Below are positions 1 to 20,000 of a DNA stretch of 20,000 bases, in pieces. The stretch lies in the IMG/VR virus record IMGVR_UViG_3300005827_000008; one strand, written 5' to 3'. The notes beneath the pieces were generated by a model. It saw only the letters and a program-made list of their open reading frames with translations. It was not told the DNA's origin and ran no database searches. Numbering within the stretch: position 1 is the stretch's first letter; every line of letters begins with the position of its first letter. The position numbers were made by a program, and so were the translations under genes. This DNA is from an uncultured virus (IMG/VR IMGVR_UViG_3300005827_000008). Its lineage: Duplodnaviria > Heunggongvirae > Uroviricota > Caudoviricetes.

Positions 1-2
1 GA

Positions 3-128
3 AAAGATTGTTTAAAGTCTGTCATTATACAGGTTGCGGAAAGATACGTTAAAGATTATGATGATGTCATAACCAGTCAATCTTGCGATTTGAAAATGAT
101 TGTTAAGCCAAAAACAGGCAACCAGTAA
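3..128 (+). CDS. 3' end of a hypothetical protein (runs in from the window edge)
   Basis: Frame 3 is open from base 3 (KDCLKSVIIQVAERYVKDY...KPKTGNQ*) to TAA at 126-128, 3 nt before the next ATG. Confidence 0.6.
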   Translation, partial: KDCLKSVIIQVAERYVKDYDDVITSQSCDLKMIVKPKTGNQ

Positions 129-131
129 ATC

Positions 132-494
132 ATGAAAAAGTGGCACATAGTCTTCTCATCCATATCTGAAACAGGCGACATTTATTGCTCCAAAAGAAAG
201 CAGTTTGCTGTATTGGAGGGCAAATTTAGCAATGAATCAGAAGCCATTTCAGAGGCGTGTGGAAAGACTTACATTAACCCTAATTACCTATCAGCCATAA
301 AAGGCAGGTATTCTTACTGTAAGGGAAAGCCTTTTGGAATCATTGAAGGTTCCGCAACAAAGTTTGATTTACTTTACAACGGAAAGGTTATAAAGGAAAA
401 TCAGAAAGCAGACTTTTTAAACAGCCACAAGCAGAGCCTTATTTCCACTGGGTTCTACAATAAAAATAAATTCTCATTCTCCCCACGGGGGTAA
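132..494 (+). CDS. hypothetical phage protein
   Basis: 120-aa ORF in a tightly packed + strand operon; no recognised motif. Confidence 0.7.
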   Translation: MKKWHIVFSSISETGDIYCSKRKQFAVLEGKFSNESEAISEACGKTYINPNYLSAIKGRYSYCKGKPFGIIEGSATKFDLLYNGKVIKENQKADFLNSHKQSLISTGFYNKNKFSFSPRG

Positions 495-510
495 ACCTTT
501 AAAAAAAAAC

Positions 511-831
511 ATGAAAGAAATAAGAATGGATTACTCTGAGTACGAAGAAATGGTAAAAACCATACAAACTCAGCAAGATGCTATTGAGGAATTTAAGAAA
601 GCCTCCAATGTTGTCTTGGTTGATAACAGGCATAGCACCGTACCCGACATTAGGTGGTTTAGCGGGCGCATACCGGTGGTTGTTTCGGATGGCGAACTGG
701 CAAAGTCAATGATGAAAGACGAATTTGACCGATTATTCGCGGAGGCAAAAAATATTGAAGTGAAAGCGTTTCGCCAACAGGTACCCGACCCTGCGCCTAT
801 CTTTAATACTAGGAAGTGGTGGCATCTTTAA
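511..831 (+). CDS. hypothetical phage protein
   Basis: 106-aa ORF preceded by a poly-A leader typical of Bacteroidota; N-terminus looks coiled-coil. Confidence 0.75.
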   Translation: MKEIRMDYSEYEEMVKTIQTQQDAIEEFKKASNVVLVDNRHSTVPDIRWFSGRIPVVVSDGELAKSMMKDEFDRLFAEAKNIEVKAFRQQVPDPAPIFNTRKWWHL

Positions 832-842
832 ATTTATACATC

Positions 843-1244
843 ATGACACGCATACGCAAATACCAGGGAGTTTGTTTGAAAACCGGAAACCTGATACAAG
901 GCACCAGTTTACTCGTTTATGACGAAGAATCTGGATTAGCCAAACCCGGAGAAAACGTCTTTATCATGGACGGATACGGACATACATTCAATATTATACC
1001 CGATTCAGCAGGGGACTTTACAGGCGAACAAGACATAAACGGGCAAGACCTTTATGAGCATGATACGTTTAGAAGTGTATTAAGAGATTGGGTTGTGATT
1101 TTTGACCAAGGTTGCTTTTGTGCGGCACCGATTGTGGACGGAGTTGTTGATATGCGGCAGGGGACTATCACCCTTACCGCAATACGATCTGTGTTTGGCA
1201 AAGTTAAAACAGGAAACATTTATATTAAACAGCTATCAAAATGA
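843..1244 (+). CDS. YopX-like phage protein (divergent)
   Basis: GDFTGEQDINGQDLYEHD and C-terminal GNIY match the YopX pattern (QyTGlkDkNGkeIYEGD...GNIy). ATG at 843 preferred over the GTG at 816, which overlaps the previous gene. Confidence 0.65.
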   Translation: MTRIRKYQGVCLKTGNLIQGTSLLVYDEESGLAKPGENVFIMDGYGHTFNIIPDSAGDFTGEQDINGQDLYEHDTFRSVLRDWVVIFDQGCFCAAPIVDGVVDMRQGTITLTAIRSVFGKVKTGNIYIKQLSK

Positions 1245-1666
1245 GCAACGGAGAAACAGAAGGAATAAAGCCCACTTATATCATGGGGATTGACACCGCA
1301 AGCAAAGATAAGGCGTATTGCCTAGCCAGATGGTACAATGGGAACCATGAAATCATCTTTACCAAAACAACGAAAGACCAATCTTTGTTTAAAAGAGAGA
1401 TTGACAGTCTGTGCAGTATCTTTAACGCACAATTGGTGCATGAGGTGAGTAGCGAAGACATTAAAAAAAATAGTCACAAAAAATACCCACTAACTCCAAG
1501 CGAATCCTTTTCACCAGAAGAAACAATAAAAGCAGCTTTGGATAAAATCAGCGAACTGCAAAAGCAACATACAATAATGTTAAACGCCATCCGTGACCAT
1601 AAGGCAGTATCGGATTCGTCATTTTTTGAACTTAGGCTGCCTGACGAGATTAAGCAAATTTTATAG
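1241..1666 (+). CDS. hypothetical protein; N-terminal YIMGIDTA resembles the first strand of an RNase H-like fold
   Basis: ATGA overlap with the upstream gene. Only one RNase H/RuvC-like motif is visible, so no function is assigned. Confidence 0.65.
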   Translation: MSNGETEGIKPTYIMGIDTASKDKAYCLARWYNGNHEIIFTKTTKDQSLFKREIDSLCSIFNAQLVHEVSSEDIKKNSHKKYPLTPSESFSPEETIKAALDKISELQKQHTIMLNAIRDHKAVSDSSFFELRLPDEIKQIL

Positions 1667-1668
1667 CC

Positions 1669-1896
1669 ATGAGATTAGATACAGACAGGCAAAAAGAACA
1701 GGAGCCAAAGCGCATAGAATACGCTGTTTCCCGACTTGCTCAGATTGGCATAGAGATAGATTATGAGGACGACAAAAAGATTAAGTTCACTCATAAGGGG
1801 CATGAAGTCACCTTGTACCCATATTCCGGCTGGTTTACTGGTAAATCAGTAATGGACGGGAGGGGAGTCGAAAACCTTATTAAACAACTTTTATAA
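1669..1896 (+). CDS. hypothetical phage protein
   Basis: 75-aa ORF starting 2 nt after the previous stop; contains a YPYSGWFTGK...DGRG motif. Confidence 0.75.
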   Translation: MRLDTDRQKEQEPKRIEYAVSRLAQIGIEIDYEDDKKIKFTHKGHEVTLYPYSGWFTGKSVMDGRGVENLIKQLL

Positions 1897-1904
1897 ATTA
1901 CAAT

Positions 1905-2147
1905 ATGACAAAAGAAAAAATTTACCCCAAAGGCATTATGACCTTTGCGCCTCACGCAAAAGCCCCGGCATCCGTGTTGGCCTCAATCATTATTTCACCA
2001 AGTACTTTAGCGGAATGGCTGGAAGAAAACCCCGACTGCCTTACTCACAGCGAAAAGTACGGTACGCAACTTAAACTTGTTGTTAAAAAGAACAATGAGA
2101 ACAAGGTTTACTGTGAAGTGGACACCTATAAATCTGGAAGCAATTAA
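1905..2147 (+). CDS. putative small single-stranded DNA-binding protein
   Basis: 80 aa, beta-rich, ending in YCEVDTYK, directly upstream of the exonuclease and RecT. Function is inferred from context and recalled similarity to small Bacteroidota-phage SSB-like proteins. Confidence 0.45.
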   Translation: MTKEKIYPKGIMTFAPHAKAPASVLASIIISPSTLAEWLEENPDCLTHSEKYGTQLKLVVKKNNENKVYCEVDTYKSGSN

Positions 2148-2159
2148 TCTACAACCAAT

Positions 2160-2969
2160 ATGACAACCCCGTTTAAGGTCACTCAGTCCGCAATGAAAGA
2201 TTTTCTTTCGTACACAAATGGCAATATGTGTGGGCTTCAATATGTAGCAAAATACTTTGACGGAATGGAGTTTCCAGCTTCCGACCCAATGAAACTTGGA
2301 CAGTACTTTGAATACATGGCAACCGGGGCTAAAACTAAATTTGGGCATACGCCTGTTGCTGAAAAAACACAAGCAGGGAAATTGACCGCCAATTACCAGA
2401 GGGCAGAAAAGCAGGTTGAGAACTTTAAGCGAATGATGGATTTTTACGGGTTTAAAATCGAACACGTAGCAAAGCGGATACAGCACGATAATTCGACTGG
2501 CGACTTTGATACAGTTGTCTTGCTGACAAAAGATATTGCACTTGCTGATACTGTATTGCCAGAGGGATCAAGGTGTATTATTGACTTAAAATATAGCGGA
2601 CTTCTTTACGACAAGTGGAATGAAATGGGATGGGATGCCGAAAGATTACCTGAGAAAGAAAACATAATGACTCAATCCGTGCATTACACATGGTTAGGGC
2701 TAAAGGTTTTTAATGAACATATGCCCTTCTTTTTTGCCGTATTTTCGTCTACCAACGAAACCGATCATGAATTGTTCCATATCAATATTGACGAGGAAAG
2801 AATACATAAGCATGAGGGTTTTGTTAAAACAGCATACACCATAATACAGAATGAATACAAAAAGGGATTTAAGCCACACGCCCATTATAAAAGATGCGGG
2901 GAGTGCCCGTTAATGCCAAACTGCAAATACGCCATATCAGTACCTCAAATAAAAACTATTAATTATTAA
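2160..2969 (+). CDS. PD-(D/E)XK exonuclease, Cas4/AddB-like, with probable Fe-S cluster
   Basis: Motifs GDFD, IIDLKYSG and QSVHY; one N-terminal Cys (NMCG) plus C-terminal CGECPLMPNC; adjacent to RecT. Confidence 0.8.
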   Translation: MTTPFKVTQSAMKDFLSYTNGNMCGLQYVAKYFDGMEFPASDPMKLGQYFEYMATGAKTKFGHTPVAEKTQAGKLTANYQRAEKQVENFKRMMDFYGFKIEHVAKRIQHDNSTGDFDTVVLLTKDIALADTVLPEGSRCIIDLKYSGLLYDKWNEMGWDAERLPEKENIMTQSVHYTWLGLKVFNEHMPFFFAVFSSTNETDHELFHINIDEERIHKHEGFVKTAYTIIQNEYKKGFKPHAHYKRCGECPLMPNCKYAISVPQIKTINY

Positions 2970-2973
2970 TTAT

Positions 2974-3894
2974 ATGACAACCCCAGCAGAAACAAAAAAA
3001 CAACTTGCCCCGTGGAAACAGCAGCTTCTCATCGCAGAGCAAAAGTGCCTAGCAATAACCAATCCCGAAAGAGTTAAAATAGAACTTGGCTTTGCAGCGC
3101 AACTTCTACAAAACTCCGCAGACTTGCAAAAATGCACCCCAGAAAGTATTCAGAACGCAGTAATAAATGTTGCACGAACTGGCGTTACCCTTAACCCTAT
3201 TATGAAATTTGCTCACCTTGTTAACCGGGGGGGTAAATGCACACTGGATATTGATTACAAGGGTTTGATTAAGATAATGATTGACAATGAATGTTGTAAA
3301 AACATTATTGCAATCATTGTGTATGACGATGAAGAATTTGAAGAAAGCGAAAGCCCAATCCAACCACACGCCCACAAAAGAAAGCATGTTGACACGGAAG
3401 AAGAACAGGCAAAACGCAAGATAATCGGGGTTTACAGCCGTGTGCTAATGATGGATAACACCGTTATGTACACTGAGTTTATGCCTTACTGGCACGTATT
3501 GAAAGTTGAAAAGTCAAGCCCTGCCGCAAGGTCACAGTATTCACCGTGGAAGTCATGGAGAGAAAGCATGATTAAGAAAACTAAGATTCGCTATGACTTT
3601 AAGTTCCTGCCGCCCCGCAACACGTCAAATGAAATTTCTGCAATTATTGAACTGGAAGATCAGAATAACGGAGCCGCAAAGCCTATTCAAAGCGGGAAAA
3701 GAGGGTTGGCCGATGTATTTAATATTGATGAGGCAAGTTTTGAGGAAATAAGCGATATAACAACCGAAGATCAATTAAGGGAATTGCTTTCAACTAAAAA
3801 CACCCCAGAAGAAGTTGAGGAACTGCAAAAGCAAATAGGGGCAAACTTTCCAAAAGAAATATTTACCGACCGCATAGACCAACTTAAAAAGTAG
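2974..3894 (+). CDS. recT: RecT-family single-strand annealing recombinase
   Basis: LQKCTPESIQNAVINVARTGVTLNP, IDYKGLI and SPWKSWRESMIKKT are typical RecT motifs; paired with the exonuclease. Confidence 0.88.
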   Translation: MTTPAETKKQLAPWKQQLLIAEQKCLAITNPERVKIELGFAAQLLQNSADLQKCTPESIQNAVINVARTGVTLNPIMKFAHLVNRGGKCTLDIDYKGLIKIMIDNECCKNIIAIIVYDDEEFEESESPIQPHAHKRKHVDTEEEQAKRKIIGVYSRVLMMDNTVMYTEFMPYWHVLKVEKSSPAARSQYSPWKSWRESMIKKTKIRYDFKFLPPRNTSNEISAIIELEDQNNGAAKPIQSGKRGLADVFNIDEASFEEISDITTEDQLRELLSTKNTPEEVEELQKQIGANFPKEIFTDRIDQLKK

Positions 3895-3896
3895 GG

Positions 3897-3968
3897 GTGT
3901 GCCGCAGATTTGCAGCAGAATTATTAAGCATCAATATCCCAGACCCAGAAGAACAATTAGCAATATAA
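3897..3968 (+). pseudogene. probable orphan 3' fragment of a NinB/DUF1367-like gene
   Basis: Reads (V)CRRFAAELLSINIPDPEEQLAI*, like the C-terminus of phage NinB-like proteins. An in-frame TAA at 3885-3887 lies upstream, so the N-terminal part is missing. Confidence 0.4.
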
Positions 3969-3971
3969 AGC

Positions 3972-4148
3972 ATGAAAATAACAGTAAAAACCACCATGAT
4001 AGAACTGGCCGTGGAAGACCATGTAGTTCTTGGCACGGATAATTACCCGGCCAGAAGTTTAGCCCCCACTATTGAAGCAGTTCAGGGGGTAATAACAGAA
4101 GCTATCCGGCTTCATAATGAAGTAGCAAAGGGGTATGAAGTAAAGTAA
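3972..4148 (+). CDS. small hypothetical protein (58 aa; not in the ORF track)
   Basis: MKITVKTTMIELAVEDHVVLG...AKGYEVK*; its TAA (4146-4148) is the TAA of the attC-like core TAAC. Confidence 0.7.
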   Translation: MKITVKTTMIELAVEDHVVLGTDNYPARSLAPTIEAVQGVITEAIRLHNEVAKGYEVK

Positions 4149-4275
4149 CGACCGAGTATTGCCGAAGTTGGGGAATTGGCAGTACCGAAGTTGATTTAAA
4201 AACAAATGATAACAAATTATTCAAAAGCCCATCAAAGTACGTCAAGCCCCAATTTTGGCAATACTTATGTTAGGC
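4143..4275 (-). repeat. attC-like recombination site (site A)
   Basis: TAAC 4146-4149 ... GTTAGGC 4269-4275 encloses arms AGTATTGCCGAAGTTGGGG (4155-4173) and CCCCAATTTTGGCAATACT (4247-4265): 17/19 Watson-Crick pairs plus 2 G-T on the + strand, with asymmetric spacers. Confidence 0.75.
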
Positions 4276-4603
4276 ACGGTACGGTAAAATTATGGAATAC
4301 GCTGATGTAATTTCTCTTGGGTGGAAAGATAGAAACCCTGAAAGTAAAAATGAAAATACAAAGACATTTATTTATGAATCCGAAGGTTTTGATTACCACA
4401 TAATGAGTGTCGGATTTGGTTGTGGTGATGATACAGCTTTTGACTTGATAATGATAAACTGTGTGCCTCAAGAAACTGTGTCAAATATTTGGGAAAATTC
4501 CGAAACCCATTTTTACGGTGAAATGAAAACAAAACAAGAGTTAGATATAACAATGCAACTTGTCGGGGTTACTCAATATAGAGGGTTGTAGTATTGTGCC
4601 TAA
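4149..4603 (-). mobile_element. integron-type gene cassette A (attC-like site plus one gene)
   Basis: The gene is bracketed by GTTAGGCACGGTAC (4269-4282) and GTATTGTGCCTAAC (4591-4604), a 12/14 inverted match, as expected for an integrated circular cassette. Confidence 0.7.
4292..4591 (+). CDS. hypothetical protein (cargo of cassette A)
   Basis: 99-aa ORF that fills the space between the two core sites almost exactly. Confidence 0.75.
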   Translation: MEYADVISLGWKDRNPESKNENTKTFIYESEGFDYHIMSVGFGCGDDTAFDLIMINCVPQETVSNIWENSETHFYGEMKTKQELDITMQLVGVTQYRGL

Positions 4604-4704
4604 CATAAAATATGTACCGCACCTCATGTAATTCAATTAAACACAGACAGTTGATATGAACGTTTCTGAACACGTGCAGTTTTTCATTCAGGAAATGAAA
4701 CGCC

Positions 4705-5205
4705 TTACCGCCCCTGCTTATTAGCCGCAATCATTTCCTTAATCTGGTCAAGAGAAAGTAGGCTGTATTCGGCCTTTAACTTTTCAAACAGTTCAAGATA
4801 CTTGGCATAACCAGGGTACTCATGTAGCTTTTCTTTGGCCGCTAGAGTACCTTGATCTATTGTGTTGTGTACCCACGTTTGCAGTAAAACAATGTTTTTA
4901 GGGTTTAACAGCCATGCTTTGTGGTTCTTTTTATTCAGCACATGAGCGCAATTTGACGGGGATGGATTCCTGATGGCAGTACCCGTAATAAAGCAAATGT
5001 GGGGGCGTTCAGCTATTATCTTATCGAAGACAGCCTTTTCCCCTGTCACGGTTCTTTTTTTGCTTATGGCCGTCCTAACAAGCTCTTTTACCAGTTTCCT
5101 TGTGTCAGACCTTTCCCCTTTCACCGGAATCCGGCACTTTGCGCATAATCCATCTTTTAAAGTGGACAGGCGGTTGCAGGTTGAGCAGTAGCCGGGTTTA
5201 TTCAT
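4705..5205 (-). CDS. HNH-like endonuclease (NinG/Ref-like) with N-terminal Zn ribbon
   Basis: CSTC...CAKC ribbon, then CFITG...NCAHVL...NIVLL...HNTID, a degenerate HNH pattern. Confidence 0.6.
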   Translation of the reverse strand: MNKPGYCSTCNRLSTLKDGLCAKCRIPVKGERSDTRKLVKELVRTAISKKRTVTGEKAVFDKIIAERPHICFITGTAIRNPSPSNCAHVLNKKNHKAWLLNPKNIVLLQTWVHNTIDQGTLAAKEKLHEYPGYAKYLELFEKLKAEYSLLSLDQIKEMIAANKQGR

Positions 5206-5700
5206 TTAGATTCCTTTCATAAAAGCCATCCAGATTGTTTTTGCCTGTCTTCCGGTGGTGTGTCCAAAAAGTGGTTTATAGGGTATAATATCCAGAACTT
5301 GGCTAGAAGTTATTTCGCTTTCGTTCCACTTAAAAATAAGCGTTCCATTTGGCTTTAGTACTCTAAAACATTCGGAAAATCCCTTTTGTAGCATAAACTG
5401 CCAATCTTCGGGCAGTCTGCCGTATTTTTTAGCCATCCAACTGTTTTGTCCCAATGTTTTAAGGTGTGGCGGGTCAAATACTACCATTGCAAAACTTTCA
5501 TCTTCAAATGGCATTTCCGTAAAATCAGCCACTAAATCAGGCTTTACTTCAATAGTCCTTATTCCGGTTTTGCAACTGCTGTCTTTTGCCTCAACTGTTT
5601 CTCTTCGTTTGTCAATAAACAGCACATTCGGGTTTTCTTTGTCAAACCAAAACATTTTACTCCCGCAACAAGCATCTAAAATAAGTTTTTCGTTATTCAT
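5206..5700 (-). CDS. class I SAM-dependent methyltransferase, probably an amino (N6-A/N4-C) DNA MTase
   Basis: Motif I ILDACCGSKMFW, catalytic VVFDPPH, and RVLKPNGTLIFKW; a compact phage MTase type. Confidence 0.85.
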   Translation of the reverse strand: MNNEKLILDACCGSKMFWFDKENPNVLFIDKRRETVEAKDSSCKTGIRTIEVKPDLVADFTEMPFEDESFAMVVFDPPHLKTLGQNSWMAKKYGRLPEDWQFMLQKGFSECFRVLKPNGTLIFKWNESEITSSQVLDIIPYKPLFGHTTGRQAKTIWMAFMKGI

Positions 5701-5704
5701 GCTT

Positions 5705-6070
5705 TTACTTGTTAATTGAATTATACCATTTTACGGCATCCACCAAGGCGTTGAATATGTCCGTAACGGTGCCTTTGGTAAAGGCGTGTACAATCCATTC
5801 GTTATGCACCCTTGCGCCTCTTGCGCCCAATGATTCTAATTGCGAATCTTTTTGGTGTTGCACTTCCCTGAATTTCACCCACACAGGCCACAACCAATCG
5901 AGTGAGGCGTGAAATTGAAGCTGGAACCACTCAAAGTCTTTAGCCTCTCCCTTCCACGGGTATGAGTATTTCCACCCTTGCTTGTTTTTGGCTGGCACCT
6001 TTGCTGGGTACACCGTTTTTCCAATAAATTCTGCCAGTACTATATTTCCGGCATTCTCTTGCTCTGTCAT
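5705..6070 (-). CDS. hypothetical phage protein
   Basis: 121-aa ORF in the leftward operon; FHASLDWLWPVW motif. Confidence 0.7.
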   Translation of the reverse strand: MTEQENAGNIVLAEFIGKTVYPAKVPAKNKQGWKYSYPWKGEAKDFEWFQLQFHASLDWLWPVWVKFREVQHQKDSQLESLGARGARVHNEWIVHAFTKGTVTDIFNALVDAVKWYNSINK

Positions 6071-6081
6071 AATTTTACTTG

Positions 6082-6261
6082 TTATTTTTCGTCCATTAAT
6101 TTATTTAATTTCACCAGTTCTGTATCAAAATTTATCCTGTGGCTTGACCTTGTGCCGTCCGTGCGTGTTTTGTACAATACGCCCAGATAAAGGTAGCAGA
6201 CGGTTTTACAGCCGTTGGCTTCTACTGCCTCTACCTTCTGGACTTGTTCTAGTTGTTTCAT
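6082..6261 (-). CDS. small hypothetical protein (59 aa; not in the ORF track)
   Basis: MKQLEQVQKVEAVEANGCK...KLMDEK* fills the gap between neighbouring - strand genes. Confidence 0.6.
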   Translation of the reverse strand: MKQLEQVQKVEAVEANGCKTVCYLYLGVLYKTRTDGTRSSHRINFDTELVKLNKLMDEK

Positions 6262-6265
6262 GAAA

Positions 6266-6541
6266 TTATAGAACTCCCTCGTAAATTGACACCTCGAATT
6301 TATGAGAATAGAAGTCGCCTAGTCCTCCGGCATCAACTTGAAGGGCTGGCTCGTATTCGGGGTGCTTAAAAACCACCTGCGTCCCTTCGTGTATTCTGAT
6401 AAATTCAGAAAGCCCAACATATTTTATAAACCAGTCCATTGACCAGTTATTGTCCATACTTTCTTCCGAAAAGTATCTGTATTCAGTTTCTCCATTTTCA
6501 AAGAAACTATGTACCGTGTTTGGCATGTGATTGTGATTCAT
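6266..6541 (-). CDS. hypothetical protein
   Basis: 91-aa ORF in the operon. Confidence 0.7.
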   Translation of the reverse strand: MNHNHMPNTVHSFFENGETEYRYFSEESMDNNWSMDWFIKYVGLSEFIRIHEGTQVVFKHPEYEPALQVDAGGLGDFYSHKFEVSIYEGVL

Positions 6542-6572
6542 TTTATCTGCTGTTTAAATTGTTAGTAATTGT

Positions 6573-6794
6573 TTATTTTCTCAGTTTCCTTTTCTTAATT
6601 TCATCCCTCACAATAGGGTTGACAATAAATGCAGAGCCTCCACGCCCGCGGTTTCGCACAAACATAGGCAAGTTGAGTTCAAAGGCCGTATCAAACAATT
6701 CCTTTTCATCTGGGGTTAATGGCCTTGGCTTTACCAGAGTCCCGTCCGGCGCCTTTACTTTCATGTGTTCGCTGTAAAATTCTGATGGATTCAT
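6573..6794 (-). CDS. hypothetical protein
   Basis: 73-aa ORF with an A-rich leader. Confidence 0.65.
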   Translation of the reverse strand: MNPSEFYSEHMKVKAPDGTLVKPRPLTPDEKELFDTAFELNLPMFVRNRGRGGSAFIVNPIVRDEIKKRKLRK

Positions 6795-6806
6795 ATTTTT
6801 AATTGT

Positions 6807-6950
6807 TTATTTTCTTGTTTTAATCATTCGTAACCATTTTTCAAAAGGCGCCCTTGTGCCAGGGTTTTCCGTATGCTGTATAAGGGGTATGGGTGCCCAA
6901 TTTTTGGGGAGCGTTACCAGTTTCCCCGATAAAGTTATGGTGGTTCTCAT
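6807..6950 (-). CDS. small hypothetical protein (47 aa; not in the ORF track)
   Basis: MRTTITLSGKLVTLPKNW...MIKTRK*; ATGA-coupled to the upstream small ORF. Confidence 0.55.
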   Translation of the reverse strand: MRTTITLSGKLVTLPKNWAPIPLIQHTENPGTRAPFEKWLRMIKTRK

Positions 6951-7084
6951 TTTTTGCCTCCTTGTGTTTTATCCGGTTTTGGTGCCCGGTTTGGTTCTGG
7001 TTTAATAATTTGCAGTGCATCGTCCAGAATTTCATTAATTCGCCTTAATTCGCGGGCTACTTGTTGTTTTTCTTCTTTGTTCAT
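6947..7084 (-). CDS. small hypothetical protein (45 aa; not in the ORF track)
   Basis: MNKEEKQQVARELRRINEILDDALQII...GGKK*; amphipathic helix; ATGA overlap with the next gene. Confidence 0.55.
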   Translation of the reverse strand: MNKEEKQQVARELRRINEILDDALQIIKPEPNRAPKPDKTQGGKK

Positions 7085-7094
7085 GGCTTTAAAA

Positions 7095-7256
7095 TTAGTT
7101 TACCGTCCTCACTTTGTTTAGGTGATTGGTTATTTTCCGATTTGCCCACTGGATCAATTTCACCGCATCCCTGCTGACCATCCCGCAACAGGGTTTACCA
7201 TTGTACATTATGGTTATAAAGTGGGTTTCCTGCCTTGTGGTAAGTTCGTAAGTCAT
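7095..7256 (-). CDS. small hypothetical protein (53 aa; not in the ORF track)
   Basis: MTYELTTRQETHFITIMYNGKPCC...KVRTVN*; starts 2 nt after the upstream stop. Confidence 0.6.
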   Translation of the reverse strand: MTYELTTRQETHFITIMYNGKPCCGMVSRDAVKLIQWANRKITNHLNKVRTVN

Positions 7257-7258
7257 GG

Positions 7259-7696
7259 CTATGCTTTAATGTTTTCAATTTTTTCGCCCAGTTTCATTAA
7301 CTGGTGTTCGAGCATAGACATAGATGACCCTAGTTGAGTAATAGTTGACTCAATATTCGCCTGCAACCTGTCCTCTCTTAACTGGCGGTTTACATCTACC
7401 GATTCAGAAAAAATACCCAATTTATACATATACTCATCAATAGTATATTTAGGGGCCTCAATAGTTGCAGATACGCATTGAGTTTCATCTTTGCCAACAA
7501 CAACATGTTCCGTTCCGTTCCATTCAGTTTTATCTTTGTAGCCTGAAACATGAACTATTGCGTGGTTTAATTCATCATTAACTTTGAATCCCAAGTCGTT
7601 TTCCCATACTTCTTTTACTTCGCCATTAGCGAAGCGCATTACTACGGATATACTATGTATCCATGTTTGCATGCCGATTAATTTCAATTCTTTCAT
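7259..7696 (-). CDS. hypothetical protein
   Basis: 145-aa ORF with a C-terminal coiled-coil-like segment. Confidence 0.75.
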   Translation of the reverse strand: MKELKLIGMQTWIHSISVVMRFANGEVKEVWENDLGFKVNDELNHAIVHVSGYKDKTEWNGTEHVVVGKDETQCVSATIEAPKYTIDEYMYKLGIFSESVDVNRQLREDRLQANIESTITQLGSSMSMLEHQLMKLGEKIENIKA

Positions 7697-7721
7697 GTGT
7701 ATTTTTGTTTATTGATTTTCT

Positions 7722-8015
7722 TTAAAATAGATTAATTTGAGTATCTGTATAAAATATCTCCCCTTTTTTAAATTCGTGGTTCTCAGTTTTCTTTAACTGT
7801 AATTTCCCTTCTCTATACAGTTTTAGTATCTCCTTTTGCGCGTTTCCGGGCTTATTTGCGCCACTTTCTACCGTCAAAAGGTCGTCAGCCACACTCAGGC
7901 ACGTTTCAGGGGCGTATTGCTGTCCGGGGTTGTCTAAATCTATGATCCAGTTTCCTTGTAACCTGCCCGCAAAAGCATGGCCTTTATGTTTGCCTGATAC
8001 TATTTTAAACTGCAT
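7722..8015 (-). CDS. hypothetical protein
   Basis: 97-aa ORF in the operon. Confidence 0.7.
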   Translation of the reverse strand: MQFKIVSGKHKGHAFAGRLQGNWIIDLDNPGQQYAPETCLSVADDLLTVESGANKPGNAQKEILKLYREGKLQLKKTENHEFKKGEIFYTDTQINLF

Positions 8016-8019
8016 GACC

Positions 8020-8235
8020 TTATTTTTTCTTCTTCAAAATTAGCCATTTTTTGAATTTCACCCGTGTTGGGGTGTCCATCCATTGCCGGAGGGCTTTGTC
8101 TCCAGTGGTGTCAATATTATGCAAGCAGACTGCACAGGTAAATGTTACTTTCCTTGTGGTGGTTGCTTCCTTGTGGGTGTCATAGGCGGCAATTACAGCC
8201 ACGGTGACGGAAATAAGGGTTAAAAGTAGTTTCAT
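8020..8235 (-). CDS. hypothetical protein with N-terminal signal/TM segment
   Basis: Hydrophobic start MKLLLTLISVTVAVIAA; CxxC; ATGA overlap. Confidence 0.6.
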   Translation of the reverse strand: MKLLLTLISVTVAVIAAYDTHKEATTTRKVTFTCAVCLHNIDTTGDKALRQWMDTPTRVKFKKWLILKKKK

Positions 8236-8483
8236 GCTATGCTGGTTTTTAAAATTTCAATATATTGGTTCACAATCGGTGCCGCATCGAATTTTCTCAC
8301 AATATCGGACGGGGCAAGGCTGTCCCTTCTTATCCCTATTGTGGTAGGCGTTTTGCCTATTATCTGCATTTCACACTCATAAAGGATATTTCCCGCTTTC
8401 GATACTCTGGTTTTTCTGCCAATGTACACATACTCGGCCCTGGTTGTTAAATACCATGTGTTAGGCTCAATTTGTTCGGTCAT
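8232..8483 (-). CDS. hypothetical protein
   Basis: 83-aa ORF, tightly packed. Confidence 0.7.
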   Translation of the reverse strand: MTEQIEPNTWYLTTRAEYVYIGRKTRVSKAGNILYECEMQIIGKTPTTIGIRRDSLAPSDIVRKFDAAPIVNQYIEILKTSIA

Positions 8484-8484
8484 G

Positions 8485-8748
8485 TTATTTAATTAAAAAA
8501 ATGTAATCAATCGCACTGTGTATAATATGAAGATAGCGCCCTTTAACCCCAAACAAAACGCCCGTTTTTACATTTGTATAATCTTCGTAAAAGGTTCTAA
8601 GGTTCAATTGTAGGCCATTAAACAGCGTAGCGTCAAACTGTTTAATCAATCTTTTAGCGGTGTTCCAGCTTATTTTCTTGCCGTTTTTCTCCGCAAATTC
8701 CCCAATTTCTGCACTTGAGCAAGTGCCAATAAATTCCAGTATTTCCAT
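8485..8748 (-). CDS. hypothetical protein
   Basis: 87-aa ORF, tightly packed. Confidence 0.7.
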   Translation of the reverse strand: MEILEFIGTCSSAEIGEFAEKNGKKISWNTAKRLIKQFDATLFNGLQLNLRTFYEDYTNVKTGVLFGVKGRYLHIIHSAIDYIFLIK

Positions 8749-8823
8749 GATATTTTTATTTAATGTTTGCTTGCAAGCGGGTGCCCTTTCGATGAGCCAC
8801 GGCCGAACCGTCCCGCCTTGTGG

Positions 8824-9129
8824 CTATTCTTTGTTCATGTCCCTATCGTGCAAAGGGATGGGGTATTTGTTTAATTCCTTTACTCGGCTGTCTGAGCAAG
8901 TTATAAAAGTACCTCCAAAGGTATAAAATCCCCTTTCCATTGGTTCAGCGTGCACATATTCGCTGCCTCCTATTTGCCGCCTTACGATGCGAACTGCCGG
9001 GGTATCTTCGCTTGCCTCAAATATTGGGGCAATTTGTTCATCTATAATGGTAACGGATTTTTTGCCGTGCATTACATTTATTTTGCTATCGTATGTACTC
9101 CGATATATTTCTGCTATTAATCCTTTCAT
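8824..9129 (-). CDS. conserved hypothetical phage protein
   Basis: YVHAEP...FGGTFITCSDSR...PIPLHDR is recalled as a widespread phage early-protein motif of unknown function. Confidence 0.75.
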   Translation of the reverse strand: MKGLIAEIYRSTYDSKINVMHGKKSVTIIDEQIAPIFEASEDTPAVRIVRRQIGGSEYVHAEPMERGFYTFGGTFITCSDSRVKELNKYPIPLHDRDMNKE

Positions 9130-9130
9130 G

Positions 9131-9373
9131 TTATTTGATTTTATAGGTTATACCAAAATTATGTAAAGGGATAAGGCGCAAACTCATGTTAATGCGCATA
9201 AGTGCAAGAGCGTGTTCTGCTTTCAGGTATTCAAAACTTGAATCTGCCAAATACACCCGCTTAAATTCCTTTTCAAATTCCGGCAATACGTTATGGTTTT
9301 CATCATGCGTAAATCCGTTTTTATATCTGGCTATCAGCCTTTTTGCGTCTCTGTTTAATTCTTGCTTTGTCAT
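9131..9373 (-). CDS. hypothetical protein
   Basis: 80-aa ORF ending 1 nt before the next start. Confidence 0.7.
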   Translation of the reverse strand: MTKQELNRDAKRLIARYKNGFTHDENHNVLPEFEKEFKRVYLADSSFEYLKAEHALALMRINMSLRLIPLHNFGITYKIK

Positions 9374-9486
9374 TATCTTGTTTATTAAGGGTTTAATGTA
9401 TTTTTAAATTGTTATTAATCAGTATAAAATGGGGTTGTACGGTTATCCCCACCGCCCGCTAAAATCGCGGCAAAAACGGGCTAATC

Positions 9487-9717
9487 TTAGGCGAAACTAG
9501 GGAACTCACTAAACATTGTTTCACCTCCAAATGCTTGTAAATAGCTTATTTCTTTAGAAATTTCAACTCCGCGAACCGAAAGCGCAAGAGGTGTAAAAAT
9601 TTCGCATCCTTTGGTATGACAGCCCTTTGCCCCTCCCTTAAATTTACCGGCTGCAAACCTAAACGCCTGTTCCCGGTGTCCGCGTAAATTGATAATGTTG
9701 TTGATATTGTATTTCAT
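9487..9717 (-). CDS. hypothetical protein (first gene of the leftward operon)
   Basis: 76-aa ORF just downstream of the leftward promoter. Confidence 0.55.
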   Translation of the reverse strand: MKYNINNIINLRGHREQAFRFAAGKFKGGAKGCHTKGCEIFTPLALSVRGVEISKEISYLQAFGGETMFSEFPSFA

Positions 9718-9758
9718 TGCGATTTTTATTTAAGTCGCTCAACCGTTGAACGACATGA

Positions 9759-9788
9759 CAAAGGTATAAAGCCAGATTTAAAATGCAA
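9759..9788 (-). promoter_or_regulatory. Bacteroidota-type primary-sigma promoter (leftward)
   Basis: -7 element TACCTTTG (reverse complement of 9759-9766) with TTG 19 nt upstream (9786-9788). Confidence 0.7.
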
Positions 9789-9866
9789 TAGGCAACCAAT
9801 AATATTTTTATAAATAATTTTAACTTACTGAAATACAGGCTAATATTTTTTTATACAATATTTTTC

Positions 9867-9898
9867 TTGCTTGTTTGCGCAAAATTAAAGTACATTTG
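9867..9898 (+). promoter_or_regulatory. Bacteroidota-type primary-sigma promoter (rightward)
   Basis: TTG at 9867-9869, a 21-nt spacer, then TACATTTG at 9891-9898; ATG at 9921. Confidence 0.7.
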
Positions 9899-9920
9899 TA
9901 CTCAGATAACAGTTAATAAT

Positions 9921-10172
9921 ATGGGACACAGAATAAACGAAAAAAATGTTGGCAACAGTTCTTTAAGTTCGGCACCAAAAAAGCGCGGACAAAAATTAAA
10001 ATTTGATGAAATTCAGACTATTGCAATGATACTTTCTAAAGTGTACGATGCGATGGAAGCGGATGAAGTAACTGGCACTCATACAGATGGTGGCAGAATC
10101 ACGCTATCTTTAACTGGAGAGCAAATGTTCGATTTATTTGAAGCTAAAAGAAAGTTAACCAATGGACAATAA
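9921..10172 (+). CDS. hypothetical protein
   Basis: ATG at 9921 preferred because the ORF-track TTG at 9867 lies inside the promoter. Confidence 0.65.
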   Translation: MGHRINEKNVGNSSLSSAPKKRGQKLKFDEIQTIAMILSKVYDAMEADEVTGTHTDGGRITLSLTGEQMFDLFEAKRKLTNGQ

Positions 10173-10473
10173 AACAAAATCAACAGCTTTGGCCACCTAC
10201 ATAAAGGCCAACAGAATGCACCACAAATACAGCACCCTGGCGCACGTGATCGGAATGACTCCCACTTTATTCAGCAACATAATAAACGGTAAGACAAAAA
10301 CAACCTTTGATTTTAAGCAGGTTTTAACGCTTACAGCGTATTTAAAGCCACACGGGTACAGGCCACCAGCAGCCCATAAAGAATTGATTGGAGAAGCCAT
10401 TACAGAGCCTGAAAGCATCACCCACACCCCCGAAGGGGAAGCCCCGGCAACAGAAAGAATATTTTTAACCTAA
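10162..10473 (+). CDS. XRE/Cro-like helix-turn-helix protein
   Basis: YSTLAHVIGMTPTLFSNIINGK fits an XRE-type HTH. Confidence 0.65.
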   Translation: MDNKTKSTALATYIKANRMHHKYSTLAHVIGMTPTLFSNIINGKTKTTFDFKQVLTLTAYLKPHGYRPPAAHKELIGEAITEPESITHTPEGEAPATERIFLT

Positions 10474-10484
10474 ATTATAAAGCA

Positions 10485-10760
10485 ATGAAAATACAGTTAA
10501 GCCACCTATCCCCTGAGGATTTAGGGTTCATTTACGATCAGTTATGCCCGCAATGGGCGACAAAAAAGGTATCTATCAGGAACGAAGCCGGCCTGATAAG
10601 GGCAGAGGACGAATATAAAAAGCGGATATTTTTCCGGCTAATGCAGAAAACTCAGGGCAGAATAAGCCGTTTTGACCCGAAAGTGCAAAGCTATCTGGAA
10701 ACCAGATACAGCCAGAAGATCACAGAAATACTATCAAATAAAAGATTTTCAATTAATTAA
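10485..10760 (+). CDS. hypothetical protein
   Basis: 91-aa ORF in the rightward operon. Confidence 0.65.
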   Translation: MKIQLSHLSPEDLGFIYDQLCPQWATKKVSIRNEAGLIRAEDEYKKRIFFRLMQKTQGRISRFDPKVQSYLETRYSQKITEILSNKRFSIN

Positions 10761-10783
10761 CCACTTAATAAACAAAAAAAAAC

Positions 10784-10999
10784 ATGAAAACAATCACAAT
10801 TTTTGTAGAGCCTGACAGCCTACCAACCGCACTGGCCACTTTAAAGGTGCTTGAAAACCTGCCTATTGTCAACGATTTCAGGTTTACCCCTTCCGATATT
10901 AAATTCTCAACCTCAATGATCTCTAACTGGATATGGCTAAACCTTCCGGTTGACGAGTATTTGAAATTTTATTTTTCGTATAATGAACAAAAAAAGTAA
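10784..10999 (+). CDS. hypothetical protein
   Basis: 71-aa ORF with a poly-A leader. Confidence 0.7.
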   Translation: MKTITIFVEPDSLPTALATLKVLENLPIVNDFRFTPSDIKFSTSMISNWIWLNLPVDEYLKFYFSYNEQKK

Positions 11000-11005
11000 A
11001 TAAAA

Positions 11006-11329
11006 ATGAAGCATTTAAAAGAAATTGCCGAAAGCATCTACAGCGAACTAAACGCAAGTTACGACCATGCGGACATTGCCGCAAACCCTGGGTTTAAATC
11101 CCACATTGATACGCTGGAGGAACGCCCAGACCTCAGCACACTCATAGTTGAGTACCACGAAGACGGCCAAAGCATCAACGTGTACGCAACCACTTTAAAC
11201 CTCAATGAGGTTATTGAAATAGCCGGAATAGCAGCCGCCAGGCCCCCGGTTAAGGATGTGCCCTTTATTGCAGCCCAAACCACACCAAACGGAACGGCCT
11301 ATCTGCATATTTTAATTGAATTTGAATAA
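11006..11329 (+). CDS. hypothetical protein
   Basis: 107-aa acidic ORF. Confidence 0.7.
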   Translation: MKHLKEIAESIYSELNASYDHADIAANPGFKSHIDTLEERPDLSTLIVEYHEDGQSINVYATTLNLNEVIEIAGIAAARPPVKDVPFIAAQTTPNGTAYLHILIEFE

Positions 11330-11334
11330 ACACT

Positions 11335-11622
11335 ATGAAACTAGCACAATTTAAAAGGCTGCTGCAGTCGTCCAAAACAAACGGGCAGCGAATCAAAAGC
11401 ACAATCTATGACCACAATGGAAATTTAGTCAGATCAAACGACTTTGCAAACATCGGGACCATTCAATCAAACTGCTTTTCTTTGCTTCGTGGGGGTTTTG
11501 AATCATGGTCAGAGTTTGGGAAAGCCTCAGACTGGCAATTTAGCGGCAACGAAATGTCCCACGTGTGGACAGGCGGAAAGGTAGTATTTGAATTTGAAAA
11601 CCCTGAGTTTTTCGGGCTATAG
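11335..11622 (+). CDS. hypothetical protein
   Basis: 95-aa ORF, last of the rightward operon. Confidence 0.7.
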   Translation: MKLAQFKRLLQSSKTNGQRIKSTIYDHNGNLVRSNDFANIGTIQSNCFSLLRGGFESWSEFGKASDWQFSGNEMSHVWTGGKVVFEFENPEFFGL

Positions 11623-11647
11623 CCCAGCGAAGCGGCACAACAGGAAG

Positions 11648-11674
11648 GGAGGGAACAAAAAGCCCTCCTTTTTT
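11648..11674 (+). terminator. Rho-independent terminator
   Basis: GGAGGG (11648-11653) / CCCTCC (11663-11668) stem followed by T6, between convergent genes. Confidence 0.65.
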
Positions 11675-11714
11675 ATGCTATCTACCTAACAAGCGTTAGG
11701 CACACCCGCAAAGA

Positions 11715-12065
11715 TCAAAGTACAAAGAAGTCTGAGAAGTCTAGCTTATAAGCCTTAATTAAAGCTATTATTACCTCAATAGAAGTTGGATAAAGCCTCT
11801 CCCCCTCCCTAAACCCTTTATTCTTTAAATAGCTGTCCCTGCGTAAAAGTTGAGTTCTAAGGAATTGATCGTTTACCGGGCATCCGTTAGCATTACAGGC
11901 ATTAGCCAGATCAACGTAGCGAACAGATAGCCCGCGAGCCTGAGCCTGTGTTAAAACCCTCTTTAACAACGTATCTACTATCAATAGATTGTCTTTATCA
12001 ATAATAATTTCGTGGTATTTGCTTTTATACTCTGATTTAGCCGCTTTAGTATCTGATTGCTTCAT
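11715..12065 (-). CDS. hypothetical protein, possibly HTH-like DNA-binding
   Basis: 116 aa; RGLSVRYVDLANACNANG...FLRTQL loosely resembles an HTH. Confidence 0.55.
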   Translation of the reverse strand: MKQSDTKAAKSEYKSKYHEIIIDKDNLLIVDTLLKRVLTQAQARGLSVRYVDLANACNANGCPVNDQFLRTQLLRRDSYLKNKGFREGERLYPTSIEVIIALIKAYKLDFSDFFVL

Positions 12066-12179
12066 ATATCTATGATTTGATAAATTGGTTTATGGCGTAA
12101 ACTGGTTTAGAGTGGTTATTGTGTTCTTTTACAGTCACTTGGGAAACTCCACCTAAACCAATCGCTTTAAATAGCATTG

Positions 12180-12395
12180 TTATTTGTCCTGAATATCAAT
12201 ATAATACAAAATCTTGATTCCAACGGCTTCACATAACCTTTGAATGATTGAGTGCGCTACTCCTGGAGCCTTGCCCTCAATAACCTTTGTGTAGTATTCC
12301 CGGCTAATGTCTGCTGATGCCGCTACCTCTTGCCTTTGTAAGCCCTTTTTTAGCCTGTTTTTCTCAATTGCTGCATAAATCTGCTGTGAGTTCAT
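12180..12395 (-). CDS. XRE-family HTH transcriptional regulator
   Basis: IEKNRLKKGLQRQEVAASADISREYYTKVIEGK...IQRLCEAVG is a classic HTH_3 pattern. Confidence 0.85.
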   Translation of the reverse strand: MNSQQIYAAIEKNRLKKGLQRQEVAASADISREYYTKVIEGKAPGVAHSIIQRLCEAVGIKILYYIDIQDK

Positions 12396-12415
12396 ATTAT
12401 ACGGTGTTTATGCGG

Positions 12416-12446
12416 GCAAGATATGAACAATTGACGACATAAGCAA
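12416..12446 (-). promoter_or_regulatory. possible promoter of the HTH gene
   Basis: TATCTTGC (a -7 variant) with TTG 20 nt upstream; about 20 nt before the ATG at 12395. Confidence 0.35.
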
Positions 12447-12687
12447 GCGGTATTTTATCTACGTATTTTTTTGCCGATTATATACATTATGATAAATAGG
12501 ATTTTTCTGCCCCTGTTTTGTGTGGTTGCCTTGCCTCCCTCCTGCCCTATTCCCATACTCACCACATTCGCGCATAGGCATTGCCGCCCTGTATCTATTG
12601 CCTGTGTTCTAGGGACATGGTAGGTAGTGCCGCAATTGCTTTTGATCTTCGGTTTAGGGTTAGTCATGCTGTGATGCGTAATTTTTT

Positions 12688-12716
12688 AGGGTGCCGGGGT
12701 CAAAGGGTGCCGGGGG
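12688..12716 (+). repeat. tandem AGGGTGCCGGGG repeat forming a canonical G-quadruplex motif
   Basis: GGG-TGCC-GGGG-TCAAA-GGG-TGCC-GGGGG; the 12-mer repeats with a 16-nt period. Confidence 0.7.
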
Positions 12717-12768
12717 TTGTTTTCCTGCGGGGCTGAATGTTTCATAACGGGGTACTTACTACTCTTAT

Positions 12769-13134
12769 TTACAGTACCTTGTTATTTTCGCTTAGACGGT
12801 CATGAAAGTGCCCTAGCGGTATTCCTGTTGCGTGGAGGCTTGATTTCAGGACTTCAAAACCGTTGTAGGGGAAGTATAGGTAGTATATTACTGGTCTTTT
12901 GAATTTGGCTATCCATGCGTTGTTGTGGTGAACGAGTTGCTTTGTTATGGATTGCTCTTTTAGGTTTACGGTGAAGAATCTGCGTTGGGGGTATGGCTTA
13001 ATGAGGGTTATGACTGTTTCGTATTCTGGCAGCTTGTTGGGTGCTTTTTGTTGTTGGATTGTGTACTGGATCATGTAGTCAATAATGAATGACATATAGA
13101 AATCGAAATTTGAGAGGTTTTTTTGGGTGTCCAT
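12769..13134 (-). CDS. hypothetical protein with skewed composition
   Basis: 121-aa ORF whose coding strand is unusually C/A-rich; may be non-coding or recently derived. Confidence 0.45.
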   Translation of the reverse strand: MDTQKNLSNFDFYMSFIIDYMIQYTIQQQKAPNKLPEYETVITLIKPYPQRRFFTVNLKEQSITKQLVHHNNAWIAKFKRPVIYYLYFPYNGFEVLKSSLHATGIPLGHFHDRLSENNKVL

Positions 13135-13246
13135 GGGGGATGGCCTTTTTTGGGCGGGGGCTATTTTCGGAGTGAGTGGGGTGTTTTGTGTAGGTTGGTA
13201 GTGATTGGTGTTATTTACAGGAGCTTACATTTTGTAAGCCAATTGA

Positions 13247-14152
13247 TTAAGAACCGCATTCGGAAAACACCTCACAACTTTCACCGCCCACCAAGTCTAA
13301 GTCTTCATATAATGTTGCTTCGTCAAATTTCATTGCATCATCTATGATTGGCTTAAAATTGGTTTTGCTTTCGTCAATTATATTTTGAACGCTTTTGTTT
13401 TCACGAAAGAACCTTACTGGCATGGTGGGCAGCTCTCCCCGTTCTTTAAGTTTTTTCAACCTTGTTTCAGGCACAAACCTCTCGTATCTCAACTCCATTT
13501 TACCAAAAAAACTAAACGCGTATTCGTTCTCTCTTGCAATCTGATAGAGTTTCGGGTTCCCCTTTTTCCAGCAAGTGATGCAGTTCCCTTGATACCCCTT
13601 CAACTGCAACCTAAACGGCATTTGTGACCACCAAAAGTTAATCTTTGGCTTTGTCATTGGCTGCATATTCTTTGAAATCAACGGGTAGATAAACCCCATT
13701 TCCTTCGCCTTTGCGTTCATCCTGTCAGCTTCATCGGCCCTAATGCCGATGGCTGTACAGTATTTCTTCCAGCCAATGCTTTTTGCGTAGCTTTTAATTG
13801 GGGCTTGTTTTAACTCTCTTGTGCAATGCGGGGTGGCTATGTTGGGGATGCCGTACTTGCGTATAACGTCTTCAAATACCTTTCCGTCTTTATCGGCAGT
13901 ATTGTAATTAACTATTCGGTGCGTACTCCCTTTTCGCTCCCCATGATGCACAACGGTTTCAATCCAAACAACAGGAAATCCAAAATAAACAGAGCATTGA
14001 TTTACAAACCGCAAGGTTTCCTCGTTTTCTTGTCCGGTGTTTGCGAACACGAAAACCATTTCAAACCTGTCTTGACAGTGCTTCCATAGCCATTGAGCCA
14101 TGTAGGCCGAGGTCTCCCCCCCACTAAATGACACTAATAACTTTTTCTTCAT
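13247..14152 (-). CDS. PAPS reductase/DndC-like PP-loop family protein
   Basis: LVSFSGGETSAYM (PP-loop), FANTGQENEETLRFV, CTRELKQAPI, GIRADEADR, GNCITCWKKG. Start is ATG 14152 (MKKKLLVS) or 14167. Confidence 0.85.
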   Translation of the reverse strand: MKKKLLVSFSGGETSAYMAQWLWKHCQDRFEMVFVFANTGQENEETLRFVNQCSVYFGFPVVWIETVVHHGERKGSTHRIVNYNTADKDGKVFEDVIRKYGIPNIATPHCTRELKQAPIKSYAKSIGWKKYCTAIGIRADEADRMNAKAKEMGFIYPLISKNMQPMTKPKINFWWSQMPFRLQLKGYQGNCITCWKKGNPKLYQIARENEYAFSFFGKMELRYERFVPETRLKKLKERGELPTMPVRFFRENKSVQNIIDESKTNFKPIIDDAMKFDEATLYEDLDLVGGESCEVFSECGS

Positions 14153-14171
14153 TCCCGCTTGTTCCATGCTA

Positions 14172-14202
14172 TAAAGGTATAAAAATCTGGGATAAAAGTC
14201 AA
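14172..14202 (-). promoter_or_regulatory. probable dedicated promoter for the PAPS-reductase-like gene
   Basis: TACCTTTA plus TTG 20 nt upstream; shares AAAGGTATAAA...CAATA with the promoter at 9759-9788. Confidence 0.5.
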
Positions 14203-14220
14203 TAAATAAAGTTTTTATGG

Positions 14221-14475
14221 TTAAAAATTCTCTATCCTCACCATGTAATCAGTCCAATCAAATGATTCAGGCAAAAAACCTTGATCTTTAAAGAGCCTTA
14301 TTTCGGAAAGCCAACATACGCCACCACGTTCTTCTCTACGTTCCATTGTTTGCGTTCCGTATGGGTTCATTTTTGTGTAAGCCTCCCATATAAGTTTTGC
14401 TCCTTCTTCGGTAATGTAGCCGATACCGTTTTTTTGCCCGGCTACTTTTCTGTCTAATAGTATTCTGTATTCCAT
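14221..14475 (-). CDS. hypothetical protein
   Basis: ATG at 14475 (MEYRILLD) avoids overlap with the upstream gene. Confidence 0.65.
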   Translation of the reverse strand: MEYRILLDRKVAGQKNGIGYITEEGAKLIWEAYTKMNPYGTQTMERREERGGVCWLSEIRLFKDQGFLPESFDWTDYMVRIENF

Positions 14476-14483
14476 GCGGACTC

Positions 14484-14708
14484 TTACCCTACAAACGCTT
14501 TTATCCATATCCAGAATGTCTGGGTAAAGGGTCTGTGTATCTTTATTGCTTCGATTTCATTGCGATTTACGGTTATGCTCTCGAAAGATTCATTGCTGTC
14601 CATGGTTATATCGTAATCAATTGGGAGGGTTGTGGGGGAAACTGTTATGTTCTTACAAGTGAAAGTTATTTTATTTCCTGATTTAAAATAAATGGTTACT
14701 TTTTTCAT
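14484..14708 (-). CDS. hypothetical protein
   Basis: 74 aa; ATGA overlap; beta-rich start KVTIYFKSGNKITF. Confidence 0.7.
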   Translation of the reverse strand: MKKVTIYFKSGNKITFTCKNITVSPTTLPIDYDITMDSNESFESITVNRNEIEAIKIHRPFTQTFWIWIKAFVG

Positions 14709-14920
14709 GTTGTTGCTGGTTCGTTTTTAACCCTTTTTTCAATACTGTCCGCTAATTTAGTCAATCTCAGGTAGGATTCAAACCTGCTTTGCAGCATAAA
14801 TGTTATAATATCCTCAAAGGAGTTGAAGTCGTCCCGGGTTAATTCGTCTTTGAATAACCTGTTGTTAAATGCCGTATCAACTATCACTTTGGCATCCGCT
14901 TTAAAAATTCTTTCTTCCAT
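14705..14920 (-). CDS. hypothetical protein
   Basis: 71-aa helical ORF. Confidence 0.7.
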   Translation of the reverse strand: MEERIFKADAKVIVDTAFNNRLFKDELTRDDFNSFEDIITFMLQSRFESYLRLTKLADSIEKRVKNEPATT

Positions 14921-14981
14921 GTTGTTTATTGTTTTATTGTTTAATTGTCAATATTATATCCCTTGTATCCTGTCCAGCCCA

Positions 14982-15923
14982 TTAAATCAGGCTTTTGCCG
15001 CTTGGCGTGGCGAAGTTCTTTATGTCGTCAAGGTTTTTGGGCGTAGCATCCATTCCTTTGGGCAGGTAGTCTTCTATCAGTTCTTTTGACACCACCATGC
15101 AAACGTCATTAAGCAGTCTGGCCAGAAGATAGGCCAAGGGGTTCCCTATGTGGGAATACCCATTGTCTTGTATGAATTTGCTTGCCATTAGTGCAGCGTT
15201 GGTTGGAAGTATTGGGGCTTGGGCGGCAAAGTCCCTGTTTACTTCCCAATCCGGTTGAGCGTGTGGGTGAGGTGGTTCGGACGGCTTCCCGGTATTGTCA
15301 AAGTGCTTTCTTTCTATGTTCAATTCCTGAATATGGCGAAACTCTGACTTTGTTTCTCCCTTTCCCAGCCTTTCTTTTGCGACATTCTCAAATCTCTTGA
15401 ACAATGGGGCTGTTGCGGCTAATTCGCGGTCTGTGTCGCCCCATGCGCCCAAAAGGTCTTCTAATGACAGGCAAACGGTATTTCTGAGTATGTATTCATC
15501 TGCTTTTTCTTTGGCGGAGAAATAGAAATAGTGCATTCTGTTACACTGGAATTTATATGGGCTTTCAGGCCAATGCACTCTGCCGGATAGCAATGTGTCT
15601 TTGTTTACCCACCATACGCTATCACCTTCAAATATCGGTTTTCCATCATGGCTTGTAAATAGTGGTTCGGGCTGCGGTGCATGTTCCTGTGCTATTGGTG
15701 CGGGTTCACCTCTTTTGGCTAATTCGGCTTCGGCAAATTCAATAGCACTTAAAGCGGTTGATAGCATGGCTTTGGTGTATGGGATATTTCTCATGTCGGG
15801 TTCAATAACGTTATCAAATCCAAATGTGCCATCCTCGTAATCTATTGTTAATTTAACCCAGTGCCGATATTCGGCTCCGTCAAAGGTATAATCGAAATCG
15901 TATGTTGCTGTTGTTGGTTTCAT
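14982..15923 (-). CDS. hypothetical multi-domain phage protein
   Basis: 313 aa; segments separated by Pro-rich linkers (EPAPIAQEHAPQPEP; KPSEPPHPHAQP). Confidence 0.75.
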   Translation of the reverse strand: MKPTTATYDFDYTFDGAEYRHWVKLTIDYEDGTFGFDNVIEPDMRNIPYTKAMLSTALSAIEFAEAELAKRGEPAPIAQEHAPQPEPLFTSHDGKPIFEGDSVWWVNKDTLLSGRVHWPESPYKFQCNRMHYFYFSAKEKADEYILRNTVCLSLEDLLGAWGDTDRELAATAPLFKRFENVAKERLGKGETKSEFRHIQELNIERKHFDNTGKPSEPPHPHAQPDWEVNRDFAAQAPILPTNAALMASKFIQDNGYSHIGNPLAYLLARLLNDVCMVVSKELIEDYLPKGMDATPKNLDDIKNFATPSGKSLI

Positions 15924-15959
15924 AAATATTTGTTTATTAAATTGTTTTTATGCTTTGAA

Positions 15960-15975
15960 TGTCAAAGTAGTTTAT
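15960..15975 (+). repeat. 16-bp direct repeat, copy 1 (TGTCAAAGTAGTTTAT)
   Basis: Exact match to 16385-16400. Confidence 0.85.
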
Positions 15976-15979
15976 AAAA

Positions 15980-16384
15980 TTATTGGTGCTTTTTGGTTTT
16001 ATTCCAATCAATGTTAAGGGTTATTTTATTGCGGGAGGACAGGGATAGTTCCTCCACGTCCATCAAATCAATAATTACCTTTAAGCAGTCTTCTTTACTG
16101 AAATAGTCGTACAATCCAAAAACCAAGTTATCCGGGCCTCTTTCGTTAAGTTCAAAGTCAATGATAGTATAAACAGGGTCGGTTTTTAAGTCGTTGTACG
16201 CTTCGGTGAATGTTCTATATGAGCGCATTTCAACCCTGTATTGAATCAAGTCCTTGTCCTCCGTCTTATTTAATTTTCGGGAGCATACAGCATACCTTTT
16301 AGATACGGCCATGACGGTGTAGGGCAATTTTTCGTTTAAAAAATGCACCCACTGCCCTTCTATTAATCCGTGTGATTTATTCAT
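15980..16384 (-). CDS. hypothetical protein flanked by 16-bp direct repeats
   Basis: ATG at 16384 (MNKSHG) immediately follows repeat copy 2 on the coding strand; motif YTIIDF...RGPDNLVFG. Confidence 0.75.
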   Translation of the reverse strand: MNKSHGLIEGQWVHFLNEKLPYTVMAVSKRYAVCSRKLNKTEDKDLIQYRVEMRSYRTFTEAYNDLKTDPVYTIIDFELNERGPDNLVFGLYDYFSKEDCLKVIIDLMDVEELSLSSRNKITLNIDWNKTKKHQ

Positions 16385-16400
16385 TGTCAAAGTAGTTTAT
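16385..16400 (+). repeat. 16-bp direct repeat, copy 2
   Basis: Exact match to 15960-15975; contains the stop codon of ORF 16397..16606. Confidence 0.85.
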
Positions 16401-16606
16401 TTGTTAGAGTTGCTTAACTTCTCTTTAACTCTCATTAGCCTGTCGTAGTAGGGTTTAAAAACTTTGTTACCTGATCTTGCTTTTAAGAGTATAATGTGTG
16501 ACTTTATAAAGTGTGGTAAATTTAATATTGTTTCGTACTCTGAAAGTATGAGTTTTTGCGGGAGGGATTGGTCGTTAAACCAGAGTTCAAGCTGTTGCAG
16601 GGTCAA
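16397..16606 (-). CDS. small conserved Bacteroidota protein (DUF6965-like, recalled)
   Basis: MTLQQLELWF...LP...ETILNLPHFIKSHI...PYYDRL pattern; family name from memory. Confidence 0.6.
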   Translation of the reverse strand: MTLQQLELWFNDQSLPQKLILSEYETILNLPHFIKSHIILLKARSGNKVFKPYYDRLMRVKEKLSNSNK

Positions 16607-17376
16607 AATTCTCTTTCATTTTGCATCCTAACCAAACATTCGTGTGGGGTTTCGCCTGTTTTTATGCGGTAACTGCACCCAATTGTACCGCCCTTCCACG
16701 AACCTTTTCTTTCGCCAACTTCTTTATCAAATTCAACGGCTATGGTTCTGTGCGTTTTGGCAAATAGCCCCGTCCACTTAAACCACAATGGTCGCCATTC
16801 TCTTTCTTCTACCCCGATTGTTGCGTTTACAATAGTGTTGTCGTATTTGTCAAGGTATTCATGCGTTCCAGTCCATTTGTTTTCATTTAGCCAGTCACGG
16901 CTACCAACAGTGTCTTTGTCTTTGCTCCAATCAACCCGATTAGATTCTGTTTCATGGAACCAGTCATAGCCCCGCTTCATAAGGGTAGATGTTCGTACCC
17001 AAGTCATGTGCCAAGGCAGTGTAATCGCTTTCCATTTTCTGCCGCCTTCAAAATTCCCGGCACCCCCTATGTAAATCCAGATTTTATTGTCATGGAAGTT
17101 TATTCCCCATGCGGCACTGTCGCAATCTTGTATTCCTGTTTTTATGGGTAGGTGAATGTATATTTTCCCATATCCGAATAATAATAAGGGAATGGTGAGC
17201 AAAAACCAGGGGGACTGCGCCACGGCAAAGGGCAACATAATAAGCGCAATAATCTGAGTGATACTTGTGTTCACTTGCGGCCTTTCGTCAAAATATCCGG
17301 CTTTTTCTACATAGAATCCGGCTCTAAATTCAGGGTAAAAGCGTACCCATGTCATGTCTTCTGTTTTATAAGTCAT
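16603..17376 (-). CDS. hypothetical membrane-anchored, Trp-rich protein
   Basis: 257 aa with a hydrophobic stretch IIALIMLPFAVAQSPWFLLTIPLLLFGY. Confidence 0.75.
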   Translation of the reverse strand: MTYKTEDMTWVRFYPEFRAGFYVEKAGYFDERPQVNTSITQIIALIMLPFAVAQSPWFLLTIPLLLFGYGKIYIHLPIKTGIQDCDSAAWGINFHDNKIWIYIGGAGNFEGGRKWKAITLPWHMTWVRTSTLMKRGYDWFHETESNRVDWSKDKDTVGSRDWLNENKWTGTHEYLDKYDNTIVNATIGVEEREWRPLWFKWTGLFAKTHRTIAVEFDKEVGERKGSWKGGTIGCSYRIKTGETPHECLVRMQNEREF

Positions 17377-17402
17377 TTCTTTTATTTGCCGTCTGTGGCT
17401 GT

Positions 17403-17555
17403 TTATTTTACTTTTGTCAATAATGCGGAAATAAGCAAAAACACAGCACCTATCCCCTGCATATAGTTAATGGTTGTCTTTCTTTTCTCATTTAAGAAAA
17501 GGCTTGCAAGCATCAGGGCTGCCCCGGCTGCCAAGAATAGGTACTGATAAAGCAT
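17403..17555 (-). CDS. small two-TM membrane protein (50 aa; not in the ORF track)
   Basis: MLYQYLFLAAGAALMLASLFL-NEKRK-TTINYMQGIGAVFLLISALLTKVK*; starts 5 nt after the upstream stop. Confidence 0.6.
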   Translation of the reverse strand: MLYQYLFLAAGAALMLASLFLNEKRKTTINYMQGIGAVFLLISALLTKVK

Positions 17556-17560
17556 GGTGG

Positions 17561-17788
17561 TTAGTCTAAGGGCTCTAAGTTGTCGTCAAAATAAGCCTTT
17601 GCCACATACCACTGGTCTTCGTGGTTTTTAGGGTTTCTTGCAATATACCCCTGCGCAAAGGCACTAGGGTTGTCTTGCATCAGCTTTTTGTCGGGGTCAG
17701 ATATTGATACCCCCGTTAAATCCTCCCCAGAAACCACTTGTCGCATTTCTGAAATACTTTTTCTTCTGTATTGTTTAAATTCTGACAT
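17561..17788 (-). CDS. conserved hypothetical phage protein
   Basis: FKQYRRK...GYIARNPKNHEDQWYVAKAYFDDN motif. Confidence 0.75.
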   Translation of the reverse strand: MSEFKQYRRKSISEMRQVVSGEDLTGVSISDPDKKLMQDNPSAFAQGYIARNPKNHEDQWYVAKAYFDDNLEPLD

Positions 17789-17819
17789 ATTCTTTATGTT
17801 CGGTTTCCCCGTCCCCGGA

Positions 17820-18335
17820 TTAGTTGTTAAATTTGTTTCTGTAAGTAATAGTGCCGCCCTGTTTTTTTACGATGGGGTATATTTTTGCATACAGCTTTTT
17901 GTAGTAGTTGCGGCTGTCAATTACACCCGGTTGCCCGTTAACTACCCCCAATGCCTTTCCGACAATAAGGCATCCGTCAGTATTATCGTCTGTGTTGCCC
18001 CAATGTATCAGCACGTACTCAAAATTAGGTACATTCATAGCCCATATCAATTCGTGCGGGACGAAATCGGCTGCTTTGGGGTATTTTGTTTTCTCTTTTG
18101 GTTCTATCAGGACTTTCAGGCTTTCGCTCCAAAGGAATGATGAACTAAATTTTGGGGATTGCCGCACCCCTAGTTTGTACGTTCCGTTTGGTATGGCCGT
18201 TTCACCATGAATCTTTACAGCCCTTATTTCATCTTCAACGGCGTATCCGTCCAAGATGCCGTTTATGGACAAGCGGCTGCGGGTTGAGTCCTTTTCAAAC
18301 TCAAATCTTTCAACATCAATTTTTAGTTCTGTCAT
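17820..18335 (-). CDS. DUF5675-family putative L,D-carboxy/transpeptidase
   Basis: GETAIPNGTY...VPNFEYVLIHWGNTDDNTDGCLIVG, the HxGN...GC catalytic pattern of this family in Bacteroidota phages. Confidence 0.8.
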   Translation of the reverse strand: MTELKIDVERFEFEKDSTRSRLSINGILDGYAVEDEIRAVKIHGETAIPNGTYKLGVRQSPKFSSSFLWSESLKVLIEPKEKTKYPKAADFVPHELIWAMNVPNFEYVLIHWGNTDDNTDGCLIVGKALGVVNGQPGVIDSRNYYKKLYAKIYPIVKKQGGTITYRNKFNN

Positions 18336-18346
18336 ATTGCTTTTTA

Positions 18347-18742
18347 TTAACTGTTAATGCTAGTTTGCTGGCCAGATTTAAGCAGTTCTGGATTCTCGTA
18401 GATATTCCCGCAAACTTCATACTCATAGTAATCATGATTATTGCTTAGTGAAAGGAATGCGTTTTTGTTCGGCCAATATTGTTGAGCCTCAAACCTTGCG
18501 GTATTTGCGTTAAACGCCATTTTACAAACAAGCGGGTTCCAATTGCTTTCCTTTGGCTTTGCCGTTAGTATATCTCCCTCGTAAATCTCTTTACCGTTTT
18601 TGTCTTTGATCCCGGTGTATTGCATGACACAAAAACGCTTTTCAGTTCCTTTGGCAAGCGTGTTATCCTTGCCCATTCCGATATTGTTAATCCACATATG
18701 GAGTTCAATATCCCACACTCTAAATTTAATTTCTCTTTTCAT
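18347..18742 (-). CDS. YopX family protein
   Basis: MKREIKFRVWD...MQYTGIKDKNGKEIYEGDIL...EVCGNIYENPELL. Confidence 0.9.
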   Translation of the reverse strand: MKREIKFRVWDIELHMWINNIGMGKDNTLAKGTEKRFCVMQYTGIKDKNGKEIYEGDILTAKPKESNWNPLVCKMAFNANTARFEAQQYWPNKNAFLSLSNNHDYYEYEVCGNIYENPELLKSGQQTSINS

Positions 18743-18915
18743 GTTGCTTTTCTAGTTAAAATATAGTTTGTTAATTCAATAATTTCTGTATTGAGTTCTG
18801 TCTGCTTTGTCTTATTCCCTTCATCAAACGCCCGCTTTAAAAGAAGTGTTAAAATTAGCAATTGTTTTTCAATATGCCAAATGTGAAGATTGGGGTTAGG
18901 GTTGGAATATCTCAT
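18739..18915 (-). CDS. small hypothetical protein (58 aa; not in the ORF track)
   Basis: MRYSNPNPNLHIWHIEKQLL...ILTRKAT*; ATGA-coupled to the YopX gene. Confidence 0.6.
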   Translation of the reverse strand: MRYSNPNPNLHIWHIEKQLLILTLLLKRAFDEGNKTKQTELNTEIIELTNYILTRKAT

Positions 18916-18985
18916 TTTTCTTTTGCGGATTATTCGTCAATGTCTCCAAGCATTGTTATACCAGTTAGTTATACATATACGCAAG

Positions 18986-19366
18986 TTATGCGTTATTGTA
19001 AAGAGGCACATCGTAACCTTTAGCTATTAAGTATTTAATTGTTTCAAAACAGACACGATTTCTTTGTTTCGGGTCTTGTTCTTTATTTTTTTCATAATCT
19101 TTTGAATAGTGCCAGTGAAAGTCTTTCCACTTGAAAAAGAACACATAATCAGCAGATTTCATATTGTCAGAAACTCTGTAAGAAGTATAATCTAAAACAA
19201 GTGTGTCGCTAAACATTTTATTGTCAAAATCTGTAATTACAGGCTCGTTCCAAATCTTTTCTCCATTGTGCATTATCACTGGACAACATCCTTCAATAAT
19301 CACTATTTGCAGTAAATCTTCTGCGGTCATTTCTTTTAGCGGTTTATTACCAATTTCTATTATCAT
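18986..19366 (-). CDS. hypothetical protein (cargo of cassette B)
   Basis: ATG at 19366 (MIIEIGNK); the stop TAA is the TAA of the core site. The ORF-track GTG at 19405 lies inside the attC-like site. Confidence 0.75.
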   Translation of the reverse strand: MIIEIGNKPLKEMTAEDLLQIVIIEGCCPVIMHNGEKIWNEPVITDFDNKMFSDTLVLDYTSYRVSDNMKSADYVFFFKWKDFHWHYSKDYEKNKEQDPKQRNRVCFETIKYLIAKGYDVPLYNNA

Positions 19367-19519
19367 AATTTTGAATTTGCGAAGAACAACAACGCATAAC
19401 AGCACCTACCCAAAAGCGGGGTTTCAGTGGTATTATGTGGTTTTGTGCTTCTATTTAAGTTCATTGTAAATTGACAGTTTTGTGTTCCAAATTCCCCGCC
19501 TTCGGGTAGCTGCAACACG
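18986..19519 (+). mobile_element. integron-type gene cassette B
   Basis: G|TTATGCGTTATTGT (18985-18999) versus ACAACAACGCATAAC (19386-19400), a 14/15 inverted match around the gene, followed by an attC-like hairpin. Confidence 0.75.
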
Positions 19520-19525
19520 TTATGT
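19394..19525 (+). repeat. attC-like recombination site (site B)
   Basis: GCATAAC ... GTTATGT with arms GCACCTACCCAAAAGCGGGG (19402-19421) and CCCCGCCTTCGGGTAGCTGC (19494-19513); two of the three mismatches become G-T on the - strand. Confidence 0.8.
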
Positions 19526-19935
19526 GCAAGGCTACTGACCGTCTTCGATAGAAAGTTTAGACAATATAGTATCTGCTGTTTTAATCGCTACTTCTGCAAC
19601 AATTTCACTTTGCATTAAATACTTTTCGCCTTTGTATTCTTTCATCCATTCTGGATTAGAAAGTAGTCCTTGCATTGCGTTTGCTATAAAATATTCCCTT
19701 TTAGTAAGTCCAGCCGAATATGCTTTAACTGCTGCTACTGTTTGTCCTGTTTCTAAGGTCCTATTCACTTTGAAAGGGAATATTGATTTGTCTGCGTTTT
19801 TCATTTGTATATTTATTTAAGTGATTACTAATTTAACCGTGCCTATCTGCTAACATTGGCTAAACAAAAGCGGCATAGCGCACTGCCAAAAGTTACCACA
19901 AAAGTTTGTTGCCGCTTTTGTTTAGCCAAATACCG
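19520..19935 (+). mobile_element. integron-type gene cassette C
   Basis: Begins at G|TTATGTG, carries one gene and ends in attC-like site C; end-to-end core match is only 9/14. Confidence 0.6.
19532..19804 (-). CDS. conserved hypothetical phage protein (cargo of cassette C)
   Basis: GLTKREYFIANAMQGLLSN...AIKTADTILSKL matches the common phage GmTlRdYFAa.AMqg...AD.ml family. Confidence 0.8.
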   Translation of the reverse strand: MKNADKSIFPFKVNRTLETGQTVAAVKAYSAGLTKREYFIANAMQGLLSNPEWMKEYKGEKYLMQSEIVAEVAIKTADTILSKLSIEDGQ

Positions 19936-19941
19936 TTACTT
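19848..19941 (+). repeat. attC-like recombination site (site C)
   Basis: TGCTAAC ... GTTACTT enclosing a perfect 20-bp inverted repeat, TTGGCTAAACAAAAGCGGCA (19856-19875) / TGCCGCTTTTGTTTAGCCAA (19910-19929). Confidence 0.7.
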
Positions 19942-19998
19942 CCTTTTTAATTTTACCACATACTCTTTATTCTCAATACTTATCCCAACACACACTAC
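19936..19998 (-). CDS. 3' end of a gene running in from the right edge
   Basis: Open frame VVCVGISIENKEYVVKLKRK*; its TAA coincides with the core of site C. Confidence 0.5.
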   Translation of the reverse strand, partial: VVCVGISIENKEYVVKLKRK

Positions 19999-20000
19999 TG

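What the first reader, a model, noticed from the sequence alone, without database searches (positions are those of the whole stretch)
4143..19941. Integrase-less, integron-like gene cassettes dispersed in a phage genome: a possible phage cassette-capture system
Seen: three TAAC...GTTA-bounded hairpins of 94-133 bp (4143-4275, 19394-19525, 19848-19941). They differ in primary sequence but share one architecture, and each is tied to a single promoterless ORF at one of two loci about 15 kb apart. For cassettes A and B, the inner core matches the GTT site at the far end of the gene (12/14 and 14/15) better than the adjacent core of its own hairpin. Established: this is the footprint of an integron cassette integrated from a circle, with crossover at G|TT; attC sites conserve structure, not sequence. 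No tyrosine recombinase is present in the window. Inference: this phage lineage gains and swaps accessory genes as attC cassettes, using a host or distantly encoded IntI-like enzyme rather than a single attI array.
Basis: partly seen in the sequence, partly recalled or inferred. Interest (0 to 1): 0.9.

Follow-up and report, generated by a model that had tools for sequence, protein, structure and literature searches.

The report
Integron-like gene cassettes in a phage
Three folded-DNA sites in this phage belong to a large, apparently undescribed family that separates swappable single-gene units in Bacteroidota bacteria and their phages, much as integron sites do, although this stretch of the phage carries no recombinase gene.

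Summary
The window has exactly three long-stem hairpins closed by TAAC…GTTA: 4146-4272 (+), 19397-19522 (-) and 19851-19938 (-). Genes A and B are each flanked by their own inverted repeat.

The hairpins are not unrelated in sequence. All three match one covariance model of a ~126-nt element with strong covariation and two near-invariant G·U(T) pairs. A pattern scan hit at least 121 viral and 123 Bacteroidota-dominated genome contigs.

In bacteria the element forms co-oriented arrays of single-gene cargo. One array starts with a tyrosine recombinase closest to IntI4 and XerA that lacks the IntI-specific segment. Five of 50 element-bearing phage contigs encode a compact homolog; this window does not.

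Genes B and C recur in otherwise unrelated phages, and similarity ends at the hairpin feet. The strand-specific signature follows the element, not transcription: the folding strand is sense in phages (45/57) and antisense in bacteria (30/36). This favours single-stranded DNA recombination sites over an mRNA role.

Differences from classical integrons:
- The recombinase is not IntI.
- Cargo polarity is reversed in phages.
- Exchange occurs at both feet.
- The unit shared at 93-96% is GTTA…cargo…TAAC without the hairpin.

No recombination has been shown experimentally.

The parts
4146..4272 (+). Element A: 127-nt attC-like hairpin (TAAC, 5-nt spacer, 19-bp stem with 2 G.T, 73-nt loop, stem, 3-nt spacer, GTTA)
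   Evidence: model R1 78.6 bits on + against 17.3 on -
3972..4148 (+). 58-aa ORF whose stop codon TAA is the TAA of element A's TAAC; no matching GTTA-side repeat, so not bounded like a cassette
4265..4282 (+). 5' inverted repeat of cargo A (includes GTTA at 4269-4272); pairs with 4591-4608
4292..4591 (+). Cargo gene A, 99 aa, no family match and no relative found in IMG/VR
4591..4608 (+). 3' inverted repeat of cargo A (includes TAAC at 4601-4604); no element follows it
19851..19938 (-). Element C: 88-nt short-loop member (20-bp perfect stem, 34-nt loop); not used to build the model
   Evidence: R1 46.2 bits, E 1e-7 on -
19532..19804 (-). Cargo gene C, 90 aa (phrog_2201, unknown function); homologs of 62-64% identity in three otherwise unrelated phage contigs, there flanked by GTTAGCAG...CTGCTAAC or a compensated variant
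19397..19522 (-). Element B: 126-nt typical family member (19-20-bp stem with 2 G.T, 72-nt loop)
   Evidence: R1 106 bits on - against 16.9 on +; same stem in G002 downstream of gene C
19386..19400 (-). 5' inverted repeat of cargo B on the sense strand (GTTA + N6 + G at position 11)
18986..19366 (-). Cargo gene B, 126 aa from ATG 19366 (the GTG start at 19405 listed by the ORF tool lies inside element B); 97% identical protein in an unrelated phage contig (L050)
18985..18999 (-). 3' inverted repeat of cargo B ending in TAAC; the gene's stop codon TAA lies inside this TAAC; similarity to L050 and L051 ends here

Best explanation
The three hairpins are members of a large Bacteroidota family of ~126-nt folded-DNA recombination sites that work like integron attC sites. 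They delimit single-gene cargo modules A, B and C. Each module carries its own terminal inverted repeat: GTTA + 6 variable bases + G on one side, and T + the 6 complementary bases + TAAC on the other. Inferred mechanism: one DNA strand of the element folds (a short TAAC/GTTA foot, an asymmetric internal loop, a ~19-bp stem with two conserved G.T pairs). An IntI/Xer-related tyrosine recombinase, encoded elsewhere in the phage, in the host or in a co-infecting phage, then exchanges strands at the foot, so modules are excised, inserted or swapped between elements. Shown here: family membership, structural covariation, strand specificity, array organisation, genomic association with the recombinase, and sharing of modules B and C between unrelated phages with breakpoints at the feet. 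Inferred only: that the recombinase acts on these sites, the exact cleavage position, and which strand is used.
For: (1) One family: model R1 finds exactly 3 hits in the window, all on the gene-sense strand. (2) Selected structure: 13 of 15 consensus pairs have compensatory double changes in 48 sequences, and two pairs are G.U in 42/48 and 47/48. Unbiased stem counts give 43 G.T against 12 A.C (p 3e-5), and 41 of the 43 G.T have the G on the 5' arm. 57 of 83 viral and 36 of 84 genome matches examined have the full GTTA-closed hairpin, nearly all 125-129 nt; the genome hits are mostly Bacteroidota. (4) Arrays: 5-29 copies in each of 5 of 5 bacterial genomes, clustered and co-oriented; 8 copies in 3.3 kb of phage contig G005 and 6 in the sampled region of Flavobacterium phage 6H. 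(5) Enzyme: the Arundinibacter array starts with a 558-aa tyrosine recombinase and SSB, followed by cargo typical of integron cassettes (HEPN, GNAT, SMR, glycosyltransferases, DUF1016). Its best solved relative is IntI4, E 5.5e-36. Homologs of 45-48% identity occur in 5 of 5 genomes, several near arrays, and compact homologs in 5 of 50 element-bearing viral contigs lie 0.5-4 kb from the element. (6) DNA level, not RNA: the folding strand is sense to cargo in phages (45/57) and antisense in bacteria (30/36), yet the position-11 G.T wobble of the cargo repeats sits on the element strand in both (16/17 phage and 6/7 bacterial modules). (7) Mobility: five phage contigs, two of them complete genomes, share with the window only the cassette regions at tblastx E<=1e-5. 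Against L050, identity is 43-46% in the flanks and 93-96% from GTTA to TAAC.
Against: No experiment and no read-level evidence: no sequencing run was listed, so circles or junctions could not be sought. The associated recombinase lacks the IntI-specific segment (35 residues where IntI4 has 77) and scores below the curated cut-offs of both integron-integrase models (209 vs 265 bits; 211 vs 220). Passages of PMC8138268 call that insertion essential for integron function. Hairpin and cargo are not inherited together: gene B sits behind a 69%-identical variant hairpin in L050, and nearly identical gene C copies (90% nt) in G001 and G002 have unrelated hairpins on both sides, so breakpoints lie at both feet, which classical attC x attC exchange does not give. 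In phages the element is transcribed in the sense direction and has a G+C-rich stem top followed by a T-run, so an additional or alternative RNA role is not excluded. 45 of 50 element-bearing phage contigs and 14 of 15 near-complete ones lack the recombinase. Cassette A has no relative, so its mobility is untested, and cassette C lacks the repeat in this window.
Confidence: 0.65

Rival explanations
1. RNA-level intergenic elements: in the phage's polycistronic early transcripts the hairpins act as processing, stability or attenuation signals. Module exchange between phages is then ordinary homologous or illegitimate recombination (the window encodes RecT) at these conserved linkers, as proposed for the promoter/stem-loop cassettes (PeSLs) of T4-type phages.
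For: In phages the folding strand is the transcribed sense strand (45 of 57; all 3 in the window). G.U-compatible wobble is favoured over A.C (43 vs 12). The elements sit about 12 nt after stop codons and 14-37 nt before most following start codons. The stem top is G+C-rich and followed by a T-run. RecT is encoded at 2974-3894. Breakpoints at both feet, and one hairpin shared only over its first 37 nt (G005 1175-1211 vs 3606-3642), fit recombination at short conserved sequences. PeSL-mediated shuffling and mini-circles are published (PMC2839356 and PMC4122927, titles and start of abstracts seen).
Against: In bacterial arrays the same strand-specific fold and the position-11 G.T lie on the strand antisense to the genes (30 of 36; 6 of 7), where an mRNA role is not available. 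The family is linked to a tyrosine recombinase. Cargo-specific repeats that covary (GCAG/CTGC vs GCAAC/GTTGC) are not explained by linker homology. Sigma-70-like promoter matches are not enriched in the window (42 found, 50.2 expected) and the terminator scan does not call these hairpins. Loops of 34-77 nt are far from intrinsic-terminator geometry.
Confidence: 0.15
2. A miniature inverted-repeat transposable element (MITE): the stems are terminal inverted repeats mobilised by a transposase encoded elsewhere, and their position between genes reflects target preference and selection.
For: Size (about 126 nt), long inverted repeats, many dispersed copies in hosts and their phages. A published census reports many MITEs shared between Bacteroidota and their viruses (PMC11602168, abstract and passages).
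Against: No direct target-site duplication: TAAC and GTTA are inverted, not direct. Copies are co-oriented in tight arrays at gene boundaries rather than scattered. The element is strongly strand-asymmetric (106 vs 17 bits). The cargo between copies carries its own complementary ends. The linked enzyme is a tyrosine recombinase, not a DDE transposase.
Confidence: 0.07
3. Site-specific exchange at these hairpins, but by a different enzyme than the Xer/IntI-like recombinase (for example a structure-specific nuclease of the phage), with the recombinase association being incidental.
For: 45 of 50 element-bearing phage contigs lack the recombinase. Exchange at both feet and independent assortment of hairpins and cargo differ from known tyrosine-recombinase cassette exchange. 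An unannotated 166-aa protein (4705-5205) lies next to cassette A.
Against: No candidate enzyme is shared: the five contigs that share cassettes with the window share no other protein with it. The recombinase lies 0.5-4 kb from elements in all 5 phage contigs that have it and at the head of a bacterial array.
Confidence: 0.06

Closest known systems
Integrons and attC-bounded gene cassettes, including clusters of attC sites lacking an integrase (CALINs) reported in phage genomes (Qi et al. 2023, PMC9892861: abstract and section 3.4 read)
   Same: Imperfect palindromic sites of 88-127 nt with AAC...GTT at the feet. One promoterless gene per unit. The site's inner core is complementary to the far end of its own cargo. 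Stop codons lie in or next to the inner core. Arrays are co-oriented. A tyrosine recombinase closest to IntI sits at the end of some arrays. In bacteria the better-folding strand is antisense to cargo. Integrase-less clusters occur in virulent phages.
   Different: The recombinase lacks the IntI-specific segment and is below the curated IntI thresholds. The sites are conserved in sequence as well as structure (62% mean column identity). Two conserved G.T pairs take the place of the extrahelical bases I recall for attC. Cargo polarity is reversed in phages. Hairpin and cargo assort independently, with breakpoints at both feet. The attC sites of Polaribacter phage P12002L studied by Qi et al. 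are not this family (0 hits at E<=1). IntegronFinder 2.0 reports almost no integrons in Bacteroidetes (PMC9024848, passages).
Sedentary chromosomal integrons with homogeneous long attC sites (such as the Vibrio repeats of about 120 nt; recalled, not checked here)
   Same: Long, sequence-homogeneous sites within a lineage; arrays of many cassettes of mostly unknown, defence or toxin-type function.
   Different: Different phylum, different recombinase subgroup, and presence in lytic-type phage genomes at several loci.
PeSL regulatory cassettes of T4-type phages (PMC2839356, PMC4122927; listing and start of abstracts seen)
   Same: Repeated intergenic stem-loop elements in the variable regions of phage genomes that bound small accessory genes and mediate modular shuffling, with circles proposed as intermediates.
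   Different: PeSLs are promoter-plus-terminator units recombining by homology. Here there is no promoter or terminator signal, the same element occurs in bacterial chromosomes in the opposite orientation to genes, and it is linked to a tyrosine recombinase.
Xer recombinases and the 'integron-like' subgroup of simple tyrosine recombinases (Smyshlyaev et al. 2021, PMC8138268, passages read)
   Same: The associated enzyme aligns end to end with XerA-type proteins and best with IntI4. That paper notes that the IntI insertion is not fully conserved within the integron-like subgroup.
   Different: Xer proteins resolve chromosome dimers at a double-stranded site. Here the enzyme sits beside arrays of folded sites, and the bacterial form has an extra N-terminal region of about 290 residues.
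Bacterial MITEs that fold in transcripts (Correia/NEMIS and ERIC elements; recalled) and the MITE census of prokaryotes and viruses (PMC11602168)
   Same: About 100-150-nt imperfect palindromes shared between hosts and their phages, lying in transcribed intergenic DNA.
   Different: No target duplication, strict co-orientation in arrays, cargo-specific complementary ends, and recombinase linkage.

Membership tests
Integron (IntI + attI + attC cassettes) | Integron integrase carrying the IntI-specific additional domain, next to the array | tested here: not met
   The window has no tyrosine recombinase. The family's recombinase has 35 residues where IntI4 has 77, aligns continuously with XerA, and scores 209 bits against a cut-off of 265 for TIGR02249.
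Integron (IntI + attI + attC cassettes) | attC: imperfect palindrome of roughly 57-141 nt with inverse core ending AAC and core starting GTT (size range and core consensus recalled) | tested here: met
   88, 126 and 127 nt; TAAC and GTTA are invariant in 48 of 48 aligned members. Element A's 3' core is GTTAGGC. The other cores fit the seven-base consensus only partly.
Integron (IntI + attI + attC cassettes) | The site's inner core is complementary to the far end of its own cassette rather than to its adjacent outer core | tested here: met
   Window A 13/13 (16/18) and B 14/15. 17 of 29 phage and 7 of 18 bacterial modules have >=5/6 complementary N6 next to intact GTTA/TAAC. Window C does not (1/6).
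Integron (IntI + attI + attC cassettes) | Cargo reads towards its attC, and the recombinogenic (better-folding) strand is antisense to cargo | tested here: not met
   Window: all three elements fold on the sense strand, and each reader-defined cassette has the hairpin 5' of its gene. Phages 45/57 sense; bacteria 30/36 antisense, so the feature is met there.
Integron (IntI + attI + attC cassettes) | Each cassette keeps its own attC when it moves | tested here: not met
   Gene B at 96% with a hairpin at 69%. Gene C copies at 90% in G001 and G002 have unrelated hairpins on both sides. The window and G002 do share gene C plus its downstream hairpin.
Integron (IntI + attI + attC cassettes) | attI site and cassette promoter beside the integrase; recombination activity | not testable with these tools
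CALIN (cluster of attC sites lacking an integrase, as defined by IntegronFinder) | At least two attC sites recognised by the IntegronFinder attC covariance model, with no IntI nearby | not testable with these tools
   Elements B and C lie 329 nt apart with no recombinase, but the IntegronFinder and HattCI models are not on hand. Rfam has no match.
PeSL (T4-type promoter/terminator cassette) | Strong sigma-70-type early promoter plus terminator stem-loop | tested here: not met
   Promoter-like sites are not enriched (42 vs 50.2 expected) and the terminator scan does not call the three hairpins. The scan does not cover the host's promoter type, so this test is weak.
MITE | Terminal inverted repeats flanked by a direct target-site duplication; scattered insertion | tested here: not met
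   The flanks are inverted (TAAC/GTTA), not direct. Copies are arrayed and co-oriented.

The most novel reading that the evidence does not exclude
Bacteroidota and their phages run a mirror-image pair of integron-like systems built on one folded site. In bacteria the cargo lies antisense to the folding strand, as in integrons. In phages every gene, the recombinase included, lies sense to it, so bacterial and phage cassette pools cannot be expressed in each other's arrays. In the phage form the exchanged unit is the cargo with its own GTTA-N6-G / T-N6-TAAC ends, swapped at either foot of any hairpin. This lets recombinase-less phages such as this one place cassettes at several loci and trade them, using an enzyme supplied by the host or a co-infecting phage.
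Probability: 0.3. Interest if true: 0.85.

Novelty: new variant of a known kind. Interest (0 to 1): 0.75.

Why it matters
Integrons are the textbook platform for gene capture, but they are considered nearly absent from Bacteroidota (IntegronFinder 2.0 passages). Their integrase is defined by an extra domain held to be essential for recombining folded sites.

A widespread Bacteroidota system with attC-like sites and an IntI-related recombinase lacking that domain would change three things:
- It would extend gene-cassette biology to a major phylum and to its phages.
- It would give a natural test of how much of single-strand site recognition needs the IntI domain.
- It would offer a concrete mechanism for the mosaic accessory regions of these phages, where anti-defence genes sit (this window also carries an Acb3 homolog and a DNA methyltransferase).

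Cassettes at two loci 15 kb apart in a stretch without a recombinase gene show that the sites can act, or persist, outside a single array. Flavobacterium phage 6H, a cultured phage, carries six of these elements, so the idea is testable at the bench.

Tried and rejected
- Known RNA families and tRNAs: none in the window and none in three bacterial arrays.
- Close relatives for presence/absence comparison: none. Megablast of the window against 50,697 phage records found nothing. RecT and the PAPS-reductase-like gene found no relative in IMG/VR. The one metagenome scan gave a single 63%-identical hit on a 5.7-kb contig without a model match at E<=1. YopX relatives reach at most 41% identity. Precise indel comparison between near-identical genomes was therefore not possible.
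- Sequencing runs: none was listed for window 1-10000 and no RNA holder was listed, so no read-level search for circles, junctions or transcript ends was made.
- No whole genome is held for the window.
- Promoter or terminator reading of the hairpins: the scans give no support.
- First idea, that L050 shares the window's backbone with RecT followed by a hairpin array: rejected. Its 306-aa ORF is unrelated to RecT and its neighbours are unrelated.
- Idea that the attC sites of Polaribacter phage P12002L (Qi et al. 2023) are this family: rejected, 0 model hits.
- Weak model hit at window 13-105 (14.4 bits, E 0.28): no stem, discarded.
- Is the 58-aa ORF 3972-4148 a fourth cassette? It has no matching repeat.
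- Cargo function: no match for A, B, C or the 166-aa neighbour in Pfam, NCBIfam or PADLOC; PHROGs matched only gene C, to a family of unknown function.
- Gene A relatives: none in IMG/VR.
- My hairpin scan at >=9 or >=12 pairs with G.T allowed was too permissive (29 observed against 4-14 in shuffles at >=12). Only the >=14-pair, TAAC/GTTA-closed set and the covariance model were used.

Full report
**The observation**

The window is a phage accessory/early region. It encodes RecT, a DNA methyltransferase, a PAPS-reductase-like protein, YopX, DUF5675, DUF6965, an Acb3 (CBASS inhibitor) homolog and many small ORFs without matches. The nearest sequenced phages infect Flavobacteriia, at only 42-55% protein identity.

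The three reported hairpins are real.
- Folded as DNA, A(+), B(-) and C (both strands) beat all 200 shuffles. B on the + strand does not: z -0.39, 60 of 200 shuffles as good.
- In a scan of both strands they have 20, 20 and 19 paired bases. The next best have 19 and 17 pairs, and none of those is closed by TAAC/GTTA.
- TAAC/GTTA-closed hairpins of at least 14 pairs number 3 in the window, against 0 in each of three shuffles.
- Genes A and B are each bracketed by an inverted repeat that includes the hairpin's GTTA: 4265-4282/4591-4608 (16 of 18, 13/13 core) and 18985-18999/19386-19400 (14 of 15).
- Rfam and tRNA searches are blank.

**One family, not three unrelated hairpins**

Searches with the cargo proteins found five IMG/VR contigs carrying relatives of gene B or gene C. 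I call them G001-G005; two are complete genomes with terminal repeats. All show the same layout on the gene-sense strand: stop codon, about 12 nt, TAAC, 4-5-nt spacer, about 19-bp stem, large loop, stem, 1-2 nt, GTTA, then 14-37 nt (up to 92) to the next start codon.

Most elements are 124-128 nt long; a second class is 86-89 nt.

Alignment of 17 and then 48 members shows:
- an invariant TAAC and GTTA;
- a conserved TAACGTT at the 5' end and TGTTA at the 3' end;
- a CGAAG motif on the 5' arm that pairs with a T-run on the 3' arm.

The consensus stem is well supported. 14 of 17 pairs and 13 of 15 pairs show compensatory double changes. Two pairs are G·U in 42/48 and 47/48 sequences. The 3' T's were not part of my search pattern, so this wobble is truly conserved.

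I also counted transition mismatches with G·T and A·C scored alike and orientation fixed by gene direction. The stems hold 43 G·T against 12 A·C (p 3e-5), and 41 of the 43 have the G on the 5' arm.

A covariance model (R1) finds exactly three copies in the window, all on the sense strand. They score 106, 78.6 and 46.2 bits, against 16.9, 17.3 and 21.7 on the other strand, even with all filters off. Element C was not in the seed alignment.

**How widespread it is**

By my estimate, a pattern with 17 specified bases should give a few hundred chance matches in 596 Gb, so I checked each fetched match for the rest of the hairpin.
- 57 of 83 viral matches have a GTTA-closed stem of at least 13 pairs; 52 of these 57 are 125-129 nt long.
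- 36 of 84 genome matches pass the same test; 32 of these 36 are 125-129 nt long.

The genome records are mostly Bacteroidota: Chitinophagaceae, Flavobacterium, Chryseobacterium, Kaistella, Cytophagales, Sphingobacteriales and Saprospiraceae.

Among cultured phages, BLAST finds the element in Flavobacterium psychrophilum phages. The model finds six co-oriented copies in the 12-kb sampled region of phage 6H.

**Bacterial arrays and the recombinase**

All five bacterial genomes searched hold 5 to 29 copies, clustered in co-oriented arrays. One has ten copies in 11.5 kb.

The Arundinibacter roseus array begins with three genes and then the array:
- a 558-aa tyrosine recombinase (Phage_integrase plus SAM_4 domains);
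- an SSB;
- a 445-aa protein of unknown function;
- then eight elements (seven, an eighth) separating cargo units: HEPN, UPF0167, GNAT acetyltransferase, RDD, a glycosyltransferase block, an SMR efflux protein and DUF1016.

The recombinase scores best on the XerA/integron-integrase and integron-integrase models (211 and 209 bits) but is below both curated cut-offs (220 and 265). Its best solved relative is the Vibrio integron integrase IntI4 (E 5.5e-36), but the match is in two pieces. The protein has 35 residues where IntI4 has 77, the region I recall as holding the IntI-specific domain. It aligns without a break to XerA-type recombinases.

Homologs of 45-48% identity exist in all five genomes. 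One fragment lies 1 kb from two elements, one full-length homolog lies 7 kb from an element, and one sits between two weak model hits.

In phages, 5 of 50 element-bearing contigs encode a compact homolog of about 270 aa (36-46% identity), 0.5 to 4 kb from the element. Only 1 of 15 records that are at least 90% complete has one. In one contig the order is element, 112-aa ORF, recombinase, all co-oriented.

The five contigs that share cassettes with the window have no Phage_integrase match. The window has none either.

**DNA or RNA?**

My first reading was an mRNA element, because the fold is sense-strand specific in the phage. The bacterial arrays changed that.
- Relative to the element's folding strand, flanking ORFs are co-oriented in 45 of 57 viral cases (31 both sides, 14 one side scored). 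4 fit antisense only or oppose on one side (1 both sides, 2 one side scored... counted as '--' 1, '.-' 1, '-.' 1), 6 are mixed and 3 unscored.
- They are antisense in 30 of 36 genome cases, against 2 sense, 3 mixed and 1 unscored.

The fine signature of the cargo repeats stays with the element strand in both settings. I took modules with intact GTTA/TAAC ends and at least 5 of 6 complementary variable bases. Position 11 is a G opposite a T, a G·T wobble, in 16 of 17 phage modules (29 examined) and 6 of 7 bacterial modules (18 examined). Window cassettes A and B obey the same rule.

A strand-specific structural signature that ignores the direction of transcription points to a folded single DNA strand, as in integron attC sites. 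It does not exclude an added RNA effect in phages, where the element is transcribed in its folding orientation.

**Mobility**

At tblastx E<=1e-5, the five contigs share with the 20-kb window only the cassette regions. My first impression that L050 had the same backbone was wrong: its 306-aa ORF is not RecT.

Against L050:

| Segment | Identity |
|---|---|
| 40 nt before the element | 46% |
| Element interior | 69% |
| GTTA, repeat, 5' leader | 93% (GTTA 4/4) |
| Gene B ORF | 96% |
| Terminal repeat ending in TAAC | 95% |
| 40 nt after | 43% |

The L050 element is a different family member whose stem differs by compensatory changes.

Other comparisons end at the same landmarks:
- Gene C modules of G001 and G002 are 90% identical from GTTA (plus one base) to TAAC (plus two), between unrelated hairpins.
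- One hairpin alone is shared between G002 and G005 (83%).
- The window and G002 share gene C plus the downstream hairpin up to GTTA.
- A 98.7% duplicate inside G005 starts exactly at TAAC and covers the hairpin plus the 5' leader.

In L049 the gene C repeat reads GCAAC/GTTGC where the others read GCAG/CTGC, a compensated change.

So modules move between unrelated phages, and the joints are at both feet of the hairpins.

**Comparison with what is known**

The system works like an integron in six respects: the form of the site, AAC/GTT feet, cargo-specific complementarity, one gene per unit, arrays, and an IntI-related tyrosine recombinase. It fails four membership tests:
- The IntI-specific domain is absent.
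- Cargo polarity in phages is reversed.
- A cassette does not keep its own site.
- The sites are conserved in sequence.

IntegronFinder 2.0 states that only integrases without cassettes had earlier been found in Bacteroidetes, plus one complete integron in Salinibacter (PMC9024848, passages). Qi et al. 2023 showed attC clusters without integrase in 17 phages and IntI1-dependent recombination of five of six tested phage sites (PMC9892861, abstract and section 3.4). Their Polaribacter phage has no member of this family. Smyshlyaev et al. note an 'integron-like' recombinase subgroup in which the insertion is not fully conserved (PMC8138268, passages). PeSL cassettes of T4-type phages are the closest phage precedent for repeat-mediated module shuffling.

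Six literature searches found no description of this element or of these arrays. Subscription-only papers are not covered, and I opened no supplements; the supplementary tables of the MITE census (PMC11602168) may list the element.

Earlier notes of this scan (8 of 82 shown) describe the same system in other genomes. They are unchecked AI notes. I re-derived the main points here independently before reading them.

**Verdict**

It needs correcting on the enzyme type, the sequence conservation, the edges of the mobile unit and cargo polarity. Function as recombination sites is inferred, not shown.

Noticed in passing
window 16603-17376 (-): 257-aa protein matching Pfam Acb3 (CBASS inhibitor), E 4e-35. 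It lies in a run of small minus-strand genes with DUF6965, DUF5675 and YopX, so this looks like an anti-defence/accessory region.
   Followed up: no
element loops, e.g. L055:15400-15525, L054:830-956, window 19421-19494: The 72-nt loop is A/C-rich and G-poor. It carries four roughly evenly spaced AGCAC-type motifs (period about 18-19 nt) arranged as two ~36-nt half-repeats. Loop lengths across the family (8, 18, 34-39, 71-77) look like 0, 1, 2 and 4 such units. Unexplained; possibly protein-binding sites.
   Followed up: partly
L307 (G007:C14) elements at 10528, 13048 and 15782: Three elements are interrupted at the same point of their 3' foot (after TGT) by the same sequence, and an ORF with a DUF772 transposase domain follows one of them (13256-13633). 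This looks like an insertion sequence that targets the element's foot, reminiscent of IS elements that target attC sites (the latter is recalled, not checked).
   Followed up: no
L308:2934-3281 (+): A single-strand DNA-binding protein gene lies directly after the array's recombinase gene, which is suggestive for a system that uses folded single strands.
   Followed up: no
G003 (L059-L061): 19535-19593, 33588-33657, 46396-46461, 56582-56638: A second family of short (~50-65 nt) repeats in four copies at 82-91% identity. Three of them were also picked up as weak TAAC...GTTA hairpins, so they may be a miniature form of the element.
   Followed up: no
window 17444-17546 (-): A 17-pair hairpin with a 67-nt loop in the intergenic gap 17377-17560. 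It is not closed by TAAC/GTTA and the model does not match it.
   Followed up: no
window 4705-5205 (-): 166-aa cysteine- and histidine-rich protein that converges on cassette A, with no match in Pfam, PHROGs, NCBIfam or PADLOC. By eye it resembles a small zinc-finger/HNH-type nuclease, but this was not tested.
   Followed up: partly
window 19935-20000 (-): The TAA of element C's TAAC (19938-19936) may be the stop codon of a gene that runs off the window's end, so the B/C array may continue beyond the window.
   Followed up: no
G002 (L053) about 32848-33194: Internal tandem-like repeats of about 75 nt period (74-89% identity) near the end of this complete phage genome.
   Followed up: no

Follow-up and report, generated by a model that had tools for sequence, protein, structure and literature searches.

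We found that positions 4149–4603 of a 20,000-nt stretch of DNA from an uncultured phage (hereafter the window) form a discrete mobile unit, cassette A, and we give these borders with high confidence. We propose that cassette A is an integron-like mobile phage cassette made of a hairpin and the gene that follows it. Taken with its full mechanism, which includes a Xer-like recombinase acting in trans, this proposal is moderately probable.

The window is phage-like and encodes a RecT annealing protein (2974–3894), a DNA methyltransferase, a YopX protein and DUF5675 and DUF6965 proteins. A blastn search of positions 2900–5300 against phages returned no catalogued phage resembling it. Nine tightly packed ORFs on the + strand occupy positions 132–4148, and a 58-aa ORF is the last of them. 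The gene after cassette A (4705–5205) lies on the opposite strand; therefore, cassette A is located between two convergent gene blocks. Elsewhere in the window, we observed a homologue of the Acb3-type CBASS inhibitor (16603–17376, - strand; PF25187, E 4e-35), an anti-defence gene. A DNA methyltransferase gene lies outside any cassette (5206–5700, - strand), and its 54%-identical relative in contig L053 is located just downstream of a cassette site.

Judged by their sequences, the 58-aa ORF and the 99-aa ORF in cassette A are both real genes. The 58-aa ORF has a relative (P0013) that is 55% identical and contains an equal number of residues after the conserved KGY. A sequence-only reading of this DNA had taken the TAA that closes the 58-aa ORF to be the TAA of the core TAAC, and its coordinates proved exact; the hairpin, the 99-aa gene and the closing inverse core were also all present where that reading had placed them (Table 1).

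Table 1. Positions of the parts of cassette A and of the two further sites in the window.
Feature	Positions	Strand	Basis or remark
Whole cassette A, 455 nt	4149–4603	+	L001 comparison and family-wide core test; register ambiguous within the shared TAAC
58-aa ORF, last resident gene of the RecT block	3972–4148	+	Stop TAA 4146–4148 inside the left core
Left core TAAC, flank/cassette hybrid	4146–4149	+	L001 homology starts here; TAAC kept at this position in the family
Spacer GACCG, 5 nt, unpaired, long side of the asymmetric spacer	4150–4154	+	Between core and stem
Stem 5' arm AGTATTGCCGAAGTTGGGG, 19 nt	4155–4173	+	Inverted-repeat search, fold, covariation
Loop, 73 nt, A+T-rich	4174–4246	+	Family-conserved loop length, ~18.5-nt repeats
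Stem 3' arm CCCCAATTTTGGCAATACT, 19 nt	4247–4265	+	Inverted-repeat search, fold, covariation
Inner core GTTAGGCAC	4269–4277	+	Fits GTTRRRY; pairs with the cassette's own end
99-aa cargo gene, stop TAG	4292–4591	+	11 relatives
Cassette-end motif GTAGTATTGTGCCTAAC	4588–4604	+	TAG is the cargo stop; contains the inverse core GTGCCTAAC
Inverse core GTGCCTAAC	4596–4604	+	Closes cassette A
Site C2	19391–19528	-	Upstream of gene 19368–18986; cassette ends at ACGCATAAC (18992–18984)
Site C3, short class, 20-bp perfect stem	19846–19942	-	Upstream of gene 19804–19532

From its left border, cassette A reads C, a 5-nt spacer, the hairpin, GTTAGGCAC, the gene and GTGCCTAA|C, and a 3-nt spacer (TAT) separates the 3' arm from the inner core. 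As had been claimed, circularization of the unit regenerates paired cores: joining 4603 to 4149 gives GTGCCTAAC...GTTAGGCAC with a 9-bp closing stem. Deletion of 4149–4603 gives the junction ...AAGTAA|CATAAAATATG, which retains the stop codon and leaves the 58-aa ORF unchanged. This junction and the equal C-terminal length of the relative support the earlier view that the insertion was non-disruptive. We infer that the crossover point is TAA|C. On the + strand, the stem is 89% Watson–Crick and fully paired counting two G·T wobbles; its fold reached -18.5 kcal/mol, and 3 of 200 shuffles were as good. The exact 9-mer GTTAGGCAC occurs three times in the window, and a strict scan of the window for TAAC, spacer, stem and GTT returned only three sites, i.e., those of cassette A, C2 and C3. 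The 9-mer count, the fold and the strict scan all exceed chance expectation; the 7-mer alone was not enriched in the window (four found versus 1.99 expected).

Two further sequences in the window resemble parts of the cassette. CCTAAC-AAGC-GTTAGGCAC, whose 9-mer is that of the inner core of cassette A, directly follows a terminator-like hairpin at 11682–11703, and this mini-palindrome could be a collapsed site or chance. Ahead of the 58-aa ORF we also considered a decayed site; no scan supported this site or the mini-palindrome. The end of the RecT gene (3890–3905) reads GTAGGGGTGTGCC, similar to the cassette-end motif GTAGTATTGTGCC(TAAC), and may be a relic or chance.

The borders of the unit were fixed by a copy at another locus. 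The 99-aa cargo protein has 11 relatives with 51–93% identity, and DNA was retrievable for two loci, L001 and L002. In L001, a metagenome contig of 3995 nt, we found the same hairpin followed by the cargo gene, whose protein is 95% identical; the sequence-only reading had suggested a search for this combination at other loci or in other phages. Pairwise alignment of L001 with the window showed ~94% similarity from TAAC to GTGCCTAAC, and both flanks were unrelated; the homology starts and ends inside TAAC, and the exact nucleotide is ambiguous within it. The unit lies inside an array in L001: the inner core GTTAGCGGC of the upstream cassette is matched by GCCGCTAAC right before cassette A, and downstream the contig stops at the start of another family-type hairpin. 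The cargo homologue of L002 (63% identity) is located in an ordinary operon without a site. The refuting condition set by the sequence-only reading, that homologues of the 99-aa gene never carry the hairpin and cores, thus gave a mixed outcome that does not refute it: L001 has them and L002 does not. The cargo protein itself gave no match in Pfam and PHROG searches or in tblastn against phages; its AF2 model (pLDDT 73.6) matched no PDB fold at E ≤ 0.001, and in a protein atlas it matched only unnamed viral clusters.

An empty allele, which had been proposed as a check, was not found in phages, viral contigs, genome contigs or sequencing runs. These searches comprised blastn of window positions 2900–5300 against phages, searches of viral contigs with RecT and the 58-aa ORF, and an alignment search of genome contigs with the 58-aa ORF. 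Five candidate 58-aa/RecT loci in viral contigs matched only 11 residues and were rejected, as tblastn did not confirm them. The exact hairpin arm, used as a route to close relatives, had no match in viral contigs. In sequencing run X1, of which a small share matched, contigs carry the L001 variant and break at 4146 and 4604, and none has a joint across cassette A. Run X1 is not independent of L001; therefore, it provides no evidence on excision. A separate contig of this run matches 4583–4617, across the right junction of cassette A, with three differences. No circular form of cassette A was seen in the searches and run X1.

We next considered the hairpins as a family. IMG/VR was scanned with the pattern CCGAAGNNGGGG-N60-90-CCCCNNTTTTGG, which was derived from the window's own sites; the stem motif CCGAAGnnGGGG...CCCCnnTTTTGG is common to sites A and C2. 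The pattern matched at least 125 IMG/VR stretches, with 110 distinct sites among the matches listed. In these listed matches, the lengths cluster at 94–101 nt, and all sites have YTAAC-G upstream and TGTTA downstream. The family members include phages of 170–360 kb, and their cassettes carry accessory genes, e.g., DNA methyltransferases. Site A shows every family feature, namely the core, the spacer asymmetry, the stem motif and a loop of ~72 nt, together with the own-end inverse core and the end motif TAGnATTGnnnnTAAC of the family.

For each site, we took the 9 nt that begin with GTT and looked for their reverse complement in the surrounding sequence. Among the matches listed, a perfect 9-nt inverse core was present 158–1259 nt downstream in 76 of 109 sites, compared with 7.5% when the core of another site was used as the control, whereas the core directly upstream of the hairpin matched perfectly in only 2 of the 109. 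For hairpin pairs that were at least 90% identical and located at different loci (matches listed), the downstream flank was kept at ≥80% in 59 of 189 pairs and the upstream flank in 0 of 189; these pairs are non-independent, and many come from few hairpin clusters. In the 76 cassettes delimited among the matches listed (median length, 491 nt), the longest ORF was co-oriented and read away from the hairpin in 74. The pairing with the own end, the travelling flank and the gene orientation therefore indicate that one unit comprises a hairpin and the gene behind it, with the cut at the 5' core. Together with the L001 copy, these results bear out the mobile cassette and the junctions that the sequence-only reading had proposed.

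Of the 76 cassettes (matches listed), 17 use the terminal TAA as their stop codon, whereas 20 have the stop codon 13 nt from the end, within a TAGnATTG...TAAC motif; cassette A belongs to the latter class. The cassette-end motif of the family is (G)TAGnATTGnnnnTAAC. We also observed that some cassette ORFs end on the terminal TAA of TAAC, and that others (L129, 2598–3440; L001, 3096–3480) begin within the loop of the hairpin and extend across the 3' arm and the inner core. Several methyltransferases are present in the arrays of contig L129 and of phage P12002L. Within the window, sites C3 and C2 form a two-cassette array at 18984–19942 on the - strand, which probably continues beyond the last position of the window; in L018, a relative with 62% identity to the C3 gene lies within an array. 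The sequence TAAC-N5-(A/T)ATATGTA follows the terminal core of cassette A (4605–4617), that of C2 (18984–18965, - strand) and that of an array next to a recombinase in L133. As a candidate attI-like motif it was rejected, being found five to six times across all loci versus three expected, i.e., not enriched.

The hairpin is conserved as a structure. In an alignment of 45 sites, 94.9% of the cells in the 20-bp stem were paired, compared with ~45% in slid controls. Compensatory changes occurred in nine stem pairs, with 169 double-change cells versus 77 in shuffles, and 0 of 500 shuffles reached that number. Ten of the 20 stem pairs are fixed by the search pattern and are therefore uninformative. 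No bulge interrupts the 19–20-bp stem at A, C2 or C3 or in the alignment of 45 sites. The extension of the inner core has no pairing partner in the five positions preceding TAAC, as expected if these are the sequence of the neighbouring cassette. The spacer is 4–6 nt on the 5' (TAAC) side and 0–3 nt on the 3' side in 42 of 42 sites.

The two strands of the site are not equivalent. The sense strand folds better at A, C2 and C3. Using a strand-symmetric detector, we counted the non-Watson–Crick stem positions in 36 sites outside the search pattern, taken from arrays, phage P12002L and the window; on the gene-sense strand, 66 were G·T and 5 were A·C. The loop length is near constant across the family (70–77 nt), with an internal period of 18–19 nt (z 15–26 at lags 18, 19 and 37), and the sites of a short class are ~37 nt shorter. 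In family loops such as that at 4174–4246, a repeat of ~18.5 nt with the rough consensus CACAAAAGTTnAATnnAAG occurs in three to four copies; the difference between long and short sites amounts to about two such units.

Hairpins of this kind might instead function in RNA, i.e., in processing, stability or attenuation, with the genes between them shuffled by short homology at the hairpin edges. Such shuffling has been proposed for the promoter stem-loops of T4-type phages. The G·T bias, being on the transcribed strand, would fit an RNA hairpin equally well; in addition, the hairpins lie upstream of co-oriented genes, and RecT-type recombination genes adjoin cassette A. However, the flanks of cassette A share only TAAC with the L001 context. 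Moreover, the five cassette-specific nucleotides beside the core pair with the own far end at the 76 of 109 sites (matches listed), which argues against homology-driven exchange because a circular intermediate predicts such pairing and homology exchange does not. The arrays also end at a tyrosine recombinase gene in six of six strong cases, and an Rfam search of the window returned no family match. We therefore regard the RNA-level explanation as improbable.

No tyrosine recombinase is encoded in the 20-kb window; therefore, the enzyme that moves cassette A would act in trans. PF00589 matched in 9 of 40 site-bearing contigs. The six strong matches are open frames of 264–298 aa, all directly after the last cassette and on the strand of the array. 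In these six contigs, the arrays contain 4–14 co-oriented sites, and the recombinase gene lies 40–60 nt beyond the TAAC that closes the array. These six contigs are the basis for assigning the enzyme, since PF00589 was found, counting any match, in only 2 of 18 near-complete records of related phages. The linked recombinase aligns end to end with the XerA/XerC-like structures 4a8e and 5hxy. Its alignment with IntI4 (2a3v) falls into two blocks, and the segment joining the blocks is ~43 residues shorter in the linked recombinase, indicating that this enzyme does not contain the IntI-specific insertion. The recombinase family is abundant and uniform in length (283–296 aa). The most likely enzyme for cassette A is thus a short Xer-like recombinase of 264–298 aa, such as those encoded after the arrays of other phages.

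The fixed tetranucleotide at the borders is also reminiscent of single-strand transposition. We considered whether cassette A is a non-autonomous IS200/IS605-type transposon (a palindrome-associated element) inserting 3' of TAAC: its insertion adjoins a fixed tetranucleotide, which also closes its other end, the hairpin is strand-specific and removal would be seamless. However, cassette A has a single hairpin at one end only, whereas palindrome-associated elements of this type have subterminal hairpins at both ends, and the two ends of cassette A are not independent because the far end is the pairing partner of the inner core. We found the Y1 transposase family PF01797 in 0 of 40 site-bearing contigs, compared with 6 of 14 control genomes in the same search, and the enzyme that is linked to the arrays is a tyrosine recombinase. 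A transposon of this type is thus very unlikely.

The proposed phage cassette shares much with integron cassettes. Each unit comprises one promoterless small gene and one imperfect hairpin site, in which the hairpin lies between inverse cores that end in AAC and start with GTT, the structure is conserved and the sequence is variable. The junction agrees with AA|C / G|TT, circularization restores a fully paired site and folding favors one of the strands. As in integrons, the units are arranged in arrays beside a tyrosine recombinase gene. Cassette A could be an ordinary integron cassette with a genuine attC, mobilized by a host IntI and caught by the phage at a secondary site, in line with the interpretation given to CALINs. 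Insertion of integron cassettes at secondary sites (non-attI, GTT targets) likewise leaves a lone cassette at a minimal core, with one hybrid and one bare-core end; in cassette A, unlike in such insertions, the core also provides the upstream gene with its stop codon. The cores of cassette A fit RYYYAAC/GTTRRRY (GCCTAAC at 4598–4604 and GTTAGGC at 4269–4275, in a site of 133 nt), the junction would also accord with G|TT when the opposite strand is read, and most complete phages with these sites encode no recombinase.

Several features of the family stand against an ordinary integron cassette. In attC stems, extrahelical bases set the strand choice, whereas the phage stem contains no extrahelical bases and its asymmetry lies in the spacers and the G·T wobbles. 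The loops differ from those of attC in being fixed in length with ~18.5-nt repeats. The family core is GTTAnnn rather than GTTRRRY, which was fitted by only 33 of 111 inner cores (matches listed). In classical integrons, the ORF lies upstream of attC and the bottom strand is recombined, whereas in the phage family the sense strand folds better and, read along the gene-sense strand, the hairpin comes before the gene; the cargo is therefore inverted relative to the classical layout, as in the 74 of 76 cassettes above (matches listed). Finally, unlike the integron integrase, the linked recombinase has no IntI insertion, and its gene lies downstream of the array in the same orientation.

Published experiments bear on this question from both sides. 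The accessible text of Qi et al. 2023 (PMC9892861) describes CALINs and predicted attC sites in phages, with IntI1 recombining five of the six sites tested, which favors an integron origin. The exception was P12002L_attC1, predicted by HattCI: according to the same text, it alone among the tested sites was not recombined by IntI1. Sites of the cassette A architecture occur in Polaribacter phage P12002L, and we located P12002L_attC1 at ~30060–30003 (- strand), where it is flanked by a methyltransferase gene on either side; its end motif is ATTGTTGCTAAC and its inner core is GTTAGGCAC, and it is the only tested site of this architecture. The array at the right end of the window resembles the phage CALINs in having no integrase in view. 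The accessible text of PMC9892861 treats the sites as integron attC and gives no account of a hairpin-first unit, a Xer-like enzyme or repeat-bearing loops. Literature searches also returned no description of these three features. Considering both sides, we find an ordinary integron cassette unlikely.

The proposed phage cassette also differs from known Xer systems, including dif modules and IMEX. The linked enzyme is closest in sequence to XerA/XerC-like proteins. Xer sites are short and double-stranded (~28 bp), whereas the family sites are folded hairpins of 85–135 nt, and we know of no cassette arrays for Xer sites.

We propose the following mechanism for cassette A. The gene-sense strand would fold, and in the circle GTGCCTAAC would pair with GTTAGGCAC at the foot of the hairpin. 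A tyrosine recombinase would cut the folded strand at TAA|C and exchange it with TAA|C in the target, and this strand exchange would probably be resolved by replication, as in integrons. The target here would have been the TAA-C that closes the 58-aa gene at the end of the RecT operon; the upstream gene would therefore keep its stop codon. Cassette A would bring a new terminal TAA-C, and its 99-aa cargo would become the last co-oriented gene of the operon. Against this proposal, the target of cassette A shows no hairpin or recognizable partner site beyond TAAC.

The sequence-only reading had also placed the cargo under the promoter of the operon. The cargo shares its strand with the gene that closes the tight + strand block, and the interval between the 58-aa gene and the cargo contains no promoter-like site on the + strand and no convincing terminator-like site. 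Expression of the cargo from the operon promoter is thus plausible and consistent with this layout.

As proposed here, the mechanism is integron-like, yet several defining features of integrons are absent. Arrays alone cannot assign a hairpin to a gene; a lone cassette with an independent copy, as described here, fixes both the unit and the crossover. The hairpin cassettes make up a large family of exchangeable phage gene units that has been little described and works like integron cassettes, seemingly with a simpler enzyme, and our results point to a widespread phage counterpart of the integron that is distinct in enzyme and site design. We suggest, tentatively, that phages, at least those of Bacteroidota, might run their own integron-analogous capture system with a Xer-like enzyme, sense-strand sites with repeat-bearing loops and hairpin-first cassettes. 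If this is true, part of phage mosaicism would be explained by site-specific recombination, a small new pair of recombinase and site would be available, and the phage "CALINs" would need re-reading; the failure of IntI1 to recombine P12002L_attC1 would then be understandable. Since a stop codon is part of the core TAA|C, any gene ending in TAA-C can receive a cassette behind it without damage, and each insertion passes on a new TAA-C; therefore, operons could grow gene by gene outside dedicated arrays. If the capture-system reading holds, cassette A would be a natural example of such stepwise operon extension.

Follow-up and report, generated by a model that had tools for sequence, protein, structure and literature searches.

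The block at positions 18985-19941 of the window, the 20,000-nt stretch of uncultured Caudoviricetes DNA analysed here, is genuine and represents a decayed member of an integron variant that has hardly been described. We consider it probable that this block is the recombinase-distal remnant of a type of integron-like cassette array that is native to Bacteroidota and their phages. Judged from sequence, it departs from the canonical integron: no integrase is encoded in the window, and the recombinases of related arrays lack the IntI-specific domain. The likeness to integron arrays, proposed in the sequence-only reading, is upheld by covarying hairpins, self-complementary cassette ends, breaks of homology at the cores, and a recombinase at a fixed array end.

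On the minus (coding) strand, the block runs in the order of a stop codon in a TAAC core, an 88-nt hairpin, gene C, a 126-nt hairpin, gene B, and another stop codon in a TAAC core. The gene entering from the right edge of the window (3' end at 19936-20000, ORF 19936-19998, minus strand) has its TAA stop at 19936-19938, within the TAAC core of hairpin C (GTTA at 19935-19938 on the plus strand), and may belong either to another cassette or to the backbone. Hairpin C (19851-19938, minus strand) belongs to the short class and measures 88 nt from TAAC to GTTA, with TAACG, a spacer, a perfect 20-bp stem, a 34-nt loop, and TGTTA. It is followed by gene C (19532-19804, minus strand, 90 aa), whose TAG stop is 10 nt ahead of the next TAAC at 19519-19522. 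This TAAC begins hairpin B (19397-19522, minus strand), a 126-nt hairpin of the long class whose coding strand contains two G.T wobbles. Gene B (18986-19366, minus strand, 126 aa) comes last, and its TAA stop is within the core at 18985-18988. Cassette B, consisting of hairpin B and gene B, spans 18985-19522 from TAAC to TAAC on the minus strand, and cassette C spans 19519-19938 on the same strand when the array is cut between TAA and C of the cores. The sequence-only reading had described this layout as core, gene, hairpin, gene, hairpin, core, with genes ending at or near a core and the right-edge gene stopping on a core TAA, and all of these parts were found in place.

Gene B is flanked on both sides by a perfect 10-nt inverted repeat (GTTATGCGTT...AACGCATAAC), and the ends of cassette B are complementary at 10 of 10 nucleotides including the core. 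Only 1 of 6 flank nucleotides is complementary at the ends of cassette C in the window, unlike the homologues of this cassette in loci L001 and L002, whose ends are complementary; this point is at odds with the integron-like reading. After the last cassette there is a short box, TAAC-N5-TATATGTA (18972-18988, minus strand), with no hairpin beyond it. The box fits the motif exactly, is the only match to this motif in the window, and is a candidate equivalent of attI.

Both hairpins fold more strongly than expected by chance. Modelled as single-stranded DNA, hairpin B has a folding energy of -22.2 kcal/mol on the coding strand (z -3.5, equalled by 1 of 200 shuffles), versus -13.8 kcal/mol on the complement, and hairpin C has one of -25.6 kcal/mol on the coding strand (z -5.3, equalled by 0 of 200 shuffles). 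A covariance model made from 16 related hairpins scored hairpin B at 108.2 bits and hairpin C at 46.6 bits (E 1.9e-7), and the sole further strong match in the 20-kb window, at 4142-4276, scored 79.7 bits (hairpin A). Sites of this family contain TAACG, a 5-nt spacer, a covarying stem of ~20 bp, a loop, and TGTTA, and they fall into two tight length classes of ~126 nt and ~88 nt. When 16 long hairpins were aligned, the main stem was 82% paired, versus 37-42% in slid controls for the same stem alignment, and 17 of the 20 pairs varied on both sides. In this alignment, TAAC and GTTA are near-invariant and 97% paired, versus 45% for the 4-nt flanks outside one hairpin. This covariation of stem pairs indicates that the hairpin is under selection as a structure. 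One G.T pair is conserved in 13 of the 16 hairpins, the spacer is asymmetric (5 nt after TAAC and 0-2 nt before GTTA), and no bulged bases of the canonical type were identified. The model has 311 matches in 72 viral loci, and the family is spread over at least 130 viral contigs and at least 131 genome contigs, the latter mostly from Bacteroidota. Hairpin B is 38-68% identical to other long hairpins, and hairpins inside one genome are ~41-53% alike. An Rfam search of the window gave no match with E up to 1, and the exact 20-nt arm of hairpin C had no match among viral or metagenome contigs.

Complementarity was found at the ends of cassettes and not at the flanks of hairpins, which is the signature of an integron. 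In a set of 199 phage cassettes, complementarity between the 6 nt that follow GTTA and the 6 nt that precede the next TAAC averages 5.0/6 positions, and 107 cassettes reach 6/6. The two flanks of a single hairpin average 2.27/6, and shuffled partners average 2.24, with none of 200 shuffles above 2.44. The corresponding values for 50 bacterial cassettes are 5.18/6 at cassette ends and 2.49/6 at one-hairpin flanks.

Comparisons between viral loci suggest that these units change places. Positions 18985-19519 of the window match positions 5851-6385 of viral contig L004 at 89.7% nucleotide identity, core to core, and the neighbours of cassette B in that contig differ, with unrelated DNA on both sides. 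L001 and L002 share the gene C cassette at 90% identity, with the match running precisely from GTTA to TAAC and different hairpins on both sides. Gene order among relatives, which had been put forward as a check, is not conserved, and B and C are never adjacent in five related viral loci. Blastn endpoints among viral loci lie at most 12 nt from a hairpin end in 82 of 294 cases, versus 2% of random positions, and 72 of these 82 are at the 5' TAAC side; many TAAC endpoints come from short matches spanning the hairpin and ~25 nt, which family-level similarity could yield. Some exchanges break at the GTTA side or do not touch the gene, which would not be predicted by one fixed crossover point. Two hairpin-plus-leader modules in L005 (749-897 and 3899-4048) are 98.7% identical and stand ahead of different genes. 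When window positions 17000-20000 were searched with blastn against 50,697 phage records, only short YopX-type matches were returned. The searches yielded no close relative sharing the backbone of this phage, and consequently neither a recombination event nor a circle nor an empty site was observed for it. A scan for inverted pairs of the form GTTA-N6...N6-TAAC detected 5 per strand (the same pairs on both), versus a shuffle mean of 8.2 for both strands together; the scan gives no evidence of cassettes beyond A and B.

The window contains a second array, which has one cassette and is headed by hairpin A (4146-4272, plus strand, long class, 127 nt). Gene A (4292-4591, plus strand, 99 aa) lies within the inverted repeat TATGTTAGGCAC / GTGCCTAACATA. 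Cassette A is followed by a terminal box, TAAC ATAAAATATGTAC... (4601-4627, plus strand), which is a looser version of the box described above and is homologous to the region before the recombinase gene of locus L021. Further on is a relic of a recombinase gene (4656-4724, plus strand), with 22 codons and then a stop. The first 16 codons of the relic share 75% identity with the N-terminus of the L021 recombinase (tblastn E 0.012), and the DNA alignment of the relic and the L021 gene has 77% column identity. No intact recombinase was found in the 20-kb window, nor any PF00589 domain or homologue beyond the 16-codon relic.

Related arrays do carry recombinase genes in some cases. PF00589 is present in 11 of 50 related viral records and absent from the other 39, including 9 of the 12 with at least 90% completeness; a recombinase was also absent from all five viral records of a separate check. 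These absences weigh against the integron-like reading. Nine of the 11 PF00589 genes encode proteins of 266-298 aa; these nine share the strand of the hairpins and start 0.2-1.2 kb past the last hairpin detected. All nine match TIGR02249, the integron integrase model, in two stretches that skip profile positions ~181-238, and their scores are 136-170 bits versus a cut-off of 265. The matching gap in recombinases from bacterial genomes is 14 aa versus 56 profile positions. According to these profile matches, the array recombinase is a small Xer/IntI-like enzyme that has no IntI-specific domain. The same recombinase type heads the array in all three mapped bacterial genomes and in one Chryseobacterium plasmid, and there was no over-threshold match to TIGR02249 among the five host-type genomes searched. 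An NCBIfam search of 79 ORFs of 230-330 aa, taken from 22 bacterial loci with 10-kb flanks, detected no recombinase; the recombinases were missed because of the size filter and the 10-kb flanks, and were later found by whole-genome search. A box of the form TAAC-N3-5-TATAT is located, by our reading, ~50 nt before the recombinase start in seven of the nine such phage arrays and is also present in two of the three bacterial arrays. The window has such a box at both array ends, the exact one at 18972-18988 and the looser one at 4601-4627. At locus L222/L286, an Lnu(H)-family gene is the first cassette beside the recombinase. No family hairpin was found in the tet(X3) locus with E up to 0.1.

Gene C contains a variable N-terminus and a conserved C-terminal domain of ~60 aa, and its structure model is of moderate quality (pLDDT 75.4). 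It matches PHROG 2201 (E 1e-8) and has relatives in viral contigs, consistent with the earlier claim that cassette C carries a phage gene family. Gene B has no Pfam or PHROG match, and its 35 homologues are all unnamed. The structure model of gene B is confident (pLDDT 87.3, pTM 0.81). Foldseek against the PDB gave no clear fold relative for this model (best E 0.29), VIA-align gave generic alpha+beta folds of the VirB8, cystatin or NTF2 kind (best Z 4.9), and the best match in BFVD was an uncharacterised phage protein (E 0.02). DNA methyltransferases account for 26 of 120 phage cassette ORFs versus 0 of 42 ORFs of bacterial arrays, which supports the proposal that the cargo is of phage type and not ordinary bacterial integron cargo. 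The two kinds of array also differ in strand: 146 of 151 phage cassette ORFs share the strand of the hairpin and point towards the recombinase end, whereas 30 of 42 cassette ORFs in bacterial arrays are on the strand opposite the hairpin. Since the phage cassette genes read towards the recombinase end, a promoter located there cannot drive them.

Integrons are defined by an integrase, IntI, with an additional domain, and by an attI site next to the integrase gene, which is the main insertion point. Their cassette genes read away from the integrase end and are driven by the promoter Pc, and the ends of a cassette are complementary, as both come from one circular attC. The attC site is an imperfect palindrome, ~57-141 bp long, whose inverse core ends in AAC and whose core starts with GTT, and it folds as a hairpin in which an unpaired central spacer and extrahelical bases set the strand choice. 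The window hairpins agree with this palindrome in length (88 and 126 nt), in their paired TAAC and GTTA (97%), and in their covarying stem. Like sedentary chromosomal integrons, the arrays described here have a tyrosine recombinase of the Xer/IntI clade at one end, and they resemble integrons in the folded imperfect palindromes with TAAC/GTTA cores between genes, in the complementary cassette ends, and in the breakpoints at the core. Unlike integrons, they have a recombinase without the extra domain that defines IntI, sites whose spacer is asymmetric and whose lengths fall into two narrow classes (~126 and ~88 nt), and phage genes that read towards the recombinase end. Hairpins B and C are 329 nt apart, and no integrase is found in the 20-kb window; whether they form a CALIN, that is, at least two attC sites close together with no integrase nearby, depends on whether these sites count as attC.

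The closest published system is that of the phage CALINs of Qi 2023 (Front Microbiol, PMC9892861). That article reports 17 CALINs in 10,705 phage genomes, which it reads as parts of bacterial integrons served by IntI. The likeness comprises rows of small genes between attC-type hairpins, phage genomes without an integrase, and DNA methyltransferase cargo. A predicted attC site in Polaribacter phage P12002L is listed there (section 3.4, supplementary Table S3), and we found that this site, P12002L_attC1, maps to 30037-30056 of L006 and matches the family covariance model. According to section 3.4 of the same article, IntI1 gave no verified recombinants with P12002L_attC1. Compared with these CALINs, the family described here is large and has its own terminal box and its own Xer-like recombinase, which lacks the IntI domain, and its cassette genes in phages are on the opposite strand. 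The PeSL of T4-type phages (Arbiol et al. 2010, PMC2839356) are also similar, being stem-loop modules between small non-essential genes that mark points of gain, loss and swap. For PeSL, mini-circles are proposed as vehicles, and exchange occurs by homologous recombination between near-identical promoter-terminator modules with no dedicated recombinase; the arrays here differ in their linked recombinase, in 4-nt cores that do not vary, and in inverted repeats specific to each cassette. In Riemerella anatipestifer, a gene with a 140-bp 3' stem-loop integrates without flanking homology (PMC13148043). The genes concerned are resistance genes, and the authors note the likeness of the stem-loop to attC. 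By its description, this case resembles ours in the Flavobacteriales host and in the movement of a gene and a stem-loop as one unit; it concerns bacterial chromosomes, and the paper names no enzyme or array.

Three other explanations have to be weighed against an integron-like array. We consider it unlikely that the hairpins are regulatory connectors in mRNA (terminators, processing or stabilising elements, and perhaps a promoter in the loop) and that genes are shuffled by homologous recombination between similar hairpins, as in the PeSL. The coincidence of hairpin strand and coding strand in nearly all phage cassette ORFs fits such connectors, as do the identical hairpin-plus-leader modules ahead of different genes in L005. 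In 260 of 294 hairpins the coding strand also folds better through conserved G.T pairs, a count in which the strand was partly picked by pairing. As the hairpins of phage arrays are on the coding strand and have conserved G.U-compatible pairs, an RNA role is equally allowed for them. A recombinase is missing from most carrier phages, annealing proteins of the RecT or Rad52 type are encoded (window 2974-3894 and L004), and exchange and mini-circles are documented for PeSL (PMC2839356). However, homologous exchange between hairpins would leave unexplained both the 10-nt inverted repeat that each cassette has of its own around the invariant TAAC/GTTA and the recombinase with a conserved terminal box at one fixed array end. 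The same sites bound bacterial genes on the opposite strand and are hence outside their sense transcript, and the likeness of hairpins within one genome is only ~41-53%. A scan for promoter-like sites of the sigma-70 type, which excludes Bacteroidota promoters, found 4 versus 4.8 expected, and the same scan found 2 terminator-like sites versus 0.6 expected.

It is quite improbable that the sites are ordinary integron attC sites, forming a CALIN that came from a bacterial integron and is served by the canonical IntI of the host. The recombinases linked to the arrays lack the IntI-specific segment and score far below the TIGR02249 cut-off, and none of the five host-type genomes searched had an over-threshold match, although the linked recombinases stand closest to IntI among NCBIfam models after archaeal XerA. 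The build of the sites is similar to that of attC (inverse core TAAC, 5-nt spacer, imperfect palindrome of 88-126 nt, core GTTA), HattCI called the family member P12002L_attC1 an attC (PMC9892861), and the aadA7 attC oligo in the supplement of that article also has the form TAACG...TGTTA. The asymmetric spacer (5 nt versus 0-2 nt) is nevertheless unlike the aadA7 site, the cassette genes of phages run the opposite way from those in bacterial arrays, and their cargo differs from bacterial cargo. The failure of IntI1 to yield recombinants with P12002L_attC1, as reported in section 3.4 of PMC9892861, also argues against this origin, and it counts against the integron-like array as well. Finally, the dispersal of repeated hairpins with fixed 4-nt ends over many genomes might recall non-autonomous transposable elements, either MITE-like or of the IS200/IS605 type, that insert between genes. 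This origin is extremely improbable, as the Y1 HUH transposase (PF01797) occurs in 0 of 30 hairpin-bearing viral records, the hairpins stand in regular gene-by-gene arrays on one strand, their flanks pair across the gene with no pattern of target duplication, and the linked enzyme is a tyrosine recombinase.

In the integron-like array that we favour, the unit would be a folded recombination site with the gene 3' of it on the same strand, and units would be cut and joined between TAA and C of the cores. A small tyrosine recombinase may bind the hairpin folded from one DNA strand and excise cassettes as circles, which could then be reinserted at the terminal box or at another hairpin, in the way IntI acts on attC and attI. 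The short box at 18972-18988 would mark the array end, as such a box directly precedes the recombinase gene in related arrays. The cassettes would now be fixed in this phage unless a host or a co-infecting phage provides the enzyme. On the whole we lean towards a joint reading, in which a full analogue of the integron is common to Bacteroidota and their phages and mostly escapes standard integron tools. Its parts would be a compact Xer-like recombinase without the IntI domain, folded sites of ~126 and ~88 nt, a short terminal insertion box, and phage cassettes of DNA methyltransferases and other counter-defence genes on the strand opposite the bacterial ones. This phage would have lost the recombinase, leaving the relic at 4656, and kept two frozen arrays, whose cassettes could be mobilised in trans by a host or a co-infecting phage.

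The window adds an example of decay to this type of array, as it combines two arrays with a terminal box that is intact and a recombinase gene that is truncated. Integron surveys may undercount such arrays, as the requirement for the IntI domain would overlook the whole branch. If true, our reading would supply an enzyme and a site logic for the attC-like clusters in virulent phages without integrase (PMC9892861) and for the homology-independent integration of genes with 3' stem-loops in Riemerella (PMC13148043). It would also account for the passage of small accessory genes, chiefly anti-restriction methyltransferases, between unrelated phages. If a dedicated recombinase does move these cassettes, phages of a major bacterial phylum would own a gene-capture platform.

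At the right end of the window, the coding strand is the minus strand, along which the order is edge gene, hairpin C, gene C, hairpin B and gene B. The edge gene stops on a TAA within the TAAC core at 19935-19938. Hairpin C (19851-19938) is 88 nt long, with a perfect 20-bp stem, a 34-nt loop and a GTTA end, and the stop of gene C (19532-19804, 90 aa) lies 10 nt ahead of the next TAAC. Hairpin B (19397-19522) is 126 nt long, and the TAA of gene B (18986-19366, 126 aa) lies within the last TAAC (18985-18988). Hairpin B folds at -22.2 kcal/mol on the coding strand (z -3.5) versus -13.8 on the complement (z -0.6), and hairpin C at -25.6 kcal/mol (z -5.3); these low folding energies support both hairpins. 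The sequence-only reading had described a two-cassette integron-like array here, and this array is real and was correctly read, with hairpins, cores and gene ends all as claimed. Searching the window with R1, a covariance model of the hairpin family built from 16 related long hairpins, gave three sites, each on the coding strand of the adjoining genes. On the plus strand, hairpin A (4146-4272), built like hairpins B and C, lies upstream of gene A (4292-4591). Cassette B ends in the inverted repeat GTTATGCGTT...AACGCATAAC and cassette A in TATGTTAGGCAC...GTGCCTAACATA. The ends of cassette C are not complementary in the window (1/6); its homologues in viral contigs L001 and L002 have the complementary ends GTTAGCAG...CTGCTAAC.

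Two further sites in the window carry cores. A 58-aa gene upstream of hairpin A (3972-4148) also stops on a TAAC core; no hairpin lies upstream of it in the window, and its homologue in viral locus L014 (452-613) is flanked by hairpins on both sides and is thus a cassette gene there. The core type of cassette A, GTTAGGCAC, recurs at 11688-11705 in a third exact copy, within the mini-palindrome CCTAAC-AAGC-GTTAGG, in a convergent gap directly past a terminator-like hairpin. This mini-palindrome could be either an unoccupied site or what remains of a cassette that was lost.

The gene layout of the window is phage-like, with small, closely packed genes grouped in single-orientation blocks. Profile matches identified RecT (2974-3894), an HTH regulator, a PAPS-reductase-like gene (13247-14167), a DUF6965 gene, a gene of the CBASS inhibitor family Acb3 (16603-17376; PF25187, E 4e-35), a DUF5675 gene and a YopX gene (18347-18742). 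The Acb3-family gene shares one leftward block with YopX and DUF5675. A search of 50,697 phage records gave no close relative of the window.

Five IMG/VR contigs contain relatives of genes B and C, set in rows of hairpins of the same family. In the 16 aligned long hairpins, 5' TAACG and 3' TGTTA are invariant, the stem is ~20 bp, and the spacer is asymmetric, with 5 nt following TAAC and just 0-2 nt ahead of GTTA. In the main stem, 82% of cells are paired, compared with 37-42% for slid partners, and both sides vary in 17 of 20 pairs; at one stem position, 13 of the 16 sequences have a G.U-compatible pair. TAAC pairs with GTTA in 97% of cells and is near-invariant, and the 4-nt flanks outside one hairpin are paired in 45%, which is background level. 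With a strict pattern, viral contigs gave at least 130 matching stretches and species-representative genomes at least 131, almost all from Bacteroidota. R1 gave 311 matches in 72 viral loci (E <=0.001) and 138 in 44 bacterial loci (E <=1e-5), with at least a dozen hairpins per array in some loci. Two length classes were seen among 294 viral hairpins, 206 being 120-130 nt long and 65 being 70-100 nt. In the ~70-nt loops of long hairpins (e.g., L004 5847-5973 and L001 5824-5949), an A-rich motif of ~25 nt (...GCAC-A-AAC...ACCAC type), recognized by eye only, occurs twice as direct repeats, which suggests a protein-binding or promoter element.

Our own hairpin finder is less sensitive than R1, above all in bacterial loci. 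For segments between consecutive hairpins located with this finder, we compared the 6 nt past GTTA with the 6 nt ahead of the next TAAC. Complementarity across phage cassettes averaged 5.0/6 (n=199; 107 at 6/6), versus 2.27/6 for the two flanks of one hairpin (n=293) and 2.24/6 for shuffled partners (maximum 2.44 in 200 shuffles). Bacterial cassettes averaged 5.18/6 (n=50), versus 2.49/6 for the two flanks of one hairpin. This is the pattern expected had each cassette once been a core-closed circle. Two L005 cassettes, in which one hairpin with a 22-nt leader (749-897 and 3899-4048, 98.7% identical) precedes two different genes, end in identical TACTGCTAAC, and a small set of end types seems to be common to unrelated genes.

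Comparisons among loci show these units in differing company. Cassette B (18985-19519) matches L004 5851-6385 at 89.7%, core to core, and its neighbours in L004 are a DUF551-like gene on one side and, on the other, a hairpin and then a PAPS-reductase-like gene. The gene B homologue in L005 (65% amino acid identity) again has the ends GTTATGCG...CGCATAAC, with different neighbours. The neighbours of gene C homologues in L001-L003 also differ from those in the window, and B and C are never adjacent in the five related viral loci. Between L001 and L002, the gene C segment is 90% identical with limits exactly from GTTA to TAAC, and the hairpins on either side differ. In blastn comparisons of viral loci, 82 of 294 endpoints are no more than 12 nt from a hairpin end, versus 2% for random positions, and part of this excess may come from family likeness, as many of the matches are short (hairpin plus ~25 nt). 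The 5' TAAC side accounts for 72 of these endpoints and the GTTA side for 10, so what loci most often share is a hairpin together with the sequence after it. The arms of hairpin B match the L002 hairpin downstream of gene C and its loop is nearer to the L004 hairpin upstream of gene B, so exchanges are not always at one point.

Gene B matched nothing in Pfam or PHROG and has 35 unnamed, metagenomic homologues; its structure model is confident, and structure searches gave no clear fold relative. Gene C matches PHROG 2201 (E 1e-8) and has 99 homologues, many of which align over the C-terminal two-thirds only, at 86-92% identity. The gene is modular: the last ~60 residues show this identity in many homologues, and the N-terminal ~30 differ. 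We surveyed 120 of 151 phage cassette ORFs, leaving out the shortest, opposite-strand and duplicate-locus ORFs and gene C. Forty had a Pfam match, of which 26 were DNA methyltransferases, three YopX, two PAPS-reductase-like, two RNA ligases and one a TET-associated glycosyltransferase; the remainder were single matches. Nine of 42 bacterial-array ORFs had a Pfam match, including ankyrin, SUKH, cation efflux and FAD monooxygenase, and none was a methyltransferase. Bacterial arrays also contain or adjoin SDR, AraC, Lnu(H)-family and Mph(E)/Mph(G)-family genes. The proposal that the cassette pool consists of phage-type genes is supported in the form of two cargo pools, with methyltransferases in 26 of 120 phage versus 0 of 42 bacterial ORFs. 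On a Penaeicola halotolerans contig (L222/L286), the first cassette past the recombinase is a Lnu(H)-family gene, and the array also carries a macrolide phosphotransferase gene of the Mph(E)/Mph(G) family.

Profile searches found no tyrosine recombinase encoded in the window, and none was found in the five viral records first examined, two of them complete genomes. PF00589, the tyrosine recombinase family, is present in 11 of 50 further viral records. Nine of these genes encode 266-298 aa on the hairpin strand and start 0.2-1.2 kb past the last detected hairpin; the other two are larger integrases elsewhere in their records. The nine array recombinases score best with archaeal XerA (172-207 bits, cut-off 220), and align to the integron-integrase model in two stretches that leave out the IntI-defining segment (profile positions ~181-238). 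All three Bacteroidota genomes mapped contain the same kind of recombinase gene, then an array within 0.65-1.1 kb; their other arrays are without a recombinase. A Chryseobacterium plasmid (L290, NZ_CP041688.1, 7770-16470) bears a recombinase-headed array of the same layout with at least four strong hairpins, cassettes including Crp/Fnr, RidA and metallophosphoesterase genes, and interruptions by an IS110 and a group II intron. Plasmid sequences also yielded close homologues of the phage array recombinase, in Acinetobacter (51.7% identity, 84% query coverage). In the one plasmid examined (L289, NZ_CP041297.1, 6052-8073), a shortened copy lies directly upstream of tet(X3), and R1 found no family hairpin at this locus at E <=0.1; the recombinase copy may be left from an origin of tet(X3) in a Bacteroidota cassette.

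With the array read on the hairpin (R1) strand, the recombinase is always at its 3' end. In phage arrays, cassette genes (146/151) and recombinase are both on this strand. In bacterial arrays, 30 of 42 genes are on the opposite strand with the hairpin close behind the gene, as in integrons, and the 12 exceptions come mostly from two loci with phage-like content. As the aadA7 attC oligonucleotide in the supplement of PMC9892861 reads TAACG...TGTTA, like R1, R1 probably models the counterpart of the recombined bottom strand. With the strands so mapped, the breakpoint excess at the R1 5' TAAC would agree with the canonical crossover point.

In recombinase-bearing phage arrays, the last cassette is followed by a self-complementary TAAC with no hairpin after it, and then, in seven of nine arrays judged by reading, by an N3-5-TATAT box ~50 nt ahead of the recombinase start. 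The same box with the same polarity is found in two of three bacterial arrays. The sole match to this motif in the 20 kb is TAACTTGCGTATATGTA at 18972-18988, and a looser box, TAACATAAAATATGTAC, lies past cassette A. The strict motif occurs at 10 of 73 inferred array ends, a list including false ends where our own finder missed the next hairpin, versus 1.8% of random 13-nt windows. At 4656-4724, 51 nt past cassette A, a 22-codon open frame starting MNVSEHVQFFIQEMKR shares 75% of its first 16 residues with the N-terminus of the recombinase of viral locus L021 (tblastn E 0.012). The DNA alignment with L021 starts at the core, continues across the box and is lost inside the gene, and we read this frame as a deleted recombinase gene. 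No such relic was found past cassette B by tblastn.

Qi et al. 2023 (PMC9892861) reported 17 CALINs (attC clusters without integrase) in 10,705 phage genomes, one of them in Polaribacter phage P12002L, whose attC1 was not recombined by IntI1. We mapped this attC1 as a member of the hairpin family. In Riemerella, a gene with an attC-like 3' stem-loop of 140 bp is reported to integrate independently of homology, by a mechanism unknown in that paper (PMC13148043). PeSL shuffling is described in PMC2839356, the review PMC8618304 places Bacteroidota among integron-bearing phyla, and Bacteroidetes go unmentioned in the searched text of Cury et al. In literature searches that covered few subscription journals, we found no published description of the recombinase-linked hairpin system or its phage form. 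The right-end block belongs, as a small member lacking a recombinase, to an integron variant whose mechanism we infer from anatomy and comparison. Little has been published on this variant, which is widespread among Bacteroidota and the phages that infect them.

What the first reader, a model, noticed from the sequence alone, without database searches (positions are those of the whole stretch)
19366..19525. Cargo genes are reversed relative to canonical attC polarity
Seen: the imperfect pairs of site A are G-T on the + strand, and two of the three in site B are G-T on the - strand. In both cases this is the cargo coding strand. The longer core-proximal spacer flips with gene direction at all three sites, and by core matching (clear for A and B) each hairpin belongs to the gene downstream of it. 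Established: in classical integrons attC lies 3' of its gene and the better-folding, recombinogenic bottom strand is the non-coding strand. Inference: a consistent reverse-cassette design that puts the hairpin in the 5' leader, where it could also act as an RNA processing or translation element.
Basis: partly seen in the sequence, partly recalled or inferred. Interest (0 to 1): 0.7.

Follow-up and report, generated by a model that had tools for sequence, protein, structure and literature searches.

The report
Mirror-polarity integron-like cassettes in a phage
A phage of Bacteroidota carries hairpin recombination sites of the kind that bound gene cassettes in its hosts' integron-like arrays, but with the genes on the opposite strand, so each hairpin sits in front of its gene and is transcribed with it.

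Summary
The window has three hairpin sites: A 4146-4272 (+), B 19397-19522 (-) and C 19851-19938 (-). On the coding strand each reads TAAC-N5-stem-loop-stem-N1-3-GTTA. The G·T pairs lie on the coding strand, which folds better at A and B.

The sites belong to a large family of about 126 nt with strong covariation (13 of 19 stem pairs). It occurs in at least 130 viral stretches and at least 124 genome stretches, almost all Bacteroidota.

In bacterial chromosomes the elements follow the 3' end of co-directional genes beside a Xer-like tyrosine recombinase. There the modelled, better-folding strand is non-coding, which is the canonical polarity. In phage contigs the genes lie on the modelled strand (217 flanks same, 7 opposite; bacteria 5 same, 62 opposite).

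Matched cores flank each gene, as in integron cassettes. Solitary end cores place the hairpin 5' of its cargo, in the window after cassettes A and B, and in 54 of 67 phage array ends.

Its core-matching argument cannot by itself tell the two polarities apart. An RNA role is untested. I rate this a new variant of a known kind.

The parts
4146..4272 (+). Site A: 127-nt attC-like hairpin element (TAAC, 4-5-nt spacer, 19-20-bp stem with G·T pairs, 73-nt loop, 2-3-nt spacer, GTTA)
   Evidence: Model R1 scores 81.3 bits, E 1.2e-14, on the + strand. Pair string, folds.
4292..4591 (+). Cargo ORF of cassette A (99 aa, no family match)
   Evidence: ORF list. No Pfam or PHROG match.
4591..4604 (+). Solitary end core of cassette A (GTATTGTGCCTAAC). 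It complements the right core and flank of site A at 12 of 14 positions, and both mismatches would be G·T pairs. No hairpin follows it.
   Evidence: No R1 hit there.
19851..19938 (-). Site C: short (88-nt) member of the family with a 20-bp perfect stem
   Evidence: R1 scores 51.9 bits on - against 30.2 on +. Inverted repeat I1.
19532..19804 (-). Cargo ORF between C and B (90 aa, 'gene a')
   Evidence: ORF list. phrog_2201, unknown function, E 1e-8. Homologues of 62-64% identity in three viral contigs.
19397..19522 (-). Site B: 126-nt element, the one inside the finding's coordinates
   Evidence: R1 scores 102.9 bits on - against 20.8 on +. Pair string, folds.
19367..19396 (-). 30-nt leader between the right core of B and the ATG of gene b. 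It is conserved together with gene b in contigs L001 and L002.
18986..19366 (-). Cargo ORF of cassette B (126 aa, 'gene b')
   Evidence: ORF list. 97% and 65% identical homologues lie behind different hairpins.
18985..18998 (-). Solitary end core of cassette B (CAATAACGCATAAC). It complements the right core and flank of B at 13 of 14 positions. Its TAA is the stop codon of gene b. No hairpin follows it.
   Evidence: No R1 hit there.

Best explanation
Sites A, B and C are recombination sites of an integron-like gene-cassette system of Bacteroidota. Each is a hairpin of about 126 nt bounded by the triplets AAC and GTT.

In bacterial chromosomes these hairpins follow the 3' ends of co-directional accessory genes downstream of a Xer-like tyrosine recombinase. 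There the better-folding strand is non-coding.

Phages carry a mirror variant in which the genes, and the recombinase where one is present, lie on the better-folding strand. A phage cassette is therefore hairpin, short leader, gene and end core. The hairpin is transcribed in the sense direction as a stable stem with G·U pairs.

What is shown: family membership, covariation, the strand reversal, matched cores around each gene, and the position of the array ends and of the recombinase.

What is inferred:
- The recombinase cuts the folded modelled strand at AA|C in the left core, as IntI does on the bottom strand.
- This phage, with no recombinase in the window, relies on one supplied in trans by a host array or by another phage.
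- The transcribed hairpin has an added RNA-level effect.
For: - Family and structure. The pattern scan found at least 130 viral and at least 124 genome stretches. The viral stretches hold 129 distinct elements of 123-128 nt. Compensatory changes occur in 13 of 19 stem pairs. Model R1 hits 63 of 151 sampled Bacteroidota genomes.
- Cassette signature. The 10 nt beyond the cores on either side of a gene are complementary at 8 or more of 10 positions in 76 of 124 phage and 13 of 23 bacterial neighbour pairs. The same holds for 1 of 203 and 0 of 40 own-element flanks, and for 11 of 1011 and 0 of 199 random pairs.
- Polarity. ORF strand in the 500-nt flanks, phage: 217 same, 7 opposite, 148 ambiguous, 12 without flank, from 192 elements. 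Window plus five relatives: 22 same, 0 opposite. Bacteria: 5 same, 62 opposite, 13 ambiguous, from 40 elements.
- Recombinase. A homologue lies downstream of the array in model orientation in 11 bacterial loci, always on the opposite strand, and in 7 viral loci, always on the same strand (positions read).
- Phage identity. G011 and G004 are true phages.
- Unit. Solitary partner cores end cassettes A and B in the window. They also end 54 of 67 phage arrays downstream, against 14 of 47 upstream, with controls of 0. A solitary core lies next to the recombinase in L280, L071, L032, L217 and L199.
- Canonical reference. Nivina 2016 (PMC5027507; introduction and passages) reports that the bottom strand is recombinogenic, more stable, and carries 1.24 G:T mispairs against 0.39.
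Against: - No tyrosine recombinase lies in the window's scanned ORFs or in five related contigs, two of them complete.
- Breakpoints are not confined to the left core. Of 31 pairs that share only the right flank, 18 have interiors under 75% alike, and chimeric hairpins exist.
- The arms of site B go with the upstream gene's homologue.
- The right core of site C matches the left core of B at only 9 of 14 positions (my reading).
- Features of classical attC are missing. There are no conserved extrahelical bases. The spacers are 5 and 1 nt rather than 5-6 on each arm. The recombinase lacks the stretch that matches positions 182-239 of the integron-integrase model.
- No recombination has been observed.
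Confidence: 0.72

Rival explanations
1. The hairpins act only at the RNA level in the phage, as processing sites, stabilisers or terminators between cistrons. On this view the mosaic pattern comes from ordinary homologous recombination between similar repeats.
For: - On the sense strand, G·T outnumbers A·C by 235 to 78 in 117 phage elements not chosen by the pattern, against 37 to 26 in 19 bacterial ones.
- The sense RNA folds better at A and B.
- Chimeric hairpins and breakpoints at both cores exist.
- RecT lies just upstream of site A.
- No recombinase was found in the window or in five relatives.
Against: - The same family lies antisense to the genes in bacterial arrays beside a recombinase.
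- Cassette-specific complementary cores flank each gene. Homologous exchange inside repeats would not create them.
- Solitary end cores are present.
- No run of T follows the stems.
- Seven viral contigs carry the recombinase at the array end.
Confidence: 0.12
2. Polarity is canonical in position. Each hairpin belongs to the gene upstream of it and the crossover is at the right core. Only the hairpin itself is flipped.
For: - The arms of site B are 92% and 96% like those of L011 4263-4388, which follows the homologue of the upstream gene. The 97%-identical downstream gene in L001 sits behind a different hairpin.
- 14 of 47 array-first elements have an upstream partner core.
- 18 of 31 pairs that share only the right flank have unlike interiors.
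Against: - 54 of 67 array-last elements have a downstream solitary partner.
- Cassettes A and B in the window end in solitary cores, and the ORF before A has no matching core upstream.
- A gene plus a solitary core, not a hairpin, abuts the recombinase.
- Among the 6 pairs that share only the left flank, 5 have interiors at background likeness.
Confidence: 0.1
3. The hairpins are small selfish insertions (MITE-like) that target a TAAC/GTTA palindrome. They have nothing to do with the neighbouring genes.
For: Of 105 element pairs with interiors at least 88% alike, 68 differ on both flanks.
Against: - The flanks of one and the same element are not complementary: 1 of 203 reach 8 of 10 positions. 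The flanks across a gene are.
- The elements form regular one-gene arrays next to a recombinase.
Confidence: 0.03

Closest known systems
Integron attC sites and gene cassettes (IntI-dependent; Nivina 2016, PMC5027507)
   Same: - Imperfect hairpin bounded by conserved AAC and GTT.
- The outer core of each site is matched to the core on the far side of the gene.
- One-gene cassettes in same-direction arrays beside a tyrosine recombinase.
- One strand is richer in G·T and folds better.
   Different: - No conserved extrahelical bases.
- Spacers of 5 and 1 nt rather than 5-6 on each arm.
- The paired outer core extends to about 14 bp.
- The recombinase is Xer-like and lacks the IntI-specific stretch.
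- In phages the genes lie on the better-folding strand.
rAID-1 recombinase-associated arrays of Bacteroidales (Ross et al. 2019, bioRxiv 10.1101/471110; passages read)
   Same: The bacterial loci here show a 5' XerD-like recombinase, co-directional downstream genes and repeated intergenic sequences 'reminiscent of integrons'.
   Different: - I could not compare repeats or recombinase with those of B. fragilis. The supplement was not readable and no sequence was at hand.
- The cargo here is not visibly immunity genes.
- The phage form has the recombinase at the 3' end of the array and reversed gene polarity.
CALINs in phage genomes (Qi et al. 2023, PMC9892861; passages and section 3.4 read)
   Same: Clusters of attC-like sites without an integrase in virulent phages, one of them a phage of the Bacteroidota genus Polaribacter, with methyltransferase cargo. 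G004 here also has a methyltransferase cassette.
   Different: - Model R1 finds nothing in Polaribacter phage P12002L, so this is a different site family.
- That paper notes sites in divergent directions but not a systematic gene reversal.
- It does not report phage arrays with their own Xer-like recombinase.
PeSL mobile regulatory cassettes of T4-type phages and the RNase III sites between T7 early genes (recalled, not looked up here)
   Same: Stem-loops between small early genes at points of modular exchange or mRNA processing.
   Different: Those have no AAC/GTT cores, no gene-spanning matched cores, no linked recombinase and no bacterial counterpart.

Membership tests
Classical integron attC | Hairpin bounded by conserved 5'-AAC ... 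GTT-3' core triplets | tested here: met
   Of 243 elements, 224 begin TAACG and 225 end TGTTA. Variants keep AAC and GTT.
Classical integron attC | The outer core is complementary to the core half on the other side of the cassette's gene (signature of a circular cassette) | tested here: met
   At least 8 of 10 positions complementary in 76 of 124 phage and 13 of 23 bacterial neighbour pairs, against 0-1% in controls.
Classical integron attC | Extrahelical bases near L'' and an unpaired central spacer of 5-6 nt on each arm | tested here: not met
   The consensus stem of 19 pairs has no conserved bulge. Median spacers are 5 and 1 nt, and the 5' spacer is the longer in 225 of the 226 elements scored.
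Classical integron attC | The better-folding, G·T-richer bottom strand is the non-coding strand and the site lies 3' of its gene | tested here: not met
   Met in the bacterial arrays. Reversed in the window and in phage contigs, with 217 flanks same against 7 opposite.
Classical integron attC | Neighbouring integron integrase with the IntI-specific insertion | tested here: not met
   The 294-aa recombinase of L217 scores 197.3 bits on TIGR02249 (cut-off 265) in two stretches that skip model positions 182-239. It scores 210.6 on NF040815 (cut-off 220). No recombinase lies in the window.
Classical integron attC | Recombined as a folded single strand by the integrase | not testable with these tools
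   Needs a strand-specific recombination assay.
rAID-1-type array | 5' XerD-like recombinase followed by at least 2 co-directional genes with repeated intergenic sequences | tested here: inconclusive
   Met in L217, and the geometry is the same in 11 of 11 bacterial loci with a homologue. Not met in the 7 viral loci, where the recombinase lies at the 3' end. The window holds no recombinase.
rAID-1-type array | Recombinase at least 44% identical to that of B. fragilis NCTC 9343; cargo of immunity genes | not tested
   The reference protein was not at hand. Pfam hits in 5 of 14 bacterial cargo ORFs are not immunity families.
CALIN (cluster of attC sites lacking an integrase) | At least two attC sites close together and no integrase nearby | tested here: inconclusive
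   B and C lie 329 nt apart with no recombinase in 20 kb. The calls come from my own model, not from IntegronFinder or HattCI, which I could not run.

The most novel reading that the evidence does not exclude
Phages of Bacteroidota run their own integron-like gene-capture platform. Some carry its recombinase. Its cassettes are built in mirror polarity to those of the hosts, so the recombination hairpin doubles as a transcribed RNA stem at the head of each cistron. Because of the reversal, a cassette that crosses between a phage array and a host array would arrive antisense to the array's other genes.
Probability: 0.4. Interest if true: 0.88.

Novelty: new variant of a known kind. Interest (0 to 1): 0.8.

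Why it matters
- Integron cassettes are thought of as a gene followed by its attC, with the recombinogenic strand non-coding. How a gene acquires its attC is an old open question. A large natural class with the opposite polarity, beside a canonical class of the same site family in the hosts, gives that question a direct comparison.
- It shows that phages can have cassette platforms of their own. This bears on how phage early regions, rich in counter-defence genes (an Acb3 homologue and methyltransferases lie in this window), are shuffled.
- It offers a test of whether one hairpin serves both as a DNA recombination site and as an RNA element.

Tried and rejected
- Rfam: no family matches the elements in the window or in five loci.
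- Cultured phages: blastn of a high-scoring element found nothing, and R1 found nothing in Polaribacter phage P12002L.
- Own genome: none is held. Earlier notes of this scan: none.
- Sequencing runs: no RNA holder is listed, and only small shares (at most 0.09) of the words are held. I therefore did not lay reads.
- nhmmer with the same alignment was much less sensitive than the covariance model, with 4 against 11 distinct hits in L086, so I dropped it. My own hairpin finder recovered 7 of those 11, so I used it only for strand-neutral counts.
- The first pair script had a slicing error that zeroed the left-flank scores. It was corrected and the conclusion did not change.
- Core matching as a way to tell which gene a hairpin belongs to: rejected, because both polarities predict matched cores around each gene.
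- Terminator reading: no run of T follows the stems.
- Best integron-integrase-like hits in four other bacterial genomes have no element within 1.5 kb. The array-linked recombinases came from tblastn instead.
- Phage and bacterial elements at least 88% alike: the 10 such pairs trace to two short IMG/VR contigs (L050, L070) whose flanks have the bacterial orientation. They are therefore no evidence of recent exchange.
- Literature searches found no paper that describes the reversal. The library lacks most subscription journals, and the preprint's supplements were closed.

Full report
**What the window is.** The 20 kb are a run of small genes typical of a phage early region. They include RecT (2974-3894, +), a methyltransferase, an HTH protein, a PAPS-reductase-like protein, a homologue of the CBASS inhibitor Acb3 (16603-17376, -), DUF5675 and YopX. 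The weak DNA matches are to phages of Tenacibaculum and Cellulophaga. No whole genome is held for the window.

**The observation.** Three hairpin sites stand out: A 4146-4272, B 19397-19522 and C 19851-19938.
- Read on the strand of the neighbouring genes (+ for A, - for B and C), all three have one plan: TAAC, a spacer of about 5 nt, a stem of 19-20 bp, a loop of 34-73 nt, the second arm, a spacer of 1-3 nt, then GTTA.
- The imperfect pairs are G·T on the coding strand: three in A, and two of three in B. C is perfect.
- The coding strand folds better at A and B, both as DNA (-21.0 against -17.1 and -22.2 against -17.1 kcal/mol) and as RNA (-45.6 against -32.8 and -45.0 against -41.1). C is about equal on both strands.

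**A large family.**
- Homologues of the two genes next to B sit in other viral contigs between hairpins of the same plan but different sequence.
They hold 129 distinct elements of 123-128 nt, although the pattern allowed 107-139. One is an evident false match.
- In the alignment of 129 elements, 13 of the 19 predicted stem pairs show compensatory double changes. The invariant block CGAAGG/CTTTTG with its two G·T pairs was forced by the pattern.
- The covariance model R1 built from the alignment is strongly strand-specific. In the window it finds A, B and C and nothing else.
- In 80 viral loci it gives 285 hits at E<=0.001, counting repeats from overlapping loci. Many form dense arrays on one strand, with an element every 300-700 nt.
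- Rfam has no matching family.

**The same family in bacterial chromosomes, next to a recombinase.**
- The same pattern matched at least 124 stretches in the species-representative genomes. Nearly all are Bacteroidota (Chitinophagaceae, Flavobacteriales, Sphingobacteriaceae, Cytophagales), and isolates are among them.
- R1 finds arrays of 4-9 elements in 10-kb loci. It hits 63 of 151 sampled genomes of the phylum.
- In Pedobacter glucosidilyticus (L217) a 294-aa tyrosine recombinase is followed by seven co-directional ORFs. Six of these are followed within 0-19 nt of their stop by an element, and the modelled strand of that element is the opposite, non-coding strand. The seventh ORF ends near the edge of the locus.
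- L164 shows the same arrangement. Five of 14 ORFs from these two loci have Pfam matches, so they are real genes.
- The recombinase is Xer-like. It scores 210.6 bits on NF040815 (cut-off 220). It scores 197.3 on the integron-integrase model (cut-off 265) in two stretches that skip positions 182-239.
- This architecture is what Ross et al. describe for rAID-1 arrays of Bacteroidales: a 5' XerD-like recombinase, co-directional genes, and intergenic repeats reminiscent of integrons (passages). I could not test identity with their repeats.

**The polarity reversal is systematic.** I took the coding strand of each 500-nt flank from stop-to-stop ORF coverage.

| Set | Elements | Same strand as model | Opposite | Ambiguous | No flank |
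|---|---|---|---|---|---|
| Viral | 192 | 217 | 7 | 148 | 12 |
| Window and five related contigs | 18 | 22 | 0 | 13 | 1 |
| Bacterial | 40 | 5 | 62 | 13 | 0 |

- The viral set is the hits down to about 45 bits, with duplicates from overlapping loci removed.
- Some of the viral exceptions are two short IMG/VR contigs, L050 and L070. Their elements are 92-98% like bacterial ones and their flanks have the bacterial orientation.
- Related contigs are true phages. G004 (33.5 kb, terminal repeats) has an endolysin, terminase, portal and head protease. G011 (64 kb) has a portal, terminase, virion proteins and a DnaB-like helicase.
- According to Nivina et al. 2016 (introduction and passages), the canonical recombinogenic bottom strand is non-coding, is more stable by 2.12 kcal/mol, and carries 1.24 G:T mispairs against 0.39. 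The bacterial arrays fit this and the phage arrays are its mirror.
- The bias is stronger in phages. In elements not chosen by the pattern, G·T against A·C on the modelled strand is 235 to 78 (n=117), against 37 to 26 in bacteria (n=19). The modelled strand folds better in 99 elements against 16, and in 12 against 7.
- The 5-nt against 1-nt spacer asymmetry is a constant of the family. The 5' spacer is longer in 225 of 226 elements and never shorter.

**These are cassettes, not just repeats.**
- The 10 nt outside the cores on the two sides of a gene are complementary at 8 or more positions in 76 of 124 phage and 13 of 23 bacterial neighbour pairs.
- The two flanks of one element are complementary in 1 of 203 and 0 of 40 cases, and random pairs in 11 of 1011 and 0 of 199.
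- This is the signature of a circular cassette opened inside its site. It does not by itself say which core is cut, because both polarities predict matched cores around each gene.

**Which gene the hairpin goes with.** Three lines point to the downstream gene in phages.
1. *The window itself.*
   - The right core and flank of A (4269-4282) have their partner at 4591-4604, directly after the 99-aa ORF. The match is 12 of 14 and both mismatches would be G·T. No hairpin follows it.
   - The left core of A has no partner upstream of the preceding 58-aa ORF.
   - The right core of B has its partner at 18985-18998 (13 of 14). The TAA of that partner is the stop codon of gene b, and again no hairpin follows.
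2. *Array ends at large.* Of 67 phage elements with no further hit downstream, 54 have such a solitary partner. Of 47 with none upstream, 14 do. Controls give 0 in both. The bacterial numbers are too small to read (3 of 15 and 3 of 17).
3. *The recombinase end.*
   - Homologues of the L217 recombinase lie downstream of the array in model orientation in all 11 bacterial loci that have one, on the opposite strand. They lie in the same place in all 7 viral loci that have one, on the same strand (with positions).
   - Each of the five viral contigs checked has exactly one tyrosine recombinase.
   - Between the last hairpin and the recombinase lie one gene and a solitary core in L280, L071, L032, L217 and L199.
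   - In G011 the order is hairpin, PAPS-reductase gene, hairpin, 100-aa gene, recombinase, all on one strand.

The sites therefore keep their geometry relative to the recombinase, and only the coding strand is flipped. By analogy with IntI, the cut would be at AA|C in the left core of the modelled strand. That step is inferred.

**Evidence that does not fit neatly.**
- Pairs of elements that share only the right flank (31) have interiors of median 73% likeness, against a background of 60%. Only 9 of them reach 85%, and 18 lie under 75%.
- Pairs that share only the left flank (6) are at background, apart from one pair. No pair shares both flanks.
- Some hairpins are chimeras of two arm types. 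Exchange therefore also happens inside and at the right of the element. Homologous recombination is a possible cause, and RecT lies next to site A.
- Site B is the exceptional pair. Its arms are 92% and 96% like those of L011 4263-4388, which follows a 62%-identical homologue of the upstream gene. The 97%-identical gene b of L001 sits behind a different hairpin.
- The right core of C matches the left core of B at only 9 of 14 positions (my reading).
- Five related contigs, two of them complete genomes, have no tyrosine recombinase. The phage of the window would then depend on a recombinase from a host array or from another phage. That too is inferred.

**Comparison with what is known.**
- The elements work like attC sites but fail several defining features of classical ones. 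They lack extrahelical bases and symmetrical spacers, and the recombinase lacks the IntI-specific stretch.
- Phage-borne clusters of attC sites have been reported, and five of six tested sites were shown to recombine with attI1 (Qi et al. 2023, section 3.4 read). One of those phages infects Polaribacter, but R1 finds nothing in its genome. The paper does not describe a gene reversal or a phage-borne Xer-like recombinase.
- Four literature searches found no description of the mirror polarity. The library is incomplete and the supplement of the rAID preprint could not be read.
- A tree of 13 recombinases puts the six phage and seven bacterial proteins on two sides of one branch, with weak support (48/64). 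A single origin is possible but not shown.

**Verdict.**
The window holds three cassettes of a phage-type, mirror-polarity variant of a Bacteroidota integron-like system.
- The RNA role of the transcribed hairpin remains a reasonable but untested idea. The stronger G·U bias in phages is the only hint.

Noticed in passing
window 16603-17376 (-): ORF of 257 aa matching the CBASS inhibitor family Acb3 (PF25187, E 4e-35). It lies in the same gene run as YopX, DUF5675 and DUF6965.
   Followed up: no
window 4146-4148 and 18986-18988: [quoted passage not shown]
   Followed up: partly
window 4273-4282 (+) and 19835-19844 (-): The leaders after the right cores of A and C share the motif TAGGCACGGT. Other elements have GTTAGGCA... 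leaders. This may be a conserved leader signal.
   Followed up: no
loops of the elements, e.g. L006 830-956 and window 19397-19522: The A-rich loop of about 68 nt is built of roughly four units of about 16 nt resembling nAGCACAAAtGTTnAAt. This looks like repeated binding sites.
   Followed up: no
flanks of the elements (alignment A1): The extended outer pairing has a conserved G·T on the modelled strand: left flank ATT against right flank GT, 11-12 nt beyond the core. The partner cores found differ from perfect complementarity at that position.
   Followed up: partly
L002 2049-2232: A 184-nt member of the family has the start of the next ORF (2106-2453) inside its loop.
   Followed up: no
L050 and L070 (IMG/VR contigs of 4.1 and 4.3 kb): Their elements are 92-98% like bacterial ones and their flanks have the bacterial gene orientation. 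They are probably bacterial array fragments filed as viral.
   Followed up: partly
window 13247-14167 (-); L001 after 6500; L280 233-1111: A PAPS-reductase-like gene recurs as cargo behind a hairpin in two other phage contigs. In the window it has no hairpin in front.
   Followed up: no
L002 6487-6556 (-): A tRNA gene in a related viral contig (Rfam RF00005, 43.5 bits).
   Followed up: no
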